Assembly: GCF_028368995.1 (NCBI RefSeq) | Contig: NZ_JAQNDL010000001.1 | Coordinates: forward strand, 192,001 to 256,000 | DNA length: 64,000 nt | Direction: 5' to 3' | From: Nannocystis bainbridge | GTDB lineage: Bacteria; Myxococcota_A; Polyangia; Nannocystales; Nannocystaceae | Shown: positions 1 through 64,000 of the stretch, piece after piece | How positions within the stretch are numbered: the first letter of the stretch is position 1 | Layout: every line of letters begins with the position of its first letter | Position numbers and translations under genes: made by a program | Notes under the pieces: model-generated | Told to the model about the DNA's origin: nothing | What the model saw: only the letters and a program-made list of their open reading frames with translations | The model's database searches: none

Positions 1-556
1 TGTCCATCCGGATCAGGTTGTAGGGCGCCGTCAGCTCGCCGGACGACAGCGTCTGGTTGTTGTTGATGCCGTAGAACGTGAAGACCGGGTCGAGCGAGGC
101 GAAGAAGCCGAAGTTGAAGATCTCGCGGCGCCCCAGCATGTCGCGCATGCGGGCGCTGAGGATGTGGTCCTGGACCAGCTTGGTCGACACGCGCGACCAC
201 GCCAGCCCGTACACCCGGTTGAAGTTGTCGTTGGGTAGGCGATACGCGTAGTTGAGCGAGCCGCCCAGCGTGAGCCCCGTCGCCGGCTGCGAGCTGAGGT
301 GCGGCAGCGGCAGCAGGCGGTGCCGGGTGTCGCGTTGCCGGCGCGTACGCTTGCGGAACCGCGAGCGCGCCGGCGGCGTGACGGGCACCGTCGCCTCCGG
401 CAGCTCCGGCTTCGGCGGACCGTTGTCGACGCTCACGGCCAGGGGCGAGCCGGGCGGCAGCTTCGGCCCTTCGGGAACGCCCGGAGGGTTCGCCACAGTC
501 ACCCCGGGGACGGGCGACGGCGCGAGCGCGAGCGCGATGACGCAGGCTGCGAACAA
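1..556 (-). CDS. Outer-membrane beta-barrel protein, BamA/TamA (Omp85)-like, runs off the left edge
   Basis: Minus-strand frame open from a TTG at 556 (in-frame stop at 635-637 upstream). Signal-peptide-like LFAACVIALALA, Pro-rich linker, then LLPLPHLSSQPATGLTLGGSLNYAY...FYGINN beta-strand pattern. Confidence 0.55.
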   Translation of the reverse strand, partial: MFAACVIALALAPSPVPGVTVANPPGVPEGPKLPPGSPLAVSVDNGPPKPELPEATVPVTPPARSRFRKRTRRQRDTRHRLLPLPHLSSQPATGLTLGGSLNYAYRLPNDNFNRVYGLAWSRVSTKLVQDHILSARMRDMLGRREIFNFGFFASLDPVFTFYGINNNQTLSSGELTAPYNLIRMD

Positions 557-656
557 GGATTCGGAGTCCGCGGCAGTGTTGACCGCGCTCGCAGCCGATG
601 CAAGGACTCGCTTGCTCGTCCCGCGCCGCGCGCGCTAACTTGCGCCTACAGCGAAG

Positions 657-1616
657 ATGCCCGCCCCGATCGCCATCTTCTACGAACACCCCGATTGGTT
701 CCGCCCGCTGTTCGCCGAGCTCGAACGTCGGGGATTGCCCGTCGTCCGACTCGCCGCCGATCAGAGCCGCTTCGACCCGGCCGAGCGCGACCCGCCCTTC
801 GGCCTCGTGTTCAACCGCGCAAGTCCCTCCGCCTATCTGCGCGGTCGCGGTCAGACCACGCATTACACCCTCGCAATTTTGCGGCACTGGGAGCGGCGCA
901 AGATCCCCGTCGTCAACGGCAGCGCCGTCTACCGCTACGAGGTCTCCAAGGCCGACCAACTCGGCCTCCTCGACGACCTCGGCCTCGGCTACCCGCGGGC
1001 CCACGTCATCAACTACCCCGGCCAGGCCCTCGCCGCCGCCGCCGGTCTGCGCTGGCCGATCCTCGTCAAGGCCAACGTCGGCGGCAGCGGGGCTGGCATC
1101 CGCCGCTTCGACACCCCGGCCGAGCTGGCCGCCGCCGCCGATCGCGGCGAGCTCGACCTCGGCGTCGACCACACCGCGCTGGTGCAGGAGCTGTGTCCCT
1201 TGCGCGGCGGCAAGATCGTCCGGGTCGAGGTCGTCGGCCGCAAGTTCCTCTACGCCATCGAGGTGTTCCCCCCGCCCGCCTCGTTCAACCTGTGCCCGGC
1301 CGACGCCTGTCAGACCGCCGACGGCCGTGACCTCGAGCGCTCCGCCTGTGCCCTCGACGCCCCGAAGACCGGCATGCGCGTCCAGGGCTACAACCCCCCG
1401 CCCGAGGTCATCCGCGCCGTCGAGGCGATCGCCGAGGCCGCCGCGCTCGACGTCGGCGGCGTCGAGTACCTCGTCGACGACCGCGACGGCGAGATCTACT
1501 TCTACGACATCAACGCCCTCTCGAACTTCGTCGCCGACGCCCCGCGCGTCGTCGGCCTCGACGCCTTCGCCCGCTGCGTCGACTACCTGCAGGCCCGCTG
1601 GGAAGCCGGTATCTGA
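657..1616 (+). CDS. ATP-grasp (RimK/GshB-like) ligase
   Basis: WPILVKANVGGSGAGI, LVQE, GGVEYL...YFYDINALSNF ATP-grasp motifs. Confidence 0.8.
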   Translation: MPAPIAIFYEHPDWFRPLFAELERRGLPVVRLAADQSRFDPAERDPPFGLVFNRASPSAYLRGRGQTTHYTLAILRHWERRKIPVVNGSAVYRYEVSKADQLGLLDDLGLGYPRAHVINYPGQALAAAAGLRWPILVKANVGGSGAGIRRFDTPAELAAAADRGELDLGVDHTALVQELCPLRGGKIVRVEVVGRKFLYAIEVFPPPASFNLCPADACQTADGRDLERSACALDAPKTGMRVQGYNPPPEVIRAVEAIAEAAALDVGGVEYLVDDRDGEIYFYDINALSNFVADAPRVVGLDAFARCVDYLQARWEAGI

Positions 1617-1690
1617 CCTTTCGACCATGTTCTCGGGGCCATGTCCTTCCATCCTGTCGAAACGACCATGTCCCGAGGGTCCTGCGACCC
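1612..1690. repeat. 14-bp periodic palindromic array (degenerate)
   Basis: CATG/CCTG cores at 1626, 1640, 1653, 1667, 1681. Confidence 0.7.
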
Positions 1691-1762
1691 TGCAGGAGCA
1701 GCCATGCCCCGCCCACTGCTCGCCGCTCCCGCGCCTGACCGCGCGACCGTATAGGACCCGCC

Positions 1763-2782
1763 ATGCGCTTCGGCTACTGGCTCCCCGTGTTCGGCGGCTG
1801 GCTACGCAACGTGCCCGACGAGGGCATGGCGGCCACCTGGGACTACGCGCGCAGGCTCGCGGTGCGCAGCGAGCAGCTCGGCTACGACCTCACCCTCGTC
1901 GCCGAGCTGTTCCTCAACGACATCAAGGGCCCGGCCGCGCCCGCGCTCGACGCCTGGACCACCGCCGCCGCCCTGGCCGCCGTCACCACCCGCCTGGAGC
2001 TCATGGTCGCGGTCCGGCCGACCTTCCACAGCCCGGCGATCTTCGCCAAGCAGGCCGCCAACCTCGATCAGATCAGCGGCGGCCGGCTCGCGCTCAACGT
2101 CGTCTCCTCGTGGTGGTCCGACGAGGCCCGCCGCTACGGCGTCCGCTTCGAGCGCCACGACGACCGCTACGCCCGCACCGACGAGTGGCTGCGGATCGTC
2201 ACCGGCGCCTGGAGCGAGCCCGAGTTCAGCTTCCGCGGCCAGTTCTACGAGGTCGAGGGCTGCGTGCTCGCGCCCAAGCCCGCGCGTCGCCCCGTCCTCT
2301 ACGCCGGCGGCGAGTCGGAGGCCGCCAAGACGCTGATCGCCCGCGCCTGCGACGCCTACGTCATGCACGGCGACCCGCCCGAGCGCGTCGCCCCCAAGGT
2401 CGCCGACATGCGCCGCCGCCGTGAAGCCCTCGGCTTGCCGCCGATGAGCTTCGGCATGGCCGCCTACGTGATCGTCCGCGCCAGCGAGGCCGAGGCCGAA
2501 AGCGAGCGCGCGCGCATCACCGACGTCTCCGAGGGCTCGCCCGGCTACGCCAACTACCGCGACTTCTTGCAGAACACCCAGCTCGATCAGCAGGTCAGCC
2601 GCGAGGACTACTCGGTCTCGAACCGGGGCCTGCGCGCCGGCCTCGTCGGCACCCCCGCGCAGGTCGCGGAGCAGATCCGCCGCTTCGAGGCCGCCGGCGT
2701 CGACCTGCTGCTGCTGCAGTGCAGCCCCCAGCTCGAGGAGATGGAGCGCTTCGCCGCCGAGGTGATGCCGCTGCTGCGCTGA
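1763..2782 (+). CDS. LLM-class flavin-dependent monooxygenase (SfnG/SsuD-like)
   Basis: MRFGYWLPVFGG, LELMVAVRP, LDQISGGRLALNVV, YAGGESE, LVGTPAQVAE. Confidence 0.9.
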   Translation: MRFGYWLPVFGGWLRNVPDEGMAATWDYARRLAVRSEQLGYDLTLVAELFLNDIKGPAAPALDAWTTAAALAAVTTRLELMVAVRPTFHSPAIFAKQAANLDQISGGRLALNVVSSWWSDEARRYGVRFERHDDRYARTDEWLRIVTGAWSEPEFSFRGQFYEVEGCVLAPKPARRPVLYAGGESEAAKTLIARACDAYVMHGDPPERVAPKVADMRRRREALGLPPMSFGMAAYVIVRASEAEAESERARITDVSEGSPGYANYRDFLQNTQLDQQVSREDYSVSNRGLRAGLVGTPAQVAEQIRRFEAAGVDLLLLQCSPQLEEMERFAAEVMPLLR

Positions 2783-2850
2783 CATGGCCCAAGCGACATG
2801 TCCTGAGGGCAACCGCATGTCCTCAAGGACATGTTTTTAAAGACATGTCA
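2780..2850. repeat. 14-bp periodic palindromic array
   Basis: CATG at 2783, 2797, 2816, 2830, 2844; perfect TGTCC-TCAA-GGACA at 2818-2831. Confidence 0.8.
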
Positions 2851-2959
2851 CTGCCCGTCTCACTCCCCGCCCACGGCAACTTCGACCCCAACGGTCGTTG
2901 GCGCCTCTCCTCACGTCGTCCGCTTGCAAAACGCAGGGCCCGCCGCGCGACCTCTCCTT

Positions 2960-4615
2960 GTGCGACTCCGGCTGCTCCTCCCCCTCGCCTTCGTCCCCTC
3001 CTGCATCGATTTTGTCCTCGACGCCGACCTCGACGGCCCGCGGATCGTCGCCACCGACCTCCCCGGTCCGCGCGCCCTCGAGGTCCCGGTCGCGGGCCCG
3101 TGGCAGCTCGAGTTCAGCGAGCCGCTCGACCCGCATCGGCTGCGGCTCGCCCTGCTCGCCTGGGAGACTGTCGGCGCCTGCGAGCTCACCCCCGAGTGCG
3201 ACGAGGGCAGTTGCGAGCGCGGCCGCTGCCAGACCGATCCCATCGCCACCGCCGACCTGCGCGCCGTGGAGCGCGGCGAGCCGCTCGACGACGCCATCCC
3301 GATCACCGTCGACCTCGAGGACCTGCCCTCCCGGCCAGGTACGACCCTGCGCATCACCCCGGACCGTCCGCTCGCGCCACACGCCCGCCACAGCCTCCTC
3401 GTGTTCGCCCGCGACCGCCGCGGCGCCCCCCTGGTCGACGACGACGGCGAGGCCGCGGTGTGGCGGCGCGACCTCGTCACGGCCGGTCCGGCCAGCTCGG
3501 GCCCGGCGCCGCGGCTGGTGTCGCCGCCGCCCGGGGCCGACCTCGTGCCCACCGATCTCGCCCGGGTCGACATCGCCTTCGCCCGCCCCGTCGACGCCCG
3601 CGCCAGCGATACCCTGGAGCTGCGCAGCCCCGACCCGCCCCGTGAGCTGCGCGATCCGGTCCCGTGCCCCGGCTGGGTGCCTGGCCTCTGCCTGTCCTTC
3701 AGGACATCCGAGCCGCTCGCCCCCGGCGTCGTCTACGAGCTCGGCGGCGGCAGCCTGCGCGACCGCGCCGGCCGTCTGTTGGTCCCGCCGCGCGAGTTCG
3801 CCGCCTTCCGCACCGGCCCTGGCCCCGACCTCAGCCCGCCCGATCTCGCGAGCCTCGCCTTCGTCCAGATCGGCCGCTGCCTGCACGCCCGCCTGCACGC
3901 CCGCGAGCCGCTGCGCCTGCGCCTGGTCGTCGGCCCCGAAGCGCGCGAGCTCGTCGCCCCGGCCGGCCCCGTCGACCTCGGCCTCCGCCTCGACGCCCCC
4001 GCCGGCGCCCGCGTCACCGCCACCTTGCAGGCCTGGGACCTCGCCGGTCGCACCGCCGAGCGCAGCGAAGAACATGTCCTCGGGGACAGCTTCGATCGCG
4101 GCGCCCCGCCGCTCGCGCTCGCCGAGGTGCTGGCCAACCCGCGCGGCCGCGAGCCCGCGCAGGAGTTCGTCGAGCTGGCCGATCTGCGCACCACCGGCGA
4201 TCCGCTGCTCGTCAGCGGCCTGCGCCTCGTCGACGGCCCCGCGGGCGCCGTCGAGCTGGATGGCGGCGATCCGCTGCCCCCGTTCACCAGCGCCCCCGGT
4301 CAGCGCCACCTGATCGTCCCGGCCGCTTACGATCCCGATCAGGGCGACGATCCGGGCCCGCCGCCGGGCACCTCGCTCCTGCGCGTCGACGCCTCTCTGG
4401 CCGCGGGTGGGCTCAAGAACAGCCCCGGCGAGGCGCTCCTCCTGGTCTTCGAGGCAGGTGCGAAAGGCCCTGTCGCATTGGACAGCTACGGCGGCTGGCA
4501 CGACCCGGGCGATCTCCCGGGGCGCTCGCTCGCCCGCGACCCCGGCGGCTGCGACACCCCCGCCGCCTGGGCGCCGCACCCGAGCGGGCGCGCGAACCCG
4601 GGCCTCGGCCCGTGA
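2960..4615 (+). CDS. Lipoprotein with Ig-like (Big_5-type) and lamin-tail-like domains
   Basis: GTG start, lipobox-like FVPSC; FSEPLDP and FARPVD Ig-like motifs; LAEVLANPRG..QEFVEL lamin-tail signature. Confidence 0.65.
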   Translation: MRLRLLLPLAFVPSCIDFVLDADLDGPRIVATDLPGPRALEVPVAGPWQLEFSEPLDPHRLRLALLAWETVGACELTPECDEGSCERGRCQTDPIATADLRAVERGEPLDDAIPITVDLEDLPSRPGTTLRITPDRPLAPHARHSLLVFARDRRGAPLVDDDGEAAVWRRDLVTAGPASSGPAPRLVSPPPGADLVPTDLARVDIAFARPVDARASDTLELRSPDPPRELRDPVPCPGWVPGLCLSFRTSEPLAPGVVYELGGGSLRDRAGRLLVPPREFAAFRTGPGPDLSPPDLASLAFVQIGRCLHARLHAREPLRLRLVVGPEARELVAPAGPVDLGLRLDAPAGARVTATLQAWDLAGRTAERSEEHVLGDSFDRGAPPLALAEVLANPRGREPAQEFVELADLRTTGDPLLVSGLRLVDGPAGAVELDGGDPLPPFTSAPGQRHLIVPAAYDPDQGDDPGPPPGTSLLRVDASLAAGGLKNSPGEALLLVFEAGAKGPVALDSYGGWHDPGDLPGRSLARDPGGCDTPAAWAPHPSGRANPGLGP

Positions 4616-4656
4616 GATTGCCGAAAGCCGCCCGATCGGCGATGCTCCGCCGCCGC

Positions 4657-6909
4657 ATGGCCGCCCCCGAGACCCCCGACAACGAGGCCGCTGGCGAGCG
4701 GATCGAGGGGGCCGTGCTCCGCGTCGTGCACCACAACCCGCAGACCCGCTACACGGTGCTGCGGGTCGTGCGGCCCGGCGAGGTCGCGCCGCAGACGTGG
4801 GTCGGCCGCTCGACCGGCATCGAGGAGGGCATGCAGGTCACCGCCGCCGGCGAGTGGACGCACCACCCGAGCTACGGCAAGCAATTCAACTTCGCCCGCA
4901 TCGCCGCCAAGGCCCCGACCACCCCGGCGGGCATCCAGCGCCGGCTCGAGCGCTACCCCGGCCTCGGCGCCGAGAAGGCCGAGCGGATCGTCCAGCGCTT
5001 CGGCCTCGACACCCTGTCGATCCTCGACAAGACGCCGCGCCGCCTGCTCGAGGTCGAGGGCATCGGCCCCAAGACGCTCGAGCGGATCGTCGCGCATCAC
5101 ACCGCGCGCGGCGGCCCGACGGCGGAGATCGAGAATCACCTGCTCGAGCTCGGCCTGCCGACCCACTTCGCCGACGCGATCAGCCAGCGGTTCGGGGAGA
5201 CCGCGCTGACCGTCCTGCGCCAGCACCCCTACCGCCTGGCCCGCGAGGTCCGCGGCATCGGCTTCATCACCGCCGACAAGATCGCCCGCGCGCTCGGCGT
5301 CGACCTCGAGAGCGACGAGCGCATCGAAGCCGGCCTGTTCCACACCCTCGAGCAGTCGGAGCAGAACGGCCACTGCGCCCTGCCCATGCCGATCCTCGTG
5401 CAGAACGCCGAGCGCCTGCTCGAGCTGCCGCCGGTCCGCATCGAGGCCGAGGCGATGAAGCTCGTCAACTCCGGCGCGCTCGTCCTCGACCGGCGCGAGG
5501 GTGACGACGGCGAGCCGATGCCGCCGCTGTGCTACCCGCCGCGCTTCTACGACGCCGAGCGCAACGTCGCCGAGATCCTCACCGACATCGCTCTCGGGGC
5601 CGGCAAGGGCCGCGGGCGCTGGACCGCCGTCGAGCCGCCCTCCGGCCTGTCCGCCGGCCAGCTCGCCGCGATCGAGGCCATCCGCGACGCCGGCCTCGTC
5701 ATCCTCACCGGCGGCCCCGGCACCGGCAAGAGCACCGTCACCCGCGCGATCATCGACACCGCGCTCGCCAACGAGTCGCCGGTGCTGCTGGCCGCGCCGA
5801 CCGGGCGCGCCGCCAAGCGCCTGGCCGAGGCCACCGGCCAGCGCGCCACCACCATCCATCGCCTGCTCGAGATCGAGGGCGGCACCGGCGAGTTCTTCCA
5901 CAACGCCCACAACCCGCTGCCCGAGGGTCTGGTCGTGATCGACGAGGCGTCGATGCTCGACCTCTCGCTGGCCGAGGCGCTGCTGCTCGCGCTCACGCCC
6001 CAGCACCGGCTGCTGCTCGTCGGCGACGCCGACCAGCTGCCCTCGGTCGGCCCCGGCAACGTCCTGCGCGACGTGCTCGCCGCCACCGACCGCGCCGACT
6101 CGCCGATCCCGGTGGTGCGGCTGACCCAGATCTTCCGCCAGGCCGAGGGCTCGTCGATCGTCACCTCGGCCCACGCGATCCTGCGCGGCAAGGTCCCCGA
6201 GTCCGACCGCAGCGACGGCGGCCAGTTCTACGTCGTCCAGGCCCGCGACAGCGAGCGCGCCCACGAGCTGGTGCTCAAGGCCATCACCGAGCGGATCCCC
6301 AAGGCTTACGGCCTCGACCCGCGCACCGAGGTCCAGGTGCTGTGCCCGATGCACAAGGGCAAGGCCGGCACCGAGGCCCTCAACGCCGCGCTGCAGGCCC
6401 ACCACACCGCCGGCGCGCCCGAGTTGGTCCTGCCCGGCCGTCCGCCGCGGGTCTTCCGCGTCGGCGACCGCGTGATGCAGACCAAAAACGACCACGAGCG
6501 CGGCGTCTTCAACGGCGACATCGGCCTCGTCACCGCCGTCGACCCCGACCGCCAGACCCTCACCGTCGAGGTCGACGGCGATCCTGTCCCTTACGACGCC
6601 AAGCAGCTCAACGCGCTGCAGCTCGCCTACGCCGTCTCGATCCACAAGAGCCAGGGCAGCGAGTTCCCGGCCGTGGTCGTGCCGCTGCTCAGCGAGCACC
6701 ACGTCATGCTGCGCCGAAACCTGCTCTACACCGCCGTCACCCGCGCCCGCCGGCTGTGCGTCCTCGTCGCCGACCCGCGCGCGCTGACCCAGGCCGTCCA
6801 CCGCAGCGACGCCGCCCGCCGGTTCACCGGCCTGCGCGAGCGCCTGCTCGCCGCCCTGCGCGAGCGCCTCGGCGAGCGCCGCACCGTCCGCCACATCGAC
6901 GGCGCATGA
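4657..6909 (+). CDS. recD2: ATP-dependent RecD-like DNA helicase RecD2
   Basis: HhH motifs (PGLGAEKA, EGIGPKT), Walker A GGPGTGKS, DEASM, GDADQLPSVG, YAVSIHKSQGSEF, YTAVTRA. Confidence 0.95.
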   Translation: MAAPETPDNEAAGERIEGAVLRVVHHNPQTRYTVLRVVRPGEVAPQTWVGRSTGIEEGMQVTAAGEWTHHPSYGKQFNFARIAAKAPTTPAGIQRRLERYPGLGAEKAERIVQRFGLDTLSILDKTPRRLLEVEGIGPKTLERIVAHHTARGGPTAEIENHLLELGLPTHFADAISQRFGETALTVLRQHPYRLAREVRGIGFITADKIARALGVDLESDERIEAGLFHTLEQSEQNGHCALPMPILVQNAERLLELPPVRIEAEAMKLVNSGALVLDRREGDDGEPMPPLCYPPRFYDAERNVAEILTDIALGAGKGRGRWTAVEPPSGLSAGQLAAIEAIRDAGLVILTGGPGTGKSTVTRAIIDTALANESPVLLAAPTGRAAKRLAEATGQRATTIHRLLEIEGGTGEFFHNAHNPLPEGLVVIDEASMLDLSLAEALLLALTPQHRLLLVGDADQLPSVGPGNVLRDVLAATDRADSPIPVVRLTQIFRQAEGSSIVTSAHAILRGKVPESDRSDGGQFYVVQARDSERAHELVLKAITERIPKAYGLDPRTEVQVLCPMHKGKAGTEALNAALQAHHTAGAPELVLPGRPPRVFRVGDRVMQTKNDHERGVFNGDIGLVTAVDPDRQTLTVEVDGDPVPYDAKQLNALQLAYAVSIHKSQGSEFPAVVVPLLSEHHVMLRRNLLYTAVTRARRLCVLVADPRALTQAVHRSDAARRFTGLRERLLAALRERLGERRTVRHIDGA

Positions 6910-6995
6910 CCTTCAGGACATGTCCTCGGTGACATGTCCGAGAGGCCTGGTCGACAGCGCTGCTGGCTCGCGACATGTTCTCTTGGACATGTCCG
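6902..6995. repeat. 14-bp periodic palindromic array
   Basis: Cores at 6905 (overlaps the recD2 stop), 6919, 6933, 6946, 6974, 6988. Confidence 0.85.
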
Positions 6996-7505
6996 GGCGG
7001 CCAGTCGCCCCCGCGCCCCATGCCGTCGCGCCCGGCTCGCCGAGGCGGCCCTCGTTGTGGGCGCAGCTCCACACGCATGCGCACGCGCCTCGCAGCCGAG
7101 AACGCCGGGAGCTCGCGCCAAACCAGCTGCGGCAGGCCGCGCCGGCGGTGTACCGGCCGTGAACGCCGTCAGCGCCGGGCATGACGGTGCCCGCCGCTGA
7201 CCACTGCCTGGGCCGCCTCGGCCCTCGCCCCGCCCGACCTTCACGGTGTTCGTCCCGGCCCGCCGCTGCTGCTCGCGCCGGCCTGGCCGGTGACTCGGTG
7301 GAAACCGCGAGAGCGACGAAACAGCGCCCACCGCCGCGATCACCGCCGGCCCACGAAGCGCGGAGCTCTCGGTCCGAACGTCTGTCCCGAGGTCACCACC
7401 GGCGCACCCCGACGGCCGCCGCGGACCCGCCCGAAAACCCACGCTCGCACCCGCTGCGAGGGTGCTTTTTTCCGCCAGGCGCGTGTGGTACTGACCTCGG
7501 TCAGG

Positions 7506-8252
7506 ATGTCCGGCCACAGCAAATGGTCCACGATTAAGCGCAAGAAGGGGGCGCTCGACGCCCAGCGCGGCAAGATCTTCACCAAGATCGCCCGCGAGAT
7601 CATGGTCGCCGCGAAGGACGGCGGCGGCGACCCGTCCGGCAACCCGCGCCTGCGCACCGCGCTGCTGGCCGCCCGGGCTGCCAACATGCCCAAGGAGAAT
7701 CAGGAGCGCGCGATCAAGAAGGGCACCGGCGAGCTCGCCGGCGTCACCTTCGAGAACGTGCTCTACGAGGGCCGCGGCCCCGGCGGCTCGTGCTTCATCG
7801 TCGAGGTGTTGACCGACAACAAGAACCGCACCGTCGCGGAGATCCGCACCGCCTTCGGCAAGTCCGGCGGCGAGATGGTGTCGAGCGGCGCGGTCTCGTG
7901 GATGTTCGATCACCGCGGCGTGCTCGAGGTCCCCAAGGTCAAGATCAGCGAAGAGGCGCTGATGGAGCGGGCGCTCGGCGCCGGCGGCGAGGACATCCAG
8001 GACTGGGGCGAGTCGTGGGCCATCATGTCGTCGCCGAGCGATCTGGCCGGGCTGCAGACCGAGCTCGCCGACCTCGAGCCGGCCGGCGGCGTGCAGTGGA
8101 TCGCCAAGCCCGAGAACGAGAAGGCGCTCGACGGCGACGTGGCGGTCTCGGTGGCGAAGTTGTGGGCCAAGCTCGACGAGCACGACGACGTGCAGAGCTG
8201 CTACACCAACGCCACCTTGCCCGACGAGGTCATGGAGGAGCACGGCCCGTAG
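7506..8252 (+). CDS. yebC: YebC/PmpR family protein
   Basis: MSGHSKWSTIKRKKG, YEGRGPGG, TDNKNRT. Confidence 0.97.
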   Translation: MSGHSKWSTIKRKKGALDAQRGKIFTKIAREIMVAAKDGGGDPSGNPRLRTALLAARAANMPKENQERAIKKGTGELAGVTFENVLYEGRGPGGSCFIVEVLTDNKNRTVAEIRTAFGKSGGEMVSSGAVSWMFDHRGVLEVPKVKISEEALMERALGAGGEDIQDWGESWAIMSSPSDLAGLQTELADLEPAGGVQWIAKPENEKALDGDVAVSVAKLWAKLDEHDDVQSCYTNATLPDEVMEEHGP

Positions 8253-8265
8253 GCCGCGGACCCTG

Positions 8266-8769
8266 TTGACGGGCGCCACGCGGATCCTCGGCGTCGATCC
8301 CGGAACTCGGATCGTCGGCTACGGCCTCCTCGATCATCAGATCGGGGCGCGCCCCGTCTATATCGAGTGCGGCGTCATCCGCCTGCGCGCAGAAGATCCG
8401 ATGGCCGTTCGCCTGTCCGTCCTCGCCCGCACGATCGCCGAGCTCATCGTCGAGTTCGGCCCGCGCGTCCTCTCGCTCGAGGCCGCCTTCCACGGCGTCA
8501 ACGCCAGCTCCGCGCTCAAGCTCGGCCAGGCCCGCGGCGCCGTCATGGCCGTCGCCGCCGAGCGCGGCCTCGAGGTCGCCGAGTACCCGCCCGCCTACGT
8601 CAAGCGCGCCGTCGTCGGCCACGGCCGCGCCAGCAAGCAGGACGTCATGGCGCGCATGCAACTGCTCTTCAACCTGGCGCGCGCCCCCACGGCTGACGCC
8701 GCTGACGCCCTCGCCATCGCGCTGTGCCACGCGCACGCGCCCAAGCTGCCCCGGAGGACAGGTCCATGA
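8266..8769 (+). CDS. ruvC: Holliday junction resolvase RuvC
   Basis: ILGVDPGTRIVGYG, LGQARG, DAADALAIA. Confidence 0.96.
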   Translation: MTGATRILGVDPGTRIVGYGLLDHQIGARPVYIECGVIRLRAEDPMAVRLSVLARTIAELIVEFGPRVLSLEAAFHGVNASSALKLGQARGAVMAVAAERGLEVAEYPPAYVKRAVVGHGRASKQDVMARMQLLFNLARAPTADAADALAIALCHAHAPKLPRRTGP

Positions 8770-9395
8770 TCGGCTGGTTGTCGGGCATCGTCGTCCATCG
8801 CGACCCCAGGCAGGGCGTCGTCGTCCTCAACGTCGGCGGCGTCGGCTACGAGCTGCGCGTCTCGCTGCAGACCCTCGCTGCCGTCGGCGACGCCGACGAG
8901 CACTGCGCCCTGTGGGTCCACACGCACGCCCGCGAGGACGCGCTGATGCTGTTCGGCTTCGCCACCCAGGCCGAGAAGCAGCTGTTCTTGCTGCTGACGG
9001 CCGTGCCCAAGGTCGGCCCCAAGCACGCCATGGCGGTCCTCGGCGGCTTCCCGCTGGCCGAGCTGGTCGACCACCTCACCCAGGGCCGCGAGATCATGCT
9101 GACGAAGATCCCCGGCATCGGCAAGAAGACCGCTGAGCAGATCCTGCTGTCGATCGCCGACAAGGTCGCCGCCTTCGCCGTCGAGCTCGAGGGCGGCCCG
9201 CGCAGCACGAGCCCCGCCAAGGCCGAGCCGGAGTCGCCCGCGATCGTCGAGGAGGCCAAGCAGGTGCTGGTCGACCTCGGCTGGCGCGTCAAGGAGGTCG
9301 AGCTGGCCCTGGCCAAGCTCACCGCCGGCGGCCCCGTCACCGCCTCGATCGACGACCTGGTCCGCCGCACCCTCGCCCAGCTGATGGAGCGCTGA
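8766..9395 (+). CDS. ruvA: Holliday junction branch-migration protein RuvA
   Basis: MIGWLSG, VGGVGYE, REDALMLFGF, VPKVGPKHA, IPGIGKKTAE; ATGA overlap with ruvC. Confidence 0.96.
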   Translation: MIGWLSGIVVHRDPRQGVVVLNVGGVGYELRVSLQTLAAVGDADEHCALWVHTHAREDALMLFGFATQAEKQLFLLLTAVPKVGPKHAMAVLGGFPLAELVDHLTQGREIMLTKIPGIGKKTAEQILLSIADKVAAFAVELEGGPRSTSPAKAEPESPAIVEEAKQVLVDLGWRVKEVELALAKLTAGGPVTASIDDLVRRTLAQLMER

Positions 9396-9396
9396 G

Positions 9397-9490
9397 CGGC
9401 CTGTCCGTGAGAGCATGCCCGTGAGGGCATGCTCTCAGGTACATGTCCGTACGGGCATGTCGTCTCGAACATGCCCTCTCGACCAGGCGC
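9397..9490. repeat. 14-bp periodic palindromic array between convergent genes
   Basis: Cores exactly 14 bp apart at 9400, 9414, 9428, 9442, 9456, 9470, 9484. Confidence 0.9.
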
Positions 9491-9529
9491 TCGCGTCGCC
9501 CCCGAATCTACCTGTCCTTCGGGCCAGCC

Positions 9530-10945
9530 CTACCCGCCGGCCGTCTGCAGCTCGGCGACGTACCAGTCGCCCCACTCGAGCCGCATCTGCATCACCAGCG
9601 TGGCCGGCTGCTTGCCGTCGGGGTCCTGGTTGCGCAGGGTGACGACCGCGTGCGGGGCGTAGGCCCCGGGCACGATCTCGAGCCGCTCGACCGCCAGGCG
9701 AGCGCCGCGCTTGAACCGCCCGGTGGCCTCGGCGAACGCGAAGGTGCGGGCGGCGTCGACCGTCTGCAGGCGCATCATCGCCGCGTTCATGGCCGTGTCG
9801 GCGTCGCTCTCGGCGAAGAAGCGGGCGCCGACGTAGGCCTGGGCGAACTCGAAGAAGAAGCTGATGACCTGGTCCTTGGACAGCGCGCCCTCGACCCCGA
9901 GCGCCTCCATGAAGCCGCGCGTGCCGGTGCGGAGGACGACGTCCTGGACCTTGGAGAACGGCAGCTCCTCGGCGCCCTCGGGCTCGGAGTCGACGATGTC
10001 CTCGAGCGCGGCCACGAACTGCTGGACCGCCGCCCGCCCGTCACCCGGCAGCTGCTCGGCGATGGTGGTCATGGTGCGCTGGCGGATCTTGCGGCTGTAG
10101 GTCGGCGACATCATGCGCCGCGCGACCTCGAGGTCGCCGCCGTCGAGCGCCTTGAGGAAGCCGCGGGCCCGCTCCGTCGCGCGCGCGCTCTGCTCGGCCG
10201 GCGTGTCCATGTCCGGCAGCTCGCTCAGCATCTGCGCCGCCTCGGAGATCGGGATCGCGTAGCCGCCGACGCGGTGCTTCCACGTCCAGCTGACCACCCC
10301 GACCACGCGGCCGAAGCGGTCGAGCACCGGCCCGCCGCTCTGCCCGCGACGCACCGCCTGCGACAGCCCGAAGAACGCCCCCGGCCCGACCGCAGGGTTG
10401 TAGACCGCGAGCTCGCGGACGTCGCCGGTGCGGGCCACGAACCCGGTCGTCGGCTTGCCGCCTGGACCTGTGGCCTCGTCCTCGCCCGGGCGCGCCAGCA
10501 GCAGCACGCGGTCCTTGGCCTGCAGGTAGTCCTCGATCGGCGCCGAGCCGACGGTCGCAAGCGGCAAGGACGGCAGCGGCGCGTCGACGTCGACCTTGAT
10601 CAGCGCGAGGTCGCGGCTCGGATCGATGTAGACGATGCGGACCGCGGCGAAGCTGCGCGGGGGCTTCAGCGCCGGGAACGTGATGTCCTCGATGTGATCG
10701 GCGTCCTCGATCACGTGGCGGTTGGTGATGAGATAGCCGTCGGGGTCGACCACGAACGCGAGGCCGCGGCCGACGTCGGTCGAGATCACCGCGACCGCCG
10801 CGGCCCCCTTCTGCGCCACCGCGATGTCCTGGAGGGCGCGCCCGGCCTTGCCGCGCTCCAAATTCACGTCGCCGATCGGGCGGCTGGCACAGCCCAGGGC
10901 GACGAGGGCGGCGCACAGCGACAGGATCCGGATCGCAGCAGGCAC
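9530..10945 (-). CDS. Trypsin-like (S1C-type) serine protease lipoprotein
   Basis: GGAGG RBS before GTG 10945; lipobox LGC; triad TNRH, RDLAL, GQSGGP; C-terminal helical domain of unknown type. Confidence 0.8.
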   Translation of the reverse strand: MPAAIRILSLCAALVALGCASRPIGDVNLERGKAGRALQDIAVAQKGAAAVAVISTDVGRGLAFVVDPDGYLITNRHVIEDADHIEDITFPALKPPRSFAAVRIVYIDPSRDLALIKVDVDAPLPSLPLATVGSAPIEDYLQAKDRVLLLARPGEDEATGPGGKPTTGFVARTGDVRELAVYNPAVGPGAFFGLSQAVRRGQSGGPVLDRFGRVVGVVSWTWKHRVGGYAIPISEAAQMLSELPDMDTPAEQSARATERARGFLKALDGGDLEVARRMMSPTYSRKIRQRTMTTIAEQLPGDGRAAVQQFVAALEDIVDSEPEGAEELPFSKVQDVVLRTGTRGFMEALGVEGALSKDQVISFFFEFAQAYVGARFFAESDADTAMNAAMMRLQTVDAARTFAFAEATGRFKRGARLAVERLEIVPGAYAPHAVVTLRNQDPDGKQPATLVMQMRLEWGDWYVAELQTAGG

Positions 10946-11384
10946 AACCTCCAGGCTACGGCACGCCCGCGACGCGGGCCAGCCGGAAGCAAATTCCCGT
11001 GTGGGCGCGCCCACGGACGCGCTCGCGGCCCGGGCGCGCCGCCGCGCGAGCCCCTGCGTCTGCGCCGGACCACCGCGGCCGAGCCCGCACCCGCCGTCGT
11101 CGCGACCGACATGTCACCAGTCCCGAGAGACCTGGCCCAAGAGACAGCATGAATCATGCCCGCGGAGGGCGCGCGGCGAGGTGCGGACCCGCCGTCGCGT
11201 CCGCCGATCTAGCGACGCCCGCCGCGAGATCATGAGCCCGCGTTCACGCGGCCCGCAATCGCGGGAAAGCGCCCACGCCTGTCGCTCGTGGCCCACGCGG
11301 CGGCGCATGTCCTGCCACACGCGCGCCGCTGGCCGCCGTCGAGTTCGCCGCCGCACCGCTGTGTTAGCGTGCGGTCGGACCTCC

Positions 11385-12827
11385 ATGACTCGCCTCATCG
11401 CCTACATCTCGATCCCCTGCGCGCTCGCTCTCGCACCGCTCGCCGCGGCGGCCGATCCCGGTCAACAGACGCTGTTCGGCCAGCCGGTGCAGGCCGCGCC
11501 CGAGCTCACCGAGGAGGAGATCGCGGAGCGGCGGGCCGCCTTCGAGAAGTACCTCGACGACAACGACCTCATCCACGCCGGCGGGCTCGTGGTCCCGCGG
11601 TCGATGGCCGAGGACGATCTCCAGGCCGGCCCGCGGCCGACCTACGCCTGGGACACCCCGCCGAAGCGCCACACGGTGTTCCTCAACTTCTTCGGCGGCG
11701 AGATGACGGGCGGCACCAACTCGGCGTTGATGGAGTCGCCGTGCATTCAGGGCGGCAAGGTCCAGTACCCGCAGTTCCTGCGCTCGGAGCAGGAGGCGCT
11801 GGCGATCATCCAGGTGTTCCAGGACGCGATGACCCCGTTCGGCGTGCGCATCGCCTACGAGAAGGCGCCGCCGAAGCACCTGCCGTACAGCATGGTGATG
11901 ATGGGCGGCAAGCCGGGGGTGATCGGCCTGCCGAACGGCGTGCTCGGCGTCGCCTGCAACCTCGACTGCGGCGACACATGGTGGCGCGACACGACCTTCG
12001 CCTTCACCGAGGTCGCCGGCGACATCCAGGTGCTCGGCACCACCGCGCTGCAGGAGGCCGCGCACGCGTGGGGCCTCGACCACATCGACGGCGAGGACAA
12101 CATCATGTACCCGTACGCCACCTTCGGAAAGAAGGTGTGGGCCGACACCTGCACGCCGTACAACGCGGCTACGGGGCCGATCGGCTGCGAGTACGTGCAC
12201 GACGAGTTCTGCGGCGAGAACGGCGGGGCGCAGAACGACGTCGCCGAGCTGATGGCGTTCTTCGGCGCCAACTCGGTCGACGACGTGCCGCCGACGGTCA
12301 CGCTGCTGTCGCCCGCCGACGGCGCTGTGATCGAGCCCGGCACCGACGTCCTCGTCGAGGCCGAGATCAGCGACAACTTCGAGGGCTACGGCTGGCGCAT
12401 GATGATCCCCGAGGCCGACATCGAGGCGCCCGCCTACTCCGGCGAGAAGGAGTGGTCGATCAAGCCGCCGAAGGGCACCTACACGATCCGCGTCGAGGCG
12501 CTCGACCACGACGGCAACATCGGCTTCGCCGAGGCCGTGATCCACGTCGGCGTCGAGCCGGCCGACCCGACCACCGGCGAGCCGACCACCGGCGACACCT
12601 CCGACACCGGCGACACCACCGACGGCCCGTCGAGCGAGACCGACACCGAGGGCAACGTCTCGGGCGGCTCCAACGGCACCTCGGCCACCGCCACCGCCAC
12701 CTCGCCGCTCGATCCCGGCGGCGACGAGAGCGGCTGCAACTGCGTCACCGCGCCTGTCTCTCGCGACATGTCCGTTTGGATGTTCGCGCTCGCCGGCCTC
12801 GGCCTCGTTCGCCGGCGCCGCTCCTGA
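11385..12827 (+). CDS. Secreted zincin-like protein with Ig-like domain and MYXO-CTERM anchor
   Basis: Signal peptide; QEAAHAWGLDH..NIMYP (Met-turn); PPTVTLLSPADG Ig-like; Thr-rich linker; SGCNC + TM + RRRRS tail. Confidence 0.8.
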   Translation: MTRLIAYISIPCALALAPLAAAADPGQQTLFGQPVQAAPELTEEEIAERRAAFEKYLDDNDLIHAGGLVVPRSMAEDDLQAGPRPTYAWDTPPKRHTVFLNFFGGEMTGGTNSALMESPCIQGGKVQYPQFLRSEQEALAIIQVFQDAMTPFGVRIAYEKAPPKHLPYSMVMMGGKPGVIGLPNGVLGVACNLDCGDTWWRDTTFAFTEVAGDIQVLGTTALQEAAHAWGLDHIDGEDNIMYPYATFGKKVWADTCTPYNAATGPIGCEYVHDEFCGENGGAQNDVAELMAFFGANSVDDVPPTVTLLSPADGAVIEPGTDVLVEAEISDNFEGYGWRMMIPEADIEAPAYSGEKEWSIKPPKGTYTIRVEALDHDGNIGFAEAVIHVGVEPADPTTGEPTTGDTSDTGDTTDGPSSETDTEGNVSGGSNGTSATATATSPLDPGGDESGCNCVTAPVSRDMSVWMFALAGLGLVRRRRS

Positions 12828-12837
12828 CCCCGCGGCC

Positions 12838-13731
12838 ATGCCGCGTCGCCGACGTCCCGGCCGGACCGGAGCCCCGCCCCGGTCCGCGCCGCCGGAGCCG
12901 GAGGGCCGGCTGCGCGCCCCGCTGGCCGCGCTGTTCCCCGACGGCCTGCCCTCGCCCCCGCCGCCCCCGCCGCCTGCCCCGCCGCCCCCGCGGCTCGTCA
13001 GCGAGCGCGAGCTGATGGCGCGGGCGTTCGCGGCCCTGGCCACCGGCGACGCGCTCGACTTCGAGGCCATGCGCGTGGTCGCAAGCCTGGCCGCTGCGAC
13101 AGGTCCCAAACGACAGGTCCTTTCGACCAGCCCGTCCGTCGCCGCGAAGCCGACGAAGGCTGCGACGCGAGCCGGCAGCGCGCCGAGCCCCGGCGCCACC
13201 ACGCTCGCCGCGAACAGTGCCCCCGCGAGCGCCGGCGCCTCCCCTGCCACGACCTCGCCCCCCGCCACGAGCGCCCCCGCCTCGTCCACGGCGACGGACC
13301 CCGCCGCCCCTGCCCCACGCGACCCTCAACCGAGCCGGCCGGTGGCCGCGCTGCAGCAGCGCGCCTGGGCCGGCGCCGGCTGGCGCGACGAGCCGGGCCG
13401 CTCCCACGATCCCGCCCGCACGGCCGCCGAGTTGGTCGCCCGCGCCCGCCGCGGTCGTCTGCCGACCCTGCGCCTGCGCGGCCTGCGACGCGAGCCCGCC
13501 CTCGAGGCGCTGATCGCCTTTGTCACCCGCGAACGCGCCGCCCGCAGCCGCTACGTCCGGATCGTCACCGGCAAGGGCCTCGGCAGCCCCGGCGACCCCG
13601 TGCTCAAGGAGACGCTGGCCTTGTGGTGCGCCTCGTCGGCCGGCGAGGCCGACGTCGTCGCCTGGGCCCCCGAGGTCGACGTCCGCGGCGAGTACGGCTC
13701 GGTCATCCTCCAGCTGCGCCCGCTCACGTGA
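12838..13731 (+). CDS. Smr/MutS2-domain protein
   Basis: C-terminal LRLRGL..EPALEAL..VRIVTGKGLGS..PVLK..GEYGS. Confidence 0.8.
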   Translation: MPRRRRPGRTGAPPRSAPPEPEGRLRAPLAALFPDGLPSPPPPPPPAPPPPRLVSERELMARAFAALATGDALDFEAMRVVASLAAATGPKRQVLSTSPSVAAKPTKAATRAGSAPSPGATTLAANSAPASAGASPATTSPPATSAPASSTATDPAAPAPRDPQPSRPVAALQQRAWAGAGWRDEPGRSHDPARTAAELVARARRGRLPTLRLRGLRREPALEALIAFVTRERAARSRYVRIVTGKGLGSPGDPVLKETLALWCASSAGEADVVAWAPEVDVRGEYGSVILQLRPLT

Positions 13732-13770
13732 GCCCGCCTGCTCCGGTTCGGGCTCCCGCCACCGCTCCCA

Positions 13771-13865
13771 GGACATGCTCGATCGGCCATGACCTCGAGG
13801 ACATGCCACTCAAGACATGTTCCTTCGAACATGCCCTCGAGAGCATGTCCTCTACGAGCATGAAG
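13771..13865. repeat. 14-bp periodic palindromic array between convergent genes
   Basis: CATG at 13774, 13788, 13802, 13816, 13830, 13844, 13859. Confidence 0.92.
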
Positions 13866-13867
13866 GC

Positions 13868-15154
13868 TCAGTCGTCGTCGTCGGGCTCGTCGCTGCCGGT
13901 CGGCTCGATGCGGACGCGGATCACGTGGCGCGCGTCGGCCTCGAGCACGCCGAAGCGCAGGCCCTCCCACACGAACACCGAGCCGGCGATGGGGATCTGG
14001 CCGGCCAGGTAGGTCAGCAGGTCGCCGACGCTGATGACGCCTTCGAGGTCGGGCAGCTCGACGTGCATCCGCTCTTCGACCCGCGTCAGGCTCTCCTGCC
14101 CGTCGACGAGCGCCGCGCCGCTCACGTCCGGCACGGGGGTCAGCGGCGCCCGGTCGCTCTCGTCGAAGATCTGGCCGACGATCTGCTCGAGCACGTCCTC
14201 GAGGCTGACGATGCCGATCGCATCGCCCGCGTCGTCGACCACGATCGCCAGGTGAACCCGCTGCTCCTTGAACCGCTGCAGCAGGTCATGGAGCCGCATC
14301 GTCAGGCTGACGAACACCGGCTGCCGGATCACCCGGGACAGCCGCTCGTCGTCGGCCAGGTCGACCAGCTGCTTGATGTGCAGGATGCCCTTGATGTTGT
14401 TGAGCTGGCCCTCGTACACCGGCAGCCGGCTGTGTCCGGAGCGCAGCGCCACCTCGCGCACCTTCGCCACGGACCACGCCAGGTTGACCGCGGTGATCCG
14501 GGTGGCCGGGATCATGATGTCGCGGACGATCTTGGCCTCGAAGCGGACGATGCCGGCGAGCAGCATGGCCTGCCCCGGATCGATCGAGCCCTCGCGCTGG
14601 CCGACCTGGACGAGGTAGCCGATGTCGTCCGACGTGACCTTGTTGCTGCTCCCCGCGCCGGCCTTGCGCTCGAGTCGCTTGACGATCGCGCCGGTGATCG
14701 CGGTGAGCAGCCACAGCGCCGGCGCCATGAGCTTGCTGAGCCCGCGCAGCACCCACAGCGCCGGCAGGGCCAGCCGATCGCTGTAGATCCGGCCGATCGC
14801 CTTGGGGGTGATCTCGCCGAGGATCAGCAGCAACACGGTGGTCACGAACACCGCCCCGCCGACCGCCCAGCCGCCCCACGGCCCGCCCTCGAGGTGACGG
14901 ATCGCCAGCGCCGTCACGACCGCGCCCATCAGCGTGTTGGCGATGTTGTTGCCGACCAGGATGGTCGACAGCACCCGCACCGGCTCGCGCACCCAGAACG
15001 CCGCGACCCGGCCCTGCCGCCCCCCGTCCTCGACGAGGCGCTTGGCCTTGTGCACGTCGAGGCTGGTGATCGCGGTCTCCGAGCCGGAGAAGAACATGCT
15101 CGCGGCCAGGCACAGGACGACGATCAACAACCCCAGGACATCGGCATCGCTCAT
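13868..15154 (-). CDS. Hemolysin/CNNM (DUF21-CBS-CorC) membrane protein
   Basis: FFSGSETAI, TILVGNN, GEITPK, HSRLPVY, GIVSLEDVLEQIVG. Confidence 0.92.
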   Translation of the reverse strand: MSDADVLGLLIVVLCLAASMFFSGSETAITSLDVHKAKRLVEDGGRQGRVAAFWVREPVRVLSTILVGNNIANTLMGAVVTALAIRHLEGGPWGGWAVGGAVFVTTVLLLILGEITPKAIGRIYSDRLALPALWVLRGLSKLMAPALWLLTAITGAIVKRLERKAGAGSSNKVTSDDIGYLVQVGQREGSIDPGQAMLLAGIVRFEAKIVRDIMIPATRITAVNLAWSVAKVREVALRSGHSRLPVYEGQLNNIKGILHIKQLVDLADDERLSRVIRQPVFVSLTMRLHDLLQRFKEQRVHLAIVVDDAGDAIGIVSLEDVLEQIVGQIFDESDRAPLTPVPDVSGAALVDGQESLTRVEERMHVELPDLEGVISVGDLLTYLAGQIPIAGSVFVWEGLRFGVLEADARHVIRVRIEPTGSDEPDDDD

Positions 15155-15206
15155 CGGCGCGTCCCGCCGAATTTCTCACGAGTCGCGAGAGCCGCGCAAG
15201 CGGGCG

Positions 15207-16418
15207 TCAACGGAAGCACGTACCGGCCTCTTCCGCGAGGAAGCACGCCAGCGCCGCCGTCCGCCGGCGCAAGCTGTCGAGGCTGCACCACTCCTCGGTC
15301 TCGTGGAAATATTGCCCGTACGGCCCGAGGCCGTCGACGCACGGCACGCCGTCGGCCGCGAGCAGGTTGGCGTCGGATCCGCCGCCCTGCAGCGGGCACT
15401 CGCCGACTCGTAGGCCGCACGCCGCGGCGTAGGGCTCGTAGACCCCGCGCAGCCGCTGGCTCGCCGCTGTCGCCTCCATCGGCGGGCGCGTGATGCCGCC
15501 GGTGATCTCGACCACGACCCCGCGCAGCCGCTCGGGGACGTCCACCAACCCGGCGAACGGATCGCGCTGCAGCGCCTGCAGGAACCCCGCCACGCGCTCG
15601 GCGTCGGCCACGGTCTCGAAGCGCGCGTCGATCTGGCACTTGGCGCTCGCCGGCACCGTGTTCTTGGCCGTGCCGCCCTCGATGAGCCCGACGTTGAGGG
15701 TGACGCCGCGCGCGTAGTCGGTGAGCCGCTCGACGCGATCGACCAGCAGCGCGAGCGCGTGGATGGCGTTGACGCCCTTGTGATGGTTGTTGCCCGCGTG
15801 CGCCGCCTTGCCGCGGACCGTGATCGTGTAAAGCCCGCCGCCCTTGCGCCGGGTGACGATGGTGTCGCCCTCGCGACCCGACTCGAACACCAGCGCGCCC
15901 GTCAGCCGCGGCGCCAGCTCGCGGTACATCACCGCGCTGCTGGGCGAGCCGACCTCCTCGTCGCTGACGACGATGAAGCGCACCGGCACCCCGCGGCCCG
16001 GTGCGACCGTTCGCAGCGCCCGCAGGGCGAAGATCACCGAGGTCAGCCCCGACTTCATGTCGAGCACGCCCGGGCCGCGGGCGACGTCGCCGTCGCGGCG
16101 GAAGTTGAGGAACCCGAGCGAGCGCGGGAACACGGTGTCGATGTGCCCGACCAACGCCAGCGACGGGCCGTCGCCCACGCTCGGATCGGCGTAGATCCGG
16201 TGGTCGGCGAACCTGGCCGAAGGGTCCTGCACTTTGGTACAGGTGAGTCCGACGGCCGCGGCCGCCTCGTCGAGCGCCGCGGCCGCGATCTCGACATCGT
16301 CGCGGGCGTAGGTGTGGCTCGGGAGATCGACCAGGCGCTGCAGCAGCGGCACCTGGTCGGTCTCGAAGGCGGCGTCGACGGCAGCGCGCAGGCTGGCGCC
16401 GAGGAGTGGGTCGCGCAT
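15207..16418 (-). CDS. M20 family metallopeptidase/deacylase
   Basis: GHIDTV, GPGVLDMKSG, SDEEVGS, GKAAHAG, GGSDAN; follows argB. Confidence 0.88.
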   Translation of the reverse strand: MRDPLLGASLRAAVDAAFETDQVPLLQRLVDLPSHTYARDDVEIAAAALDEAAAAVGLTCTKVQDPSARFADHRIYADPSVGDGPSLALVGHIDTVFPRSLGFLNFRRDGDVARGPGVLDMKSGLTSVIFALRALRTVAPGRGVPVRFIVVSDEEVGSPSSAVMYRELAPRLTGALVFESGREGDTIVTRRKGGGLYTITVRGKAAHAGNNHHKGVNAIHALALLVDRVERLTDYARGVTLNVGLIEGGTAKNTVPASAKCQIDARFETVADAERVAGFLQALQRDPFAGLVDVPERLRGVVVEITGGITRPPMEATAASQRLRGVYEPYAAACGLRVGECPLQGGGSDANLLAADGVPCVDGLGPYGQYFHETEEWCSLDSLRRRTAALACFLAEEAGTCFR

Positions 16419-16438
16419 GGCCCGCGAGTGTAGCAGCG

Positions 16439-17272
16439 TCACCCGACCAGCACGGTGCCGACGCTGCCCGGCGCGGCCGCCTCGGCCTGCAGCGCGCCCG
16501 CGTTGGCGCCGAGGATGTGCACTGCGCCGATCCCGAGGGCCAGGTTGGCCAGCGCCTCCTCGACCTTCGGGATCATGCCGCCGACGATCCCCTTCATCTC
16601 GATCGCGCCGCGGGCCTCGGCCGCGCTGAGGCGGGCGATCCGCGTGCTCGGGTCGTCCTTGTCGCGCAGCACCCCCGGCACGCCGGTCATGAGGAACAGG
16701 TGATCGACCTTCAGCGCGCCCGCGATCGCCGACGACACCGTGTCGGCGTTGATGTTGAAGACCGGGCAGGTGGAGCCCTCGGTGTCGAGCCCGACGCCGA
16801 GCGTGTTGATCACCGGCGTGTAACCGCCGGCCCACAGGTGCTCGATGAGCGCGGTGCGGATCTCGACGACGTCGCCGACCAGACCGAAGTCGACCAGCTC
16901 CTCGTCGCCGCCGCTGACGCGCGTGGGCGGACGTCGGCGCGCCGTCACCAGCCCCGCGCTCACGCCCGAGATCCCGAGCGCGCCGCCGAGCCCGGCCGCG
17001 AGCGCGGCCGCGACGACGTCGACCGAGAGCTCGCCGGCGAGCACGTACTTCATCACCTGCAGGGTCGCCGCGTCGGTGACCCGACGGCCGCCGACCTTGA
17101 CGGGCTGCAGCCCGAGCCGCTCCTGCAGCGCGTTGGCCTGCGGCCCGCCGCCGTGGCAGATGGCGAACTTCCAGCCGGCCGCGGTGAGCCGGGCGACGTC
17201 GCCGAGCACCGCCGCGAGGGCGGACGCGTCGGCGATGACTTCGCCGCCGAACTTGAGGACCGCCGTCGTCAT
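16439..17272 (-). CDS. argB: Acetylglutamate kinase
   Basis: VLKFGG, HGGGPQ, GRRVTD, NINAD, GGMIPKV. Confidence 0.95.
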   Translation of the reverse strand: MTTAVLKFGGEVIADASALAAVLGDVARLTAAGWKFAICHGGGPQANALQERLGLQPVKVGGRRVTDAATLQVMKYVLAGELSVDVVAAALAAGLGGALGISGVSAGLVTARRRPPTRVSGGDEELVDFGLVGDVVEIRTALIEHLWAGGYTPVINTLGVGLDTEGSTCPVFNINADTVSSAIAGALKVDHLFLMTGVPGVLRDKDDPSTRIARLSAAEARGAIEMKGIVGGMIPKVEEALANLALGIGAVHILGANAGALQAEAAAPGSVGTVLVG

Positions 17273-18333
17273 GGCCACAGCCCCGGGGCGTCGATGCCGG
17301 CCGTCTCCGCGAGCCCGAGCATCAGGTTCATCGACTGCACCGCCTGCCCTGCCCCGCCCTTGACGAGGTTGTCGAGCGCGGTGACCACCGCCAGCTGGCG
17401 CTGACCGGTCGCCGGATCGACCTGTCCCAAAGTCCAGGACAGGTCGACGTACATGCTGCCCTTGATCGCCACCACCTCGGCGCCGACCTTGCTGCCGAGC
17501 ACGCGCACGAACGGGGCATCGCGGTAGTACTCGCCGAACAGCGCCTTGACATCGAGGTCGCCCGGCACCGAGATGATGGTGGTCGCCAGGATCCCGCGCA
17601 CCAGCGGCGCCGAGACTGGCACGAATGCCAGCGAGAACGCCTCCCCGTGGCCGCCCGCCGCGTCGCGCAGGGCCTGCTCGATCTCCGGCGTGTGCTGGTG
17701 GTTCAACACCTTGTACGTCTTGAGGTTGCCGGCGCGCAGCGGGTGGTGCGTGCCGATCTGCGCGTAGGCCCCCGAGCCGGACGAGCCGGTCATCGCCACG
17801 GTGTGGATGGGTCCGCGCAGCAGCCCCGCGTGGGCCAGCGGCAGCAGACCGAGCGCGATCGCGGTGGCGAAGCAGCCCGGCGAGGCGACCCGACGGGCCT
17901 CGCGGATCGCCGCCTTGTGCAGCTCCGGCAGGCCGTAGGCCCACGTGCCGAGGTGCTCGGGGTGCGGGTGAACGTCGCCGTAGAAGGTCTTGTAGTCGTC
18001 CTTGTTGCGCAGGCGAAAGTCGCCCGACAGGTCGATCACCCGCGCCGGCACGTCGGCGAGCTCGCCGGCCATGGTCGCGCTGACCTTGTGCGGCAGCGCC
18101 AGGAACACCACATCGACATCGCGGGCGGCCTCGGCCGCGGGGATGTTCTCGAACACCAGGCCGGTCTTCGGCAGGTTGCGGTGCACCGCCTCGAGCGGCT
18201 CCCCGACCTGGTCGATGCTGGTCACCCGGACCAGGTCGACGCCGGGGTGCCAACGAAGTAACCGGATCAGCTCGGCGCCGCCGTAGCCAGTTCCGCCAAT
18301 AATCGTCACGCGTGGCCGCGAATTCGTGGACAT
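17269..18333 (-). CDS. argC: N-acetyl-gamma-glutamyl-phosphate reductase
   Basis: IIGGTGYGG, FLALPH, IDLSGDFR, YGLPE, PGCFATA, DNLVKGGAGQAVQ. Confidence 0.96.
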   Translation of the reverse strand: MSTNSRPRVTIIGGTGYGGAELIRLLRWHPGVDLVRVTSIDQVGEPLEAVHRNLPKTGLVFENIPAAEAARDVDVVFLALPHKVSATMAGELADVPARVIDLSGDFRLRNKDDYKTFYGDVHPHPEHLGTWAYGLPELHKAAIREARRVASPGCFATAIALGLLPLAHAGLLRGPIHTVAMTGSSGSGAYAQIGTHHPLRAGNLKTYKVLNHQHTPEIEQALRDAAGGHGEAFSLAFVPVSAPLVRGILATTIISVPGDLDVKALFGEYYRDAPFVRVLGSKVGAEVVAIKGSMYVDLSWTLGQVDPATGQRQLAVVTALDNLVKGGAGQAVQSMNLMLGLAETAGIDAPGLWP

Positions 18334-18398
18334 GGGCTCTGTGCGGGACTTCCTAGCAGATGCCCGGGACCCGCGCGATGTCCGGCCTCGCCCGCGCA

Positions 18399-18495
18399 CG
18401 ACATCGCTGTCATGGCCTGTCGCGGCGGCCGGCGGGCCAGGACTGACAGCGGTGTCATACCGGCGCGGTGCGGGCCCGCTCATGACAACCTGTCA
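18399..18495. promoter_or_regulatory. Three TGACA-N3/4-TGTCA palindromes (candidate activator/UAS or repressor sites)
   Basis: CGACA-TCGC-TGTCA 18399-18412; TGACA-GCGG-TGTCA 18444-18457; TGACA-ACC-TGTCA 18483-18495. Confidence 0.6.
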
Positions 18496-18521
18496 TCAAT
18501 GATCTCGACGACTTGCCAACC

Positions 18522-18537
18522 TGGCTCGTGACCTGCA
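18522..18537 (+). promoter_or_regulatory. Candidate sigma54 (-24/-12) promoter
   Basis: TGGCTCG-TGAC-CTGCA matches TGGCACG-N4-TTGCW with exact GG-N10-GC spacing. Confidence 0.65.
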
Positions 18538-18546
18538 CTCAGGGTC

Positions 18547-18804
18547 GGTGTCGCCGGAATGACGCCGTCGACCCTACTTACCTTAGCTCTTCTGCTTGGC
18601 CTTCTTTAGCTTCCTGCCTTACGTCGCTTATCGCTTGGCTTCGGCTTCTTCTGACTTGAACCTTCGCGCTCAACTTACCCGCTTCTCCTAACGTATCGAG
18701 TCGTTTGAGCTTGTCGCGCTTCGCTTGGTCGGTGCAGTAGCAACTTCTTAGATCTGGGGGGGGACCCGGGATGCTTTGGTCGGCATCTCGGGTTCTCGAT
18801 TTTA
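18547..18804 (+). ncRNA. Candidate small RNA with CUU-repeat core
   Basis: Lower-GC island. 5' hairpin at the predicted +1; 22 CTT triplets counted in about 18577-18750; 3' hairpin followed by GATTTT. The G-U pairs form only on the + strand. Confidence 0.6.
18760..18804 (+). terminator. Intrinsic terminator-like hairpin
   Basis: GGGGACCCGGGATGC / GCATCTCGGGTTCTC 15-bp stem (3 G-U) then GATTTT. Confidence 0.6.
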
Positions 18805-18860
18805 AGCCCCCGAACGCCAGGCTCGCGGACCTCAGCACCAGCCAGGCTCAGCCCCGCGGC

Positions 18861-19781
18861 TCAGTGCAGGTGGTCGTCGGGCTCGATCACGTGGTCGGCC
18901 AGCCGCTCGACCTGGTCGCGTCCGAGCAGCCCCTGCAGCGCCGATTCGAGCTCGGCGCGCCCGGGTTCACCTGTCCCGAGGGCCAGGTGTGAAGCCGCGA
19001 CCGCGAAATGCCCGCGCACCCCGCAGCGCTCGCCGAACGGCATCGCGTGGACCGCGGGCGCCCAGCCGTCGCGCGCCAGGCGCTCGTGGTCGGCCCGGAT
19101 CGGCCCGCCACACCGCGGACACACGAGCTCGCCCTGGGCCTCGCCGCGCCACAGTGTGATCAACGGATCGCGCCCGCCCGGCCGCGCGCCCGACCACCAG
19201 CGCGAGTCGAACGGCAGCACGCCCGCCAGCTCGCGCGGGAGCAGCCCCTCGGCCCGGAACCACGCGGCGCTGAGGTAGTACGCCGGGGCCTGCCGCTGCT
19301 CCTGCTCGCGGGCCTCGACGAACAGCGACGGCCGCTCGAAGTGCGGGTCGACCGACCACGAGGCCTCGAGCCGCTCGCGCATCGGCCCGCCCATGCGCGT
19401 GAAGCGATGACCGACGACCACGCGCGTGAGGCGGTCGGCGAACACCCACAGCACGTTGCTGAGCTTGTGCCAGGGGTCGATGTTGAGGTCGCAGACCTTG
19501 AGCTTGTCGCACGCGAGCCCCTCGCGCGCGCGCCAGACCGACACCAGCTTGAGCTCGATGCGGTCCTCCCAGTCGAGGTGATCGAGGCCGTCGTGCGGCT
19601 CGAGGCCGAAGTGCCACTGCAGCGCGCTGCCGAACCGCCCGCGTGAGCCGCGAGGCGCGACCAACTCGGCGGCTGGCCCCAAAGCCAGGCCGCGCGCGTG
19701 CTCGGCCAGCGCCTCGAGGTAGGCGCAGCGCAGCAGCGGCGCGTCGCGCCCGTGCGGCGGGTGGCGGAGCGGCAGCCGCAT
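18861..19781 (-). CDS. MutH/Sau3AI-like PD-(D/E)XK endonuclease with C-terminal Zn-finger-like extension
   Basis: RGRFGSALQWHFG..LDWEDRIELKLV..KLKVC..KLSNVLWV resembles the MutH core; CPRCGG...H..C tail. Confidence 0.6.
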   Translation of the reverse strand: MRLPLRHPPHGRDAPLLRCAYLEALAEHARGLALGPAAELVAPRGSRGRFGSALQWHFGLEPHDGLDHLDWEDRIELKLVSVWRAREGLACDKLKVCDLNIDPWHKLSNVLWVFADRLTRVVVGHRFTRMGGPMRERLEASWSVDPHFERPSLFVEAREQEQRQAPAYYLSAAWFRAEGLLPRELAGVLPFDSRWWSGARPGGRDPLITLWRGEAQGELVCPRCGGPIRADHERLARDGWAPAVHAMPFGERCGVRGHFAVAASHLALGTGEPGRAELESALQGLLGRDQVERLADHVIEPDDHLH

Positions 19782-19794
19782 CGCCGGGACCGGA

Positions 19795-20016
19795 CTACTT
19801 CGCCTCGGGCGCGGGCGCGGGCGCGGGAGCGGCCTCGGGCGCGGGCGCAGGCGCGGCGTCAGCCGGCTTGACCTCGGGCTTCGCGTCGACCTTCTTGCCG
19901 TCGACGGTCTTCGCCTCGGACTTGGTGTCCTCTTCCTTCTTCTTGCCCGGCTGCTCGGCGCACGCGGCGGTAAAACCGAGACACAGGGCCAACAGGGTCC
20001 AGGTGAGACGCTTCAT
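19795..20016 (-). CDS. Small lipoprotein (Lys/Pro/Ala-rich)
   Basis: MKRLTWTLLALCLGFTAAC lipobox; typical GC3 codon usage. Confidence 0.75.
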   Translation of the reverse strand: MKRLTWTLLALCLGFTAACAEQPGKKKEEDTKSEAKTVDGKKVDAKPEVKPADAAPAPAPEAAPAPAPAPEAK

Positions 20017-20025
20017 GCCGGCAAG

Positions 20026-20412
20026 CTAGCACTCCGCGTCACGCGGCGGAAGTACGCGCTGGATCGGCACCGGACGGCCGCGGTCGTCGACCTGCACGTA
20101 GACCAGCTCGGCGGTGGTGACCTCGACGCTGCGCCCGCCGATCGGCTCTTGCGCCTCGACCCGTACGCGGATGGTCAGCGAACTCGAGCCGACGTCGGTG
20201 ACCTCGGCGAACAGGCTGACGATGTCGCCGACGTGCACCGGCTCCTTGAACACGACCTCGCGGACCGCCACCGTAACGACCTTGCGCGCGCCGATGGCGT
20301 GGGCCGCGACCGCCCCGGCCTGGTCGAGCAAGCTGAGGATGTGACCGCCGAAGATCGTGCCGTGCGCGTTGGTGTCGCGCGGCATCATCATGACCCGAAT
20401 CGCGGGCTGCAT
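20026..20412 (-). CDS. Acyl-CoA thioesterase (YciA-like hotdog fold)
   Basis: PRDTNAHGTIFGGHILSLLDQAG, FKEPVHVGD, YVQVDDRGRP. Confidence 0.92.
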   Translation of the reverse strand: MQPAIRVMMMPRDTNAHGTIFGGHILSLLDQAGAVAAHAIGARKVVTVAVREVVFKEPVHVGDIVSLFAEVTDVGSSSLTIRVRVEAQEPIGGRSVEVTTAELVYVQVDDRGRPVPIQRVLPPRDAEC

Positions 20413-20444
20413 GAGGCGGACGATGCGCCAAACGGCGCCGATTG

Positions 20445-20912
20445 TCACGCGGACGGGCGCCCGACGGCGCGCTGGATGGCGGCGTGGATCGTGTCGGCGT
20501 CGGCGTAGTCGGGGCAGTAGCTGAGCGCTGGATCTCGCTCCGACAGCGCGCGGAAGCGCCGCTCCTCCGCGCCGAAGTCGTACGACAGGATCACCGGCCC
20601 GCGGAAGCCGGCGTCGCGCAGGGCCCGGAGCACGAACAGGCCCTGGTTGTCCTGCTGGAACGCGCGCGCGCGGGCGACGTCGCCGTTGAAGCGGGCCGTC
20701 AGCGCCACGAGGTCGCCGAGCAGCGCCTCGATCGGCGTGCGGTCGAAGCGCATGTCGAGGTACACGAGGTCCGGCTGCAACGACGCCAGCAGCGCGCACG
20801 CCTGCTCGCCGCTCTTGGCCTGCGTGTAGCGGATCCCCCGCGACACGAAGGTCGAGAGGTTGGTCAGATATTCGTCCCCGTCCTCGACGACGAGGACCTT
20901 GATCTCGCTCAT
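20445..20912 (-). CDS. Single-domain response regulator with insertion
   Basis: VLVVEDG, PDLVYLDMRFD, about 30-aa insert, QGLFVLRALR, PVILS. Confidence 0.75.
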   Translation of the reverse strand: MSEIKVLVVEDGDEYLTNLSTFVSRGIRYTQAKSGEQACALLASLQPDLVYLDMRFDRTPIEALLGDLVALTARFNGDVARARAFQQDNQGLFVLRALRDAGFRGPVILSYDFGAEERRFRALSERDPALSYCPDYADADTIHAAIQRAVGRPSA

Positions 20913-23908
20913 GGCCCCTCCTCCACGGTGAAGAACCGCAGCACGACGGCCTTCTGCCAGCCGCGCTCGGGTTCGACGGCGATCGAGCCGTCGTAGCGCG
21001 ACAGGAGGTCGGCGGTGATGCCCATGCCGCGCTCGACGTAGCGACCGCGGAGCATCTCGTTGCTGAGCTGCTCGGTCGAGCGATCCTTGATGCGGATCGC
21101 CAGCGTCGACAAACCAGTGATCTCGTCCATCTCGGTGACGAGGTCGATGCCGAGGGCGATCGGCTTCGGCCCGTACAGCACGCTCGACTGCAGCGAGTTG
21201 CGCAGCACGTTGGTGACGATGTCCTCGAGGTCGCTGTGGAACACGCGGATCTTGGCGCCCTCGCCGTCGATCTGCGGCTCGGCGATCTGGACCGTGGCGA
21301 ACTGCGGCTCGGCGACCACCTGGGCGAAGATCTCACGGATCGTGGCCGGATCGACGGCGACGATGCACAGCGAACGGATGACGCCCGACAGCTCCTCGAA
21401 CGCCTTGCGGCCGAGGACGTGGCCGCTGCGACCGAGCCGGCGCGCCCACTCCAGCTTGAGCGCGTGACGCTCGCGGCTCGGCGCCCGCTGCAGGCCCTCG
21501 AGCCCGCGCAGGTCCTCGAAGGCGGCGATCATGGCGCTGAAGATCGGGTCCTTGCGGTAGAGGTTGAGGTTGATGTTGTGGCTGCGGCCGACCTTCTGCA
21601 GCTCGTCGACGTAGCCGAGGAAGCGCCCATGGATCCCGCGCTCGCGCAGCGAGACGCGGCCCGGAACCGGGGTGGCCTCGTTGCGATCGCGCGGGGCGCC
21701 GAACAGGCGGGCGGCGACGACGGCGGTGCGCGCCTCGGCGTCGGGCTCGTCCATCTCGAGCGCGCGGCCGACGTCGGCCAGGAAGGAGGTGTTGTGCTTG
21801 AGGATCTCGTGGCGAATGAGGCTCAAGATCCGCGCGACCTCGGGGAAGCTCTTCGGCGCCCGCTCGAGCATCTGCGTCAGCGAGGCGCCGCGCAGCCGGC
21901 GATAGACCTGCCACGCCGGGATCGCCACCAGCAGCAGCGCGAGCGCCCCGGCGCCGAGGTAGATGCGCAGGAAGGTCGCGTCCATGCGATCGCGCAGGCG
22001 GTGCGCGGCGTCCCAGTGGAGGTTGTACTCGTCGGCCTCGCGCAAGAACTGGTCGAGCTGCTCCGAGGCCTCGATCAGGTGGTAGTCGTCCCACAGCCGC
22101 TTGGCCAGGCGAAAGCGGGCGGTGGCCGATCCGAGCTCGGCGGCGCGGCGCAGGTGCACGGTCGACTGCGCCGGCAGGTCGCCCTCGAGCAGGATGCCGA
22201 GCCGCTCGTGGACCTCCATCTGCTCCTCGGCGAGCGCGAGGCTCTGCTCCCAGAACTGACGCGCGTCGCCGGTGCGGCCCTGGGCGTACACGACCTTGGC
22301 GAGCTCGTTGTAGACGACCGGCTCGCTGCGAAACCGCTCGCGCGCGCGCTGCAGGATCTTCTCGGCCTGGTTGAGGTCGCCTTCTTCGGAGACGCGCAGG
22401 TAGGCCTCGTTGATCATGCGCTGCAGCGAGGGATCGAGCCGCTGCAAGTTGTCGGGCGGCTCGTTGAGGTAGAGCGGCTCTTCGGGGCTGACCTCCTGCG
22501 TGAGGTCCTTCAGCGCGCGCTCGGCCTGCGGACGATCGGGGTCGTCGTCGGGCGCGGTGCGGAGGAACCGCTCATAGTGCCGCCGCGCGGCCTCGCGGTT
22601 CTCGCGGGCGTTGAGCTCGCCGAGCAAGATGTGGAGGTGATGCAGGTCGGGCCGCAGCAGCAGCGCCTTCTCGAGGTGCTCGATGGCCCGCACGTCCTCG
22701 GCGCCGGCGAACTGCTTCTTGTAGACGAGGCCGAGAGCCATGTGCGCCTCGTAGTCGAAGCGATCCATGCGCACGGCGAGCTTGAGCTGATCGACGGCCT
22801 TGGGGATCCGGCCCTTGCGGGCGTAGATGACGCCGAGGGTGTAGTGCGCCTTGGGGTACCACGGCGAGTTCTCGATCGCGACCAGCAGGTCGCGCTCGGC
22901 GGCGTCGAGGTCGCCGCCGCGCATCGAGGTGAGCGCGCGCCGGTAGCTCTGCTCGGCGAACTCGCTCGGCCGCCCGCCCTGCTCCTTCTCGAGCTTGTTG
23001 AGCTCGACCTGCAGCCGCAGCTCGTCGACCTGCTCCTTGGCCCGCTTGGCCAGCGGAGTACCCGGGTAGGCGCCGCTGAGCTCCTCGTTGATGGCGATCG
23101 CGGCCTCGATGTCGTTCTGCTCGAGCAGCAGGTCGGCCTGCAACCGCAGGGCGTCGGCGCCCGGCTTGCGCCCGCCGGCGACGCACTCGCGGCGGTAGAG
23201 GTCGAGCTGCTTGAGCGCCGCCTCGCGCTGGCTGTCGCGCTCGCGGGTCGAGGCGGCCTTCTCGGCCTGGCGGTTGAGCAAGGCGGCGACGGTGAAGCGG
23301 ATCTCCGGCGGCCGACCCTCGGTGCGCGGGTCCTGCTCGGCGATCTCGAGCGCGAGGTTGAGGCGCTCGTCGTCGTAGCGCTCCTCGCAGCGGCCCATCC
23401 ACTCGACGAGGGTGCGCCGCTCGGCCAGCCACAAGCCGCGCGGGTCGTAGGTGCGCAGCAGCTTGAGGTCGTCGATCGCCCGCCGCGGGCAGGTGTTCTC
23501 GCGCGCGCGACGGGCCCGCAAGTAGGCCCGCCCGCGCAGCGCCCCGGGGTCGCCGGGCTGGAGCTTGAGCGCGTTGTTGTACTCGCGCAGGGCGTCGTCC
23601 GCCCGCCCCTCGCGCTCGAGCCGGGTGGCCCGGCTCATGCTGATGTCGAACTGCTCCATCCGCTGCTCGGGGGTCAGCCCGCCGGGCTCGTCGAAGCCGG
23701 CGCTGTCGTCCTCGGGTGGCAGCGGCAGCTCGGCCAGCGGGTCGTAGACCGGCTTGATGGTGCTCTCTTCGGCCTTGCCGGGCTTCTTGACGGCCTTGCT
23801 GGCGGTCGGGGCGGGCGCGGCCGCGGCGAGGCTCGGGCTGGCGATGAGGACATGTGCGAAGAGACATGCCCCAAGGAGCCTTGCCGATCGGACATGTCCC
23901 TTGCGCAT
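20909..23908 (-). CDS. Membrane protein: extracytoplasmic TPR array, TM, degenerate histidine-kinase domain
   Basis: Signal peptide, many TPRs, TM IYLGAGALALLLVAIPAW, H-box-like LIRHEILKH, N-box TNVLRNS, IRIKDRS, GMGI. Confidence 0.75.
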   Translation of the reverse strand: MRKGHVRSARLLGACLFAHVLIASPSLAAAAPAPTASKAVKKPGKAEESTIKPVYDPLAELPLPPEDDSAGFDEPGGLTPEQRMEQFDISMSRATRLEREGRADDALREYNNALKLQPGDPGALRGRAYLRARRARENTCPRRAIDDLKLLRTYDPRGLWLAERRTLVEWMGRCEERYDDERLNLALEIAEQDPRTEGRPPEIRFTVAALLNRQAEKAASTRERDSQREAALKQLDLYRRECVAGGRKPGADALRLQADLLLEQNDIEAAIAINEELSGAYPGTPLAKRAKEQVDELRLQVELNKLEKEQGGRPSEFAEQSYRRALTSMRGGDLDAAERDLLVAIENSPWYPKAHYTLGVIYARKGRIPKAVDQLKLAVRMDRFDYEAHMALGLVYKKQFAGAEDVRAIEHLEKALLLRPDLHHLHILLGELNARENREAARRHYERFLRTAPDDDPDRPQAERALKDLTQEVSPEEPLYLNEPPDNLQRLDPSLQRMINEAYLRVSEEGDLNQAEKILQRARERFRSEPVVYNELAKVVYAQGRTGDARQFWEQSLALAEEQMEVHERLGILLEGDLPAQSTVHLRRAAELGSATARFRLAKRLWDDYHLIEASEQLDQFLREADEYNLHWDAAHRLRDRMDATFLRIYLGAGALALLLVAIPAWQVYRRLRGASLTQMLERAPKSFPEVARILSLIRHEILKHNTSFLADVGRALEMDEPDAEARTAVVAARLFGAPRDRNEATPVPGRVSLRERGIHGRFLGYVDELQKVGRSHNINLNLYRKDPIFSAMIAAFEDLRGLEGLQRAPSRERHALKLEWARRLGRSGHVLGRKAFEELSGVIRSLCIVAVDPATIREIFAQVVAEPQFATVQIAEPQIDGEGAKIRVFHSDLEDIVTNVLRNSLQSSVLYGPKPIALGIDLVTEMDEITGLSTLAIRIKDRSTEQLSNEMLRGRYVERGMGITADLLSRYDGSIAVEPERGWQKAVVLRFFTVEEGP

Positions 23909-23910
23909 GG
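23848..23910. repeat. 14-bp periodic array overlapping start codon and signal-peptide codons
   Basis: CATG at 23851, 23865, 23893, 23906. Confidence 0.7.
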
Positions 23911-23990
23911 TCGCTGGCGCGCCCGGGTGACGGGGCCCGGTCAGGATAGCAGACGCGGGCGAGCAGCGACGCATGGTCGGCGGGCCCCCC

Positions 23991-25697
<1,707 letters not shown>

Positions 25698-25700
25698 GAA

Positions 25701-26123
25701 TCACCCGCGCTGGGATTGGAGCCGTCGATGCAGCTGCTGCAGCGCGCTGCGGATCGTCTGCTGAGCGGCGCGGACGTGCGGGCGCGCGGCGGCGATGGCG
25801 TCACGATCGCCGCGGGCGAGCGCAGGCCCGTGCGCGCGCAGGACCTCGACCGCGGCCTCGACCTCGAGCAGCTCGGGCGCGGGCAACGGGCGCGGCCAGG
25901 CAGCAGCGAAGCGCGACCACAGCTCCCACGCGGTCTCGACGGTGCCGTCGCCGCCGCTGCGGGTCCGCAGCAGGTCGCGTCGCAACGCCTCGATCAGCTC
26001 GTCGCGCAGCGGGCCGTGCCAGGCGTCGTCGCCGAGGTTGGCCGACATCCAGGCGACGTACTTGCCGAGGTCGTGCTTGAGCGCGGCGACCTGTTCGGGG
26101 AAGTCGGCGACCGCGAATGTCAT
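25701..26123 (-). CDS. Small helical protein with H-box-like motif (possible phosphotransfer protein)
   Basis: VAALKHDLGKYV resembles a HisKA H-box; tightly coupled to the regulator gene. Confidence 0.55.
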   Translation of the reverse strand: MTFAVADFPEQVAALKHDLGKYVAWMSANLGDDAWHGPLRDELIEALRRDLLRTRSGGDGTVETAWELWSRFAAAWPRPLPAPELLEVEAAVEVLRAHGPALARGDRDAIAAARPHVRAAQQTIRSALQQLHRRLQSQRG

Positions 26124-26145
26124 GGCGTGCCAGCGCCCGCGGAGC

Positions 26146-26619
26146 TCAGGCCCCGGCCGGCTTGTGATAGCGGGTCGCGCGCGCGCGCCCCGTGCTGTCG
26201 ATCTTGCCCATCTTCTTCATCCACGCGAGGTAGCCGCGCAGCTCGGCGATGTCGCAGTCGATGCGCTTGGCGAGCTGGCCGATGGTGAGCGGCTCGTCCT
26301 CGATGGCGGTGAGGATCTGCTTGTAGACCTGGACCTCGCGCGCCTCGCCGGCGCCGTTGGCCGCGCCTTCGGCCTCGACGTTCGCCGCGCTCACTGCCGG
26401 CGCCGGGCGGGCGGCCCGCGCCGGGACCAGCGCCGCGAGGGCCTCGCGCAGCTCGCTGATGCTGAGCTGGCGGATCGAGGCGCCCGCCTCGCTGCTGAGC
26501 AGCTCGCTGAGCTTGGTGATGGCCGGCATCCGCGCCACCGTGTTGATCGCGGCCTTGCGGAGCAAGGTGGCCCGGTTCTGTCGGAGGGCAGATTCGAAGA
26601 GCTGGGCGATCTCTGTCAT
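26146..26619 (-). CDS. Putative DNA-binding protein with C-terminal winged helix
   Basis: LTIGQLAKRI...LRGYLAWMKKMGKIDSTGRARATRY. Confidence 0.7.
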   Translation of the reverse strand: MTEIAQLFESALRQNRATLLRKAAINTVARMPAITKLSELLSSEAGASIRQLSISELREALAALVPARAARPAPAVSAANVEAEGAANGAGEAREVQVYKQILTAIEDEPLTIGQLAKRIDCDIAELRGYLAWMKKMGKIDSTGRARATRYHKPAGA

Positions 26620-26737
26620 GGAAGTCCCACCACGAACGCCGCATGCAGCCTTGTGGGCACACACGTGTCGGGGGAGACGTAGCGGCAATCAGGCGCAAAA
26701 GCAAGGGGCCCGCGCACCCCCGCGCCCTCGCTGGCCT

Positions 26738-27466
26738 TCAGCCCTCACAGGTGAGGAACCCGAGATCCAGCAGATCCATCGAGCCGCAGGGAGCACAGCA
26801 CGCGTCGCATTGGCCGGTGCCGTCGAGGTTGAAGCCCCAGGTGACGTCACCGGACGCGCCGGCGAAGCAGATCCGTTCGTCCTTGAAGCATTGAATGGTC
26901 TGGTAGACGTCGATGCCGCGGCCGGCGGTGCGGAAGCTGGTGTCGACATCGGGCCAGGCCCAGTCGCGGTCCTGCGCGAACAGCTTCCACTCGATGTCGA
27001 GGCCGTCGTCGCAGTCGTCCGTCAGCAGCCACTCCTGGAAGATCGGCTGCGAGCAGACCGCGAGGGCCTCGTCGGCGCCGTTGGGGCAGTCGGGCGTCTT
27101 GTCGCACAGCCGATCGGTGGGCATGCAGCCGGCGTTCTCGCCGCAGACGTAGACGTGGTCGAGCTCGCAGTAACACTCGCCCTCGGAGCAGTAGGCGTTC
27201 TGCCCGCAGTCCTTGGCGCACTCCTTGTCGACGGCGGGCGTCGCGTCCTGACAGCCGGTGTACGGGTTGCCCTCGTAGCCCGGATCGCAGAAGCACTTGC
27301 CGTCGCCGCAGCTGGCATTGTTGCCGCAGGCGACCTCCTGGCAGGTCTTGTAGTCGTCAGGCTCGCCGTAGAGCACGCATCCGCCGGCGACGGCGGCGGC
27401 GAACAGCCCGGCGAACAAGGGGAGCGAACGGAGGGCGGTACGAAGGGTCGAGAGCGTGCGCTGCAT
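26738..27466 (-). CDS. Cys-rich lipoprotein with EGF-like and LDL-receptor class A-like modules
   Basis: Lipobox AGGC; CFCDPGYEGNPYTGC; VCGENAGCMPTDRLCDKTPDCPNGADE. Confidence 0.75.
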   Translation of the reverse strand: MQRTLSTLRTALRSLPLFAGLFAAAVAGGCVLYGEPDDYKTCQEVACGNNASCGDGKCFCDPGYEGNPYTGCQDATPAVDKECAKDCGQNAYCSEGECYCELDHVYVCGENAGCMPTDRLCDKTPDCPNGADEALAVCSQPIFQEWLLTDDCDDGLDIEWKLFAQDRDWAWPDVDTSFRTAGRGIDVYQTIQCFKDERICFAGASGDVTWGFNLDGTGQCDACCAPCGSMDLLDLGFLTCEG

Positions 27467-27659
27467 GGCGAATCCCGAGGCGGCGCGACGGCGTGCGAGC
27501 GGCGCCCACCGCAAGGTTGCGCGAGCCGCCCGACCGACGCAATGGGGACCGCACGGAGGCGGGCTGCCGCGCCCCAAACCGGCGCGGACGGCGACGACCG
27601 GCCCGGGCGCGGCGGCCGGGGCTTGACGACCGCGCGCCTCCGAGGTCAGCCTCGCCGCC

Positions 27660-28994
27660 GTGGCGAGCCTCATCGACCGCGATCGCGCGCACGTCTGGCA
27701 CCCGGCGACGCACTTCGCCGACCTCGACCGCCTGCCGCCGATCGCCGTCGAGCGGGCCCGCGGGTGCTGGCTTTACGAGGCCGGCGGACGGGCGATCCTC
27801 GACGCGATCGCGTCGTGGTGGACGTGCGTGCACGGCCACGGCCACCCGGCGATCGTCGCCGCGGTCCGCGAGCAGGTCGAGCGCCTCGACCACGTGATGT
27901 TCGCCGGCTTCACCCACGAGCCCGCGGTCGCGCTCGCCGAGGCGCTGGTGGCCGCGGCGCCGCCCGGCTACGAGCGGGTGTTCTACGCCGACTGCGGCTC
28001 GGCCGCGATCGAGGTGGCGCTCAAGCTCAGCTTCCAGGCCCGCCAGCAGCGCGGCGAACCCGAGCGCCGCCGCTTCGCCACCCTGCGCAACGGCTACCAC
28101 GGCGAGACCCTCGGCGCGCTGGCCCTCTGCGGCGCCAGCGCTTATCGCGACACGTTCGCGCCGCTGCTGTTCTCGCCGCTCGAGCTGCCGGCCCCGAGCT
28201 TCGCCACGCACGAGCACGCCGACCTGGCGTCCGACCTCGGCCACGACGCGCCCGAGACGGCCGCCGCCGTGGCCGCGCTCGAGGAGCACGCGCACGAGCT
28301 GACGGCGGTGGTGATCGAGCCGCAGGTGCAGTGCGCGGGCCGGATGACGATGACCGGCGCGGGCTTCTACCGCGAGCTGACGCGCGCGGCCCAGCGCCTC
28401 GGGATCCACGTCATCGCCGACGAGATCGCGGTCGGCTTCGGCCGCACGGGTCACATGTTCGCAAGTACATGGTCGGAAGTTCAGCCGGACCTCCTGTGCC
28501 TCAGCAAGGGGCTGGCGGGCATCCTGCCGCTGGCGGCGGTGCTGATCCGCGGCGGCTTCGACGTCGACTTCCGCGGCGCGCCGACCCGCAGCTTCCTCCA
28601 CAGCCACACGTTCACGGCCAACCCGATCGCCTGCGCGGCCGCGATCGCGGGGCTCGAGCTGTTTCGCTCGACCGACCTGCTGGCGCGCCTGCCGGCCCGC
28701 GTCGAGGCGATGGCGGCGCGCCGCCGGGCGGTCGCGGCGGCCTGCCCGGCGGTGGTGGCCCATCGCCAGGCGGGCATGATCGCGGCGCTCGAGGTGGTGC
28801 CGGCGGCCGGCAGCCCGGCGGCGCGCGACGGCCGGATCGGGCTGCTGTTGCGCGAGGCCGCGCTGGCCCAGGGGGTGCTCCTGCGGCCGCTGCACGACAC
28901 GATCTACTGGTTCCCGCCGCTGGTGATCGACGACGACGAGCTCGACCGCCTGGCCGCGGCGACGATCGCGGCCATCCGCGCCGTGGTCGAGTGA
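27660..28994 (+). CDS. bioA: Adenosylmethionine-8-amino-7-oxononanoate transaminase
   Basis: VWHPAT, DAIASWW, GSAAIEVALK, YHGET, IADEIAVGFGRTG, SKGL, HSHTFTANP. Confidence 0.93.
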   Translation: MASLIDRDRAHVWHPATHFADLDRLPPIAVERARGCWLYEAGGRAILDAIASWWTCVHGHGHPAIVAAVREQVERLDHVMFAGFTHEPAVALAEALVAAAPPGYERVFYADCGSAAIEVALKLSFQARQQRGEPERRRFATLRNGYHGETLGALALCGASAYRDTFAPLLFSPLELPAPSFATHEHADLASDLGHDAPETAAAVAALEEHAHELTAVVIEPQVQCAGRMTMTGAGFYRELTRAAQRLGIHVIADEIAVGFGRTGHMFASTWSEVQPDLLCLSKGLAGILPLAAVLIRGGFDVDFRGAPTRSFLHSHTFTANPIACAAAIAGLELFRSTDLLARLPARVEAMAARRRAVAAACPAVVAHRQAGMIAALEVVPAAGSPAARDGRIGLLLREAALAQGVLLRPLHDTIYWFPPLVIDDDELDRLAAATIAAIRAVVE

Positions 28995-29028
28995 CGCGGC
29001 GGCGCGGGTTGCGGGTATGATCGCGGCG

Positions 29029-30309
29029 ATGCGGGCTCGCGGACTCGTCGGCGCGGCGCTGCTCGTCGCGTGCAACCCGGTGACGCCGCCCGGGCTGGTG
29101 CTCGACGTCGGCCGCACGTGCGAGGACATCGCGCTCGTGGTCGCCGACCCCGACGTGCTGCCGGGCTGGCGGATCCACGCGGCCGCGATCGCGCGCAGCG
29201 GCGGGGCCGCGACCTGGCTGCTGGCCAGCGAGCACCCGGGCGAGCTGGAGCTGCGACGTGTCCCCGAGGACATCCCCGGCGTCGACCTGACGACCGTCGG
29301 CGCGGCGCACGAGTTCACGCTGGTGCGCGGGCCGAGCGAGGGCCAGATCTGGCTGACGCTCGACGGCGGCGACGGGGCCCAGCTGTGGCGCATCGACGAG
29401 GACGAAGCGGCGGTGTCGGTCGGCCCGCCGCTCGGCGACTTTCCCGGCGACGGGTCGACGGAGTGGTTCTACCGCCTGGTGTTCCTCGGCCAGAGCCCGC
29501 ACTTGCTGGCGCTGCCGCGGCAGACGAAGGCCGGCGAGGTGCCCTTGCACATCGCGGCGGTGACCCCGGCGCTGGCGCTCGGCGAGCGCTGGACGTCGTC
29601 GGCGACGGTGACCTGCCCGCCGCTCAGCGAGCTCAACTGCCCGTTGCTGTGGGAAGATCTGCGCGAGCTCGCGGTGCTCGACGTCGCCGAGCCGGGCAGC
29701 GTCGCCGGGGCCGCGCTGCTGATCTCGATCGCCTCGCTGCCCGACGTGGCGCCCGATCCCGAGAGCCCGCCGGCGATGCTGCAGACGCACATCATCAGCC
29801 TGACCTTGCAGCGCGATCCGGCCACCGAGCGACCGGTGGTGACGCGCCGCGATCACGTGGCCTGGTCGACCGACGGGCCGGTGCTGCCCTCCCCCGCGCA
29901 GATCGCCGCCGATCCGCTCGGGATCTACGTGCTCGCGGGGCTCGTCCCCGGGCCGGAGGGATCGAGCGCCGACGCGACGCCCGCGGACTACCTGTTCCGC
30001 GCCGACCTGCTCGGCCCGGACACGACCGACGAGGGCGGCGTGATCGCGCTGCTCAACAAGGATCTTCACTCGCACCTGCTGCAGCTCGGCAGCCGGGTCG
30101 CTCTCGGCCAGCTGCCGAAGCGGCACTGGTACGTCGCGCCGGTCGAGGGCGCGACCGTCGACGAGGACATCGTCGGCACGCTCGAGGTCGGCGAGCACTC
30201 GTCGCTCCTCCGCGCCGGACGCGGTCAGGTCGTCGTGGTCACCGAGTCGGCGCCGAGCCGTCGCGTCCAGATCGGCTGCGCCGACGATGCGCCGGCCGAG
30301 GACCGCTGA
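29029..30309 (+). CDS. Hypothetical lipoprotein
   Basis: Lipobox LVAC; long ORF with GC3 bias. Confidence 0.7.
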   Translation: MRARGLVGAALLVACNPVTPPGLVLDVGRTCEDIALVVADPDVLPGWRIHAAAIARSGGAATWLLASEHPGELELRRVPEDIPGVDLTTVGAAHEFTLVRGPSEGQIWLTLDGGDGAQLWRIDEDEAAVSVGPPLGDFPGDGSTEWFYRLVFLGQSPHLLALPRQTKAGEVPLHIAAVTPALALGERWTSSATVTCPPLSELNCPLLWEDLRELAVLDVAEPGSVAGAALLISIASLPDVAPDPESPPAMLQTHIISLTLQRDPATERPVVTRRDHVAWSTDGPVLPSPAQIAADPLGIYVLAGLVPGPEGSSADATPADYLFRADLLGPDTTDEGGVIALLNKDLHSHLLQLGSRVALGQLPKRHWYVAPVEGATVDEDIVGTLEVGEHSSLLRAGRGQVVVVTESAPSRRVQIGCADDAPAEDR

Positions 30310-30314
30310 ACTGC

Positions 30315-30392
30315 CTCGATGGTCTCGGAGACATGTCCTCTCGAACATGTCCTTCGCTCCAGGTCCCCGGGGACATGCCCCGAGGACCTGCG
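30315..30392. repeat. 14-bp periodic palindromic array between convergent genes
   Basis: Cores at 30318, 30332, 30346, 30360, 30374, 30387. Confidence 0.85.
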
Positions 30393-30404
30393 CGGAGCGG
30401 CTGC

Positions 30405-31223
30405 CTACTTGCCGGCCTTGACGCGGGCGTCCGCGCCGTCGGGCTTGTAGAGGCTCTTGAGCGGGATCGCGGACGGGGTGCCGTCCTTGCCCTCGGCCCA
30501 CGAGAGGCCGACCACGATCGGGGCGGCGGTGTGGAACGAGCGCAGCTCGAGCTTGTACTCGCCGGCGTCGAGGCTGACGAGCTCGCAGACCTCGCCGGCC
30601 TCGGTCTTGACGCCGTCGTTGTCGACGATCAGCGTGTCCTCGATGTAGAGCTGGCTGCCGTCGTCGCTCGACGTGCACAGCTTGTACTCGGCGGCGTTGA
30701 CGACGTTGACCGTGCCGGTGAAGCGCAGCGCGACCGGGGCGGCGACGGTCTTCGGCAGGCCGGCGACGGGCGCGGCGGCCGAGGCGTCGAGGCCGTTGGC
30801 GATGAACAGCTTGGACGGCGAGAGACCGGCGAAGTCCGGCAGCTTCTCGGTGGTGGCCGGGATGGTGAAGGCCTCGCCGAGCAGGCCGTTGGGGCTGACG
30901 ACGCGGCCCGGCTTGGGCTTGGCCGGCGCGGGCGTCTCGGGCTCCTCGGCCTTGGGCGGCTTGCTCGCCGCGATGCGCTTGACGACCTTGGGACCGACGG
31001 AGGCGCCGCGCGTGGTGGTGGAGTCGCGGCCCTTGATGGCCGGCTCGCTGCCGTCACCGTCGGCCGGCGTGCTGCTGCCACCGTTGCCGCCGCTGGGCGT
31101 GCCGACGTCGTAGTCCACCTTGCCGGCGTCGGGAGAGTTCGATTGCGGCGCGTTCGCCGAAGAAGAGGCACAACCAGCGAGCAGCCCAAAACTCGCCACC
31201 AGGATCACGGACGTGCGAAGCAT
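30405..31223 (-). CDS. PA14-domain lipoprotein
   Basis: Lipobox LAGC; SSDDGSQLYIEDTLIVDNDG PA14 motif. Confidence 0.85.
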   Translation of the reverse strand: MLRTSVILVASFGLLAGCASSSANAPQSNSPDAGKVDYDVGTPSGGNGGSSTPADGDGSEPAIKGRDSTTTRGASVGPKVVKRIAASKPPKAEEPETPAPAKPKPGRVVSPNGLLGEAFTIPATTEKLPDFAGLSPSKLFIANGLDASAAAPVAGLPKTVAAPVALRFTGTVNVVNAAEYKLCTSSDDGSQLYIEDTLIVDNDGVKTEAGEVCELVSLDAGEYKLELRSFHTAAPIVVGLSWAEGKDGTPSAIPLKSLYKPDGADARVKAGK

Positions 31224-31523
31224 GAAAATCCTCTGGAGGTCAGAACGTGGCGCCTGTGACGACGCCTTCGGCGCAGGGATTCAGGCGGGTATGGGCCCGC
31301 GAGAACGGGGAGTCTGCGCGCCGGGAGTGTACGGCCCTGTATTGATTCGCGGTGGCGAAAACGTTCGGGGTCCGCGCGACCCCAGCGCCGCAGTGCGACC
31401 TGTGAGCCGCATCACTGCTCTCGTGCTCGGCCAGGAGCCCCGGGTCGAGTATCCACAGTCAGCCATGTCCAGGACGGAGGCAGCCGGGCGCGACCGCGCC
31501 GGACAACGCCGCGGAGGCGGCCG

Positions 31524-33152
31524 ATGACGCAATTCCTGGCGTTCATCCTCCTGATCGGCCCGCTGATCTTCGTGCATGAGCTCGGCCACCTGCTGGCCGC
31601 GAAGCTGGTCGACGTCAAGGTCGTGCGCTTCTCGCTCGGCTTCGGCCCGGCGCTGGTGCGAGTCCAGCTCGGCGAGACCGAGTATCGGATCGCTCCGATC
31701 CCGCTCGGCGGCTACGTGACGCTGCTCGGCCAGTCACCCGACGAACCACTGGCGCCGCACGAGGCCCACCGGGCGCTGCGCAACCGCCCGCTGTGGGCGC
31801 GTTACCTGGTCCTCGGCGCCGGGCCGCTGTTCAACCTGCTGCTGCCGCTGCTGCTCTACTTCACGTTCTACCTCGGGCACACGGTGATCCCGCCGCCGGT
31901 GATCGGCACCGTGCTCGACGACTCGGCCGCGGCCACCAGCGAGCTGCAGTCCGGCGATCGGATCGTCGCCATCGACGGCACCGACATCCGCTCGTGGGGC
32001 GAGATGCAGGACCACGTGCGAGCGGCGCCCGACCGTGAGGTGAAGCTGCAGATCGAGCGCGACGGGGTCCGCTTCGACCGCTTCGTCACGCCGCGCCGCA
32101 GCGTGGTCAAGAACGCCGTCGACGAGCCCGAGGCCCGCGGCATGCTGGGCGTGTTCCCGTGGGTGTACGCGCCGCAGATCGGCATCGTCGACACCCGCTC
32201 GGCGGCGCACGAGCAGGGCCTGCAGACCGGCGACATCATCACGTCGATCAACGGCGAGCCGATCGCCACGGTCGAGGATCTCGAGCGCGAGCTGACGCGT
32301 CAGGGTACGGCGCTGCTGCGCTTGACGTACCTGCGCGCGGTGCCGGTGCGCAGCGAGTTCGGGACGTACTGGTGGTACGCGTCGCACCACGCGCGGCTGC
32401 TGCCACGTCACGAGGGCGGCGCGACCGGCCTGCTGCCGGCCAACACGTTCGTCCGCACGGTCGCGTCCGGTTCGCCGGCGGCGCGCGCCGGGATCGCACC
32501 CGGCGATCGCGTGCTCGCGGTCGACGATCGCCCGGTCACCCGCTGGGAGACGGTCGCGGTGATGCTCGATCGTCAGGGCACCAAGCCGCTCGACCTGCGC
32601 GTGCAGTCGCCTGGTGAGGCGCCGCGCACGGTCCGCGTCGAGCAGGAGGTCCGCACCCACCGCGGGATCTACAAGCAAGAGCGCAGCTACCTGTTCTTCG
32701 GGGCCGATCCGTACGCCAAGCGCGAGGTGCCGCCGCCCGAGCCGATCCGCGGCCGCGTCACCTACGCCGTGCGCTCGGCGATCGACGAGACGCTGTCGAT
32801 GCTCGGCATGATGTGGACGAGCTTGCGGCAGATGGTGACGCTCGAGCGCGGGGTCGACGAGCTCAGCTCCGTGGTCGGGATCTTCAACGTCGCCGGCACC
32901 GCGGCCGAGCAAGGGCCGGGTCAGTTCCTGCTGCTGATGGCGCTGCTCAGCATCAACCTCGGCTTCGTCAACCTGCTGCCGATCCCGATCCTCGACGGCG
33001 GGCACCTGATGTTCTTCACGCTCGAGGCGCTGCGTCGCCGGCCGCTCGGTCAGCGCGCGCGCGAGGTGGCCAGCGCCGTCGGCCTGGTGATCATCCTGGT
33101 GCTGCTGCTGATCGCCCTGCGCAACGACATCACCCGCTTCTGGATGGACTAG
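31524..33152 (+). CDS. rseP: RIP metalloprotease RseP (three PDZ-like domains)
   Basis: HELGH, IPLGGYV, AGPLFN, NLLPIPILDGG. Confidence 0.95.
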   Translation: MTQFLAFILLIGPLIFVHELGHLLAAKLVDVKVVRFSLGFGPALVRVQLGETEYRIAPIPLGGYVTLLGQSPDEPLAPHEAHRALRNRPLWARYLVLGAGPLFNLLLPLLLYFTFYLGHTVIPPPVIGTVLDDSAAATSELQSGDRIVAIDGTDIRSWGEMQDHVRAAPDREVKLQIERDGVRFDRFVTPRRSVVKNAVDEPEARGMLGVFPWVYAPQIGIVDTRSAAHEQGLQTGDIITSINGEPIATVEDLERELTRQGTALLRLTYLRAVPVRSEFGTYWWYASHHARLLPRHEGGATGLLPANTFVRTVASGSPAARAGIAPGDRVLAVDDRPVTRWETVAVMLDRQGTKPLDLRVQSPGEAPRTVRVEQEVRTHRGIYKQERSYLFFGADPYAKREVPPPEPIRGRVTYAVRSAIDETLSMLGMMWTSLRQMVTLERGVDELSSVVGIFNVAGTAAEQGPGQFLLLMALLSINLGFVNLLPIPILDGGHLMFFTLEALRRRPLGQRAREVASAVGLVIILVLLLIALRNDITRFWMD

Positions 33153-33889
33153 TGACGACCTGGCTGCTCGCGCTCGACACCTCGACGCCGCGGACAGCGC
33201 TGGCGGTCGGTCACATCGACGCCGCGACCGGCAGCGCGCACGCGGTGGCGGAGGCGACGCATGACGATCGCGGGCGCCCGGCCTCGGCCGAGCTGGCAAC
33301 CCGGATCTCGGCGCTGCTGGCAGCGGCCGGCGTGGCGCCGCGCGAGCTCGGGGCGATCGCCTGCGGCCTCGGGCCCGGGATGTTCACCGGCAGCCGCGTC
33401 GCCCTGGCCACCGCCAAGGGGCTGGCGCTCGGCCTGGGCTGCCCGCTGTTCGGCCTCAGCACGCTGGCGATCGTGGCCGGTGCCGAGCGCGTCCGCGGGT
33501 CGGTCCTGGCCCTGCTCGACGCCCGCCGCGGCGATGTCTACGCGGCCGCGTTTCAGCTCGGCGACGCGGGGCCGGAGCGGCTGAGCGAGGATCGCTGCTG
33601 TCCTTTGGAGCAGGTGCTGGCCGAGCTGCCGCCGGCGTTCGTCGCCGAGGCGCGCGCGGTCGGCCCCGGCGTAGCGGTCGCCTCCGCCCTGCCCTCCGAG
33701 CTGCTCGCGCGCTCGCTGGCGGTCCCCGGCGCCGACGCGCCCGGGCTGTGGGCCGCGGCCGCCCGCGCGGCGCTGCACGAGGCGCCGGTCGACGTCGCCA
33801 CCGTCGACGCGGTCTACCTGCGCGCCAGCTACGCCGAGCTCGGGCTCAACACGCCCAAGCGCCCGCCGTACCGCTCGCCGTTCGTATGA
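33152..33889 (+). CDS. tsaB: tRNA threonylcarbamoyladenosine biosynthesis protein TsaB
   Basis: LLALDTST, GPGMFTGSRV, DARRGDVY. Confidence 0.9.
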   Translation: MTTWLLALDTSTPRTALAVGHIDAATGSAHAVAEATHDDRGRPASAELATRISALLAAAGVAPRELGAIACGLGPGMFTGSRVALATAKGLALGLGCPLFGLSTLAIVAGAERVRGSVLALLDARRGDVYAAAFQLGDAGPERLSEDRCCPLEQVLAELPPAFVAEARAVGPGVAVASALPSELLARSLAVPGADAPGLWAAAARAALHEAPVDVATVDAVYLRASYAELGLNTPKRPPYRSPFV

Positions 33890-33960
33890 CCGCACGGACA
33901 TGCTCGATCGAGCATGTCGCTTCGCACATGGTCTCGTGGACATGTCCTCGAGAACATGCG
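33885..33960. repeat. 14-bp periodic palindromic array between convergent genes
   Basis: CATG exactly 14 bp apart at 33899, 33913, 33927, 33941, 33955. Confidence 0.9.
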
Positions 33961-33985
33961 CTGCGTGCGTCGCCCGCCCCGGGCG

Positions 33986-34834
33986 TCAGAACGCCACCGA
34001 CAGCCCGCGGCCGCCGATCGCCAGCGCGGCGGCGGCGCGGCGGCGCTGGTCGCCGATGATGAGCATCGGCAGGCCGGCGGTGAAGGCCGTCGCCCCGGTG
34101 ACGATGCTGAGCGCGGCCGAGGCGTCGCGCTCGCGGCCGGCCATGCCGACGCCGAGGCCGACCACCAGCAGGCCACCGGCCATCAAGGCGACGCCGAGGT
34201 TGGTCCACAGCTTGCCCCGCTTGCCCGAGCGCGGCGGGATGGCGGGCACGTACGGAGTATCGAGCGGGGCGGCGCGGGCCAGGGCGCCTGGCTCGAGGAT
34301 CCGGTCGGAGAAGACATGTCCTTCGGGATAGGCGATGACCGCGCTGAGCGTGACCGAGGCGGGGGCCGGGGCCGCGGGGCCGGTGCACACCGAGCCGGCA
34401 GCGCGCAGGCGGGCGTCGACGCGGACGCGGGCGCCTCGCAGCAGGGCCACGGCCGCGGGCGTGAGCACGCCGGCAGACTCGAGCAGCCGCGCGTGGCGGA
34501 CCAGCCGGAGGTCGGCGGCGCACAGCAGGTCGGTGCGCGAAGGATCGTCGGCCTGGGCCTCGGCGGCCGCCTGCACGCCCTTCTCGAGCGGCTCGTGGGC
34601 GCTGCCGAGGAACCGCTGCGGGGCGGCGCTGCCCGTGAGGCGATCGTGCGCGCGGAAGTAAAACTCGGCGGCGCTGGCGTGGGCCCCCTCGGCGGCGCGC
34701 TCGTCGGCGTAACCGGTGAGGTTGTCGCTCCACAGCACGCTCTCGTGGACTGGGCCCTCGGCCGGCCGCGCCGCGACGGAACTGGCGCTCAGCGCCACCA
34801 CGAGCCCACAGGCGACCGCCCGGACACCGCGCAT
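33986..34834 (-). CDS. Hypothetical exported/membrane protein
   Basis: Signal peptide, two C-terminal hydrophobic segments, terminal Phe. Confidence 0.6.
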   Translation of the reverse strand: MRGVRAVACGLVVALSASSVAARPAEGPVHESVLWSDNLTGYADERAAEGAHASAAEFYFRAHDRLTGSAAPQRFLGSAHEPLEKGVQAAAEAQADDPSRTDLLCAADLRLVRHARLLESAGVLTPAAVALLRGARVRVDARLRAAGSVCTGPAAPAPASVTLSAVIAYPEGHVFSDRILEPGALARAAPLDTPYVPAIPPRSGKRGKLWTNLGVALMAGGLLVVGLGVGMAGRERDASAALSIVTGATAFTAGLPMLIIGDQRRRAAAALAIGGRGLSVAF

Positions 34835-34942
34835 GCCCACCAGCCTACCGCCGGTGACGCGAGGGCGCCAGCCGGCGGCGCGTCGCCGCAGGCCGTGACT
34901 GCGCCGGCCGACCGCGCGATGTCGGAGTGACGCCGTCGTCGC

Positions 34943-36178
34943 TCAGCCGCGCAGGTGGGCCAGCAGTTGCTCGACGGTGTTGCGACGCGGATCTTCGAGG
35001 ACCCAGTCGAGCAGATCGACGAGCGTCTTGCCGAGCTTGGGACCGGGCGTAGCCAGCCCCTCGCGCACGAGGTCGTCGCCGCCGATGGCCAGCTCGCCGA
35101 CGGCCAGCGGTGCGCCGCGGATGGCCTCCTCGATCGTCACCGCCTGGGCCCACTCGCTCGCGTGCACGACGGCGGCGTCGGCGGCGTACTTGCGCCCGAG
35201 CTTGGCCAGCGTGCGCCGCAGCAGCAGCGGGTCGTGCGAGCGCGCCAGCGGCTCGAGCGCCGGGTTCGTGAGCGCGAGGACCCGCGCCCGCTCGTCCCGG
35301 CTCGGGCGCAGGTCGTCGATGATCTTCTCGATCGTCCCCCGCTCGCCGCGCAGCGGCCACAGCAGTCGGGCCAGGCGGGTCACCGGGTCGCGCGGCATGC
35401 GGTCCACATGCTCGATCGCCGCGGACTGCTCCTCGAAGCTCAGCGGGGCGAGCACGCGGGCCCAGATGCCGGTCTCGGCCATCGGCAGCAGGCCGAGGAT
35501 CGGGCGCGCGGCCGCCAGCAGCTTGAACAGCTCGACGTGGACGCGCTCGCGGCTGACCTTGTCGAGGACGTCGAGCGCGCCGCCGATCGCCGCGGCGGTG
35601 TCGAGGTCGAGCCTGTACTCGAGGACAGCACACAGCCGGACCGCACGCATGGCCCGGAGGCCGTCCTCCTGGAAGCGTTGGGCCGGGTCGCCGACGGCGC
35701 GGATGACCCCGCGGCCGAGGTCGCCGAGGCCGTCGAAGCAGTCGGTGAAGATCTCGCGGATGGGGTTCCAGGCGAAGGCGTTGATGGTGAAGTCGCGGCG
35801 CGCGAGGTCCTCGCGGAGGTCGCGGAGGAACCGGACCTCGGAGGGGCGCCGGCCGTCGTCGTAGCGGCCCTCGCCGCGGAAGGTCGTGATCTCGGCGAGG
35901 ATCCGGGCGTCGCCGCGGCCGTGGATGACGGTCACCGTGCCGTGCGCGACGCCGGTCGGGATCGTCTTCTTGAACAGCGTCTGGACCTCTTCGGGCGTGG
36001 CGCTGCTGGCGAGGTCCCAGTCGCCGTGAGTGCGGCCGAGGAGCACGTCGCGGACGGCGCCGCCGACCAGCACGGCCTCGTGTCCGGCGTCATGAAGGAT
36101 CTGGGCGATCTCACGGAGCGCGGCAGGGATGGGCGCGGCGCGCAGCAGGGCCGCCGCCTGCGAAGGCGTGGGGGTCAT
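34943..36178 (-). CDS. cca: tRNA nucleotidyltransferase (CCA- or A-adding, class II)
   Basis: LVGGAVRD, DWDLAS, EDLARRDFTINA, RFQEDGLRAMRAVR. Confidence 0.88.
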   Translation of the reverse strand: MTPTPSQAAALLRAAPIPAALREIAQILHDAGHEAVLVGGAVRDVLLGRTHGDWDLASSATPEEVQTLFKKTIPTGVAHGTVTVIHGRGDARILAEITTFRGEGRYDDGRRPSEVRFLRDLREDLARRDFTINAFAWNPIREIFTDCFDGLGDLGRGVIRAVGDPAQRFQEDGLRAMRAVRLCAVLEYRLDLDTAAAIGGALDVLDKVSRERVHVELFKLLAAARPILGLLPMAETGIWARVLAPLSFEEQSAAIEHVDRMPRDPVTRLARLLWPLRGERGTIEKIIDDLRPSRDERARVLALTNPALEPLARSHDPLLLRRTLAKLGRKYAADAAVVHASEWAQAVTIEEAIRGAPLAVGELAIGGDDLVREGLATPGPKLGKTLVDLLDWVLEDPRRNTVEQLLAHLRG

Positions 36179-36242
36179 GCCACCGACGTTATCACTCACG
36201 CGGCCGGGTTCGCACGCCGGGGTGCTATGGTTGACCGTGGCC

Positions 36243-36632
36243 ATGGACTTCCCGATCCGGATCACGCCCCTCCTCCGACCCCTGCTCTTCCCGCTCCGGG
36301 CCTCGGGTGAGCGCGCGGCGGTGCGGATCGGCGGCGGACGGGTCGAGGTCGAGTTCGGGGTGTTGTTCCGCGGCAGCTTCGCGCTCGAGCAGATCGAGCA
36401 CGTCAGCCGCTCGACCTGGCCGTGGTGGAGCGGCCTCGGTCTGCGGCTCGGCGCGCGCGGCCGCGTGGGCCTCGTCGGTTCGCTCGAAGGGGTGGTCTGC
36501 GTCCACTTCAACCGCCCCCAGCGCGTCCGCGCGCCGTTCCCGTGGCGCTGCCGCGAGCTCTACCTGTCCCTCCACGACCCCGACGGCTTCATCGCCACCG
36601 TCGAGGCCGAGGCCCACATGGCCGCGGCATAG
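36243..36632 (+). CDS. Small hypothetical protein (PH-like fold possible)
   Basis: Divergent from cca; -10-like TATGGT upstream; LYLSLHDPDGFI C-terminal pattern. Confidence 0.6.
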   Translation: MDFPIRITPLLRPLLFPLRASGERAAVRIGGGRVEVEFGVLFRGSFALEQIEHVSRSTWPWWSGLGLRLGARGRVGLVGSLEGVVCVHFNRPQRVRAPFPWRCRELYLSLHDPDGFIATVEAEAHMAAA

Positions 36633-36644
36633 GACGCCGCCCGC

Positions 36645-39425
36645 TCAGCCCTTGCAGGCGGCCCAGTTGGGCCCCTGACCAGCGTCGACGTGCAGCGGCA
36701 CCTGCAGCTTGTCGCCCGCGGCCCCCTCCATCAGCGGGCGCGCGAGGGCGATGAGCTCTTCGACGCGGCCGGCCTCGCACTCGAAGATGAGCTCGTCGTG
36801 CACGGTCAGCAGCATCTGCACCCACGGCTTGTCGGCCAGCGCGGCGTCGACGGCGATCATGGCCCGCTTCATGATGTCGGCGGCGCTGCCCTGGATCGGG
36901 GTGTTGCGAGCGACCCGCTCGCCGGCGGCGCGTGCGGCCCCCTTGCGCGCGAGCTCGGGGATCCGCCGCCTGCGACCGAAGATGGTCTCGGCGTAGCCGC
37001 GCGCGCTGGCGAGGTCGATGAGATCCTCCATGTAGCGCGACACGCCAGGGATCTTCTCGAAGTAGACCTTGATGTAGCTGCCGGCCTTGCCGCGCGGGAT
37101 GCCGAGCTGGCGCGCGAGGCCGAACGCCGACTGGCCGTAGATGACGCCGAAGTTGACGGCCTTGGCGATGCGCCGCTGCTCGCCGGTGACCTCGGGCTCG
37201 GGCACGCCGAACACCTCGGCGGCGGTGCGGCGGTGGACGTCGACGCCGTCGTGGAATGACGACACCAGGTTCTTGTCGCCCGAGAGGTGGGCGAGGATCC
37301 GCAGCTCGATCTGCGAGTAGTCGAGCGCCACCAGCAGCTTGCCGGGGCCGGCGACGAAGCCCTCGCGGATGCGCCGGCCGACCTCGCTGCGGACCGGGAT
37401 GTTCTGCAGGTTGGGGTCCTTGCTCGAGAGCCGGCCGGTCTGGGCCACGGCCTGGCGGAAGTTGGTGTGGAGGCGACCGGTGACCGGGTTGATCTCGTTC
37501 GGCAGCGAGTCGAGGTAGGTGCCCTTGAGCTTGGTGAGGCCGCGGTACTCGAGGATGAGGCCGACCACCGGGTGATAGGCGGCGAGCTCTTCGAGCACTG
37601 CGGCGTCGGTCGAGTAGCCGGTCTTGGTCTTGCGCCCGGCCTCGAGCCCGAGGTCCTCGAACAGCAGCTTCTGCAGCTGGGTCGGCGAGTCGGGGTTGAG
37701 GTCGTAGCCGGCGTGCTCGGCGATCTGGGCCCGCAGCGCGGCGATGTCGACGCCCATGGCCTCGCCCTGCTTCGAGAGGACCTCGGCGTCGACGCGCACG
37801 CCGGTCTCCTCGATGCGCTGCAGCACGCGCACGAGCGGCATCTCGAGCTCGTCGAACAGGGACCGCAGGGCGCTCGACTCGTCGAGCTGCGGGCGCAGGT
37901 GCTCACCTGTCTTCAAGGCCAGCTCGGCGCGCTCGCAGGCGTAGGCCATCGTGCGATCGACCGGGGCGCGGGTGAAGGTGACGGCCTTCTTGCCCTTGCC
38001 GAGCACGTCCTCCTGGACGCCGGCGGTGTAGGCGAACAGGTCCTTGGCCAGCTCGGTGAGGTTGTGAGACGCGCGCGCCGGGTCGAGGGTGTACGAGGCC
38101 AGCTTCGGGTCCATCACCAGCGGGCCGAGCTCGACGCCGTGGCGGCGGAGGACGATGGCCTGGAACTTGGACCCCTGGGCCACCAGCGGCAGCGCGCCGG
38201 CCATCAGCCGCCGCAGCTGGGCGGTGATGATGTCCTTGGCGACATGTTTCACGAGCAAGGCGTCGCCCTCGTGCGCGACCGGCAGGTAGGCCGGCGCCGG
38301 CGCGCCTTCGCCTCCCGGCGCCAGGGCCACGCCGACCAGCGCGGCCCGCATCGAGTCGGCGACGTCGACGACGATCTGCAGGGCCAGGCTCTTGCCGTGG
38401 GCCAGGGCGGCGTCGACGTAGGCGGTCAGCTCGGCCTCGCTGGTCAGCGTCTGGTAGCGCGACTTGTCGAGGATGAGCGGGGCGCCGGGGCGCAGCTCGA
38501 GCGGGCCCTCGGGCGGCTTGTGCTCGATGGCCTTGCCGCGCAGGCCGAGCAGGCTCTTGAACCCGAGCGGACCGAAGAACGCCTCGAGCGTGGCCTGGTC
38601 GCTGCCGCGGTCGACCAGCTCGTCGAGCGGGCGCGGCAGCGGGACCTCGCAACGCAGCTGCACGAGCTGACGGCTGAGGCGCGCGTTGGCGGCGTGCTCC
38701 TGCAGGGCCTCGCGGCGCTTGACCTGCTTGATGCTGGCGGCGCCGTTCAGCAGACCCTCGAGATCGCCGAACTCCTCGAGCAGCTGGGCGGCGGTCTTGG
38801 GGCCGATGCCGGGCACGCCGGGCACGTTGTCGGAGCTGTCGCCGGTGAGCGCGAGCAGGTCGACCAGCTTGGTCGGCGGCACGCCCCACTTCTCGACGAC
38901 CTCGGGCGGGCCGATCAGCTTGGACTTCATCGAGTCCCACATGAGGATCGGCTTGCGCTGATCGTCGCCGGCGTCGACGAGCTGCATGAGGTCCTTGTCG
39001 GTCGAGAGGATCACGACCGAGCGCCCGGCCTTCTGCGCGGCGTGGGCGTAGCAGCCGATGATGTCGTCGGCCTCGACCCCGGCGACCTCGATCACCGGCA
39101 GGCCGAGCGCGGCCGTCGCCTGGCGGACCAGCGGGATCTGGGGCACCAGGTCCTCGGGCATCGGCGGACGGTGAGCCTTGTAGGCGGGGTAGAGCTCGTT
39201 GCGGAAGCTCTTCTCGGCGTGGTCGAACACGGCGATGAAGACCTCGGGCTGGAACTCCTTCCGCATGGCCTGGATCATGCGGACGAACCCGTGCACGGCG
39301 TTGATCGGCGCGCCGCCCGGGGCGCTCAGGCTCGGCATGGCATGGAAGGCGCGGAAGATGAAGTTGTTGCCGTCGATGAGGAAGACGCTGCCAGGGCCGC
39401 CTTGAGGACGCGCGTTTGTGCTCAC
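36645..39425 (-). CDS. polA: DNA polymerase I
   Basis: LIDGNNFIFRAFHA, EADD, TGRLSSKDPNLQNIP, DYSQIELR, KAVNFGVIYG, VHDEL. Confidence 0.98.
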   Translation of the reverse strand: MSTNARPQGGPGSVFLIDGNNFIFRAFHAMPSLSAPGGAPINAVHGFVRMIQAMRKEFQPEVFIAVFDHAEKSFRNELYPAYKAHRPPMPEDLVPQIPLVRQATAALGLPVIEVAGVEADDIIGCYAHAAQKAGRSVVILSTDKDLMQLVDAGDDQRKPILMWDSMKSKLIGPPEVVEKWGVPPTKLVDLLALTGDSSDNVPGVPGIGPKTAAQLLEEFGDLEGLLNGAASIKQVKRREALQEHAANARLSRQLVQLRCEVPLPRPLDELVDRGSDQATLEAFFGPLGFKSLLGLRGKAIEHKPPEGPLELRPGAPLILDKSRYQTLTSEAELTAYVDAALAHGKSLALQIVVDVADSMRAALVGVALAPGGEGAPAPAYLPVAHEGDALLVKHVAKDIITAQLRRLMAGALPLVAQGSKFQAIVLRRHGVELGPLVMDPKLASYTLDPARASHNLTELAKDLFAYTAGVQEDVLGKGKKAVTFTRAPVDRTMAYACERAELALKTGEHLRPQLDESSALRSLFDELEMPLVRVLQRIEETGVRVDAEVLSKQGEAMGVDIAALRAQIAEHAGYDLNPDSPTQLQKLLFEDLGLEAGRKTKTGYSTDAAVLEELAAYHPVVGLILEYRGLTKLKGTYLDSLPNEINPVTGRLHTNFRQAVAQTGRLSSKDPNLQNIPVRSEVGRRIREGFVAGPGKLLVALDYSQIELRILAHLSGDKNLVSSFHDGVDVHRRTAAEVFGVPEPEVTGEQRRIAKAVNFGVIYGQSAFGLARQLGIPRGKAGSYIKVYFEKIPGVSRYMEDLIDLASARGYAETIFGRRRRIPELARKGAARAAGERVARNTPIQGSAADIMKRAMIAVDAALADKPWVQMLLTVHDELIFECEAGRVEELIALARPLMEGAAGDKLQVPLHVDAGQGPNWAACKG

Positions 39426-39539
39426 GCAGCGGGTTCTACCACATGCGCGCCGCCCGTCGACCCGGTCCCGGCGCGCGCGGCGATCCGCGGCGCCGGAGCC
39501 GATCTGCGTCGGCGCACGTCATGGCCGCGGGGGAGCGCA

Positions 39540-39728
39540 CGACCTGTCCTTCGGGGCAGGTGCTTGGCGACCTCGGCCGCGAGCGACATGAAAGGATCCC
39601 GACCCATGGCCACCTCGTCCGCGGCGGCTCTGCGTCGACATGTCCTCCGGGACATGTGATGCGAGCGGGCTCGGCCTTTCGACCTGTCCTCAGGGCCAGG
39701 TCCAGGCGACCTGTCCTTGGGGACAGGC
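39540..39728. repeat. 14-bp periodic arrays (three sub-blocks) downstream of the kinase gene
   Basis: Cores 39543/39557/39571; 39639/39653; 39683/39697/39710/39724; perfect units at 39641-39654 and 39712-39725. Confidence 0.85.
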
Positions 39729-39733
39729 GCGGG

Positions 39734-41875
39734 TCAGCGCGGGTCGGCGGCGCAGCGGAAGCCGATGCCGTGGGTGTGGGCGTCGGCGTCGTTGGGGAAC
39801 CGCAGCGCCGGGTCGGAGTGCTCGGGCTCGGAGCTGTTGAAGGCGCCGCCGCGGATCACCCGGTTGTTGCCCGGCATCGGCGGGGCCGGCTCGCCCTCGG
39901 TGGTCGGGTAGCGCTCGAAGCGGTCGGCCGTCCACTCGAACACGTTGCCGACGAGGTCGAACAGGCCGTTCTCGGTCTTGCCGCCGGGGAAGCTGCCGAC
40001 CGGCGCGGTGCCGACGAACTTGTCGTCGGCGGCGTACATCGGCTCGACCGGCGGCAGGCCCTTCTGCTTGCGCCACGCGACGCACTCGGTGCCGCAGGCG
40101 TTGAGGTGCTCGGGGCTGGGGGCGCCGTCGCCCCACGGGAACACGCGGCCGTCGGAGCCGCGGGCGGCGAACTCGAACTCGGCCTCGCTCGGCAGGCGCC
40201 CGCCGTGAACGCGGCAGTACTCGTCGGCCTGGGCCCAGGTGATGCAGTTGATCGGGTGCTGCTTGCGCTCCTCGACGCCGGCGTTGCACAGGGTCGTGTA
40301 GGCGGCCTTGGCCTTGTCCCAGTCGGCCCGCTTGCTCGAGCCCTGCGGCCAGAAGCTGTCGCGGTAGGCCCGCTTGCACTCGCCCTTGTCCGAGCAGGTC
40401 TCGTACTTCTCGGTCGTGACCTCGTAGACGTCGATGCAGAACGGCCGGATCTCGACCTTGTGCAGCGGCCGCGCCAGCGCCAGCACCGGCTTCTCCGACT
40501 CGGTGCCCATGAAGAAATTCTTGCCGGTGACGAACACCATGCCCTCGGGGCACGAGGTCGGCGGCTTGGGCGGCTCGACCTTGACCTCGGGCTTGGGCGC
40601 GTCGACCACCTTGGTCTCGGCGGGCGGCGGCTCGGGCGGTTTTTCGGCCTCGCCCCCGCCGCGCGTGGCGATGAACACGGCGGCGCCGATGGCCACGAGG
40701 GCGCCGACGACCGCCGCGATCGCGCCGATGGCCATCGGCTTGACGGTGGGCGCGGGCGGGGTGACGACGGTGGAAGGGACCGGCGGCGAGACCGGGGTCG
40801 GCGGGGCCGACATCGTCATCACCGGCTGCTGCGCCAGCAGCTCGCCCGAGCCCCGGGTCTTGAGCGGGCCGCCTTGACCGTCGGGCACCACGGTCTGACC
40901 GATGGTGGTCTCGGCGGCCTGGATCGCCGGGTACTCCTTGAGCTCGAGCGCGGCGGCGAGGCCGGTCCAGAACTCGCCCATGTTGGCGTAGCGGTCGACG
41001 ACCTTGACCGCGAGCGCCTTTTGGAACACGGCCTCGACGGCGTCGGAGGTGGTGATGCCGAAGGTCCGCGGGGTCGGGCGCCGCTGGGTGTTCTGGGTCG
41101 CGAACGCGAACTGGATGAACTGCTCGCCCTCGAGCGCCGGCAGGCCGCCGCGCATGATCTCGACCAGCACGAGCGCCATTTGATAGACGTCGGTCCACGG
41201 GCCGGTGGCGCCGTAGCTGCGGTCGAACTGCTCGGGCGCGCCGTAGGTCGGGGTGAAGCTCGAGATCTGGGTGCCGGTGGCCTGCATCGCCGTGCGGGCC
41301 TGGCTCTGCATGACCTTGGCGATGCCGAAGTCGAGGACCTTGATGACGACGCCCGGGGCCAGCGCGTCGCCGAGGACGAAGAAGTTGGCCGGCTTGATGT
41401 CGCGATGAGCGACGCCGCGGCCGTGGGCCAGCGCGAGCGCGCGGGCGCAGCCGTCCATGAGGTTGAAGGTCTCGAGCGCGCTGCGCTCGGGCGAGCGCGG
41501 CGTGCCTGTGTCGTGGCCGATCCACGCCTCGAGCGGGCGACCGTCGAGCCACTCGAGCACCATGTACGGCAGCCACACGCCGTTCGGGGTGGTGAGCGTG
41601 CCGATGTCGCGGGCCTGGACGATGCCGGTGGTCCGGCTCGACAGCGCGGTCAGCAGCTTGCCCTCGCGGACGAACGCCTCGAGCAGCTCCTCGCGCATCT
41701 CGACCGGGGCGTTCGACAGCGCGGTGAAGCACTTGACGGCCACCGGCTCGTCCCAGATCCGATGGTTGGCCCGGTAGACGATGCCGAAGCCGCCCTCCCC
41801 GACCACGCGCTCGATGGAATACTTGTCGGCGACGAGGGTGCCGACGAGCCCGAATCGGTCCACCGCCTCAGCCAT
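39734..41875 (-). CDS. Ser/Thr protein kinase with TM and C-terminal FGE-sulfatase (SUMF1-like) domain
   Basis: GEGGFGIVY, VAVK, HRDIKPAN, DFG, YGAPEQ; RLPSEAEFEFAAR, DLVGNVFEW, GFRCA. Confidence 0.93.
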   Translation of the reverse strand: MAEAVDRFGLVGTLVADKYSIERVVGEGGFGIVYRANHRIWDEPVAVKCFTALSNAPVEMREELLEAFVREGKLLTALSSRTTGIVQARDIGTLTTPNGVWLPYMVLEWLDGRPLEAWIGHDTGTPRSPERSALETFNLMDGCARALALAHGRGVAHRDIKPANFFVLGDALAPGVVIKVLDFGIAKVMQSQARTAMQATGTQISSFTPTYGAPEQFDRSYGATGPWTDVYQMALVLVEIMRGGLPALEGEQFIQFAFATQNTQRRPTPRTFGITTSDAVEAVFQKALAVKVVDRYANMGEFWTGLAAALELKEYPAIQAAETTIGQTVVPDGQGGPLKTRGSGELLAQQPVMTMSAPPTPVSPPVPSTVVTPPAPTVKPMAIGAIAAVVGALVAIGAAVFIATRGGGEAEKPPEPPPAETKVVDAPKPEVKVEPPKPPTSCPEGMVFVTGKNFFMGTESEKPVLALARPLHKVEIRPFCIDVYEVTTEKYETCSDKGECKRAYRDSFWPQGSSKRADWDKAKAAYTTLCNAGVEERKQHPINCITWAQADEYCRVHGGRLPSEAEFEFAARGSDGRVFPWGDGAPSPEHLNACGTECVAWRKQKGLPPVEPMYAADDKFVGTAPVGSFPGGKTENGLFDLVGNVFEWTADRFERYPTTEGEPAPPMPGNNRVIRGGAFNSSEPEHSDPALRFPNDADAHTHGIGFRCAADPR

Positions 41876-42040
41876 GGTGGCTCTCTTTACGGGCAGCGGT
41901 ACGGTCTGGATCGAGCGCAGGCATGTGCATGATCAGCGGCGCGATTGTACGCCAGCGTCGCGCGGCGCGCACCGCGGCGGTTGTCGCGGCAGCCTGCCCT
42001 TTTTTTGCCCTCCGCCGCCCGGACTCGTAGGGTCCGGCCA

Positions 42041-44236
42041 ATGTCCGCCCGTCCGTCGCTGTTCGTCTGCACCGCCCTGCTCGCGGCCCTGCTCGCGCCT
42101 CCGGCCTCCGCCAGCACTGCCACGACGGCGACGCGCGGTTCCGCACAACCGGCCGCGAAGGCCTCGCCGAGCCCACAGCGGCCGGCGCAGGCCCGGCCAG
42201 CGACGACGACCGCGACCCCGGCCAGGCCGGCCGCGGCGGCGTCGGCTGGCCGTCAGGACATGGTGAAAAAGCCAGGTGACCCGCCGACCGCGGCGCATGT
42301 GCGATCGGGCACGGCGGCGCCGGCGAACGGGACGACGAAGCCACGGGCCGATGCGGTCGACGGACGCGGACCGGCGACCAGCAAGGGCACCCGCACGAGC
42401 ACGGGCGCGGCGGGCCAGCGCGCCACGAGCACCGGACCGGCGACCCAGCGCGACGCGAGCACCGGACCGGCGAGCAAGCAGACCGCCGCGACCGCCAGCC
42501 GCGACGCCGGCCAGCGCACCGCGAGCGGCGGAACTGCGGGCAAGCAGGCCGTCATGACCGACAGCCGCGACCCGGGCCAGCGCACCACGAGCGCCGCGAA
42601 CAACCGCGCCGGCGTGATCGACGGCCGCGACGCGGCGGCGCTGCGCGAGCTGTACCGTCGCAAGCCAGTCCGCGGGGATCGGCAGGCCGAGACCCGCACG
42701 GCGGCGCGTCCGGCCCAGGGCGAGACCGCGATCCGCGGGGCGGCGCCGAGCGATCGGGCGGCCGAGACGACGGCTGCCCGCCCGGCGCGGGGCGAGCTCC
42801 ACGGCGCGACGAGCGAGGTGGAGCGCAAGAAGATCGACGCGAGCGCGCCCGGTCGACCGACCCCGGCCGTGGTCACGCGCGAGCCGATCTCCCCGGCGCC
42901 AGCGCCGGAGCCCGAGTCGGTGGTGGCCGCGAAGGCTGACTCTTCGGACATGGTCCAAAAGACCGGTTCGAAGAAGTCGCGGCGCAAGGCCGCCCAGGCC
43001 GAGGACGAGCTGCTGGCAGAAGCGTCCGGTCCGCGGCCGACGGCGGGCAGCAGCTGCGCGGCCGGCCTCGGCGCCGCGCCGGCGCTGCAGTTCGACCGCA
43101 CGCGGGCGTCGCTGCGCGAGTTCTCGTGGGCCGACATGGCCTACTTCTTCGAGACCGCGGCCGACGAGGCGGAGCCCCAGTCGCGCCAGGTCAGCGGCGC
43201 GGGCGTGCTGGCGACCGACGAGGCGATCCGGCGCTCGGGCCTGCCGCGGCGGCCGCTCGAGGCGGTGGCCCAGGCGCAGGCGGTCGACCTGCTGACCGAG
43301 CGCGAGCTGGTGCGCATCGACAAGGCGCTCGCCGGGGCCAGCCCGGCCGCGCTGGGGACGCTGCTGCGCGCCGACTCGCCGACCCTGCGCGCGCACGTGT
43401 GGACGTGGCTGGCGACCACGCCGGCCGGCGCGTGCGCGCTGGTCAAGCTCGACGGCCGCGAGGTCGAGGCGGCCATCCACGACCGCAGCGTGGCGGTCGA
43501 GCACGGCGAAGATCTGGTGTTCCGCCCGCTCGGCGACTACGCGCTGGCGGCTCGCTCGCGCCTGGCCGCGGCCGACCCACAGGCCTACGATCAGCTGCTG
43601 CGGACGCTGGCGGTCGACGCGGGGCTCGACCCGCGGGTGCGCGCGACGGTGGCCGGGCTGCGGGTGCGACGGGGCCACGCCGACTCGATCGAGGCCGGCC
43701 TGCGCGACCCGGTGGCGGCGATCCGCGGGGCGACCGCGGCCGCGGCGATCGACCGCGACCGCCCGCGCTACGAGGGCCGGGTGCTCGACCACGCGGCCGA
43801 CGATCCGGCCGATCTGGTGACCGAGCTGATCGTCGGCGAGCTGCTCGGCGGACCCGACGGCAAGCCGCAGGGCGAGCTCGCGCAGCGCCGCGACGAGCGG
43901 GTGATGGCGGCGCTGGCCCGCTGGAAGGGCCGCGGCGATCCGATGTCGCCCCTGCCCGTGCCGTCGCAGCCGCTGCGGTTCCAGGCGCCCAACAAGAAGA
44001 TGGAGTCCGCGCCCGCCCCCGCCCCGGCGCCGATGATCGCGGCGACGCCGGTCGAGCCCGCGGTGGTGCCCGAGGCGCCCGCGCCCGCGCAGGCCAGGCC
44101 CGCCGCCGAAGAGTCGATCGAGGCCCCGCGCCCGCTGGCGCACACGCCGACCCGCCGCGAGCCCGAGCCGGCGGCGAGCGGCCCGCAGCTGCCGAGCGTG
44201 CTCGACGACCCGACCGGGACGTCGCTGCGGCCCTGA
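42041..44236 (+). CDS. Secreted hypothetical protein with low-complexity N-terminus and helical-repeat C-terminus
   Basis: Signal peptide; Ala/Thr/Pro-rich repeats; HEAT-like LRDPVAAIRGATA. Confidence 0.65.
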   Translation: MSARPSLFVCTALLAALLAPPASASTATTATRGSAQPAAKASPSPQRPAQARPATTTATPARPAAAASAGRQDMVKKPGDPPTAAHVRSGTAAPANGTTKPRADAVDGRGPATSKGTRTSTGAAGQRATSTGPATQRDASTGPASKQTAATASRDAGQRTASGGTAGKQAVMTDSRDPGQRTTSAANNRAGVIDGRDAAALRELYRRKPVRGDRQAETRTAARPAQGETAIRGAAPSDRAAETTAARPARGELHGATSEVERKKIDASAPGRPTPAVVTREPISPAPAPEPESVVAAKADSSDMVQKTGSKKSRRKAAQAEDELLAEASGPRPTAGSSCAAGLGAAPALQFDRTRASLREFSWADMAYFFETAADEAEPQSRQVSGAGVLATDEAIRRSGLPRRPLEAVAQAQAVDLLTERELVRIDKALAGASPAALGTLLRADSPTLRAHVWTWLATTPAGACALVKLDGREVEAAIHDRSVAVEHGEDLVFRPLGDYALAARSRLAAADPQAYDQLLRTLAVDAGLDPRVRATVAGLRVRRGHADSIEAGLRDPVAAIRGATAAAAIDRDRPRYEGRVLDHAADDPADLVTELIVGELLGGPDGKPQGELAQRRDERVMAALARWKGRGDPMSPLPVPSQPLRFQAPNKKMESAPAPAPAPMIAATPVEPAVVPEAPAPAQARPAAEESIEAPRPLAHTPTRREPEPAASGPQLPSVLDDPTGTSLRP

Positions 44237-44326
44237 GTGTCCCCTGAGACATGTCGAAAAGGCCATGCTCTTCGGAGCATGGCCTTTTTTACATGTCGTA
44301 TCGGACATGCCCCCGAAGACATGTCC
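44236..44326. repeat. 14-bp periodic palindromic array between convergent genes
   Basis: CATG exactly 14 bp apart at 44250, 44264, 44278, 44292, 44306, 44320. Confidence 0.92.
44257..44290. terminator. Bidirectional intrinsic terminator embedded in the array
   Basis: AAAA-GGCCATGCTC-TTCG-GAGCATGGCC-TTTTTT: perfect stem, C(UUCG)G loop. Confidence 0.8.
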
Positions 44327-44337
44327 CTCTCGCCGCC

Positions 44338-47300
44338 TCAGAAGCTGCGGGCGATCAGGGCCCGAAAGTAGTTGACGTCGCCGCGCCCGGCGAAGCCGTG
44401 GGCGTAGGTGAAGAACAGGTCGATGGTCTCGCGGTAGCCGATGCGGAAGCTGAACACGAGCGACATGCCGAGGCTCCAGCGCAGCGCGTCGCGGCTGAGG
44501 CGTTCGGTCCAGGCCATGCCGACGTCGGCGAACGGGATCGTCGTCAGGCGGCGCAGGTACAGCGGCAGCGAGCTCATGCCGCGCTCGACGTCGACCAGCG
44601 GGATCCGGTACTCGCTGTTGAGCACCGCGTAGTAGTCGCCGGGCAGCGAGCGCCAGGCGAAGCCGCGCAGGAAGCCGGCCTCGCCGAACGCCTCGCGGCG
44701 GAGGAACGACTGGATGACGTCGGGCTGGTCGCGCAGGCCGCCGAGGCGGAACCCGCCGAGGCGCCCGAGGCCGCCCGCCGAGGCCCCGCCGCCGATCCGC
44801 AGCGCCAGCACCTGGTGGCCGCGCCACGGCATCCGGATCCGCTCGGTGTAGGCGGCGCCGACCTGGATGTCGCCGTACTGGCCGCCCAGGTGCGGATCGA
44901 CGACCGACAGGCGCACGCTCGCGGCCCGCCCGGTCTCCTCCTGGTAGCCGTGGCGGACGCTGCGGAGGTTGCTGTAGCGCAGCTCGAGGTCGACGCGGCC
45001 GAGGTCGCCGGCGGCCGGCGGGGTGGTCGCGGGGGCGTTGGGGTCGAGCCGCTCGCGGTCGCGGTCGAGGTCGCGGAAGCGGGTGAACACGTAGTCGAGG
45101 CTGGCGCTGGCGTTGTGGATCGCGTGGCGCACGATGGGCACGTCGATGCCGGCGCGCACCGACGTCTGGCGCTCGCGGTAGCCCTTCTGCGCGTAGGGCT
45201 GGAAGCTGCCGTCGGCCGAGATGTTGTCGTAGCTGTAGCGCTGGGTGCTGTCGTGGATGCGGAAGTCGCGGCGGAATCCGAAGCGGAAGGTCGGCACCAG
45301 GCGGGCGAAGGTGTACTCGACCGAGCCGGTCGGCTGCTGGTGATCGACGAACTGGCGGAACACGCCGGTGAGGCGGTGGTAGCCGACGACGTCGGCGATC
45401 TCGAGCTTGGCCCCGAGCTCCAGGCCCTGGCCGGCGCCGCCGAAGTCGAGCGAGGCCGGGGCGATGGCCCGCGGGAACATGGTGCGGATCGGCTTGTAGC
45501 GGCTGCTGCGGGCGCTGGCCGGGCGCCCGCGATCCTCGGGCAACGGCGGGTCGGGCTCGTCGGCCACGGGCAGGTCGTCGACCGTCGGCAGCGGCTCGAG
45601 GAAGTTCGAGGGGTCGAACTTCATGACCCACAGGTCGTAGCCGGTCGAGCTCGCGCCGATGTAGGCGATCCGCGTGCCGTCGTGGCTGACGACCGGGTCA
45701 AAGGCGGCGCCGAGCACGTTGGTGACCTGGTGGGTGCGGCCGGTAGCGAGGTCGATCGCGTAGACGTTGAGGACGTGGTCGCGGTCGGACGTGAAGAGCA
45801 GCCAGCGACCGTCGGGCGAGTACGCGGGGGTGGTGTCGATCCAGCGGTCGGCGGTCACCCGCGTGTGCGTGCCGGCCTCGCGGTCGTAGACGTAGAGGTC
45901 GCGATAACCGCCGGCGCGGTGCATCGAGTAGGCGACCTTGCGCCCGTCGGGCGACCAGCGCGGGGTGTAGACCTGCTGCGTGCGCTCGACCGGCGCGACC
46001 TCGGTGACCTCGCGGGTGTGCAGGTCGAGGAAGGCCAGGCGCGACTGGGCGACGTCGTTGCGCACGAACACGACAGTGCGGCCGTCGGGCGCGACCTGGG
46101 CGTCGCGGGCGCGCAGACCGAAGGTCAGCTGCTCGGTGTCGGCCGGGCCCTGGCGGGCGTTCGGGGCCCCGGGCTGGCCGTGCCACAGGTAGAGGTCGTT
46201 CCAGGCGTAGCGCAGGTCGTGCAGCGACCATTGCTCGAAGACGATGTCCTTGCCGCCAGGGAGGAACGACCCGGAGGTCGCGCCCTGGACCTCGACGACG
46301 CGCTCGATGTCGGTGCTCTGGCCCTGGCGGCCGACGCCGACGCCCTCGCGGATCCGTCCGCCGCGGCTCGAGATCCGGCGGATGCCCGGGTTCGAGTGGC
46401 CGTCGTCGTCGTAGAAATAGATCATGCGGTCGTCGGCCGACCAGAAGGGCCGCCGCGTGAACGCGTTGCTGGCCTCCGACGCGACGGTGAAGGTGAGCCG
46501 CCGGCCCTCGCGGATGCCCCGGCCGCGGATCGCCCGCGCCTGGGCCTCGAAGCGGCGGGTCATGTGGAGCTCGAACTCCTTCCACAGCTGCTCGAACGTG
46601 ACGCCGAGGACCTTGGAGACGGCGCGGTGGATCCCGTACGGCACCGCCTGGCCGCCGTAGGTGTGGCTGAGCTCGCGCAGCTTGTCGTGGCCGTAGCGGG
46701 TGCCGATGTAGTCGACGAGGTGGAGGCCGTAGAGGTAGACGGTCGTGACGTTGGGGAAGATGGTGCCGGGCGAGGAGACGCGATCGATCGGCTGGAAGCC
46801 GTGCTCGAGCACGTGCATGCGCATCATGGTGTCGAACTGGGCCGAGCGGTGGCGGCCCTGCGAGGACAGGCGCGACTCCTCGTAGGTCGCCAGGCCCTCG
46901 ATGAACCACCGCGGCTGGGCGCCGTTGGGCGGCCACACCTTGCCGAGCACGCCGAAGCCGAGCAGCGCGTTGACCAGCCGCGGGACGCCGTGGATGGTGT
47001 CGATGTGGACGATGTGCGTGTACTCGTGGGTGAGCAGCACGTCGAGCCAGTCGTCGTAGCTCTCGAGCACCGACATCGACTCGGGCGCGGTGACGTTGGC
47101 GTTGACATGCGCGTACGGGACGACCGAGGCGCTGCCGTTGGCGGAGTCGGTGTCGTCGGTGAGGACCACCTGGGTGCGCAGGTACGGGCTGTGTCCGAGG
47201 TCGGGGGCGAGCCGCGAGTGGGCCCGCTCCATCGTCGCCGCCGCGCGCTCGGCCGCGACCTCGCTACCCTGGTAGTAGTGAATGACGAAATGCTCGGTCT

Positions 47301-47418
47301 CGAGGGTACGCCACCGCTGATCGCGGGTGCCCGCCGTCGCGACCGGGGCGAATAACGTGAGCAGCAACAGGCACCCCAACGCGAACCATCGCGCGCGGCC
47401 GGGGCGTGACGCAGACAC
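44338..47418 (-). CDS. Outer-membrane protein: gluzincin-like peptidase domain, TolB-like beta-propeller, Omp85-like barrel
   Basis: THEYTH..WFIEGLA; PRWSPDG and PAYSPDG repeats; SEYRIPL; terminal Phe. Confidence 0.8.
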   Translation of the reverse strand: MSASRPGRARWFALGCLLLLTLFAPVATAGTRDQRWRTLETEHFVIHYYQGSEVAAERAAATMERAHSRLAPDLGHSPYLRTQVVLTDDTDSANGSASVVPYAHVNANVTAPESMSVLESYDDWLDVLLTHEYTHIVHIDTIHGVPRLVNALLGFGVLGKVWPPNGAQPRWFIEGLATYEESRLSSQGRHRSAQFDTMMRMHVLEHGFQPIDRVSSPGTIFPNVTTVYLYGLHLVDYIGTRYGHDKLRELSHTYGGQAVPYGIHRAVSKVLGVTFEQLWKEFELHMTRRFEAQARAIRGRGIREGRRLTFTVASEASNAFTRRPFWSADDRMIYFYDDDGHSNPGIRRISSRGGRIREGVGVGRQGQSTDIERVVEVQGATSGSFLPGGKDIVFEQWSLHDLRYAWNDLYLWHGQPGAPNARQGPADTEQLTFGLRARDAQVAPDGRTVVFVRNDVAQSRLAFLDLHTREVTEVAPVERTQQVYTPRWSPDGRKVAYSMHRAGGYRDLYVYDREAGTHTRVTADRWIDTTPAYSPDGRWLLFTSDRDHVLNVYAIDLATGRTHQVTNVLGAAFDPVVSHDGTRIAYIGASSTGYDLWVMKFDPSNFLEPLPTVDDLPVADEPDPPLPEDRGRPASARSSRYKPIRTMFPRAIAPASLDFGGAGQGLELGAKLEIADVVGYHRLTGVFRQFVDHQQPTGSVEYTFARLVPTFRFGFRRDFRIHDSTQRYSYDNISADGSFQPYAQKGYRERQTSVRAGIDVPIVRHAIHNASASLDYVFTRFRDLDRDRERLDPNAPATTPPAAGDLGRVDLELRYSNLRSVRHGYQEETGRAASVRLSVVDPHLGGQYGDIQVGAAYTERIRMPWRGHQVLALRIGGGASAGGLGRLGGFRLGGLRDQPDVIQSFLRREAFGEAGFLRGFAWRSLPGDYYAVLNSEYRIPLVDVERGMSSLPLYLRRLTTIPFADVGMAWTERLSRDALRWSLGMSLVFSFRIGYRETIDLFFTYAHGFAGRGDVNYFRALIARSF

Positions 47419-47430
47419 CCTCGAAGGATA

Positions 47431-48288
47431 TCAGGCCGACGCGCCGAGGTGCCCACGGACCAGCGTCGTGAGCGCCGCGGGCCGCTCCTCGGCGACGGCG
47501 TGGCCGCAGCCGTCGACCCACTCCAGGGCGGCGCCGCCGATGGCGTCGCGCAGGCGCTCGGCGTGGTCGCGCGGGACGATGGCGTCGCGCTCACCCCAGA
47601 TGACGAGCGTGTCACACGTGAGCGCCTTGAGCCGCGGCAACATCGCCGCCATGCGCCCGTCGTTGGCCAGCTGGGTCAACATCGCGTAGGCCGCCTCGCG
47701 CCCGCCGGTGCGCGCGAGCCGGTCCCAGTAGAGGTCGAGGTCGTCGTCGCCGAGCAGGCGCGGGTCGGCCAGCGCGCGCGCGAGGTAGTGGGCCAGAGCT
47801 GGCCTTCGGTACAGGTTCTTGAAGACATACGGGCCGAGCCCGGGCACGAGCGCCAGGCGACCCTCGAGCGGCAGCGGCATGGCGAAGCAGGTGGCGTCGA
47901 CGAGGACGAGGCGGCGCACCCGCTCGGGCGCGGCGTCGGCCAGGCAGACCGCGATCGCGCCGCCCCAGCTGTGGCCGAGCACGTCGACCTGGTCGAGGCC
48001 GAGGTGGTCGAGCAGCGCCAGGAGCACGCGCGCCATCCAGGTCGGGCTGTAGTCGGCGCAGTGCACCGGCGGCGGACGATCGCTGTCGCCGGCGCCGGGC
48101 AGGTCGGGGATCAGCAGGCGACGCGAGGTCGCCAGCTCGGGGACCAGGGCCCGGAACGCGTAGCCGTAGACCATGAGGCCGTGGATCAGCAGCAGCGGCG
48201 GGCCGGCGCCCGGACCGTCGGGGCCGAGGTCGCGGAGGTAAAGGCGGCCGAAGTCGAGCGAGACCAGCCGCGAGCGGTCGGAGATCAC
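47431..48288 (-). CDS. Alpha/beta hydrolase
   Basis: LLIHGL, PDLPGAGDS, GHSWGG, WGERD, GCGH. Confidence 0.9.
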   Translation of the reverse strand: MISDRSRLVSLDFGRLYLRDLGPDGPGAGPPLLLIHGLMVYGYAFRALVPELATSRRLLIPDLPGAGDSDRPPPVHCADYSPTWMARVLLALLDHLGLDQVDVLGHSWGGAIAVCLADAAPERVRRLVLVDATCFAMPLPLEGRLALVPGLGPYVFKNLYRRPALAHYLARALADPRLLGDDDLDLYWDRLARTGGREAAYAMLTQLANDGRMAAMLPRLKALTCDTLVIWGERDAIVPRDHAERLRDAIGGAALEWVDGCGHAVAEERPAALTTLVRGHLGASA

Positions 48289-48308
48289 GGGCCGATAGCC
48301 CGGGGCCC

Positions 48309-50132
48309 TCACGGCCCGCCCTCCCCCTCGCTGCAGCCGTGACGCAGGTGCTCGGGGAAGCGGGCGCGCATGGTCGCCAGCACCAGCTCGTCGGCCTCGC
48401 TGGCGGAGTCGACCTTGAGCACGCGCTGGGCCAGCGCCTTCATGTCGTCGGTCTTCGACGAGCGGATGATGTGCTTGATGACGGGGATGGCGCTCGGGTG
48501 CATCGACAGCTCGGCGACGCCGAGGCCGAGCAGGACCCATGTGTAGCGCGGGTCGGCGGCCATCTCGCCGCACAGGCTGACCGGCACGTTGTTGCGCGCG
48601 CCGGCCTCGGCGACCTCCTTGATGAGGCGGAGGATCGCCGGGTGCATCGGCTGGTAGAGGTACGAGACGGCCTCGTTCTCGCGGTCGATCGCCAGCGTGT
48701 ACTGGATGAGGTCGTTGGTGCCGATGCTGAGGAAATCGACGCGGCTGGCGAAGTGCTCGGCCGTCAGCGCGGCGGCCGGGGTCTCGATCATGACGCCGAT
48801 GTCGATGTCGTCGGCGTGCGCGACCCCGGCGGTGGCCAGCTGATCGCGGGCCTCCTCGATCGCGTCGAGGCCAGCGCCGAGCTCGTCGACGCCGCCGACC
48901 AGCGGCAACATGATCGCCAGCGGCCCGTGCACGCCGGCGCGCAAGAAGCCGCGCAGCTGGGAGAGGAACATGTCGCGCTCGCGCAAGGCGAGCCGCAGCG
49001 AGCGCATGCCCATCGCCGGGTTGCGCTCGTCCTCCATCTCGAGGAGCTTGGTCGGCTTGTCGGCGCCGAGGTCGAAGGTGCGAAACACCACCGTGTACGG
49101 GGCGCACCGCCGCAGGACGTGCTTCGCCATGCGGTAGTGCTCCTCCTCGCTCGGGAGGGTGTCGCGGTTCATGAACATGTACTCGCTGCGGTAGAGGCCG
49201 ACGCCCTCGGCGCCGTGGCGCAGGGCGAGGTCGAGCTCCTCCGAGATGGCGATGTTGGCCCGCACGCGCACGTGCAGGCCGTCGATCGAGACCGCCGGGA
49301 AGGCGTGCTCCTTGCGGATCTTCTGCTCGAAGGCGAGGTGGCGGTCGCGCTCGGCCTGAAAGTGGGCGACCTCCTCGGGGGTCGGCCGGACGATGATGCG
49401 CCCGCGCACCGCGTCGACGACGATGAGGTCGCCGGCGTCGACCGCCGCCAGCACGTCGTCGACGCCGACGACCGCGGGGATCTGCAGCGAGCGCGCCATG
49501 ATGGCGCTGTGCGAGGTCTTGCCGCCGACGCCGGTCACGAGGCCGGCGACCTGGCAGCGGTGCATGCGGGCAGTGTCGGCGGGGCTCAGGTCCTGGGCGA
49601 CCACCACCGAACCGGCCGGCGGATCGATCTCATCGCCGTGCTCGCCGAGCAGCGCCTGCAGGACGTTCTCGATCAGGTAGGTGAGGTCGCTGCCGCGCTC
49701 GCGGATGTAGTTGTCGTCGGCGTGGCCGAGGACCTCGAGGATCTGGTCGGTGACGGTGGTGAGCGCCCACTCGGCGTTGGCCAGGTCCTCGCGGATCAGC
49801 GTCTCGGTGCGCTGGATCAGGTCCGGGTCGCGCAGGATCATCTGCTGCGCCTTCAGGATCTGGCGGTGCTCGCCGTGCGGGAGCTTGCTCTTGACGACCT
49901 CGATCTGCTGCCGACACGCGCGCAGGGCCTCGTGCAGGCGCTCGATCTCGGATTCGACCCGGTCGCGGTCGATGTGGGTGTGGAGGACGTGGACGCGCCG
50001 ACGGTCGACGACATAAGCCGGCCCGATGCCGACCCCGGGGCTGGCGGCGGCGCCGTCGATCTCGCGGCGCAGGCCGACATCGACCTGGCGAAACAGGCCC
50101 GAGAAAGCGGCGCTCTCCGCTCCGTCGTTCAC
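48309..50132 (-). CDS. ptsI: PTS enzyme I (PEP-protein phosphotransferase)
   Basis: GGKTSHSAIMAR, GVGLYRSE, RTFDLGADK, MIETP, SIGTNDL, CGEMA. Confidence 0.96.
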   Translation of the reverse strand: MNDGAESAAFSGLFRQVDVGLRREIDGAAASPGVGIGPAYVVDRRRVHVLHTHIDRDRVESEIERLHEALRACRQQIEVVKSKLPHGEHRQILKAQQMILRDPDLIQRTETLIREDLANAEWALTTVTDQILEVLGHADDNYIRERGSDLTYLIENVLQALLGEHGDEIDPPAGSVVVAQDLSPADTARMHRCQVAGLVTGVGGKTSHSAIMARSLQIPAVVGVDDVLAAVDAGDLIVVDAVRGRIIVRPTPEEVAHFQAERDRHLAFEQKIRKEHAFPAVSIDGLHVRVRANIAISEELDLALRHGAEGVGLYRSEYMFMNRDTLPSEEEHYRMAKHVLRRCAPYTVVFRTFDLGADKPTKLLEMEDERNPAMGMRSLRLALRERDMFLSQLRGFLRAGVHGPLAIMLPLVGGVDELGAGLDAIEEARDQLATAGVAHADDIDIGVMIETPAAALTAEHFASRVDFLSIGTNDLIQYTLAIDRENEAVSYLYQPMHPAILRLIKEVAEAGARNNVPVSLCGEMAADPRYTWVLLGLGVAELSMHPSAIPVIKHIIRSSKTDDMKALAQRVLKVDSASEADELVLATMRARFPEHLRHGCSEGEGGP

Positions 50133-50404
50133 AGCTCTCCGAACCCGCTCTTGATCAGCTTGCTCAGGGCGTCGAAGCCCGGCGTGGCGTCGGCACCCTC
50201 GACGCGAAGCATGACACGGCTGCCCTGACCGCACGCGAGCATGAGCACGCCGAGGATGCTCTTGGCGTTGACCTCGGTGCCCTCGCGCGCGATCCAGACG
50301 TCGGACTTGAACTTGTTGGCGAGGTTCACCAGCTTGCTCGCGGCCCTGGCGTGGAGACCGAGCTTGTTGACGATCTCGAACTCACCCTGCATCTGCTTGC
50401 TCAT
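50129..50404 (-). CDS. ptsH: Phosphocarrier protein HPr
   Basis: NKLGLHARAA, NAKSILG. Confidence 0.95.
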   Translation of the reverse strand: MSKQMQGEFEIVNKLGLHARAASKLVNLANKFKSDVWIAREGTEVNAKSILGVLMLACGQGSRVMLRVEGADATPGFDALSKLIKSGFGEL

Positions 50405-50829
50405 GCGGTGCTCTCCTTGGCGGGCGCGGGCGACGGGACATGGACGGCGAGGGCCCGTCGGGCGGAGTCGGCGCAAGTGCGCGCGAGCTCCTCGGGCGAC
50501 AGCTCGCTGCGGTCGAGGCTGGCGAGCTTGAGCAGGACGTTGAAGCTGAGCCCGCTGAGCACGACCGGCGGCGCGGTGGCTTCGCGGATCCCGCACGAGC
50601 ACGGGCTGGCGCCATAGGCGTCGGCGATCATGAGGACGCCGCGGCCGCGGTCCGCTGCCACGAGCGCGGCCTTGAGCCGCGTCTTGAGATCGTCGGTCTC
50701 GCCGCGACCGGCGTCGACGGCGATGACGCCCTCGAGGCCCGACTCGCCACACACACCGCGCGCGGCCTCCAGCAAGACGCTGGCGCTGCGACCATGTCCC
50801 ACGAGGACGATGCCGACCTGCTCAGGCAT
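50401..50829 (-). CDS. PTS EIIA component, mannose/fructose type
   Basis: GIVLVGHG, GVLMIADAYGASP. Confidence 0.8.
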   Translation of the reverse strand: MPEQVGIVLVGHGRSASVLLEAARGVCGESGLEGVIAVDAGRGETDDLKTRLKAALVAADRGRGVLMIADAYGASPCSCGIREATAPPVVLSGLSFNVLLKLASLDRSELSPEELARTCADSARRALAVHVPSPAPAKESTA

Positions 50830-51700
50830 GGACCGACTCCTTGGCCGCCGCTTCCGGGAGGTCGCGGTGGCGGATGATGAGCTGCGGCGGCGGCCGCGAC
50901 AGCGGTTCGCCCGCGGACAGCCGTTCAGCGAGGGCTTCCGTCAAAGCCACGGAACGATGCTGCCCGCCCGTACAGCCGAGCGCAACGGTGAGGTAAGAGC
51001 GCCCTTCGCGCACGCTGCGCGGGACGACGAAGCGCAGCAGGCCCTCGAGGTGGTCGAGCAGCGCGGTGGCGTCGCCCTGACCGAGCACGAAGGCGGCGAC
51101 CTCGGCGTCGAGGCCGGTGCGCGGGCGCAGGGCGGCGACGTCGTAGGGGTTGGCGAGGAAGCGGACGTCGAACACGAGGTCGGCGAAGCTCGGCAGGCCG
51201 GTCTTGAAGCCGAACGAGGTGAGCACGAGGTGCAGCACCGAGGCCGCGCTGTAGCGGTCGCGGATCATCTGCCGCAGCTCGCGGGCCCGCAGGCCGCCGG
51301 TGTCGATGGTGGCGGTGGTGCGGGCCCGCAGCGAGCGCAGGCCCGCGCGCTCGTCGGTGATCGCGTCGGGCAGCTCGCCGAGCGGGTGACGCCGGCGGGT
51401 CTCGGCGAAGCGACGCACGAGCACGTCGTCGGGGGCGTCGAGGAACAGGATCTCGACGCGATGCCCGGCCTGGACCAACTGCAGGTGGACGCTGGCGAAG
51501 CCGCCGAGGTGGCCGACCTCGCGCGCGTCGATGCCGACGGCGATCCGCCGCGGGGTCTCCTCGGCGGCCAGGACGTCGACGAGCTGCGGCAGGAGCAGCA
51601 CGGGGATGTTGTCGACGCAGTAGAAGCCGATGTCGGCCAGCGCCGCGAGGGCGGTCGACTTGCCCGCCCCGCTCATGCCCGTGACGACGAGCAGCTCCAC
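50822..51700 (-). CDS. rapZ: RNase adapter RapZ
   Basis: VTGMSGAGKS, CVDNIP, SFGFK, FDVRFLANP, GCTGGQHRSV. Confidence 0.95.
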   Translation of the reverse strand: MELLVVTGMSGAGKSTALAALADIGFYCVDNIPVLLLPQLVDVLAAEETPRRIAVGIDAREVGHLGGFASVHLQLVQAGHRVEILFLDAPDDVLVRRFAETRRRHPLGELPDAITDERAGLRSLRARTTATIDTGGLRARELRQMIRDRYSAASVLHLVLTSFGFKTGLPSFADLVFDVRFLANPYDVAALRPRTGLDAEVAAFVLGQGDATALLDHLEGLLRFVVPRSVREGRSYLTVALGCTGGQHRSVALTEALAERLSAGEPLSRPPPQLIIRHRDLPEAAAKESVHA

Positions 51701-51702
51701 GA

Positions 51703-52734
51703 TTACTCGACCTCGGGAGAAGGCACGGCGCCCGAATTGGCGCGCGGCGTGGGCACCGGGACGTCGGCCCCGGGCGAGCGGATGTTGGCGCCGCGGGCGC
51801 TGGCGGCGATCCGGGCGTTGATCTTCTCCTGGAACTCGCGCGCCGAGTCGTGGCCGCGGAACTTCAACACCTGGTTGCGAGCGACGACCTCGATCAGCGA
51901 GGCGATGTTGCGCCCGGGTCGGAGCGGGATCCTGGCCAGAGGGACATCCACGCCGAGGATCGGCCACACCTGCGGCTCGGTGCCGAGGCGGTCGTAGTCC
52001 TCTTCCTGGGCCTCGCTGAGCTCGACGACGACCTCGATCTTCTTGTTGTCGCGCACGGCGGCGACGCCGAACAGGTGGGTGATGTTGAGGATCCCGAGGC
52101 CGCGGATCTCCATGTGGTGCTGGTGCATCTCGAGCGCGGCGCCCCACACGGTGTCGGGCGGACGCACCGAGACCTCGACGATGTCGTCGGCGACCAGGCG
52201 GTGGCCCTTGAGGATCAGGTCGAGCGCCGCCTCGCTCTTGCCGACGCCGCTGCGACCGATCAGCAGCAGGCCGACGCCGAGCACGTCGATGAGGACGCCG
52301 TGGATGGTGGCGCGCGGCGACAGCAGGTCCTCGAGCTTGCGCGTCAGTCGCGAGATGAAGACCGAGCTCATCATCGGGCTGCGCAGCACCGGCACGCCGT
52401 GGCGACGGGCGACCTCCATCAGGAAATCGGGCGGGTCGAGGCCGCGGGAGATCGCCAGACAGCACAGCGGCTTGCTGCAGAACGCCTCGAGCCCCGCCCT
52501 CGCCTGGTCCGGCGAGCAGCTCAGCAGGTAGTCGATCTCGGTGAGGCCGAGCACCTGGATCCGGTCGGGGAAGACGTGCTTGACGAAGCCCGACAGCGCG
52601 AGGCCGGGCTTTTGGATCCGCATGCTGGTGATCTTGCGGTCGAGCTCGCCCCAGTCGGACAGCAAGGTCAACTGGAGCGGTTCGGCGGTGGCGTCGAGGA
52701 ACTTGCCGACCTCGATCGAGGCATCTCTGCGCAT
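51703..52734 (-). CDS. hprK: HPr kinase/phosphorylase
   Basis: KPGLALSG, GRSGVGKSE, GHRLVADD, MEIRGLG. Confidence 0.96.
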   Translation of the reverse strand: MRRDASIEVGKFLDATAEPLQLTLLSDWGELDRKITSMRIQKPGLALSGFVKHVFPDRIQVLGLTEIDYLLSCSPDQARAGLEAFCSKPLCCLAISRGLDPPDFLMEVARRHGVPVLRSPMMSSVFISRLTRKLEDLLSPRATIHGVLIDVLGVGLLLIGRSGVGKSEAALDLILKGHRLVADDIVEVSVRPPDTVWGAALEMHQHHMEIRGLGILNITHLFGVAAVRDNKKIEVVVELSEAQEEDYDRLGTEPQVWPILGVDVPLARIPLRPGRNIASLIEVVARNQVLKFRGHDSAREFQEKINARIAASARGANIRSPGADVPVPTPRANSGAVPSPEVE

Positions 52735-52802
52735 GGTGAGCGCAGTCTAGCAGGGGCCGCCCGGCGGGCGCGAGGGCCCGCGGGGCGCGCCTGCGGGGCC
52801 GG

Positions 52803-53480
52803 TCACGTCGCGGCGATGGCCTCGGCCTCGGCCTCGTTGGGCTCGATGAGGCCGTAGTTGCCGTCTTCGCGCACGTAGACGACGTTGATCTCGCCGGAGC
52901 CGGCGTTGGTGAACACATAGAACTGCTTGTGAAGCAGGTTCATCTGCATGATCGCGCCCTCGACGGTCATGCGCTCGGTCGTGAACTCGGTCTGGCGGAT
53001 GACGACCGGGCGGGAGTCCGGCTTGGCGTGGGCGTGGGCGTGGGCGTGACCGTTGCCGTTCCCGTTGCTGAGGGCGGCGACGGTGGCGGCGGCCTCGGCG
53101 GCGGCGTCCTCCTCCTCGACGATCTGGTCGACCATGCTCTCGGCGGCGATGACCCCGAGGCGGACCTTGGCCGAGCGGCCCTCATTGCCCTTATGGTGCT
53201 TGATCCGCGCCTTGTAGCGCCGGACCTGCCGCTCCATCTTGGCCAGCGCCATGTCGACCGACGAGTACATGTTCTCGGTCGACTCCTGGGCGTGCAGTTG
53301 CAGGCCGTTGCGCAGGGTGACGTCGAACGCGGCGATGTGCATCACCTTGTCGACGGTGAACGTGCAGCTCACCCGCAACGGCTCGGCGAAGTAGCGCTTG
53401 ATCTTCTCGAGGCGCTCCTCGGCGTAGCCGCGCAGGGCGGTGGAAGACTCCATCTGGCGGAAAACGAAGTGAGTCTGCAT
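52803..53480 (-). CDS. hpf: Ribosome hibernation promoting factor, long form
   Basis: FRQMESSTALRGY, NMYSSVD..KMERQVRRYK; C-terminal MTVEGAIMQM..VVYVREDGNYGLIE. Confidence 0.93.
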   Translation of the reverse strand: MQTHFVFRQMESSTALRGYAEERLEKIKRYFAEPLRVSCTFTVDKVMHIAAFDVTLRNGLQLHAQESTENMYSSVDMALAKMERQVRRYKARIKHHKGNEGRSAKVRLGVIAAESMVDQIVEEEDAAAEAAATVAALSNGNGNGHAHAHAHAKPDSRPVVIRQTEFTTERMTVEGAIMQMNLLHKQFYVFTNAGSGEINVVYVREDGNYGLIEPNEAEAEAIAAT

Positions 53481-53576
53481 CGATCGGGCACCTTCTTGGT
53501 GGGTTTGGCTCCGGCCGAAGGCCGGCGTCTTCTGATTGTCTGACCGCAAGGCCAGGAAAGGCCAGGCAAATCGGGC

Positions 53577-55061
53577 TTAAAAGAGCTTACGGCGTTTCGC
53601 GCTGGAGAGCACGCCGAGCTGCTCGCGGTATTTGGCGACCGTCCGCCGGGCGATGTCGATGCCCTCCTCCTGCAAGAGCTCGACGAGCCGCTGATCACTG
53701 TACGGATGAGCCTCGTCCTCGAGGTCGATGAGCTTCTTGATGCGCTCCTTGACGGCCTCGCTGGCGAGGTCGTCGCCGGTGGTGCGGCTGATGCCGGCGT
53801 TGAAGAAATACTTGAGCTCGAAGATACCCAGCGGGGTGTGCACGTACTTGTTGGTGGTCACCCGCGAGACCGTCGACTCGTGCATCTCGATGTCCTCGGC
53901 GACGTCCTTGAGGATCAGCGGCCGCAAGTGCTGCGGGCCGCGCTCGAAGAACTCGCGCTGGAACTTGAGGATGCTCTTCGTGACCTTGATGATGGTGCGC
54001 TGGCGCTGCTGGATCGAGCGGATGAGCCACTGCGCCGAGCGCATGCGTTCGTGGATGTACTCTTTGGCCTTGGGGTGCTCGCCCACGGCCTCTTTGTAGA
54101 GCCCGCTGATGCGCAGCCGCGGCAGGCCGTCTTCGTTCAGCGTGACCAGGAGCTCCTCGCCGACCTTGATGATGTACACGTCGGGGGTGATGTATTGCGG
54201 CTGCTCGACCCCGTAGGCCCGCGCCGGCCGTGGGTCCATGCCCATGATCACTTTGGTCGCCTCGTAGACCTCCTCGAGCGCCTCGCCGGTATCCCGGGCC
54301 ACCGCCTGGTAGTTGCGGATCTCGAGGTTGTGCAGGTGCTTGGCGATGATCGCCCGCACCAGCGGATCCTCGACCGGGTGCTCGGGGTGGTTGGCCTGCA
54401 CCCACAAGCACTCGGCGAGGTTGCGCGAGCCGATCGCCACCGGGTCGAGCTGCTGGATCTTGCGCATCAGCGTCTCGACCTTGAGCGTCGACACGCCGAG
54501 CTTGCGCGCGATCTGGGTGGCGCTCTCCTGCAAGTAACCCGCGGGCGACAGGCAGCGCACGATGTACTCGGCGACGTCCTCGCCGGTCTCGTCGAAGTTG
54601 GAGAGCCGCACCTGCCACATCAGGTGCTCGGCCAGCGTCTCGGCGCGGGTCAGCGTCGCCTCGAGCGAGGGCCCCTCTTCGTCGTCGTTGTTGTTCCTCG
54701 TGGCGCCGGTGGCCGACGGCGGCATGTACTCCATAGAGTCGGCGTAGGCGTCCCAGTCGGCGCCTTCCTTGGGCACCTCGTCGGCCTTGACCTCGGGCGC
54801 GCTGCGCTCGGGCTCCGCCTGGGCCTGCTCCTGCTGCGGCGCGTCGACCGCGTCCTGCAGCTCGACCGAGCTCACCGGCTCCTCGGCGCTGGTGCCGATC
54901 TCGTGCGCCTCCTCGAGCAGCGGGTTCTCCATCAGCTCGCTGCGCACCAGGTCGACGAGCTCGGGACGGGACAGCTGAAGCAGCTTGATGGCCTGCTGGA
55001 GCTGCGGCGTCATCACGAGCTGCGTGCTCATCCGCAAGTCTTGGCGCATCTGAAGTGCCAT
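53577..55061 (-). CDS. rpoN: RNA polymerase sigma-54 factor
   Basis: MTPQLQQAIKLLQL, HESTVSR, RpoN box ARRTVAKYRE. Confidence 0.98.
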   Translation of the reverse strand: MALQMRQDLRMSTQLVMTPQLQQAIKLLQLSRPELVDLVRSELMENPLLEEAHEIGTSAEEPVSSVELQDAVDAPQQEQAQAEPERSAPEVKADEVPKEGADWDAYADSMEYMPPSATGATRNNNDDEEGPSLEATLTRAETLAEHLMWQVRLSNFDETGEDVAEYIVRCLSPAGYLQESATQIARKLGVSTLKVETLMRKIQQLDPVAIGSRNLAECLWVQANHPEHPVEDPLVRAIIAKHLHNLEIRNYQAVARDTGEALEEVYEATKVIMGMDPRPARAYGVEQPQYITPDVYIIKVGEELLVTLNEDGLPRLRISGLYKEAVGEHPKAKEYIHERMRSAQWLIRSIQQRQRTIIKVTKSILKFQREFFERGPQHLRPLILKDVAEDIEMHESTVSRVTTNKYVHTPLGIFELKYFFNAGISRTTGDDLASEAVKERIKKLIDLEDEAHPYSDQRLVELLQEEGIDIARRTVAKYREQLGVLSSAKRRKLF

Positions 55062-55259
55062 GGTCCCTCGCCTCGCTAAACCAGTAATTTAGCAGAGCGT
55101 ACACCTGGAACCAACGACAACGAGGCGGGTGCCCCCCGCACCCACCTCAGCGCTCGCATGCGTCGTCGGGCCGCTTGTTCCACGCGGCGCCGCGAATTGC
55201 AGCGCAAGACCCGGCGCGATCTCTGGGGCCCCGCTGGGCCCCGACCGGACCGCCGGGCC

Positions 55260-56945
<1,686 letters not shown>

Positions 56946-56980
56946 CTAGCTCACGCGACGCGCAGAAAAATCGCGAGCCG

Positions 56981-58495
56981 TCAGCCGCGCCAGCGGGCCG
57001 AACGGCGCCACGCCGATGCGTCGGCCTCGCCGCCCGGAGCCGACGCAGACGCACGCGAGAGCGACTCGGCGGCTCGCACGGCGGCGGCGGCGGCGATCGC
57101 CCGCGCATCGGCGTCGCTCGGGACGTGCTCGGCGACGAGGTCGGGGTGCTTGTCGATGTAGCGGGTCGAGAAGTCGCCGGCGAGGAAGTCGGGCTCGTCG
57201 AGGCAGCGCAGGTGGAAGGCGAGGTTGGTCTCGATGCCGAGGACGACGGTCTCGCGCAGGGCCTCGCGCATGCGGGCCAGCGCGGCGGCGCGGTCGGGGC
57301 CCCAGGTGGTGATCTTGGCGATCATCGGGTCGTAGAAGCGCGAGACGACGCTGCCCGAGGCGACGGCGGTGTCGATGCGGAGGTTGGCGCCGACCGGCCA
57401 GCGGACCAGGCGCACCTGCCCTGGCGAGGGCAGGAACTTGCGCGGGTCCTCGGCGTAGACGCGGCACTCGACGGCGTGGCCGCGCAGCTCGACGTCGGCC
57501 TGGGTGTAGCCGAGCGGCTGGCCGGCGGCGACGCGGATCTGGTCCCACACGAGGTCGCGGCCGCAGGTGGCCTCGGTCACCGGGTGCTCGACCTGCAGCC
57601 TCGTGTTCATCTCGAGGAAGTAGAAGCGCGGGCCCTTGGCTGTCTCTTCGAACAGGAACTCGACGGTGCCGGCGCCGGTGTAGTCGACGGCCTTGGCGGC
57701 GCGCACGGCCACCTCGCCCATCGCCTGCCGCACCTCGGGCGTCATCTGCGGGCTCGGGCTGGGGCTCTCCTCGATGACCTTCTGGTGGCGCCGCTGGACC
57801 GAGCAGTCGCGCTCGTTGAGGTACACGGTCTCGCCGAACTGGTCGGCCATCAGCTGGATCTCGACGTGGCGCGCGTTCAACACGGCGCGCTCCATCAGCA
57901 TGCGGTCGTCGCCGAACGAGGCCTTGGCCTCGCGCGCGGCGCCCTCGTAGGCCCGCCGCAGCTCGCTGGCCTCGTGCACGATCCGCATGCCCTTGCCGCC
58001 GCCGCCCGCCGAGGCCTTGAGCATCACCGGGAAGCCGATCTCGCGCGCCGCGGCCTCGGCTTGCTCGGCGTCGGCGATGTCGTCGAAGCCCGGCACCACC
58101 GGCACGCCGGCCTCGCGCATCGCCTTGCGCGCGCCGGCCTTGTCGCCCATCACGTTCATCGCGTGGGCGCTCGGGCCGATGAACACCACGCCGGCCTCCT
58201 TGCAGGCCTCGACGAAGTAGGCGCGCTCGCTGAGGAAGCCGTAGCCGGGGTGGATGGCCTCGGCGCCGGTGGCCTTGGCGGCGGCGAGGATCCGCTCGAC
58301 GCGCAGGTAACTGTCGGCGGCCGGCGCGGCGCCGATGTGCACCGATTCGTCGGCCATGGTGGTGTGGAGGGCGTCGCGGTCGGCGTCGCTGAACACGGCC
58401 ACGGTGGCGATCCCACGCTCGGCGCAGGTCCGGAACACGCGCAGGGCGATCTCACCGCGGTTGGCGACCAGGATCTTGCGAAAAGGCGGCGTCAT
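56981..58495 (-). CDS. Biotin carboxylase subunit of an acyl-CoA carboxylase
   Basis: ANRGEIA, HPGYGFLSE, GGGGKGMR, EMNTRLQVEH, YDPMIAK. Confidence 0.95.
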   Translation of the reverse strand: MTPPFRKILVANRGEIALRVFRTCAERGIATVAVFSDADRDALHTTMADESVHIGAAPAADSYLRVERILAAAKATGAEAIHPGYGFLSERAYFVEACKEAGVVFIGPSAHAMNVMGDKAGARKAMREAGVPVVPGFDDIADAEQAEAAAREIGFPVMLKASAGGGGKGMRIVHEASELRRAYEGAAREAKASFGDDRMLMERAVLNARHVEIQLMADQFGETVYLNERDCSVQRRHQKVIEESPSPSPQMTPEVRQAMGEVAVRAAKAVDYTGAGTVEFLFEETAKGPRFYFLEMNTRLQVEHPVTEATCGRDLVWDQIRVAAGQPLGYTQADVELRGHAVECRVYAEDPRKFLPSPGQVRLVRWPVGANLRIDTAVASGSVVSRFYDPMIAKITTWGPDRAAALARMREALRETVVLGIETNLAFHLRCLDEPDFLAGDFSTRYIDKHPDLVAEHVPSDADARAIAAAAAVRAAESLSRASASAPGGEADASAWRRSARWRG

Positions 58496-58540
58496 GGCGG
58501 AACGCCGGATCGGTAGCACAAAACGCCGGACGGCGCGGCC

Positions 58541-58834
58541 TCACCGGTGCGGGGGCGCGGGCTGCCAGGGACCGAGCGCGCCGGGCTGCTCCAGCGGGAT
58601 TTCCGGCCCGGCGAGCGCGTCCACGGGGCCGGTCGGACCGGACGCGGCCGGCTTCATGGATTCGTCTTCATGCGCGTCGCCCTGCCCGCCCGCGGCGCTC
58701 ACCGGGCGCTCGGGCACGCCGATCGGGGTGGCCATGGGCGGCGGCGGCGGGGTCGGCCACAGTGGCGGCGGGGTCTTGTCGACGCAGCCGGTCACCGCAA
58801 GGAGCACGAACGGCCCGAACACGGCCACGAGCAC
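58541..58834 (-). CDS. Small Pro-rich lipoprotein
   Basis: LLAVTGC lipobox then PPPLWPTPPPP; start uncertain. Confidence 0.5.
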   Translation of the reverse strand: MLVAVFGPFVLLAVTGCVDKTPPPLWPTPPPPPMATPIGVPERPVSAAGGQGDAHEDESMKPAASGPTGPVDALAGPEIPLEQPGALGPWQPAPPHR

Positions 58835-58893
58835 CTCTGCGGTGCTGCGGCGCGGGCTCGAGCCGGACGGACGCACAGAGCTCCTCGGGCGGG

Positions 58894-59454
58894 CTACTCG
58901 TCGTCCTCTTCGGTCTCGTTGCCGGTGAGCTCTTCGTCGTCCAGGCCCGTCTCGTCGAGGTCCTCGAGGCCGGCGGCGTCGTCGAGGTCGGGCGCGGGGC
59001 CCAGCTCCTCTTCTTCTTCGGCGGCTTCCTCGGTCTCGGTCTCGGTCTCCTCGACGTCGACGTTGTCGTCGCCCTCGGTGGACTCGGGGGCCATGCCGAC
59101 CTTCTCGAAGTCCGCGGTGAGCTCGGGGATCGTGTCACCCTCTTCCGATTCCTCCTCGCCCTCGATCACGCTGAAGGCCGCGGCCTCGAGGAAGGTGTTG
59201 TCGTTGCTGGTGAGCTTGAGCTTCTGGCGCTGCTCTTCGATGTACTCGAGCATGACGCCGTTGATCTGCTCTTGGTAGCGGACCTGGCCGCCCTCGATCT
59301 CGCGGAGGGCGGTGACGGCCTGCTTGTTGTCGCAGACGACCTGGGCGGTGCCCTTGCCCTCCAGCAGCGCCCGGGCCCGACGGGCGGCCAGGATCGTGAG
59401 GGCGAAGCGGTTGGGGATCAGCTCGAGGCAGTCTTCGACGGTGACGCGGGCCAT
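58894..59454 (-). CDS. rpoZ: RNA polymerase omega subunit with long acidic tail
   Basis: MARVTVEDCLE..NRFAL..AARRAR..ALREI. Confidence 0.95.
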   Translation of the reverse strand: MARVTVEDCLELIPNRFALTILAARRARALLEGKGTAQVVCDNKQAVTALREIEGGQVRYQEQINGVMLEYIEEQRQKLKLTSNDNTFLEAAAFSVIEGEEESEEGDTIPELTADFEKVGMAPESTEGDDNVDVEETETETEEAAEEEEELGPAPDLDDAAGLEDLDETGLDDEELTGNETEEDDE

Positions 59455-59547
59455 GGGGGGCGGAGTATGGGGGGAGAGGGGCGAAGGCGCAAGTGCCAGC
59501 CGGACGGCCCCCAGGGGCCGTTCACGGCGAACCAGGGCGGGTATGAC

Positions 59548-59979
59548 TCACATCTCGATGAGCAGCTGCTGGCCGCGCTCGCGCAGGTCGAGGGTGTCGC
59601 GGACCCAGGCGATGAAGGCAGTCGCGTGCTCGCGGCGGAAGTTGAAGGCCTCGGCCAGGAACAGCAGCGCCTCCATCTCGCCGTCGACGATCTTGTTGTC
59701 GGCGAGGGCGGCGCAGACGGCCTGATAGAACAGGAAGATCCGCGCCTCGCGGTGCTGGACCGACCGCGCCACGTTGGAAAGATCGGACGGGTGGGAGAAC
59801 TCGCGGCGGACCAGGTCGCGCTCCTCGGGGAGCAGCATCATCTGGCCCATCAGCTCTTCGACGAAGTGGCGCTCGCTGTCGGAGACCTGATTGTCGCGGG
59901 ATGCCATGATCGCCACGGCGCGGGCGACAGCCACCTGCTCCTCGGGGGTGATGAGCTCTGCGATCGGGAAGTCGAGCAT
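59548..59979 (-). CDS. TerB-family protein
   Basis: MASRDNQVSDSER and ALADNKIVDGEM duplicated TerB motifs. Confidence 0.75.
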   Translation of the reverse strand: MLDFPIAELITPEEQVAVARAVAIMASRDNQVSDSERHFVEELMGQMMLLPEERDLVRREFSHPSDLSNVARSVQHREARIFLFYQAVCAALADNKIVDGEMEALLFLAEAFNFRREHATAFIAWVRDTLDLRERGQQLLIEM

Positions 59980-60168
59980 CCGCTTACTCCAGTGCGCCCA
60001 GGCTAACCCAAGTCCCGAGTCCTGGATAGCCGGCGCGGGCGCGCGTCGGCGGGCCTGAAATCACTGCGCGCCCGGCCGCAAACAGGCGTGCGGACCGCGA
60101 GCGGACCGCGCGCCGCGACGGGGCGCGGAGTAGATCTCCCGCGCGGCGCGACCGGGCGCCCACGGCTC

Positions 60169-61809
60169 TCACTCGGCAGCCTTGAGCCGATCCGGGCGGT
60201 GCAGCCAGCGAACGGCGGTCGGCTCGACGGCGCTGTCGCCCTCGGGCGCGCGCAGGTTCAGCCGCTGCAGCTCGCGCGCGTCGAAGTCGGCCGGCAGCGG
60301 CGCGACGATGTTGAGGGTGGTGCCGTGCGGCCGGATGCTGACCTGGGCGGCGACCGGCGTGGTGCCGTCGGCGAACTCGAACTCGACGGAGTGCGTGGCG
60401 CTGCGCGGCGCGTCGGCCTCGAGCGAGCCGGGCGCGGTCCACCAGATCTGCTGACCGTCGTCGATGGCGCCGAGCAGCAGGCCGCCCTCGCCCGGGTGAT
60501 CGTGGCCCGGGGCCGGCGCGCCCTCGAGGTCCCAGCCGCTGAGGGTCCGGATCCGCTGGTAGGTCGCGTTCCACTGCCAGTCGGACACCCAGGTCGAGCC
60601 GCAGTAGCTCATGTAGTCGGAGTGGGTGCTCGGGTGGCGCAGGCGGATGTCCTGGATGCCGAAGCCCCACACGCCGATGACGCCGTTGTCGTGCGGGTAG
60701 GTGCCGTCGTTGCCCTGCGAGTTGCCACCGGGGCACTCGATGTGGCGCCGGCCCTGGGTGTGCCCGATCTCGTGGACGAAGGTGTCCTCGGGGCGGCCGA
60801 TCATCTGCCCGGCGGCGGCCCGGCGCGTGGCGTCGGATTTGGTCGCGCCGGTGATGTCGGCCGCGAGACCGACGGTGCAGCCGGTGGCGATGCCGCCGCC
60901 GCCGCCGATGCACTCGCCGCAGTTGTCGAACAGACCGTAGTAGTAGACGCTGGGGTCGGCGCCCTCGGCGGTGCGCAGCTGGCTCATCTCGCTGACGAGC
61001 CGCGACAGGCCCTGGTAGGCGGTCATGTCGAAGGTCACCGGGTACGGCTCGTGGACGGTGAACTCGAGCGACTCGAGCGCGTTCTGCTGGAACAGCGCCT
61101 GCTTGAACTTGCCCTCCACGGCGGCGCCGTCGACGGTCGTCTTGCAGCTGCCGAAGTCGTAGGCGACCGGGACGAGCACGACGCGCATGTTGGTGACCGC
61201 ATCCTCGACGCCGACGAAGGCGGTGCCGGTGTACGGGGCCTGCGGCGGCACGTCACCCTCGGGGCTGTCCTCTTGGCCAGGTGCAGTCTCCCACACGGTG
61301 ATGCTGTACTTGAGGCCAGGTTGCATGTGCTCGGCCTTGACGCCGAACGAGAAGGTGCTCTTGAGGTCGGAGTCGCGCGAGTCGTTCTCGACCAGCATCG
61401 TCGACTTGTAGACCTTGTCGACGCCGCCGCCGGTGAGGTGCAGCTGGGCCTCGAGCTCGCGCGGGACCCAGCCCTCGGGCAGCTTGAAGTAGGCGCGGAC
61501 CATGGTGTCGCGACGGGCCGGCAGGTAGGCCCCGCGCTCGGCCCCCGGCACGTCGGCGCCGTCCTTGCCGATCGGCACCGCGACGCCGGAGTTCGCCTCG
61601 ACGCGGTCGATGACGATCCCGCCGCGCGCCAGGAACGGCTCGAAGGCCTCGCCCGTGGTCGGCTCGGCGGTCGTACCGCCCGTCGCGTCGGTGTCGGTGG
61701 CGCTCGTACCGTCCGTGCCGACTCCGTCCGTACCTGAGGCACTCAGGTCGATAGAGCACGCGGCGGAGACACAGAGGAGGGGCGCGATGGCGAAGGCAGA
61801 GCGCAGCAT
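60169..61809 (-). CDS. Zinc metallopeptidase lipoprotein (M66-like)
   Basis: Lipobox SAAC; HEIGHTQGRRH; DYMSYC Met-turn. Confidence 0.8.
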   Translation of the reverse strand: MLRSAFAIAPLLCVSAACSIDLSASGTDGVGTDGTSATDTDATGGTTAEPTTGEAFEPFLARGGIVIDRVEANSGVAVPIGKDGADVPGAERGAYLPARRDTMVRAYFKLPEGWVPRELEAQLHLTGGGVDKVYKSTMLVENDSRDSDLKSTFSFGVKAEHMQPGLKYSITVWETAPGQEDSPEGDVPPQAPYTGTAFVGVEDAVTNMRVVLVPVAYDFGSCKTTVDGAAVEGKFKQALFQQNALESLEFTVHEPYPVTFDMTAYQGLSRLVSEMSQLRTAEGADPSVYYYGLFDNCGECIGGGGGIATGCTVGLAADITGATKSDATRRAAAGQMIGRPEDTFVHEIGHTQGRRHIECPGGNSQGNDGTYPHDNGVIGVWGFGIQDIRLRHPSTHSDYMSYCGSTWVSDWQWNATYQRIRTLSGWDLEGAPAPGHDHPGEGGLLLGAIDDGQQIWWTAPGSLEADAPRSATHSVEFEFADGTTPVAAQVSIRPHGTTLNIVAPLPADFDARELQRLNLRAPEGDSAVEPTAVRWLHRPDRLKAAE

Positions 61810-62014
61810 GTTTCGGAACTTACGTTTTTTTTAGAAGGCTCTCAACTAACAAAACCCCGCCAAACCGGGGAAAGCTGGCGCGGAATATGTGAGTCAGCGC
61901 GCGATCGCGCCGTTGACAAGCGCGCGCTCGCAAGCGCAGGTAGGGCCCTCGCCTGGCCGGAACCCGGTCCGAGGCGCGCTGCTTGACAAGTCATCCACGC
62001 ACGCGGTCGGGCTG

Positions 62015-62203
62015 GATCTCCAGCCCGGTTCGAAGAGGGAAATCGGTGCGGTGCCTCGACTCACGTCGAGCGCCCAGTCCGATGCGGCTCCCGCCACTGT
62101 GAACGGCGACGAGACCGGCGACCCCGCAAGGGGACCACTGCGGCCATGGGCCGTGGGAAGGCGCCGGTCGAGGATGACCCGTAAGCCAGGAGACCTGCCG
62201 TGT
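62015..62203 (+). ncRNA. Cobalamin riboswitch
   Basis: GGT..AAGAGGGAA.TCGGTG, CCCGCCACTGTGA, CCACTG..GGGAAGG, AAGCCAGGAGACCTGCC; upstream of a TonB receptor. Confidence 0.93.
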
Positions 62204-62415
62204 GCCATGTCCGCCCGCGCCTTTCGGCCGCGGCGGGAGGTCGCGGGAGTTCGACCTCGGGCGCGTCTCGGCGTGGCCCCCGACTCCTGCGATCGCAGCA
62301 CGGCCCGAGGCCGTGACGGCGCCCCGGCTCTCCGGCCGGGGCCTGGTGAGACGGGAGTTCACTCGCCATCGCAATCGCCCCCTTCATACCGCGCCTCCGC
62401 GGCCTCGTCCGCGCC

Positions 62416-64000
62416 GTGGTCGCCGCGCTCGTCGTGCTCCCGAGCGCCGCCGCGCGTGCGGATCGTGAGGCGCCCCCTGCCCCCGGCGGCGAGCCGAACG
62501 TCGACGCCGCGCAGCGTTCGCCGGGCCCTGCGAGCGCCCGGACGGACGGCCGCGAAACGAAGCCCACGTCGGCGCCGCGCCCGGTGAGTCCCCCGAATAC
62601 CGCGGCGCGCCGCGGCCCCTACCACACCGTCGTGCGCGCCGACCAGGGCGACGGCCTCGACGCCCAGCGGCGCCTCGACGCCCAGCGGCCCGGATTTCAC
62701 ACCGCGATCGAGCTGGCCGCCGAGCGCGGCGCGCGGTCGGCCGACGGCCTGCCGGAGATCCTCGCCCGCAGCGCCGGCGCCACCGTGCGCAGCCTCGGCG
62801 GCCTCGGGCAATTCTCGGCGCTGTCGCTGCGCGGCTCGTCGGCCCAGCAGGTGGCGCTGTTCCTCGACGGCGTCCCGCTGTCGGCCGGCAGCGGCGGCGT
62901 CGTCAACCTCGCCGATCTGCCGCTCGACGCCCTCGGCGCGGTCACCATCTACCGCGGATTGGTTCCGATCGCCTACGGCGGGGCCGCGCTCGGCGGCGCC
63001 GTCGACCTCGGCTCCGACCTGCGCTGCGACCCGGTCCCGCGCCTGCGCGCGGTCGTCGGCGCCGGCTCGTTCGCCGCCCGCGAGGCCCGCGTCGGCGCCA
63101 GCGTCCCGCTCGTCGCCAGGTCCAAAGGACATGCCCCAAAGAACATGTCCTCGGCGCCACGTCATTGCCTCGCCGTGCGCGCCGGCTACACCGGGGCGGC
63201 CGGCGATTTCCGCTTTCACAACATCGGCGAGACCCCGCTCGACCCGAGCGACGACCGCCTCGATCGCCGCGTCAACAACAGCTACGACCGCGCCCTGACC
63301 CAGGTGGCCGTGCACGGCCGCGTCGGCGACCTGCGCTACAGCGTGCAGGAGCTGGTGTTCGTCAAGGATCAGGGCGTGCCCAGCATGGCCACCGGGGCCC
63401 AGGCCCGGCGCACCCGGCTCGGCACGGTGTCGGCGCGCACGGTCGCGCGGGTCCGGCGGACCTGGTCCCGAGGACATGTCGAGGGCGTGTTCGGCGTGCT
63501 CGCCGAGCAGGTCCGCTTCCGCGATCCGCTCGGCGAGATCGGCCTCGCGCGCGACGACCAGCGCACGCGCGCGCTCGACCTCTACGCCTCGCCGCGCGGC
63601 CGCGTCGGCGTGTGGCGCGGCGCCGAGATCGGCCTCGTCGCCGACGTGCGCGGCGAGCTGATCCGCGTCGACGAGCGCGCCGCCTCGACCGGCCCGCTCG
63701 GCGCCACCGGCGACGCCGATCGCCGCCGCGTCGCCGGCGGCCTCGGGCTCGAGCTCGACCAGCGCCTGCTCGCCGGCCGCCTGCAGCTCGCGCCCGCGGT
63801 GCGGCTCGACGTCCTCCGCAGCGCCTTCGCGGTGCCGCCCGGCCAGGGCGAGCAGAGCGACGAGGGCCGCGATCACACCAGCCTCGGCGTCTCGCCGCGG
63901 CTCGGCATGCGTCTGTCTCTTCGGCCAGGTCTCAGCCTGCGCGCCAGCGCCGGCCGCTACTTCCGCCCGCCGACCCTGGTCGAGCTGTTCGGCGATCGCG
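62416..64000 (+). CDS. TonB-dependent receptor, BtuB-like (3' truncated by the window)
   Basis: Frame-1 ORF missing from the ORF track; plug motif VRSLGGLGQFSALSLRGSSAQQVALFLDGVPL; FRPPTLVELFG; start uncertain. Confidence 0.88.
   Translation, partial: MVAALVVLPSAAARADREAPPAPGGEPNVDAAQRSPGPASARTDGRETKPTSAPRPVSPPNTAARRGPYHTVVRADQGDGLDAQRRLDAQRPGFHTAIELAAERGARSADGLPEILARSAGATVRSLGGLGQFSALSLRGSSAQQVALFLDGVPLSAGSGGVVNLADLPLDALGAVTIYRGLVPIAYGGAALGGAVDLGSDLRCDPVPRLRAVVGAGSFAAREARVGASVPLVARSKGHAPKNMSSAPRHCLAVRAGYTGAAGDFRFHNIGETPLDPSDDRLDRRVNNSYDRALTQVAVHGRVGDLRYSVQELVFVKDQGVPSMATGAQARRTRLGTVSARTVARVRRTWSRGHVEGVFGVLAEQVRFRDPLGEIGLARDDQRTRALDLYASPRGRVGVWRGAEIGLVADVRGELIRVDERAASTGPLGATGDADRRRVAGGLGLELDQRLLAGRLQLAPAVRLDVLRSAFAVPPGQGEQSDEGRDHTSLGVSPRLGMRLSLRPGLSLRASAGRYFRPPTLVELFGDR

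Follow-up and report, generated by a model that had tools for sequence, protein, structure and literature searches.

MetJ met-boxes and the heptads of the omega repressor are abutting short palindromes or heptads that ribbon-helix-helix dimers bind cooperatively. These arrays make up a few operators per genome, and they lie in promoters. Rickettsia palindromic elements are mobile, 100–150 bp long, and also occur in frame within protein-coding genes.

REP/BIME elements, and REPINs with their RAYT transposases, are described from enterobacteria and Pseudomonas as short clade-specific palindromes, present in hundreds to thousands of copies, that form clusters of alternating orientation 3' of genes and in convergent gaps and fold strongly (PMC3116915, PMC3337134). 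Accounts of the cyanobacterial HIP1 (GCGATCGC) present a short lineage-limited palindrome of coding and non-coding DNA that is over-represented by about two orders of magnitude, arises in place by substitution, and is reported to be conserved at genic sites above expectation (PMC5861425, PMC4390886). The over-representation is given there as 15- to 300-fold (PMC5861425), and for HIP sites Elhai has suggested a repair process that depends on methylation (PMC4390886). The uptake sequences DUS (Neisseriaceae) and USS (Pasteurellaceae) are described as words of roughly 10 bases in about 10^3 copies, with clade-specific variants, that occur in genes and terminator regions and spread by drive, not by transposition (PMC2397512, PMC3630211, PMC2346458).

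The word TGTCC-N4-GGACA is exceptionally common in the 11-Mb genome of a soil myxobacterium, the Nannocystis species from which the window (the whole stretch of 64,000 nucleotides analysed here) comes. Perfect copies number 1,987 genome-wide against 3 of the reversed control, and an additional 4,258 sites match at nine of the ten bases (161 for the reversed control); the word is 156 times commoner than predicted from its own 5-mer frequencies. The window holds 6 perfect copies where 0.03 are expected, a count reached in 0 of 100 shuffles. A preliminary description had proposed exactly this unit, and it proves correct: TGTCC followed by GGACA pairs at gap 4 only (1,987 versus a background of 0–32). 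The reverse order pairs at gap 0 only (n = 956). A recognisable adjoining half-site is lacking for 493 of the 1,987 units versus 33 of the 956 GGACATGTCC decamers; units abut, so that GGACATGTCC recurs every 14 bp. The extended form of the word is CATGTCC-YYRR-GGACATG, with a symmetric Y-Y-R-R spacer. The predicted recurrence of CATG, with a variable 4-base spacer and strict phase, also holds. In the window, distances between CATG sites of 14, 28 and 42 bp occur 31, 18 and 14 times, and any other distance 0–6 times. Genome-wide the same three peaks reach 3,736, 2,073 and 1,586, over a background of 72 at 13 bp, 262 at 15 bp and about 80–320 elsewhere.

Arrays were sought by chaining GGACATGTCC-like units at 14 (±1) bp, and 1,221 arrays with at least three chained units were found in the genome. 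In the window, this independent search recovers all ten clusters named before and adds 63114–63150 (Table). The four perfect isolated units of the preliminary description are exact matches, four arrays fill convergent gaps as it had stated, and the remaining window arrays that it named lie 3' of a stop codon. Its statement that these are not CRISPR stands, and there is also no match to an Rfam family. A literature search found no description of 14-bp palindrome arrays.

Table. Units and arrays in the window; ORF limits are crude GC3-based gene calls, and z refers to the RNA fold.
Feature	Position	Gene context	Further observations
Weak 2-unit array	1623–1646	Just 3' of stop of ORF 657–1616 (+)	Unit scores 7 and 9 of 10
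Two chained arrays (2 + 3 units)	2780–2850	3' of stop of luciferase-like monooxygenase ORF 1763–2782 (+)	
Perfect unit	2818–2831	Within array 2780–2850	
Perfect single unit	3693–3706	Long N-terminal extension of RecD2-like ORF 3664–6909	3 of 4 other species retain the core
Perfect single unit	4075–4088	N-terminal region of RecD2-like ORF 3664–6909	3 of 4 species retain the unit; the fourth differs by one change
Two arrays (3 + 2 units)	6902–6994	From stop codon of RecD2-like ORF	Stop TGA overlaps first CATG; z −4.35
6-unit array	9397–9476	2 bp past ruvA-like ORF 8724–9395 (+)	Perfect 13-bp stem, GTGA loop; z −5.29
6-unit array	13771–13865	Fills convergent gap: Smr-domain ORF (ends 13731, +), CNNM/CorC ORF (ends 13868, −)	Chained units span 13771–13850; z −4.6 and −5.0 (one per strand)
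2-unit array and one perfect decamer	23848–23899	Downstream of sigma-54 activator ORF stop (23991, −)	
Perfect single unit	29259–29272	Within ORF 29017–30309 (+)	No change in 3 of 4 other species
Two 2-unit arrays	30329–30393	Convergent gap: ORFs end 30309 (+), 30405 (−)	
5-unit array	33896–33961	Convergent gap: ORF 32813–33889 (+, TsaD-family hit), ORF 33986–34840 (−)	z −3.77
One-mismatch unit	38231–38244	Within polA	Codes KHVAKDI; perfect unit in genome G005
Three separate hairpin units/arrays	39540–39563, 39636–39659, 39680–39730	Kinase/FGE-sulfatase ORF stop (39734, −) to polA start	Stems kept, loops differ across five species; z −3.53
Perfect unit	39641–39654	Within 39540–39730	
6-unit array	44247–44326	Convergent gap: ORFs end 44236 (+), 44338 (−)	z about −8, both strands; centre (44260–44295) a perfect hairpin with A-run and T-run, like a two-way intrinsic terminator
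3-unit array	63114–63150	In frame within ORF 62416–(64719) (+)	Position shared by all five species; lengths differ by multiples of 3 in 3 of 4; segment in G007 185 nt, frame not kept
Weak 2-unit chain, could be chance	63458–63481	Within ORF 62416–(64719) (+)	

The arrays are concentrated at gene 3' ends. By the calls of a crude GC3 gene caller, which cover about 78% of the genome with some starts over-extended, 471 of the 1,221 arrays lie in convergent, 371 in tandem and 51 in divergent gaps. The corresponding densities are 0.88, 0.28 and 0.08 per kb, a roughly tenfold excess of convergent over divergent gaps that extends the expected enrichment at convergent 3' ends to the whole genome. On the same calls, the median distance from stop codon to array is 12–30 bp, 42–53% of convergent gaps of 50–400 bp hold arrays, and a unit lies within 100 bp past the stop of 1,623 of the 6,658 called genes, compared with 445 within 100 bp ahead of the start.

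Among the genomes searched, enrichment of the motif is confined to three genera of the host family. Totals are similar in those Nannocystis genomes that are large (1,550–2,090), and unit density falls to 0–1.1 per 20 kb in low-GC, probably younger DNA versus 4.1–4.4. Arrays hold their position across five species while their sequence turns over fast. For 8 window arrays followed into four other species, at least two chained units are present at 31 of 32 orthologous places and at least three at 21 of 32. Between species, intergenic units show core identities of 0.67–0.78 and N4 identities of 0.32–0.58, versus 0.87–0.88 for other intergenic DNA. The three-genus range, this turnover at fixed places, the units and arrays in coding sequence and the stable RNA folds are observations beyond the preliminary description.

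Even within genes, the word is favoured as DNA. Called genes contain 844 perfect units, versus 3–7 in five codon shuffles; 327 of the 844 are flanked on either side by true coding signatures, and 114 arrays lie within coding sequence. The in-frame form GTC-CNN-NNG-GAC carries the flanking T and A in 450 of 691 cases versus 0.7% expected. All three reading frames contain the word, which imposes T-ending codons, yet only 4.3% of third codon positions are T. Within cores, third positions are 95% identical between species (145/152; 99/104) versus a baseline of 85–87%, and first and second positions are conserved less than average. The units themselves are kept at 15 of 26 places versus 11.9 ± 2.4 for matched places, which is not significant. 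Where genic units differ between two species, an indel lies nearby in 7 of 16 cases. The segment with the polA unit aligns with distant bacterial PolA with a one-residue gap at most, and this unit therefore arose by substitution.

We consider the word a clade-specific dyad that is most likely read as duplex DNA by a putative dimeric protein, with the arrays as two-way barriers at gene ends, and give this reading a probability of about 0.4. Protein binding, the dimeric state and the role of the arrays are each what we infer from the pattern. A dimer of this kind would recognise TGTCC-N4-GGACA sequence-specifically in double-stranded DNA. Single words are scattered over the chromosome, genes included; base substitution accounts for part of those in genes, and others stand in segments with indel differences as well. 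In unconstrained sequence directly past stops, above all in convergent gaps, words are stacked end to end. Adjoining sites share the self-complementary CATG, which produces the strict 14-bp phase and would provide platforms for 3–9 dimers. Such platforms would most likely act as a protein roadblock or insulator in both directions, with the strong RNA hairpins of the array sequence assisting. The preliminary description had likewise favoured a duplex site for a dimeric protein; the almost independent variation of half-sites, the exact spacing and the absence of G.U or loop asymmetry fit it. No binding protein for the word was found, which counts against it, as do the non-significant retention of genic units, the low conservation of first and second codon positions in their cores, and the indels near units that differ between species.

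Alternatively, the arrays may act single-stranded, in RNA as bidirectional 3'-end hairpins for transcript termination or protection, or in DNA as hairpins or cruciforms; a putative mobilising or slippage process would spread them and leave genic units as by-products, as for REP/BIME. We regard this as unlikely. All 8 folded array stretches reach z −3.5 to −8, for each of them 0 of 200 shuffles fold equally well, and folds this stable make a REP-like hairpin role conceivable. Position shortly past stops and within roughly half of the convergent gaps of intermediate size, together with such folds, would be expected of a REP-like or terminator hairpin and counts against the duplex reading, as does the fact that intergenic units lack the conservation of ordinary operator sites. 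Long perfect hairpins with A/T runs (e.g. 44260–44295, 9414–9443), turnover at fixed places as in REP clusters, recent tandem amplification in some arrays, and identical adjoining spacers at 4–5% versus 1.2% point the same way. So does the scarcity of canonical hairpin-plus-T terminators (9 versus 4.3 expected in 20 kb); only one of them overlaps a unit, at 4075–4088, a single unit within an ORF and not a gene-end array. Stem variation, however, is dominated by one-sided changes. The innermost pair has 407 + 461 of them and 127 compensated T-A pairs versus 101 under independence; the next pair has 111 + 170 and 38 versus 13.5. The slight excess of compensated pairs (1.3–2.8×) speaks against the duplex reading, the scant covariation at flanking positions for it. 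G.U-compatible changes in co-directional gaps show no strand preference (312 sense, 272 antisense), and loop words are as frequent as their complements, with no asymmetry relative to the transcription strand, although strand bias is not to be expected of every palindrome used both ways. Across arrays, spacers show weak reverse-complementarity (3.5% at best versus 1.2%), T/A runs are barely enriched (3.07 versus 1.97 per kb; array GC 59%), and no Y1/RAYT transposase was found in the host genome (90.5% complete). A 14-bp unit, moreover, cannot insert in frame, which sits poorly with the 327 units in true coding context, some of which arose by substitution.

A HIP1-like origin, in which motif-directed repair or modification converts near-matches and functionless arrays pile up in unconstrained DNA, seems decidedly improbable. 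The 156-fold over-representation lies within the range given for HIP1 (PMC5861425), and Elhai's repair proposal also speaks for this origin (PMC4390886). Presence in all frames at the price of rare codons, steady turnover with similar totals, genic units kept no more than matched controls, and lower density in probably younger DNA agree with such a process. No C5 methylase was found in the genome, however, which leaves a Vsr-type route without basis, and the one D12 methylase found belongs to a family that 57 of the 61 genomes in the order sample have, with or without the motif. The D12 enzyme thus failed the phyletic test as motif partner, and the methylation link raised earlier has no support. 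A neutral sink also leaves unexplained the tenfold deficit in divergent gaps (total length similar to convergent ones), the tight stop distance and the strict end-to-end phase. The remaining proposal, an uptake or recombination signal preferred by a putative surface or periplasmic receptor and spread by uptake and recombination, we hold very unlikely. To our knowledge, described uptake sequences are non-palindromic and do not form phased arrays of 3–9 units, which counts against it. In its favour, thousands of copies are confined to a three-genus clade, the word is under-represented in atypical DNA, and it occurs within genes as well as at their ends, a distribution shared by the uptake sequences of Neisseriaceae and Pasteurellaceae (PMC2346458, PMC2397512, PMC3630211). 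ComEC and DprA homologues are present in the host but also in 10–11 of 14 control genomes, and are therefore uninformative.

On the best reading, the Nannocystis word resembles REP/BIME, HIP1 and uptake sequences and is a member of none. It shares with REP/BIME the features described at the outset, but its unit spans just 14 bp, has a 5-bp half-site, stacks without linkers in strict phase, lacks a detected Y1/RAYT gene, has stems almost without compensatory change, and includes hundreds of units and 114 arrays in coding sequence. It shares with HIP1 lineage limits, genic and intergenic presence, over-representation and origin by substitution. Unlike that contiguous octamer, it is bipartite (5-N4-5), forms phased arrays strongly tied to gene 3' ends, has no matching methyltransferase identified, and shows no significant excess of genic-site conservation. 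Copy number, word length, clade specificity, sites of occurrence and a putative spread by drive without transposition recall DUS and USS, whereas the Nannocystis word is palindromic and builds arrays whose heterogeneous units number up to 9. As in Rickettsia palindromic elements, palindromic repeats stand in frame within genes, but each unit measures 14 bp, and substitution produced at least some of the genic copies. MetJ and omega operator arrays offer a likeness in linkerless head-to-tail sub-units that place dimers side by side, the Nannocystis unit being two inverted 7-bp halves; unlike them, it forms more than 1,000 arrays, and these avoid promoter regions.

The repeated unit of the arrays is a 14-bp palindrome, TGTCC-N4-GGACA. 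The CATG periodicity that the preliminary description had predicted at 14/28/42 bp is found both in the window and genome-wide. In the window (72% G+C), 31 pairs of CATG lie 14 bp apart, 18 lie 28 bp apart and 14 lie 42 bp apart, with 0–6 at other distances up to 99 bp. The window is C1:192001-256000 of the host assembly (11.05 Mb, 5 contigs), across which the corresponding counts are 3,736, 2,073 and 1,586; the neighboring distances of 13 and 15 bp give 72 and 262, and the remaining ones ~80–320. The logo of phased sites reads GGACATGTCC, in which GGACA directly joins TGTCC, followed by four weakly specified bases. Taken singly, the half-sites are near chance (TGTCC 12,351 and GGACA 11,418, versus ~10,000 by composition on our own estimate). 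Their pairing is restricted to two geometries: TGTCC-N4-GGACA occurs 1,987 times (0–32 at other gaps), and GGACA abutting TGTCC, the perfect decamer GGACATGTCC, 956 times versus ~10 predicted by base composition. No recognizable neighbor accompanies 493 of the 1,987 dyads, while 33 of the 956 decamers are isolated. Because of this pairing geometry, and because dyads but seldom decamers stand alone, the unit is the 14-bp dyad, and the decamer marks where two units abut; the unit first proposed, stacked end to end, is thereby upheld.

Genome sites matching 10, 9 and 8 of the 10 fixed bases number 1,987, 4,258 and 7,530, versus 3, 161 and 3,152 for the same pattern read backwards, and this excess places ~6,000–10,000 units above chance. 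The perfect unit occurs at 156 times its 5-mer expectation. Its N4 is symmetric (Y-Y-R-R), its flanks favor C-[A/C] and [T/G]-G, and its second base pair (G:C) hardly varies at all: the 64 deviants there are about what composition gives by chance (our own estimate). Chaining of units spaced 14 ± 1 bp yields 3,487 arrays with at least 2 units and 1,221 with at least 3; arrays of 3, 4, 5, 6, 7, 8 and 9 units number 553, 302, 203, 118, 33, 7 and 4, and one has 20. All ten clusters and four isolated units reported from the window were recovered by exact-match and chain search. A CRISPR array consists of 23–50 bp repeats parted by unique spacers of similar length; a 10-bp core with a 4-bp variable part at a period of 14 bp is not one, as had been stated.

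The location of the arrays was determined against 6,665 ORFs called by our own GC3 > GC1 > GC2 heuristic, which is crude, spans ~78% of the genome and places some starts too far upstream. The proposed placement at gene 3' ends, with enrichment in convergent gaps, was borne out: arrays are densest between convergent genes and lie a median of 12 bp (convergent) or 30 bp (co-directional) past stop codons. Among the 1,221 arrays of at least 3 units, 471 fall in convergent, 371 in co-directional (tandem) and 51 in divergent gaps, and 327 inside called ORFs, which corresponds to 0.88, 0.28, 0.08 and 0.04 per kb. Gaps of 50–400 bp hold arrays in 42–53% of convergent, 6–18% of co-directional and 0–7% of divergent cases. 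In co-directional gaps, 72% of arrays are closer to the upstream stop than to the downstream start. A unit with at least 9 of 10 bases follows the stop codon within 100 bp in 1,623 of 6,658 genes; 445 have one within 100 bp before the start. Perfect units number 562 in tandem, 451 in convergent and 124 in divergent gaps.

Units are also abundant inside genes. Called genes contain 844–849 perfect units versus 3–7 in five within-gene codon shuffles, and 355 decamers versus 6–11. These units occupy all three reading frames, and the core is free of stop codons in every frame. For 327 units and 114 arrays of at least 3 units, both 240-nt flanks show a coding signature, in one and the same frame. 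Around in-frame GTC-CNN-NNG-GAC, the flanking T before and A after are present in 450 of 691 cases versus 0.7% expected; T makes up 4.3% of third codon positions, yet it is favored ahead of in-frame genic cores. The unit in polA arose by substitution, since its segment aligns with distant bacterial PolA with a gap of at most one residue. Coordinates of this and other individual features are collected in the table.

Coordinates of individual features (positions are those of the window, or of contigs C1–C5 of the host genome, G000; G001, G005 and G007 are other Nannocystis species)
Feature	Location	Observation
Largest genome array	G000 C3:552674-552938	20 units by chaining; recent amplification, almost perfect, whose period is 13 bp (GGAGCATGTCCTC) and not 14
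Tandem copies in other arrays	G000 C3:1085839, C3:1816604	Perfect copies of 14 bp or 42 bp
Motif deserts	G000 C1:1807160-1885541, C1:1138240-1215442, C2:1831094-1907030, C5:420759-493832	73–78 kb, G+C 0.68–0.71
ORFs with MarR-like, TetR-like N-termini (by eye)	C1:3992406-3992861 (-), C5:28924-29595 (+)	Perfect unit 76–93 bp upstream, divergent gap
RecD2-like ORF	window 3664-4680	~340-residue extension ahead of the first Pfam domain (start as called uncertain); two perfect units (3693, 4075), largely kept in other species
polA unit	window 38231-38244	Encodes KHVAKDI
ORF of 763 aa	window 41945-44236	No Pfam match; 30-, 51- and 66-bp tandem repeats at 42394-42601, score up to 200
Array in convergent gap	window 44225-44345	Orthologues in G005 and G001 carry unrelated ~330-bp insertions beside the conserved central hairpin; to the eye, the G005 insert looks clearly richer in A+T, perhaps a small acquired gene
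Hairpin within an array	window 44260-44295	Also flanked by A and T runs
Cobalamin riboswitch	window 61987-62216 (+)	RF00174, 93 bits; ~200 bp upstream of ORF 62416-(64719)
ORF downstream of riboswitch	window 62416-(64719)	Also carries an in-frame 3-unit array
In-frame array	window 63114-63150	Translated in frame; found in all five species; lengths differ by 3–9 nt in three; G007 segment 185 nt, frame broken

Array places are kept while the sequence within them turns over. Comparisons between species rest on the window (64 kb) in four species, which are kin and not independent, and on 242 kb aligned in one species. The whole window is colinear in four other Nannocystis species, with 86–98% aligned. 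Identity is 0.86–0.87 at third codon positions and 0.87–0.88 in other intergenic DNA; intergenic units show 0.67–0.78 in their cores and 0.32–0.58 in N4. Unit number and order differ per species at the same gene end, and orthologous array places in the four species hold at least 2 chained units in 31 of 32 cases and at least 3 in 21 of 32.

Inside genes, third positions of cores are 0.95 identical (145/152; 99/104) versus 0.85–0.87, and first and second positions are less conserved than the gene average. All ten bases are kept in 15 of 26 aligned genic units versus 11.9 ± 2.4 at matched places. In a further 460 kb with 38 genic units, 10 are unaligned, 7 have an indel at most 6 bp away, 12 are identical and 9 differ by substitutions only. 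Unit density in low-GC 20-kb windows is 0–1.1 versus 4.1–4.4 per window; the motif deserts may correspond to large biosynthetic clusters or to acquired islands. As judged from these data, gain and loss of units seem to balance in a steady state, pushed by a directional force that could be selection for number or drive; the pattern does not resemble strict conservation of single sites.

Among the genomes scanned, enrichment of the element is confined to part of one family. Host PolA shares 91–93% identity with four named Nannocystis records, and the window encodes a sigma-54 activator, TPR proteins and a Ser/Thr kinase with a fused FGE-sulfatase domain; taken together, these mark the host as a Nannocystis. 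A scan of the genome and its relatives, as had been suggested, found the word enriched in three genera: the perfect word occurs in 114–2,090 copies in 11 of 11 Nannocystis genomes (reversed controls 1–6), in 67–696 copies in a second genus (g4; 6 of 6 genomes), and in 87–169 copies in a third (g2; 3 of 3 genomes). The 13 other genera of the family (41 genomes) have 0–20 copies, and other families of the phylum (120 genomes) at most 13, with controls reaching 28. Phased arrays gave 195 + 163 matches in one g4 genome (control 2 + 0) and were nearly missing in one g2 genome (3 + 3), which has the word; the word can thus exist without arrays. If drive maintains the word, the contrast between three motif-rich and thirteen motif-poor genera in one family should make the responsible gene findable by phylogenetic profiling.

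The reading adopted here, with a probability of about 0.4, is that the word is a duplex recognition site: a putative dimeric protein would read it as double-stranded DNA, the arrays would be stacked sites acting as two-way barriers at gene ends, and RNA hairpins encoded by the arrays might assist the barrier. A REP-like hairpin element is a rather unlikely alternative. RNA folds of eight window stretches reach z-scores of -3.5 to -8 with 0 of 200 shuffles as good, and long perfect hairpins occur within some arrays. Pairing shows weak signatures of selection. The innermost stem pair has 407 + 461 one-sided changes (868) and 127 compensated T-A pairs (101 predicted under independence); the next pair has 111 + 170 (281) and 38 (13.5 predicted). 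Compensated pairs are thus 1.3–2.8 times the independence expectation, and covariation is barely present outside the 5-bp stem. Spacers are reverse-complementary across the putative loop in 3.5% of pairs versus 1.2% background. Co-directional gaps, for which the transcribed strand is known, showed no G.U-compatible strand preference (sense 312, antisense 272) and no loop strand preference either, loop words equaling their complements in frequency; in convergent gaps, absence of strand bias would also be expected of a palindrome transcribed from both sides. TTTT/AAAA runs are little more frequent in arrays (3.07 per kb) than in other intergenic DNA (1.97). A hairpin followed by a T-run is absent from the arrays as a general pattern and holds for single cases such as 44260–44295. 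A terminator scan of window positions 1–20,000 gave 9 matches, one of which overlaps a unit (4075–4088) that is not a gene-end array, and no Rfam match at the gathering score in the window fell on an array, the cobalamin riboswitch being the sole match. The only runs found that bear on RNA contain small shares of the window (0.06–0.13), in the form of contigs, which do not reveal where RNAs end. A structure-based reading was set aside, core compensatory change, spacer complementarity, and G.U and loop strand bias being weak or absent. Exact spacing with independent half-sites is the pattern that a duplex site for a symmetric dimer would give.

Each candidate driver examined (C5 methylase, D12 methylase, ComEC, DprA) gave a negative or an uninformative result. 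Biased repair of the HIP1 kind, whose product would have no function of its own, would likewise spread the word through coding sequence; it is quite improbable. C5 methylase/Vsr-type drive was set aside, as the genome gave no PF00145 match, and D12 methylase was rejected as a specific driver, being carried by 57 of the 61 genomes sampled from the order, motif-rich or not; about nine N6/N4 methylases are encoded besides the D12-class family profiled. A DNA uptake signal, which the copy number would fit, is more doubtful still: ComEC and DprA homologues are present, likewise in most control genomes, and being ubiquitous they are uninformative on uptake. A search for Y1/RAYT (REP-associated Y1) transposases (PF01797; E <= 0.001) gave 0 matches in the host genome, which at 11.05 Mb is 90.5% complete, and matches in 6 of 14 reference genomes used as control; with none found in its own genome, a REPIN-type mechanism was set aside. 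Ten small ORFs have a perfect unit at most 120 bp upstream in divergent gaps; they count as no evidence for an autoregulated binding protein, the resemblance to regulators being by eye.

A more specific version of the protein-barrier reading is speculative and unlikely as a whole: in Nannocystis and two sister genera, a dedicated putative dimeric protein would coat the 14-bp-phased arrays as two-way transcription barriers or insulators, replacing the hairpin-plus-U terminators that are scarce in a 72% GC genome, with the same word driven through the chromosome, including coding sequence; the arrays would then be a bacterial counterpart of eukaryotic roadblock terminators. In either case, a single 14-bp word, in ~6,000–10,000 copies, marks a quarter of all gene ends in 11–13 Mb genomes. 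Binding of a protein to the arrays would provide a new, easily testable system for transcription ending, insulation or chromosome organization, set in a high-GC bacterium in which classical terminators are largely lacking. Were the word maintained by drive (uptake or repair), it would join uptake sequences and HIP1 as a third independent case, the first that is bipartite. The arrays also explain why intergenic regions of Nannocystis are hard to align and why its proteins contain variable linkers in frame, and are relevant to gene calling and to the engineering of Nannocystis natural-product clusters.

The preliminary description knew of no account of this element, and searches of full texts, as distinct from supplementary files (which could hold repeat tables), likewise yielded none; the Nannocystis genome papers searched do not treat such repeats. 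The decamer GGACATGTCC equals the idealized p53 half-site letter for letter, and literature matches to the string are all p53 papers; this identity is taken to be a coincidence. Intrinsic terminators consist of a GC-rich hairpin and then a T-run, which the arrays generally do not fit. REP/BIME elements are similarly high-copy palindromic units after genes and between convergent genes. Those with RAYT have a Y1 transposase flanked by repeats, whereas the search of this genome found none; they are extragenic only, whereas the Nannocystis word is also genic (327 units and 114 arrays in coding context); and their stem-loop is kept by compensatory change, whereas one-sided changes dominate here. 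HIP-type palindromes are reported to be 15- to 300-fold over-represented in coding and non-coding DNA (PMC5861425). The 156-fold over-representation of the Nannocystis word, genic and intergenic, is alike. HIP-type sites would be conserved above expectation; of the genic units here, 15 of 26 are kept versus 11.9 ± 2.4, with third positions at 0.95 versus 0.85 and the others below baseline. A methyltransferase reading the word would co-occur with HIP-type sites; in this genome no C5 methylase was found, and the D12 family is present regardless of motif. With DUS/USS uptake sequences the word shares ~10^3 copies, restriction to one clade, and presence in genes and terminator regions. The element thus shares features with REP/BIME, HIP1 and uptake sequences, for each of them either fails a defining test or differs in architecture, and is rated as belonging among the hyper-abundant genomic palindromes.

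What the first reader, a model, noticed from the sequence alone, without database searches (positions are those of the whole stretch)
18399..18804. Candidate sigma54-dependent CUU-repeat small RNA (protein-sponge-like) with enhancer sites
Seen: three TGACA-N3/4-TGTCA palindromes (18399, 18444, 18483), then a correctly spaced -24/-12 element (18522-18537). A hairpin begins at the predicted +1 (about 18547), followed by a pyrimidine-rich, lower-GC core with 22 CTT triplets in about 175 nt (often GCTT) and a 15-bp hairpin plus T-run. The G-U pairs in both hairpins form only on the + strand, which fixes the orientation. Known: many short repeated single-stranded motifs between terminal hairpins is the design of titrating RNAs (CsrB/RsmZ GGA; sigma54-driven CrcZ), but the motif here differs. 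Inference: a new sponge or multi-target sRNA, divergent from argC.
Basis: partly seen in the sequence, partly recalled or inferred. Interest (0 to 1): 0.8.

Follow-up and report, generated by a model that had tools for sequence, protein, structure and literature searches.

The report
Sigma54-driven CUUGGCUU-repeat small RNA
This is a previously undescribed, well conserved non-coding RNA gene of Nannocystis-type soil bacteria, switched on from an enhancer-dependent promoter and built of many copies of a short motif, the design of RNAs that soak up a regulator.

Summary
Window 18399-18806 carries two exact TGACA-N3/4-TGTCA palindromes plus a 4/5 one, a TGGC-N8-TGCA element, 22 CTT and 0 AAG in 181 nt, and a 16-bp hairpin with a T-run. 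It is a conserved gene. A model of its 3' part hits once in each of 39 of 73 genomes of the family (record titles: Nannocystis, Nannocystaceae) and in 0 of 133 genomes of 29 other families. All 5 model-negative genomes checked also carry it. In 28 of 28 loci, two NGACA-N4-NGTCA sites lie 43-45 bp apart, at -123/-78 or one helical turn further. The terminator covaries (10 of 14 pairs), and its G-U pairs fix the + strand. The 86-aa minus ORF is not conserved (GC3 0.57 against 0.92-0.96). Four RNA libraries hold short contigs inside the transcript. The repeat is really CUUGGCUU (UGGCUU 77 observed, 5.8 expected). The gene ends a conserved cluster that encodes an NtrC-type activator, the likely cognate. 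A second locus and paralogues share the motif. Rfam has no match. My reading is a sigma54-dependent titrating RNA with an unknown partner; that function is inferred, not shown.

The parts
17269..18333 (-). argC (N-acetyl-gamma-glutamyl-phosphate reductase), divergent neighbour
   Evidence: Pfam Semialdhyde_dh and dimerisation domains. argC lies beside the RNA in 26 of 30 loci and 35 of 63 loci.
18399..18412 (.). Enhancer (UAS) site A, CGACATCGCTGTCA, 123 bp upstream of the TGGC
   Evidence: An NGACA-N4-NGTCA site is present in 28 of 28 loci at -121 to -145.
18444..18457 (.). Enhancer (UAS) site B, TGACAGCGGTGTCA, 78 bp upstream of the TGGC
   Evidence: Present in 28 of 28 loci, always 42-45 bp after site A. 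Such a pair occurs at one other place in the 11-Mb genome, and only here with a promoter downstream.
18483..18495 (.). Third palindrome TGACAACCTGTCA at -39
   Evidence: Found only in the 6 closest genomes (G000, G001, G003, G005, G007, G010). Other genera have an ATTTCAA-N4-TTG stretch here.
18522..18537 (+). -24/-12 (sigma54-type) promoter TGGCTCGTGACCTGCA
   Evidence: TGG(C/T)-N8-(T/C)GC(A/T) was found in 29 of 30 loci, one of them a false hit inside the RNA. The rpoN DNA-binding domain is encoded in the window at 53586-54062.
18547..18803 (+). Predicted transcript, about 257 nt; the 5' end is inferred from promoter geometry and the 3' end from the terminator
   Evidence: Short contigs of four RNA libraries lie within 18569-18759. 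Strand follows from the promoter, T-run and G-U pairs.
18542..18574 (+). 5' hairpin
   Evidence: RNAfold. Most homologues have a hairpin of different sequence at this place, but the energy z-scores are unremarkable.
18575..18700 (+). Pyrimidine-rich repeat core (CUU; UUGGCC, UAGCUU, UGGCUU, UGACUU)
   Evidence: Across homologues the length and sequence vary, with indels that are not multiples of 3, yet the motif is kept.
18701..18759 (+). Conserved 3' module, with CUUGGUCGGUGC (GGUCGGUGC at 18727-18735) and the G8 run (18756-18763)
   Evidence: Nearly invariant within the genus. GGUCGGUGC is kept in most genera.
18760..18806 (+). Intrinsic terminator: 16-bp stem whose loop shows UUGGUC, then GAUUUUAAG
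   Evidence: In 43 distinct sequences, 10 of 14 pairs change on both sides and 97.8% of cells are paired.
18861..19781 (-). Convergent 306-aa gene (p306), family-restricted and of unknown function
   Evidence: No Pfam, NCBIfam or PDB sequence hit. The model has pLDDT 92.4 and no PDB fold match. It lies next to the RNA in 27 of 30 loci.
19795..23974 (-). Same-strand cluster: 73-aa lipoprotein-like ORF, 4HBT thioesterase, receiver-domain protein (155 aa), 1021-aa TPR protein
   Evidence: Pfam. Upstream of p306, the receiver gene is found in 52, the thioesterase in 51 and the TPR gene in 49 of 63 loci.
23991..25697 (-). NtrC-type enhancer-binding protein (receiver plus sigma54-interaction domain), candidate activator of the RNA promoter
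   Evidence: Pfam Response_reg and Sigma54_activat. The cluster is kept in 5 of 6 genomes of other genera.

Best explanation
Window 18547-18803 (+) is the gene of an abundant non-coding RNA of about 260 nt (260-500 nt in relatives) that is specific to the Nannocystaceae. Transcription starts from a sigma54 (-24/-12) promoter. Two phased NGACA-N4-NGTCA enhancer sites activate that promoter. The most likely activator is the NtrC-type response regulator encoded 5 kb away, in the conserved cluster that the RNA gene closes. Transcription ends at an intrinsic terminator. The body of the RNA is a poorly structured, C/U-rich string of 4-15 copies of CUUGGCUU-like motifs, and two more UUGGUC copies sit in the conserved 3' module. 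I take the RNA to act in trans as a decoy that titrates a factor recognising this motif, most likely an RNA-binding protein. When the sensor system fires, targets that carry the same motif would then be released. One such candidate is the leader upstream of a CAP-domain lipoprotein gene. Shown by sequence and comparison: the gene, its strand, the promoter and enhancer architecture, the terminator, the non-coding nature, the motif and the clustering. Supported but not proven: transcription. Inferred: the identity of the activator, the titration mechanism and the partner.
For: Conservation:
- Five full-length orthologues share 81-87% identity. The promoter and 3' module are nearly invariant, while the core varies in length.
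- Model R1 gives exactly one hit in each of 39 of 73 family genomes, and none in 133 genomes of 29 other families.
- All 5 R1-negative genomes checked (3 genera) carry the same architecture with a different 3' end.

Promoter:
- A -24/-12 element is found in 29 of 30 loci.
- Two enhancer sites lie 42-45 bp apart in 28 of 28 loci, at -123/-78 or shifted by about 10 or 21 bp, that is by whole helical turns.
- Such a pair occurs at only one other place in the own genome, there without a promoter.
- rpoN is present.

Strand and 3' end:
- The terminator helix has 10 of 14 pairs with double changes. No shuffle out of 500 reaches the observed value, and slid controls give 46-54% paired against 94.9%.
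- Conserved G-U pairs would be A-C mismatches on the other strand.
- In G018 and L115 the whole module is inverted between the same neighbours, so it behaves as one unit.

Not coding:
- The longest minus-strand frames in the five same-genus orthologues are 46-65 aa, against 79.
- GC3 is 0.57 against 0.92-0.96 in neighbouring genes, and AAG falls in all three frames (4, 9, 9).

RNA libraries:
- Each of the 4 runs laid, from 4 studies, has one contig of 154-186 nt, 95-99% alike, lying wholly within 18569-18759.

Motif:
- UGGCUU occurs 77 times against 5.8 expected in 22 cores (4353 nt), z 29.5.
- The logo reads C U U G G C U U.

Same motif elsewhere:
- G000:C1:267380-267590 is the only other non-coding cluster of the motif in the genome and is conserved in 6 genomes.
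- In genus g2 the loci upstream of the same CAP-domain gene carry UGGCUU repeats and a terminator of their own. L169 has the NGACA-N4-NGTCA sites and a TGGC-N8-TGCA element. In L171 a TGGT-N8-TGCA element was found, but no enhancer site within the stretch fetched.

Activator:
- A gene with Response_reg and Sigma54_activat domains heads the cluster. The cluster is syntenic in 5 of 6 other genera.
Against: - No partner is known.
- Predicted unpaired probability of the motif positions is 0.48, against 0.50 for the rest of the core. The motifs are therefore not specially exposed.
- The window's own copy has only one perfect UGGCUU and about 5-7 loose copies.
- The contigs give no strand, start or end, and an RNA library can contain DNA.
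- -24/-12-like strings are common in this GC-rich DNA.
- The activator assignment rests on neighbourhood only: the genome has 30 such genes, and in G024 the cluster is not beside the RNA.
- The promoter of the second locus is doubtful, because the -12 GC is kept in only 3 of 6 genomes.
- 5' hairpin energies do not differ from shuffles.
Confidence: 0.5

Rival explanations
1. The RNA is a base-pairing regulator or RNA sponge. The CUUGGCUU copies would be seeds that pair with AAGCCAAG-like sites in several mRNAs or in another small RNA.
For: Repeated C/U-rich seeds exist in known base-pairing RNAs (recalled). Hfq was not found in the genome, so pairing without Hfq would be needed. One intergenic-looking place, near G000:C1:1839900 on the minus strand, has two AAGCCAAG copies 12 nt apart.
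Against: AAGCCAAG is not enriched in the genome: 67 against 77 for the reversed control. Copy number and position of the motif drift freely between species, whereas seeds of pairing RNAs are usually the most fixed part (established knowledge, recalled). No annotated 5' UTR set was available for a proper target search.
Confidence: 0.2
2. The partner is CsrA: the RNA would be the Nannocystaceae counterpart of CsrB/RsmZ, with a shifted recognition motif.
For: A CsrA gene is present in G000 and in 17 of 17 family genomes sampled. No other CsrA antagonist was looked for.
Against: The GGA core that defines CsrA sites is scarce: 17 GGA against 128 GGC in 4353 nt of cores, and 1-5 per RNA. CsrA also occurs in 33 of 133 genomes of other families, which lack this RNA. 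No Rfam CsrB, RsmY or RsmZ hit.
Confidence: 0.1
3. The RNA acts in cis on the convergent p306 operon. Its transcription, or its terminator 54 nt from the p306 stop codon, would interfere with or pair with read-through transcripts of that operon.
For: The convergent arrangement with p306 is kept in most loci. On the minus strand the hairpin has no T-run, so operon transcripts may run antisense into the RNA gene.
Against: In G018 and L115 the module is inverted, and in L066 it lies on the other side of p306, yet it is otherwise intact. Paralogues with the same motif sit at unrelated places. This reading does not explain the repeated motif.
Confidence: 0.07
4. The region encodes a small lysine-rich protein on the minus strand (the 86-aa ORF at 18578-18838), or is a decayed remnant of one of the genome's many KKA-repeat genes.
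For: The genome has many AAG-rich coding repeats. An 86-aa frame is open in G000.
Against: The frame is broken in all five same-genus orthologues. GC3 is 0.57 against 0.92-0.96, and AAG is spread over three frames. Indels are not multiples of three. The promoter, terminator T-run and G-U pairs all point to the + strand.
Confidence: 0.02

Closest known systems
CrcZ/CrcY of Pseudomonas (sigma54- and CbrB-dependent decoy RNA for Hfq/Crc; recalled, no paper read)
   Same: An enhancer-dependent sigma54 promoter drives an abundant RNA made of repeated short single-stranded motifs between hairpins. The RNA gene lies next to the genes of its two-component activator.
   Different: The motif there is A-rich (CA-type); here A is only 11% of the core and the motif is CUUGGCUU. 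Hfq was not found in this genome. There is no Rfam match. The enhancer sequence differs.
CsrB/CsrC, RsmX/Y/Z (CsrA/RsmA-titrating RNAs; recalled)
   Same: Many motif copies whose number and spacing drift between species while the motif stays. Paralogous RNAs occur in one genome. The RNA ends in a terminator hairpin that itself shows the motif.
   Different: GGA motifs are lacking. The promoter is sigma54-type rather than GacA/UvrY-dependent sigma70. No Rfam hit.
GlmY with GlrK/GlrR, Qrr with LuxO, and Pxr with Nla19: sigma54-dependent small RNAs beside their activator genes (search listings and abstract starts only for PMC3045617, PMC10162802 and PMC11928866; the rest recalled)
   Same: A dedicated NtrC-type activator gene lies near a single small-RNA promoter with several upstream sites. 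In this genome the paired sites occur with a promoter only here.
   Different: Those RNAs act through one structured decoy or seed region, not through a long motif array. None of their Rfam models matches. Pxr belongs to a different myxobacterial suborder (recalled).
TRAP- and HutP-type leaders with (G/U)AG or UAG triplet repeats (recalled)
   Same: The second locus places the repeats between a promoter and a terminator directly upstream of a gene. That layout is the one used for protein-controlled termination.
   Different: The motif and spacing differ. No ring-protein partner is known here. The main RNA has no downstream gene on its strand.

Membership tests
CsrB/RsmZ-type CsrA sponges | Many GGA (ANGGA) motifs in loops or single-stranded stretches | tested here: not met
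   3 GGA in the window's RNA. In 22 cores (4353 nt) there are 17 GGA against 128 GGC.
CsrB/RsmZ-type CsrA sponges | Match to the Rfam CsrB, CsrC, RsmX, RsmY or RsmZ models | tested here: not met
   No hit up to E = 10 in 17800-19400. In the whole window only a cobalamin riboswitch passes gathering.
CsrB/RsmZ-type CsrA sponges | Binds CsrA | not testable with these tools
   A CsrA gene is present. Binding cannot be computed here.
CrcZ-type Hfq/Crc decoys | Sigma54 promoter with activator sites upstream | tested here: met
   A -24/-12 element in 29 of 30 loci and phased paired sites in 28 of 28. This is sequence evidence only; no transcription start was mapped.
CrcZ-type Hfq/Crc decoys | A-rich (AAnAAnAA / CA) motifs and Hfq as partner | tested here: not met
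   The core has 470 A in 4353 nt. The Pfam Hfq model finds nothing in the genome, which is 90% complete.
Sigma54-dependent promoter | GG and GC dinucleotides 10 bp apart (TGGC-N8-TGC), rpoN present, enhancer sites on one face of the helix | tested here: met
   Site positions differ between genera by about 10 or 21 bp.
Intrinsic terminator | G+C-rich hairpin followed by a U-run on the transcribed strand | tested here: met
   A 16-bp stem followed by GAUUUU, with covariation. The U-run is short, at 4.
Small protein gene (86-aa minus ORF) | Open frame and codon bias kept in relatives | tested here: not met
Type III toxin-antitoxin RNA (ToxI-like) | Exact tandem repeats of one unit, followed on the same strand by the toxin gene | tested here: not met
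   Repeat spacing is irregular and the units differ. The neighbour is convergent.

The most novel reading that the evidence does not exclude
The Nannocystaceae may own a self-contained post-transcriptional switch of a new specificity. A TPR sensor and an NtrC-type activator would fire a sigma54 promoter that makes a decoy RNA of CUUGGCUU repeats. The decoy would titrate an RNA-binding protein of a so far unknown kind. The co-clustered, family-restricted p306 is the best candidate: its confident model has no match among solved structures. That protein would otherwise sit on the same repeats in the leader of a CAP-domain lipoprotein gene and control its terminator.
Probability: 0.15. Interest if true: 0.9.

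Novelty: new variant of a known kind. Interest (0 to 1): 0.78.

Why it matters
Repeat-motif decoy RNAs (CsrB, RsmZ, CrcZ) are master switches of lifestyle in proteobacteria, and each known class is tied to one RNA-binding protein. In this case the architecture is as clear as in those classes, with a dedicated enhancer-dependent promoter, motif arrays, paralogues and a neighbouring sensor and activator cluster. The motif, however, fits none of the known binders, and the lineage has no detectable Hfq. Finding the partner would probably reveal a new RNA-binding regulator. It would also give a first handle on post-transcriptional control in the Nannocystaceae, large-genome predatory and secondary-metabolite-producing soil and marine bacteria in which, by my searches, no small RNA has been described. 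The RNA appears in contigs of soil RNA libraries, which suggests it could serve as a marker of the group's activity.

Tried and rejected
- **Rfam.** Nothing meaningful in the region: best hit E 0.83, in argC coding sequence.
- **Paralogues by BLAST in the own genome.** None.
- **Genome-wide CTT/AAG density.** 50 loci reach at least 15 CTT or AAG in 180 nt. All the others I read among the 24 printed (output partly cut) are high-GC periodic coding repeats or a microsatellite, so this is a different thing.
- **Folding energy.** Neither the whole RNA nor the 5' 55 nt differs from shuffles. My shuffle is only an approximate dinucleotide shuffle.
- **Motif accessibility.** No bias.
- **Flanks in the RNA libraries.** In one search the flanks 18100-18568 and 18760-19100 had no cover in the four RNA runs. 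Only 4 of the 24 listed runs could be laid.
- **Family-wide pattern search for three UGGCUU.** Swamped by periodic coding repeats, with controls of similar size. It was useful only for picking out the g2 paralogues by eye.
- **Complement AAGCCAAG.** Not enriched. The doublet near C1:1839900 could not be tied to a gene start.
- **p306.**
  - No Pfam, NCBIfam or PDB sequence match, alone or as a profile.
  - Foldseek against the PDB gave nothing below E 0.26.
  - BFVD gave one unnamed viral protein (E 5.7e-5, TM 0.38).
  - The language-model atlas points to MutH clusters at score 0.80, which the tool rates as a lead only.
  - My reading of D70/E76/K78 as a MutH-like triad is recalled and was not tested.
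  - pI is 6.6, so it is not basic.
- **C-terminal part of the TPR protein.** No Pfam hit. My impression of a kinase-type ATPase fold is unsupported.
- **Early guess of Sorangium.** My notes guessed Sorangium. Record titles show Nannocystis.
- **Literature.** Four full-text searches listed no paper on such an RNA. I saw only listings and abstract starts. I read no paper and no supplement, so a mention in supplementary tables of a transcriptome study cannot be excluded.
- **Complex prediction.** Not used, because it takes no RNA.
Full report
**What is in the window.**
- Two exact palindromes, TGACAGCGGTGTCA (18444) and TGACAACCTGTCA (18483), are the only two in the 64-kb window, against 0.05 expected.
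- The site at 18399 is CGACATCGCTGTCA.
- TGGCTCGTGACCTGCA lies at 18522-18537.
- There are 22 CTT and no AAG in 18570-18750, the densest such stretch in the window.
- GC is 0.51-0.55 in a 0.70 background.
- A 5' hairpin lies within 18542-18574. A 16-bp hairpin at 18760-18797 is followed by GAUUUUAAG.
- The bare -24/-12 string is not rare in this DNA (6 found against 1.78 expected), and the overall folding energy equals that of shuffles.
- The case therefore rests on comparison with relatives.

**Organism.** The window is G000:C1:192001-256000 of an 11.05-Mb genome with 71.5% GC. Record titles of the closest loci name Nannocystis pusilla, N. exedens and N. punicea. More distant ones name Enhygromyxa, Plesiocystis, Paraliomyxa and Nannocystaceae MAGs.

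**A conserved gene.**
- BLAST against 40 relatives found five full-length orthologues at 81-87% identity.
- In their alignment the enhancer, the promoter and the last 120 nt or so are nearly invariant. The CTT core differs in length through indels that are not multiples of three, yet it stays CTT-rich.
- More distant loci show the same layout.
- A covariance model of the 3' module (R1) hits exactly once in each of 39 of 73 genomes of the family, in 9 of 17 genera.
- R1 hits none of 133 genomes from 29 other families of the class.
- R1 undercounts. In all 5 R1-negative genomes examined (genera g14, g32, g8), the stretch beside the 306-aa gene carries the same enhancer sites, a -24/-12-like element, the repeats, GGUCGGUGC and a terminator with UUGGUC in its loop. 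It lacks the G-run.
- Among 63 loci that encode the 306-aa protein in a collection of 185,579 species (all from this lineage by title, or unnamed MAGs), 48 pass a strict test. The test asks for at least 14 CTT and at most 4 AAG in 250 nt, plus an enhancer site upstream.
- Six more of the 63 have R1 hits (L062, L066, L074, L077, L087, L090).
- Four lack flanking sequence (L092, L102, L114, L119).
- In five I saw no convincing RNA (L063, L072, L091, L098, L104).

**Promoter.**
- TGG(C/T)-N8-(T/C)GC(A/T) lies 260-500 nt upstream of the terminator in 29 of 30 loci. L041 is cut by its contig end, and the L036 match was a false one inside the RNA.
- With those two dropped, 28 of 28 loci have two NGACA-N4-NGTCA sites whose starts lie 42-45 bp apart.
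- The pair sits in three registers that differ by about one helical turn: -121 to -124 with -78 to -80, or -132 to -135 with -88 to -92, or once at -145 with -101.
- Keeping the same face of the helix in this way is what enhancer-dependent activation requires (established knowledge).
- In the own genome such a pair occurs at only one other place, there without a promoter (stricter scan).
- The rpoN gene lies in the same window.
- The third palindrome at -39 is confined to the six closest genomes. Other genera have ATTTCAA-N4-TTG there, which resembles an IHF site by my recall.

**Strand, end and non-coding nature.**
- On 43 distinct sequences the terminator helix is paired in 97.8% of cells, and 10 of 14 pairs change on both sides. 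For the structure as a whole, no shuffle out of 500 reaches the observed values, and slid controls give 46-54% paired against 94.9%. That alignment was fitted to the model, which favours the structure somewhat.
- Three positions are mostly G-U, which only the + strand can form. The T-run follows the hairpin only on the + strand.
- In G018 and L115 the whole module (sites, promoter, RNA) is inverted between the same neighbours, as expected of an independent unit.
- The 86-aa minus ORF is broken in all five same-genus orthologues: the longest minus frames are 46-65 aa.
- Its GC3 is 0.57, against 0.92-0.96 in neighbouring genes, and its AAG triplets fall 4, 9 and 9 in the three frames.

**Expression.** Of 24 runs listed as holding parts of the stretch, I laid four RNA libraries from four studies (soil and rhizosphere). 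Each contains one contig of 154-186 nt, 95-99% alike, lying wholly within 18569-18759. This shows that near-identical sequence is present in RNA libraries. It gives no strand or ends, and DNA carry-over cannot be excluded.

**The motif.**
- I analysed 22 representative cores out of 28. Six near-duplicates were left out (L021, L022, L023, L027, L028, L030).
- UGGCUU occurs 77 times against 5.8 expected (z 29.5), and UUGGCUU 50 times against 2.5.
- The logo around UGG reads C(69%) U(69%) U G G C(72%) U(66%) U(90%).
- Variants are UGACUU, UAGCUU and UUGGUCU.
- Perfect UGGCUU copies number 0-12 per RNA, and loose copies 4-15.
- The window's own RNA has one perfect copy and about six loose ones.
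- UUGGUC also sits in the terminator loop and in the invariant CUUGGUCGGUGC.
- The motif positions are not predicted to be more unpaired than their surroundings (0.48 against 0.50).

**More members.**
- In the own genome only one other non-coding place clusters the motif: C1:267380-267590, 57 kb downstream and outside the window. It has three UGGCUU copies, a UUUGGUCG, hairpins and a T-run terminator about 20 nt before a CAP-domain lipoprotein gene.
- That place is conserved in six genomes of the genus at 78-85% identity. Its -12 GC is kept in only three of them.
- In genus g2 the stretches upstream of the homologous CAP-domain gene (33-36% identity, E 1e-19 to 1e-26) carry a long UGGCUU array and a terminator of their own. 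L169 (G054) also has clear NGACA-N4-NGTCA sites and a TGGC-N8-TGCA element. In L171 (G055) a TGGT-N8-TGCA element was found, but no enhancer site within the 48 nt held upstream of it.
- A third locus of the same kind is L170.
- The class therefore has paralogues that share a -24/-12 promoter and the repeat but not the 3' end. At least two of the three g2 loci also have the enhancer sites.

**Neighbourhood.** On the minus strand, converging on the RNA, lie the following genes:

| Gene | Window coordinates |
|---|---|
| NtrC-type activator (receiver plus sigma54-interaction domain) | 23991-25697 |
| 1021-aa TPR protein | 20909-23974 |
| 155-aa receiver protein | 20445-20912 |
| 4HBT thioesterase | 20026-20460 |
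| 73-aa ORF | 19795-20016 |
| 306-aa protein p306 | 18861-19781 |

- This order is kept in 5 of 6 genomes of other genera. In G024, p306 and argC lie in the fetched stretch, but the rest of the cluster was not found there.
- Upstream of p306, the receiver gene is found in 52, the thioesterase in 51 and the TPR gene in 49 of 63 loci. Several of the remaining loci are cut short. argC is found in only 35 of 63.
- The genome has 30 activator genes of this type, and this one is the nearest.
- By analogy with crcZ-cbrB, glmY-glrKR, qrr1-luxO and pxr-nla19 (recalled), I take it to be the cognate activator. That is inference.

**p306.** The protein has no family or solved relative by sequence. Its model has pLDDT 92.4 and no fold match in the PDB. 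There are only leads towards MutH-like nucleases and towards one unnamed viral protein. It is restricted to the same lineage as the RNA and sits beside it, which makes it a candidate partner and nothing more.

**Other candidate partners.** CsrA is encoded here and in 17 of 17 family genomes, but also in 33 of 133 genomes of families that lack the RNA. GGA, its defining target, is scarce in the RNA. Hfq was not found (the genome is 90% complete).

**Mechanism.** The pattern is a fixed regulated promoter, a fixed terminator, a body whose only constant is the density of one short motif, and paralogues that share just promoter and motif. That is the signature of titrating RNAs rather than of single-seed pairing RNAs (inference from established examples). 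The complement of the motif is not enriched in the genome. I therefore favour a protein decoy (0.5, including the sigma54 part). Base pairing follows at 0.2, a CsrA-specific version at 0.1, a cis role on the p306 operon at 0.07 and coding at 0.02.

**Novelty.** No Rfam family matches. Four full-text searches listed nothing on such an RNA in Nannocystis or its relatives (listings only). It works like CrcZ or CsrB but fails their defining motif tests. I file it as a new variant of a known kind: a new RNA family with a new motif and an unknown partner.

**Limits.**
- There is no mapped start, end or strand from reads.
- The activator and the partner are inferred.
- The R1 distribution is a lower bound.
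- The relatives are kin, so the counts are not independent.

Noticed in passing
G000:C1:267380-267590 (+), 11 kb beyond the window's end: A second small RNA or leader with three UGGCUU copies plus UUUGGUCG and a T-run terminator. It lies between a kptA-like gene (by my reading of its translation) and a CAP-domain lipoprotein gene. It is conserved in 6 genomes of the genus, and longer sigma54-type versions occur in genus g2 (L169, L171).
   Followed up: partly
window 18861-19781 (-): p306 is a 306-aa protein restricted to the Nannocystaceae. Invariant residues are D70, E72, E76, K78, C221, C224, H245, C253 and H258, and the C-terminus reads EPDDHLH. The AlphaFold model is confident (pLDDT 92.4), with no PDB fold match. 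Language-model features resemble MutH/Sau3AI nucleases (score 0.80, a lead only).
   Followed up: partly
window 19795-25697 (-): A conserved same-strand cluster: NtrC-type activator, 1021-aa TPR protein, receiver-only protein, thioesterase, small lipoprotein-like ORF and p306. The C-terminal 360 residues of the TPR protein have no Pfam match.
   Followed up: partly
window 61987-62216 (+): Cobalamin riboswitch (Rfam RF00174, 93.3 bits).
   Followed up: no
window 53586-54062 (-): The rpoN (sigma54) DNA-binding domain is encoded in the same window, 35 kb from the RNA gene.
   Followed up: no
G000, e.g. C1:4369655-4370118, C3:1445369-1446255, C1:4147379-4147764: Dozens of high-GC genes with long lysine/alanine (AAG-GCC type) repeats. 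They explain most other CTT/AAG-dense places in the genome.
   Followed up: no
G000:C5:436390-436732 (-): A tandem array of ACTT/ACTC units (CTTACTTACTT... then CTCACTTACTC...) in an intergenic-looking stretch.
   Followed up: no
G000:C1 about 1839880-1839905 (-): Two copies of AAGCCAAG, the exact complement of the RNA's motif, lie 12 nt apart just upstream of a GGGTGGAGG stretch. No gene start could be assigned.
   Followed up: partly
G015:C36, G015:C79, G012:C345, G012:C470 (contig ends): Perfect (TGGCTT)n hexamer arrays sit at the very ends of several contigs in two MAGs of the family. Whether they are an assembly artefact or a real repeat was not examined.
   Followed up: no
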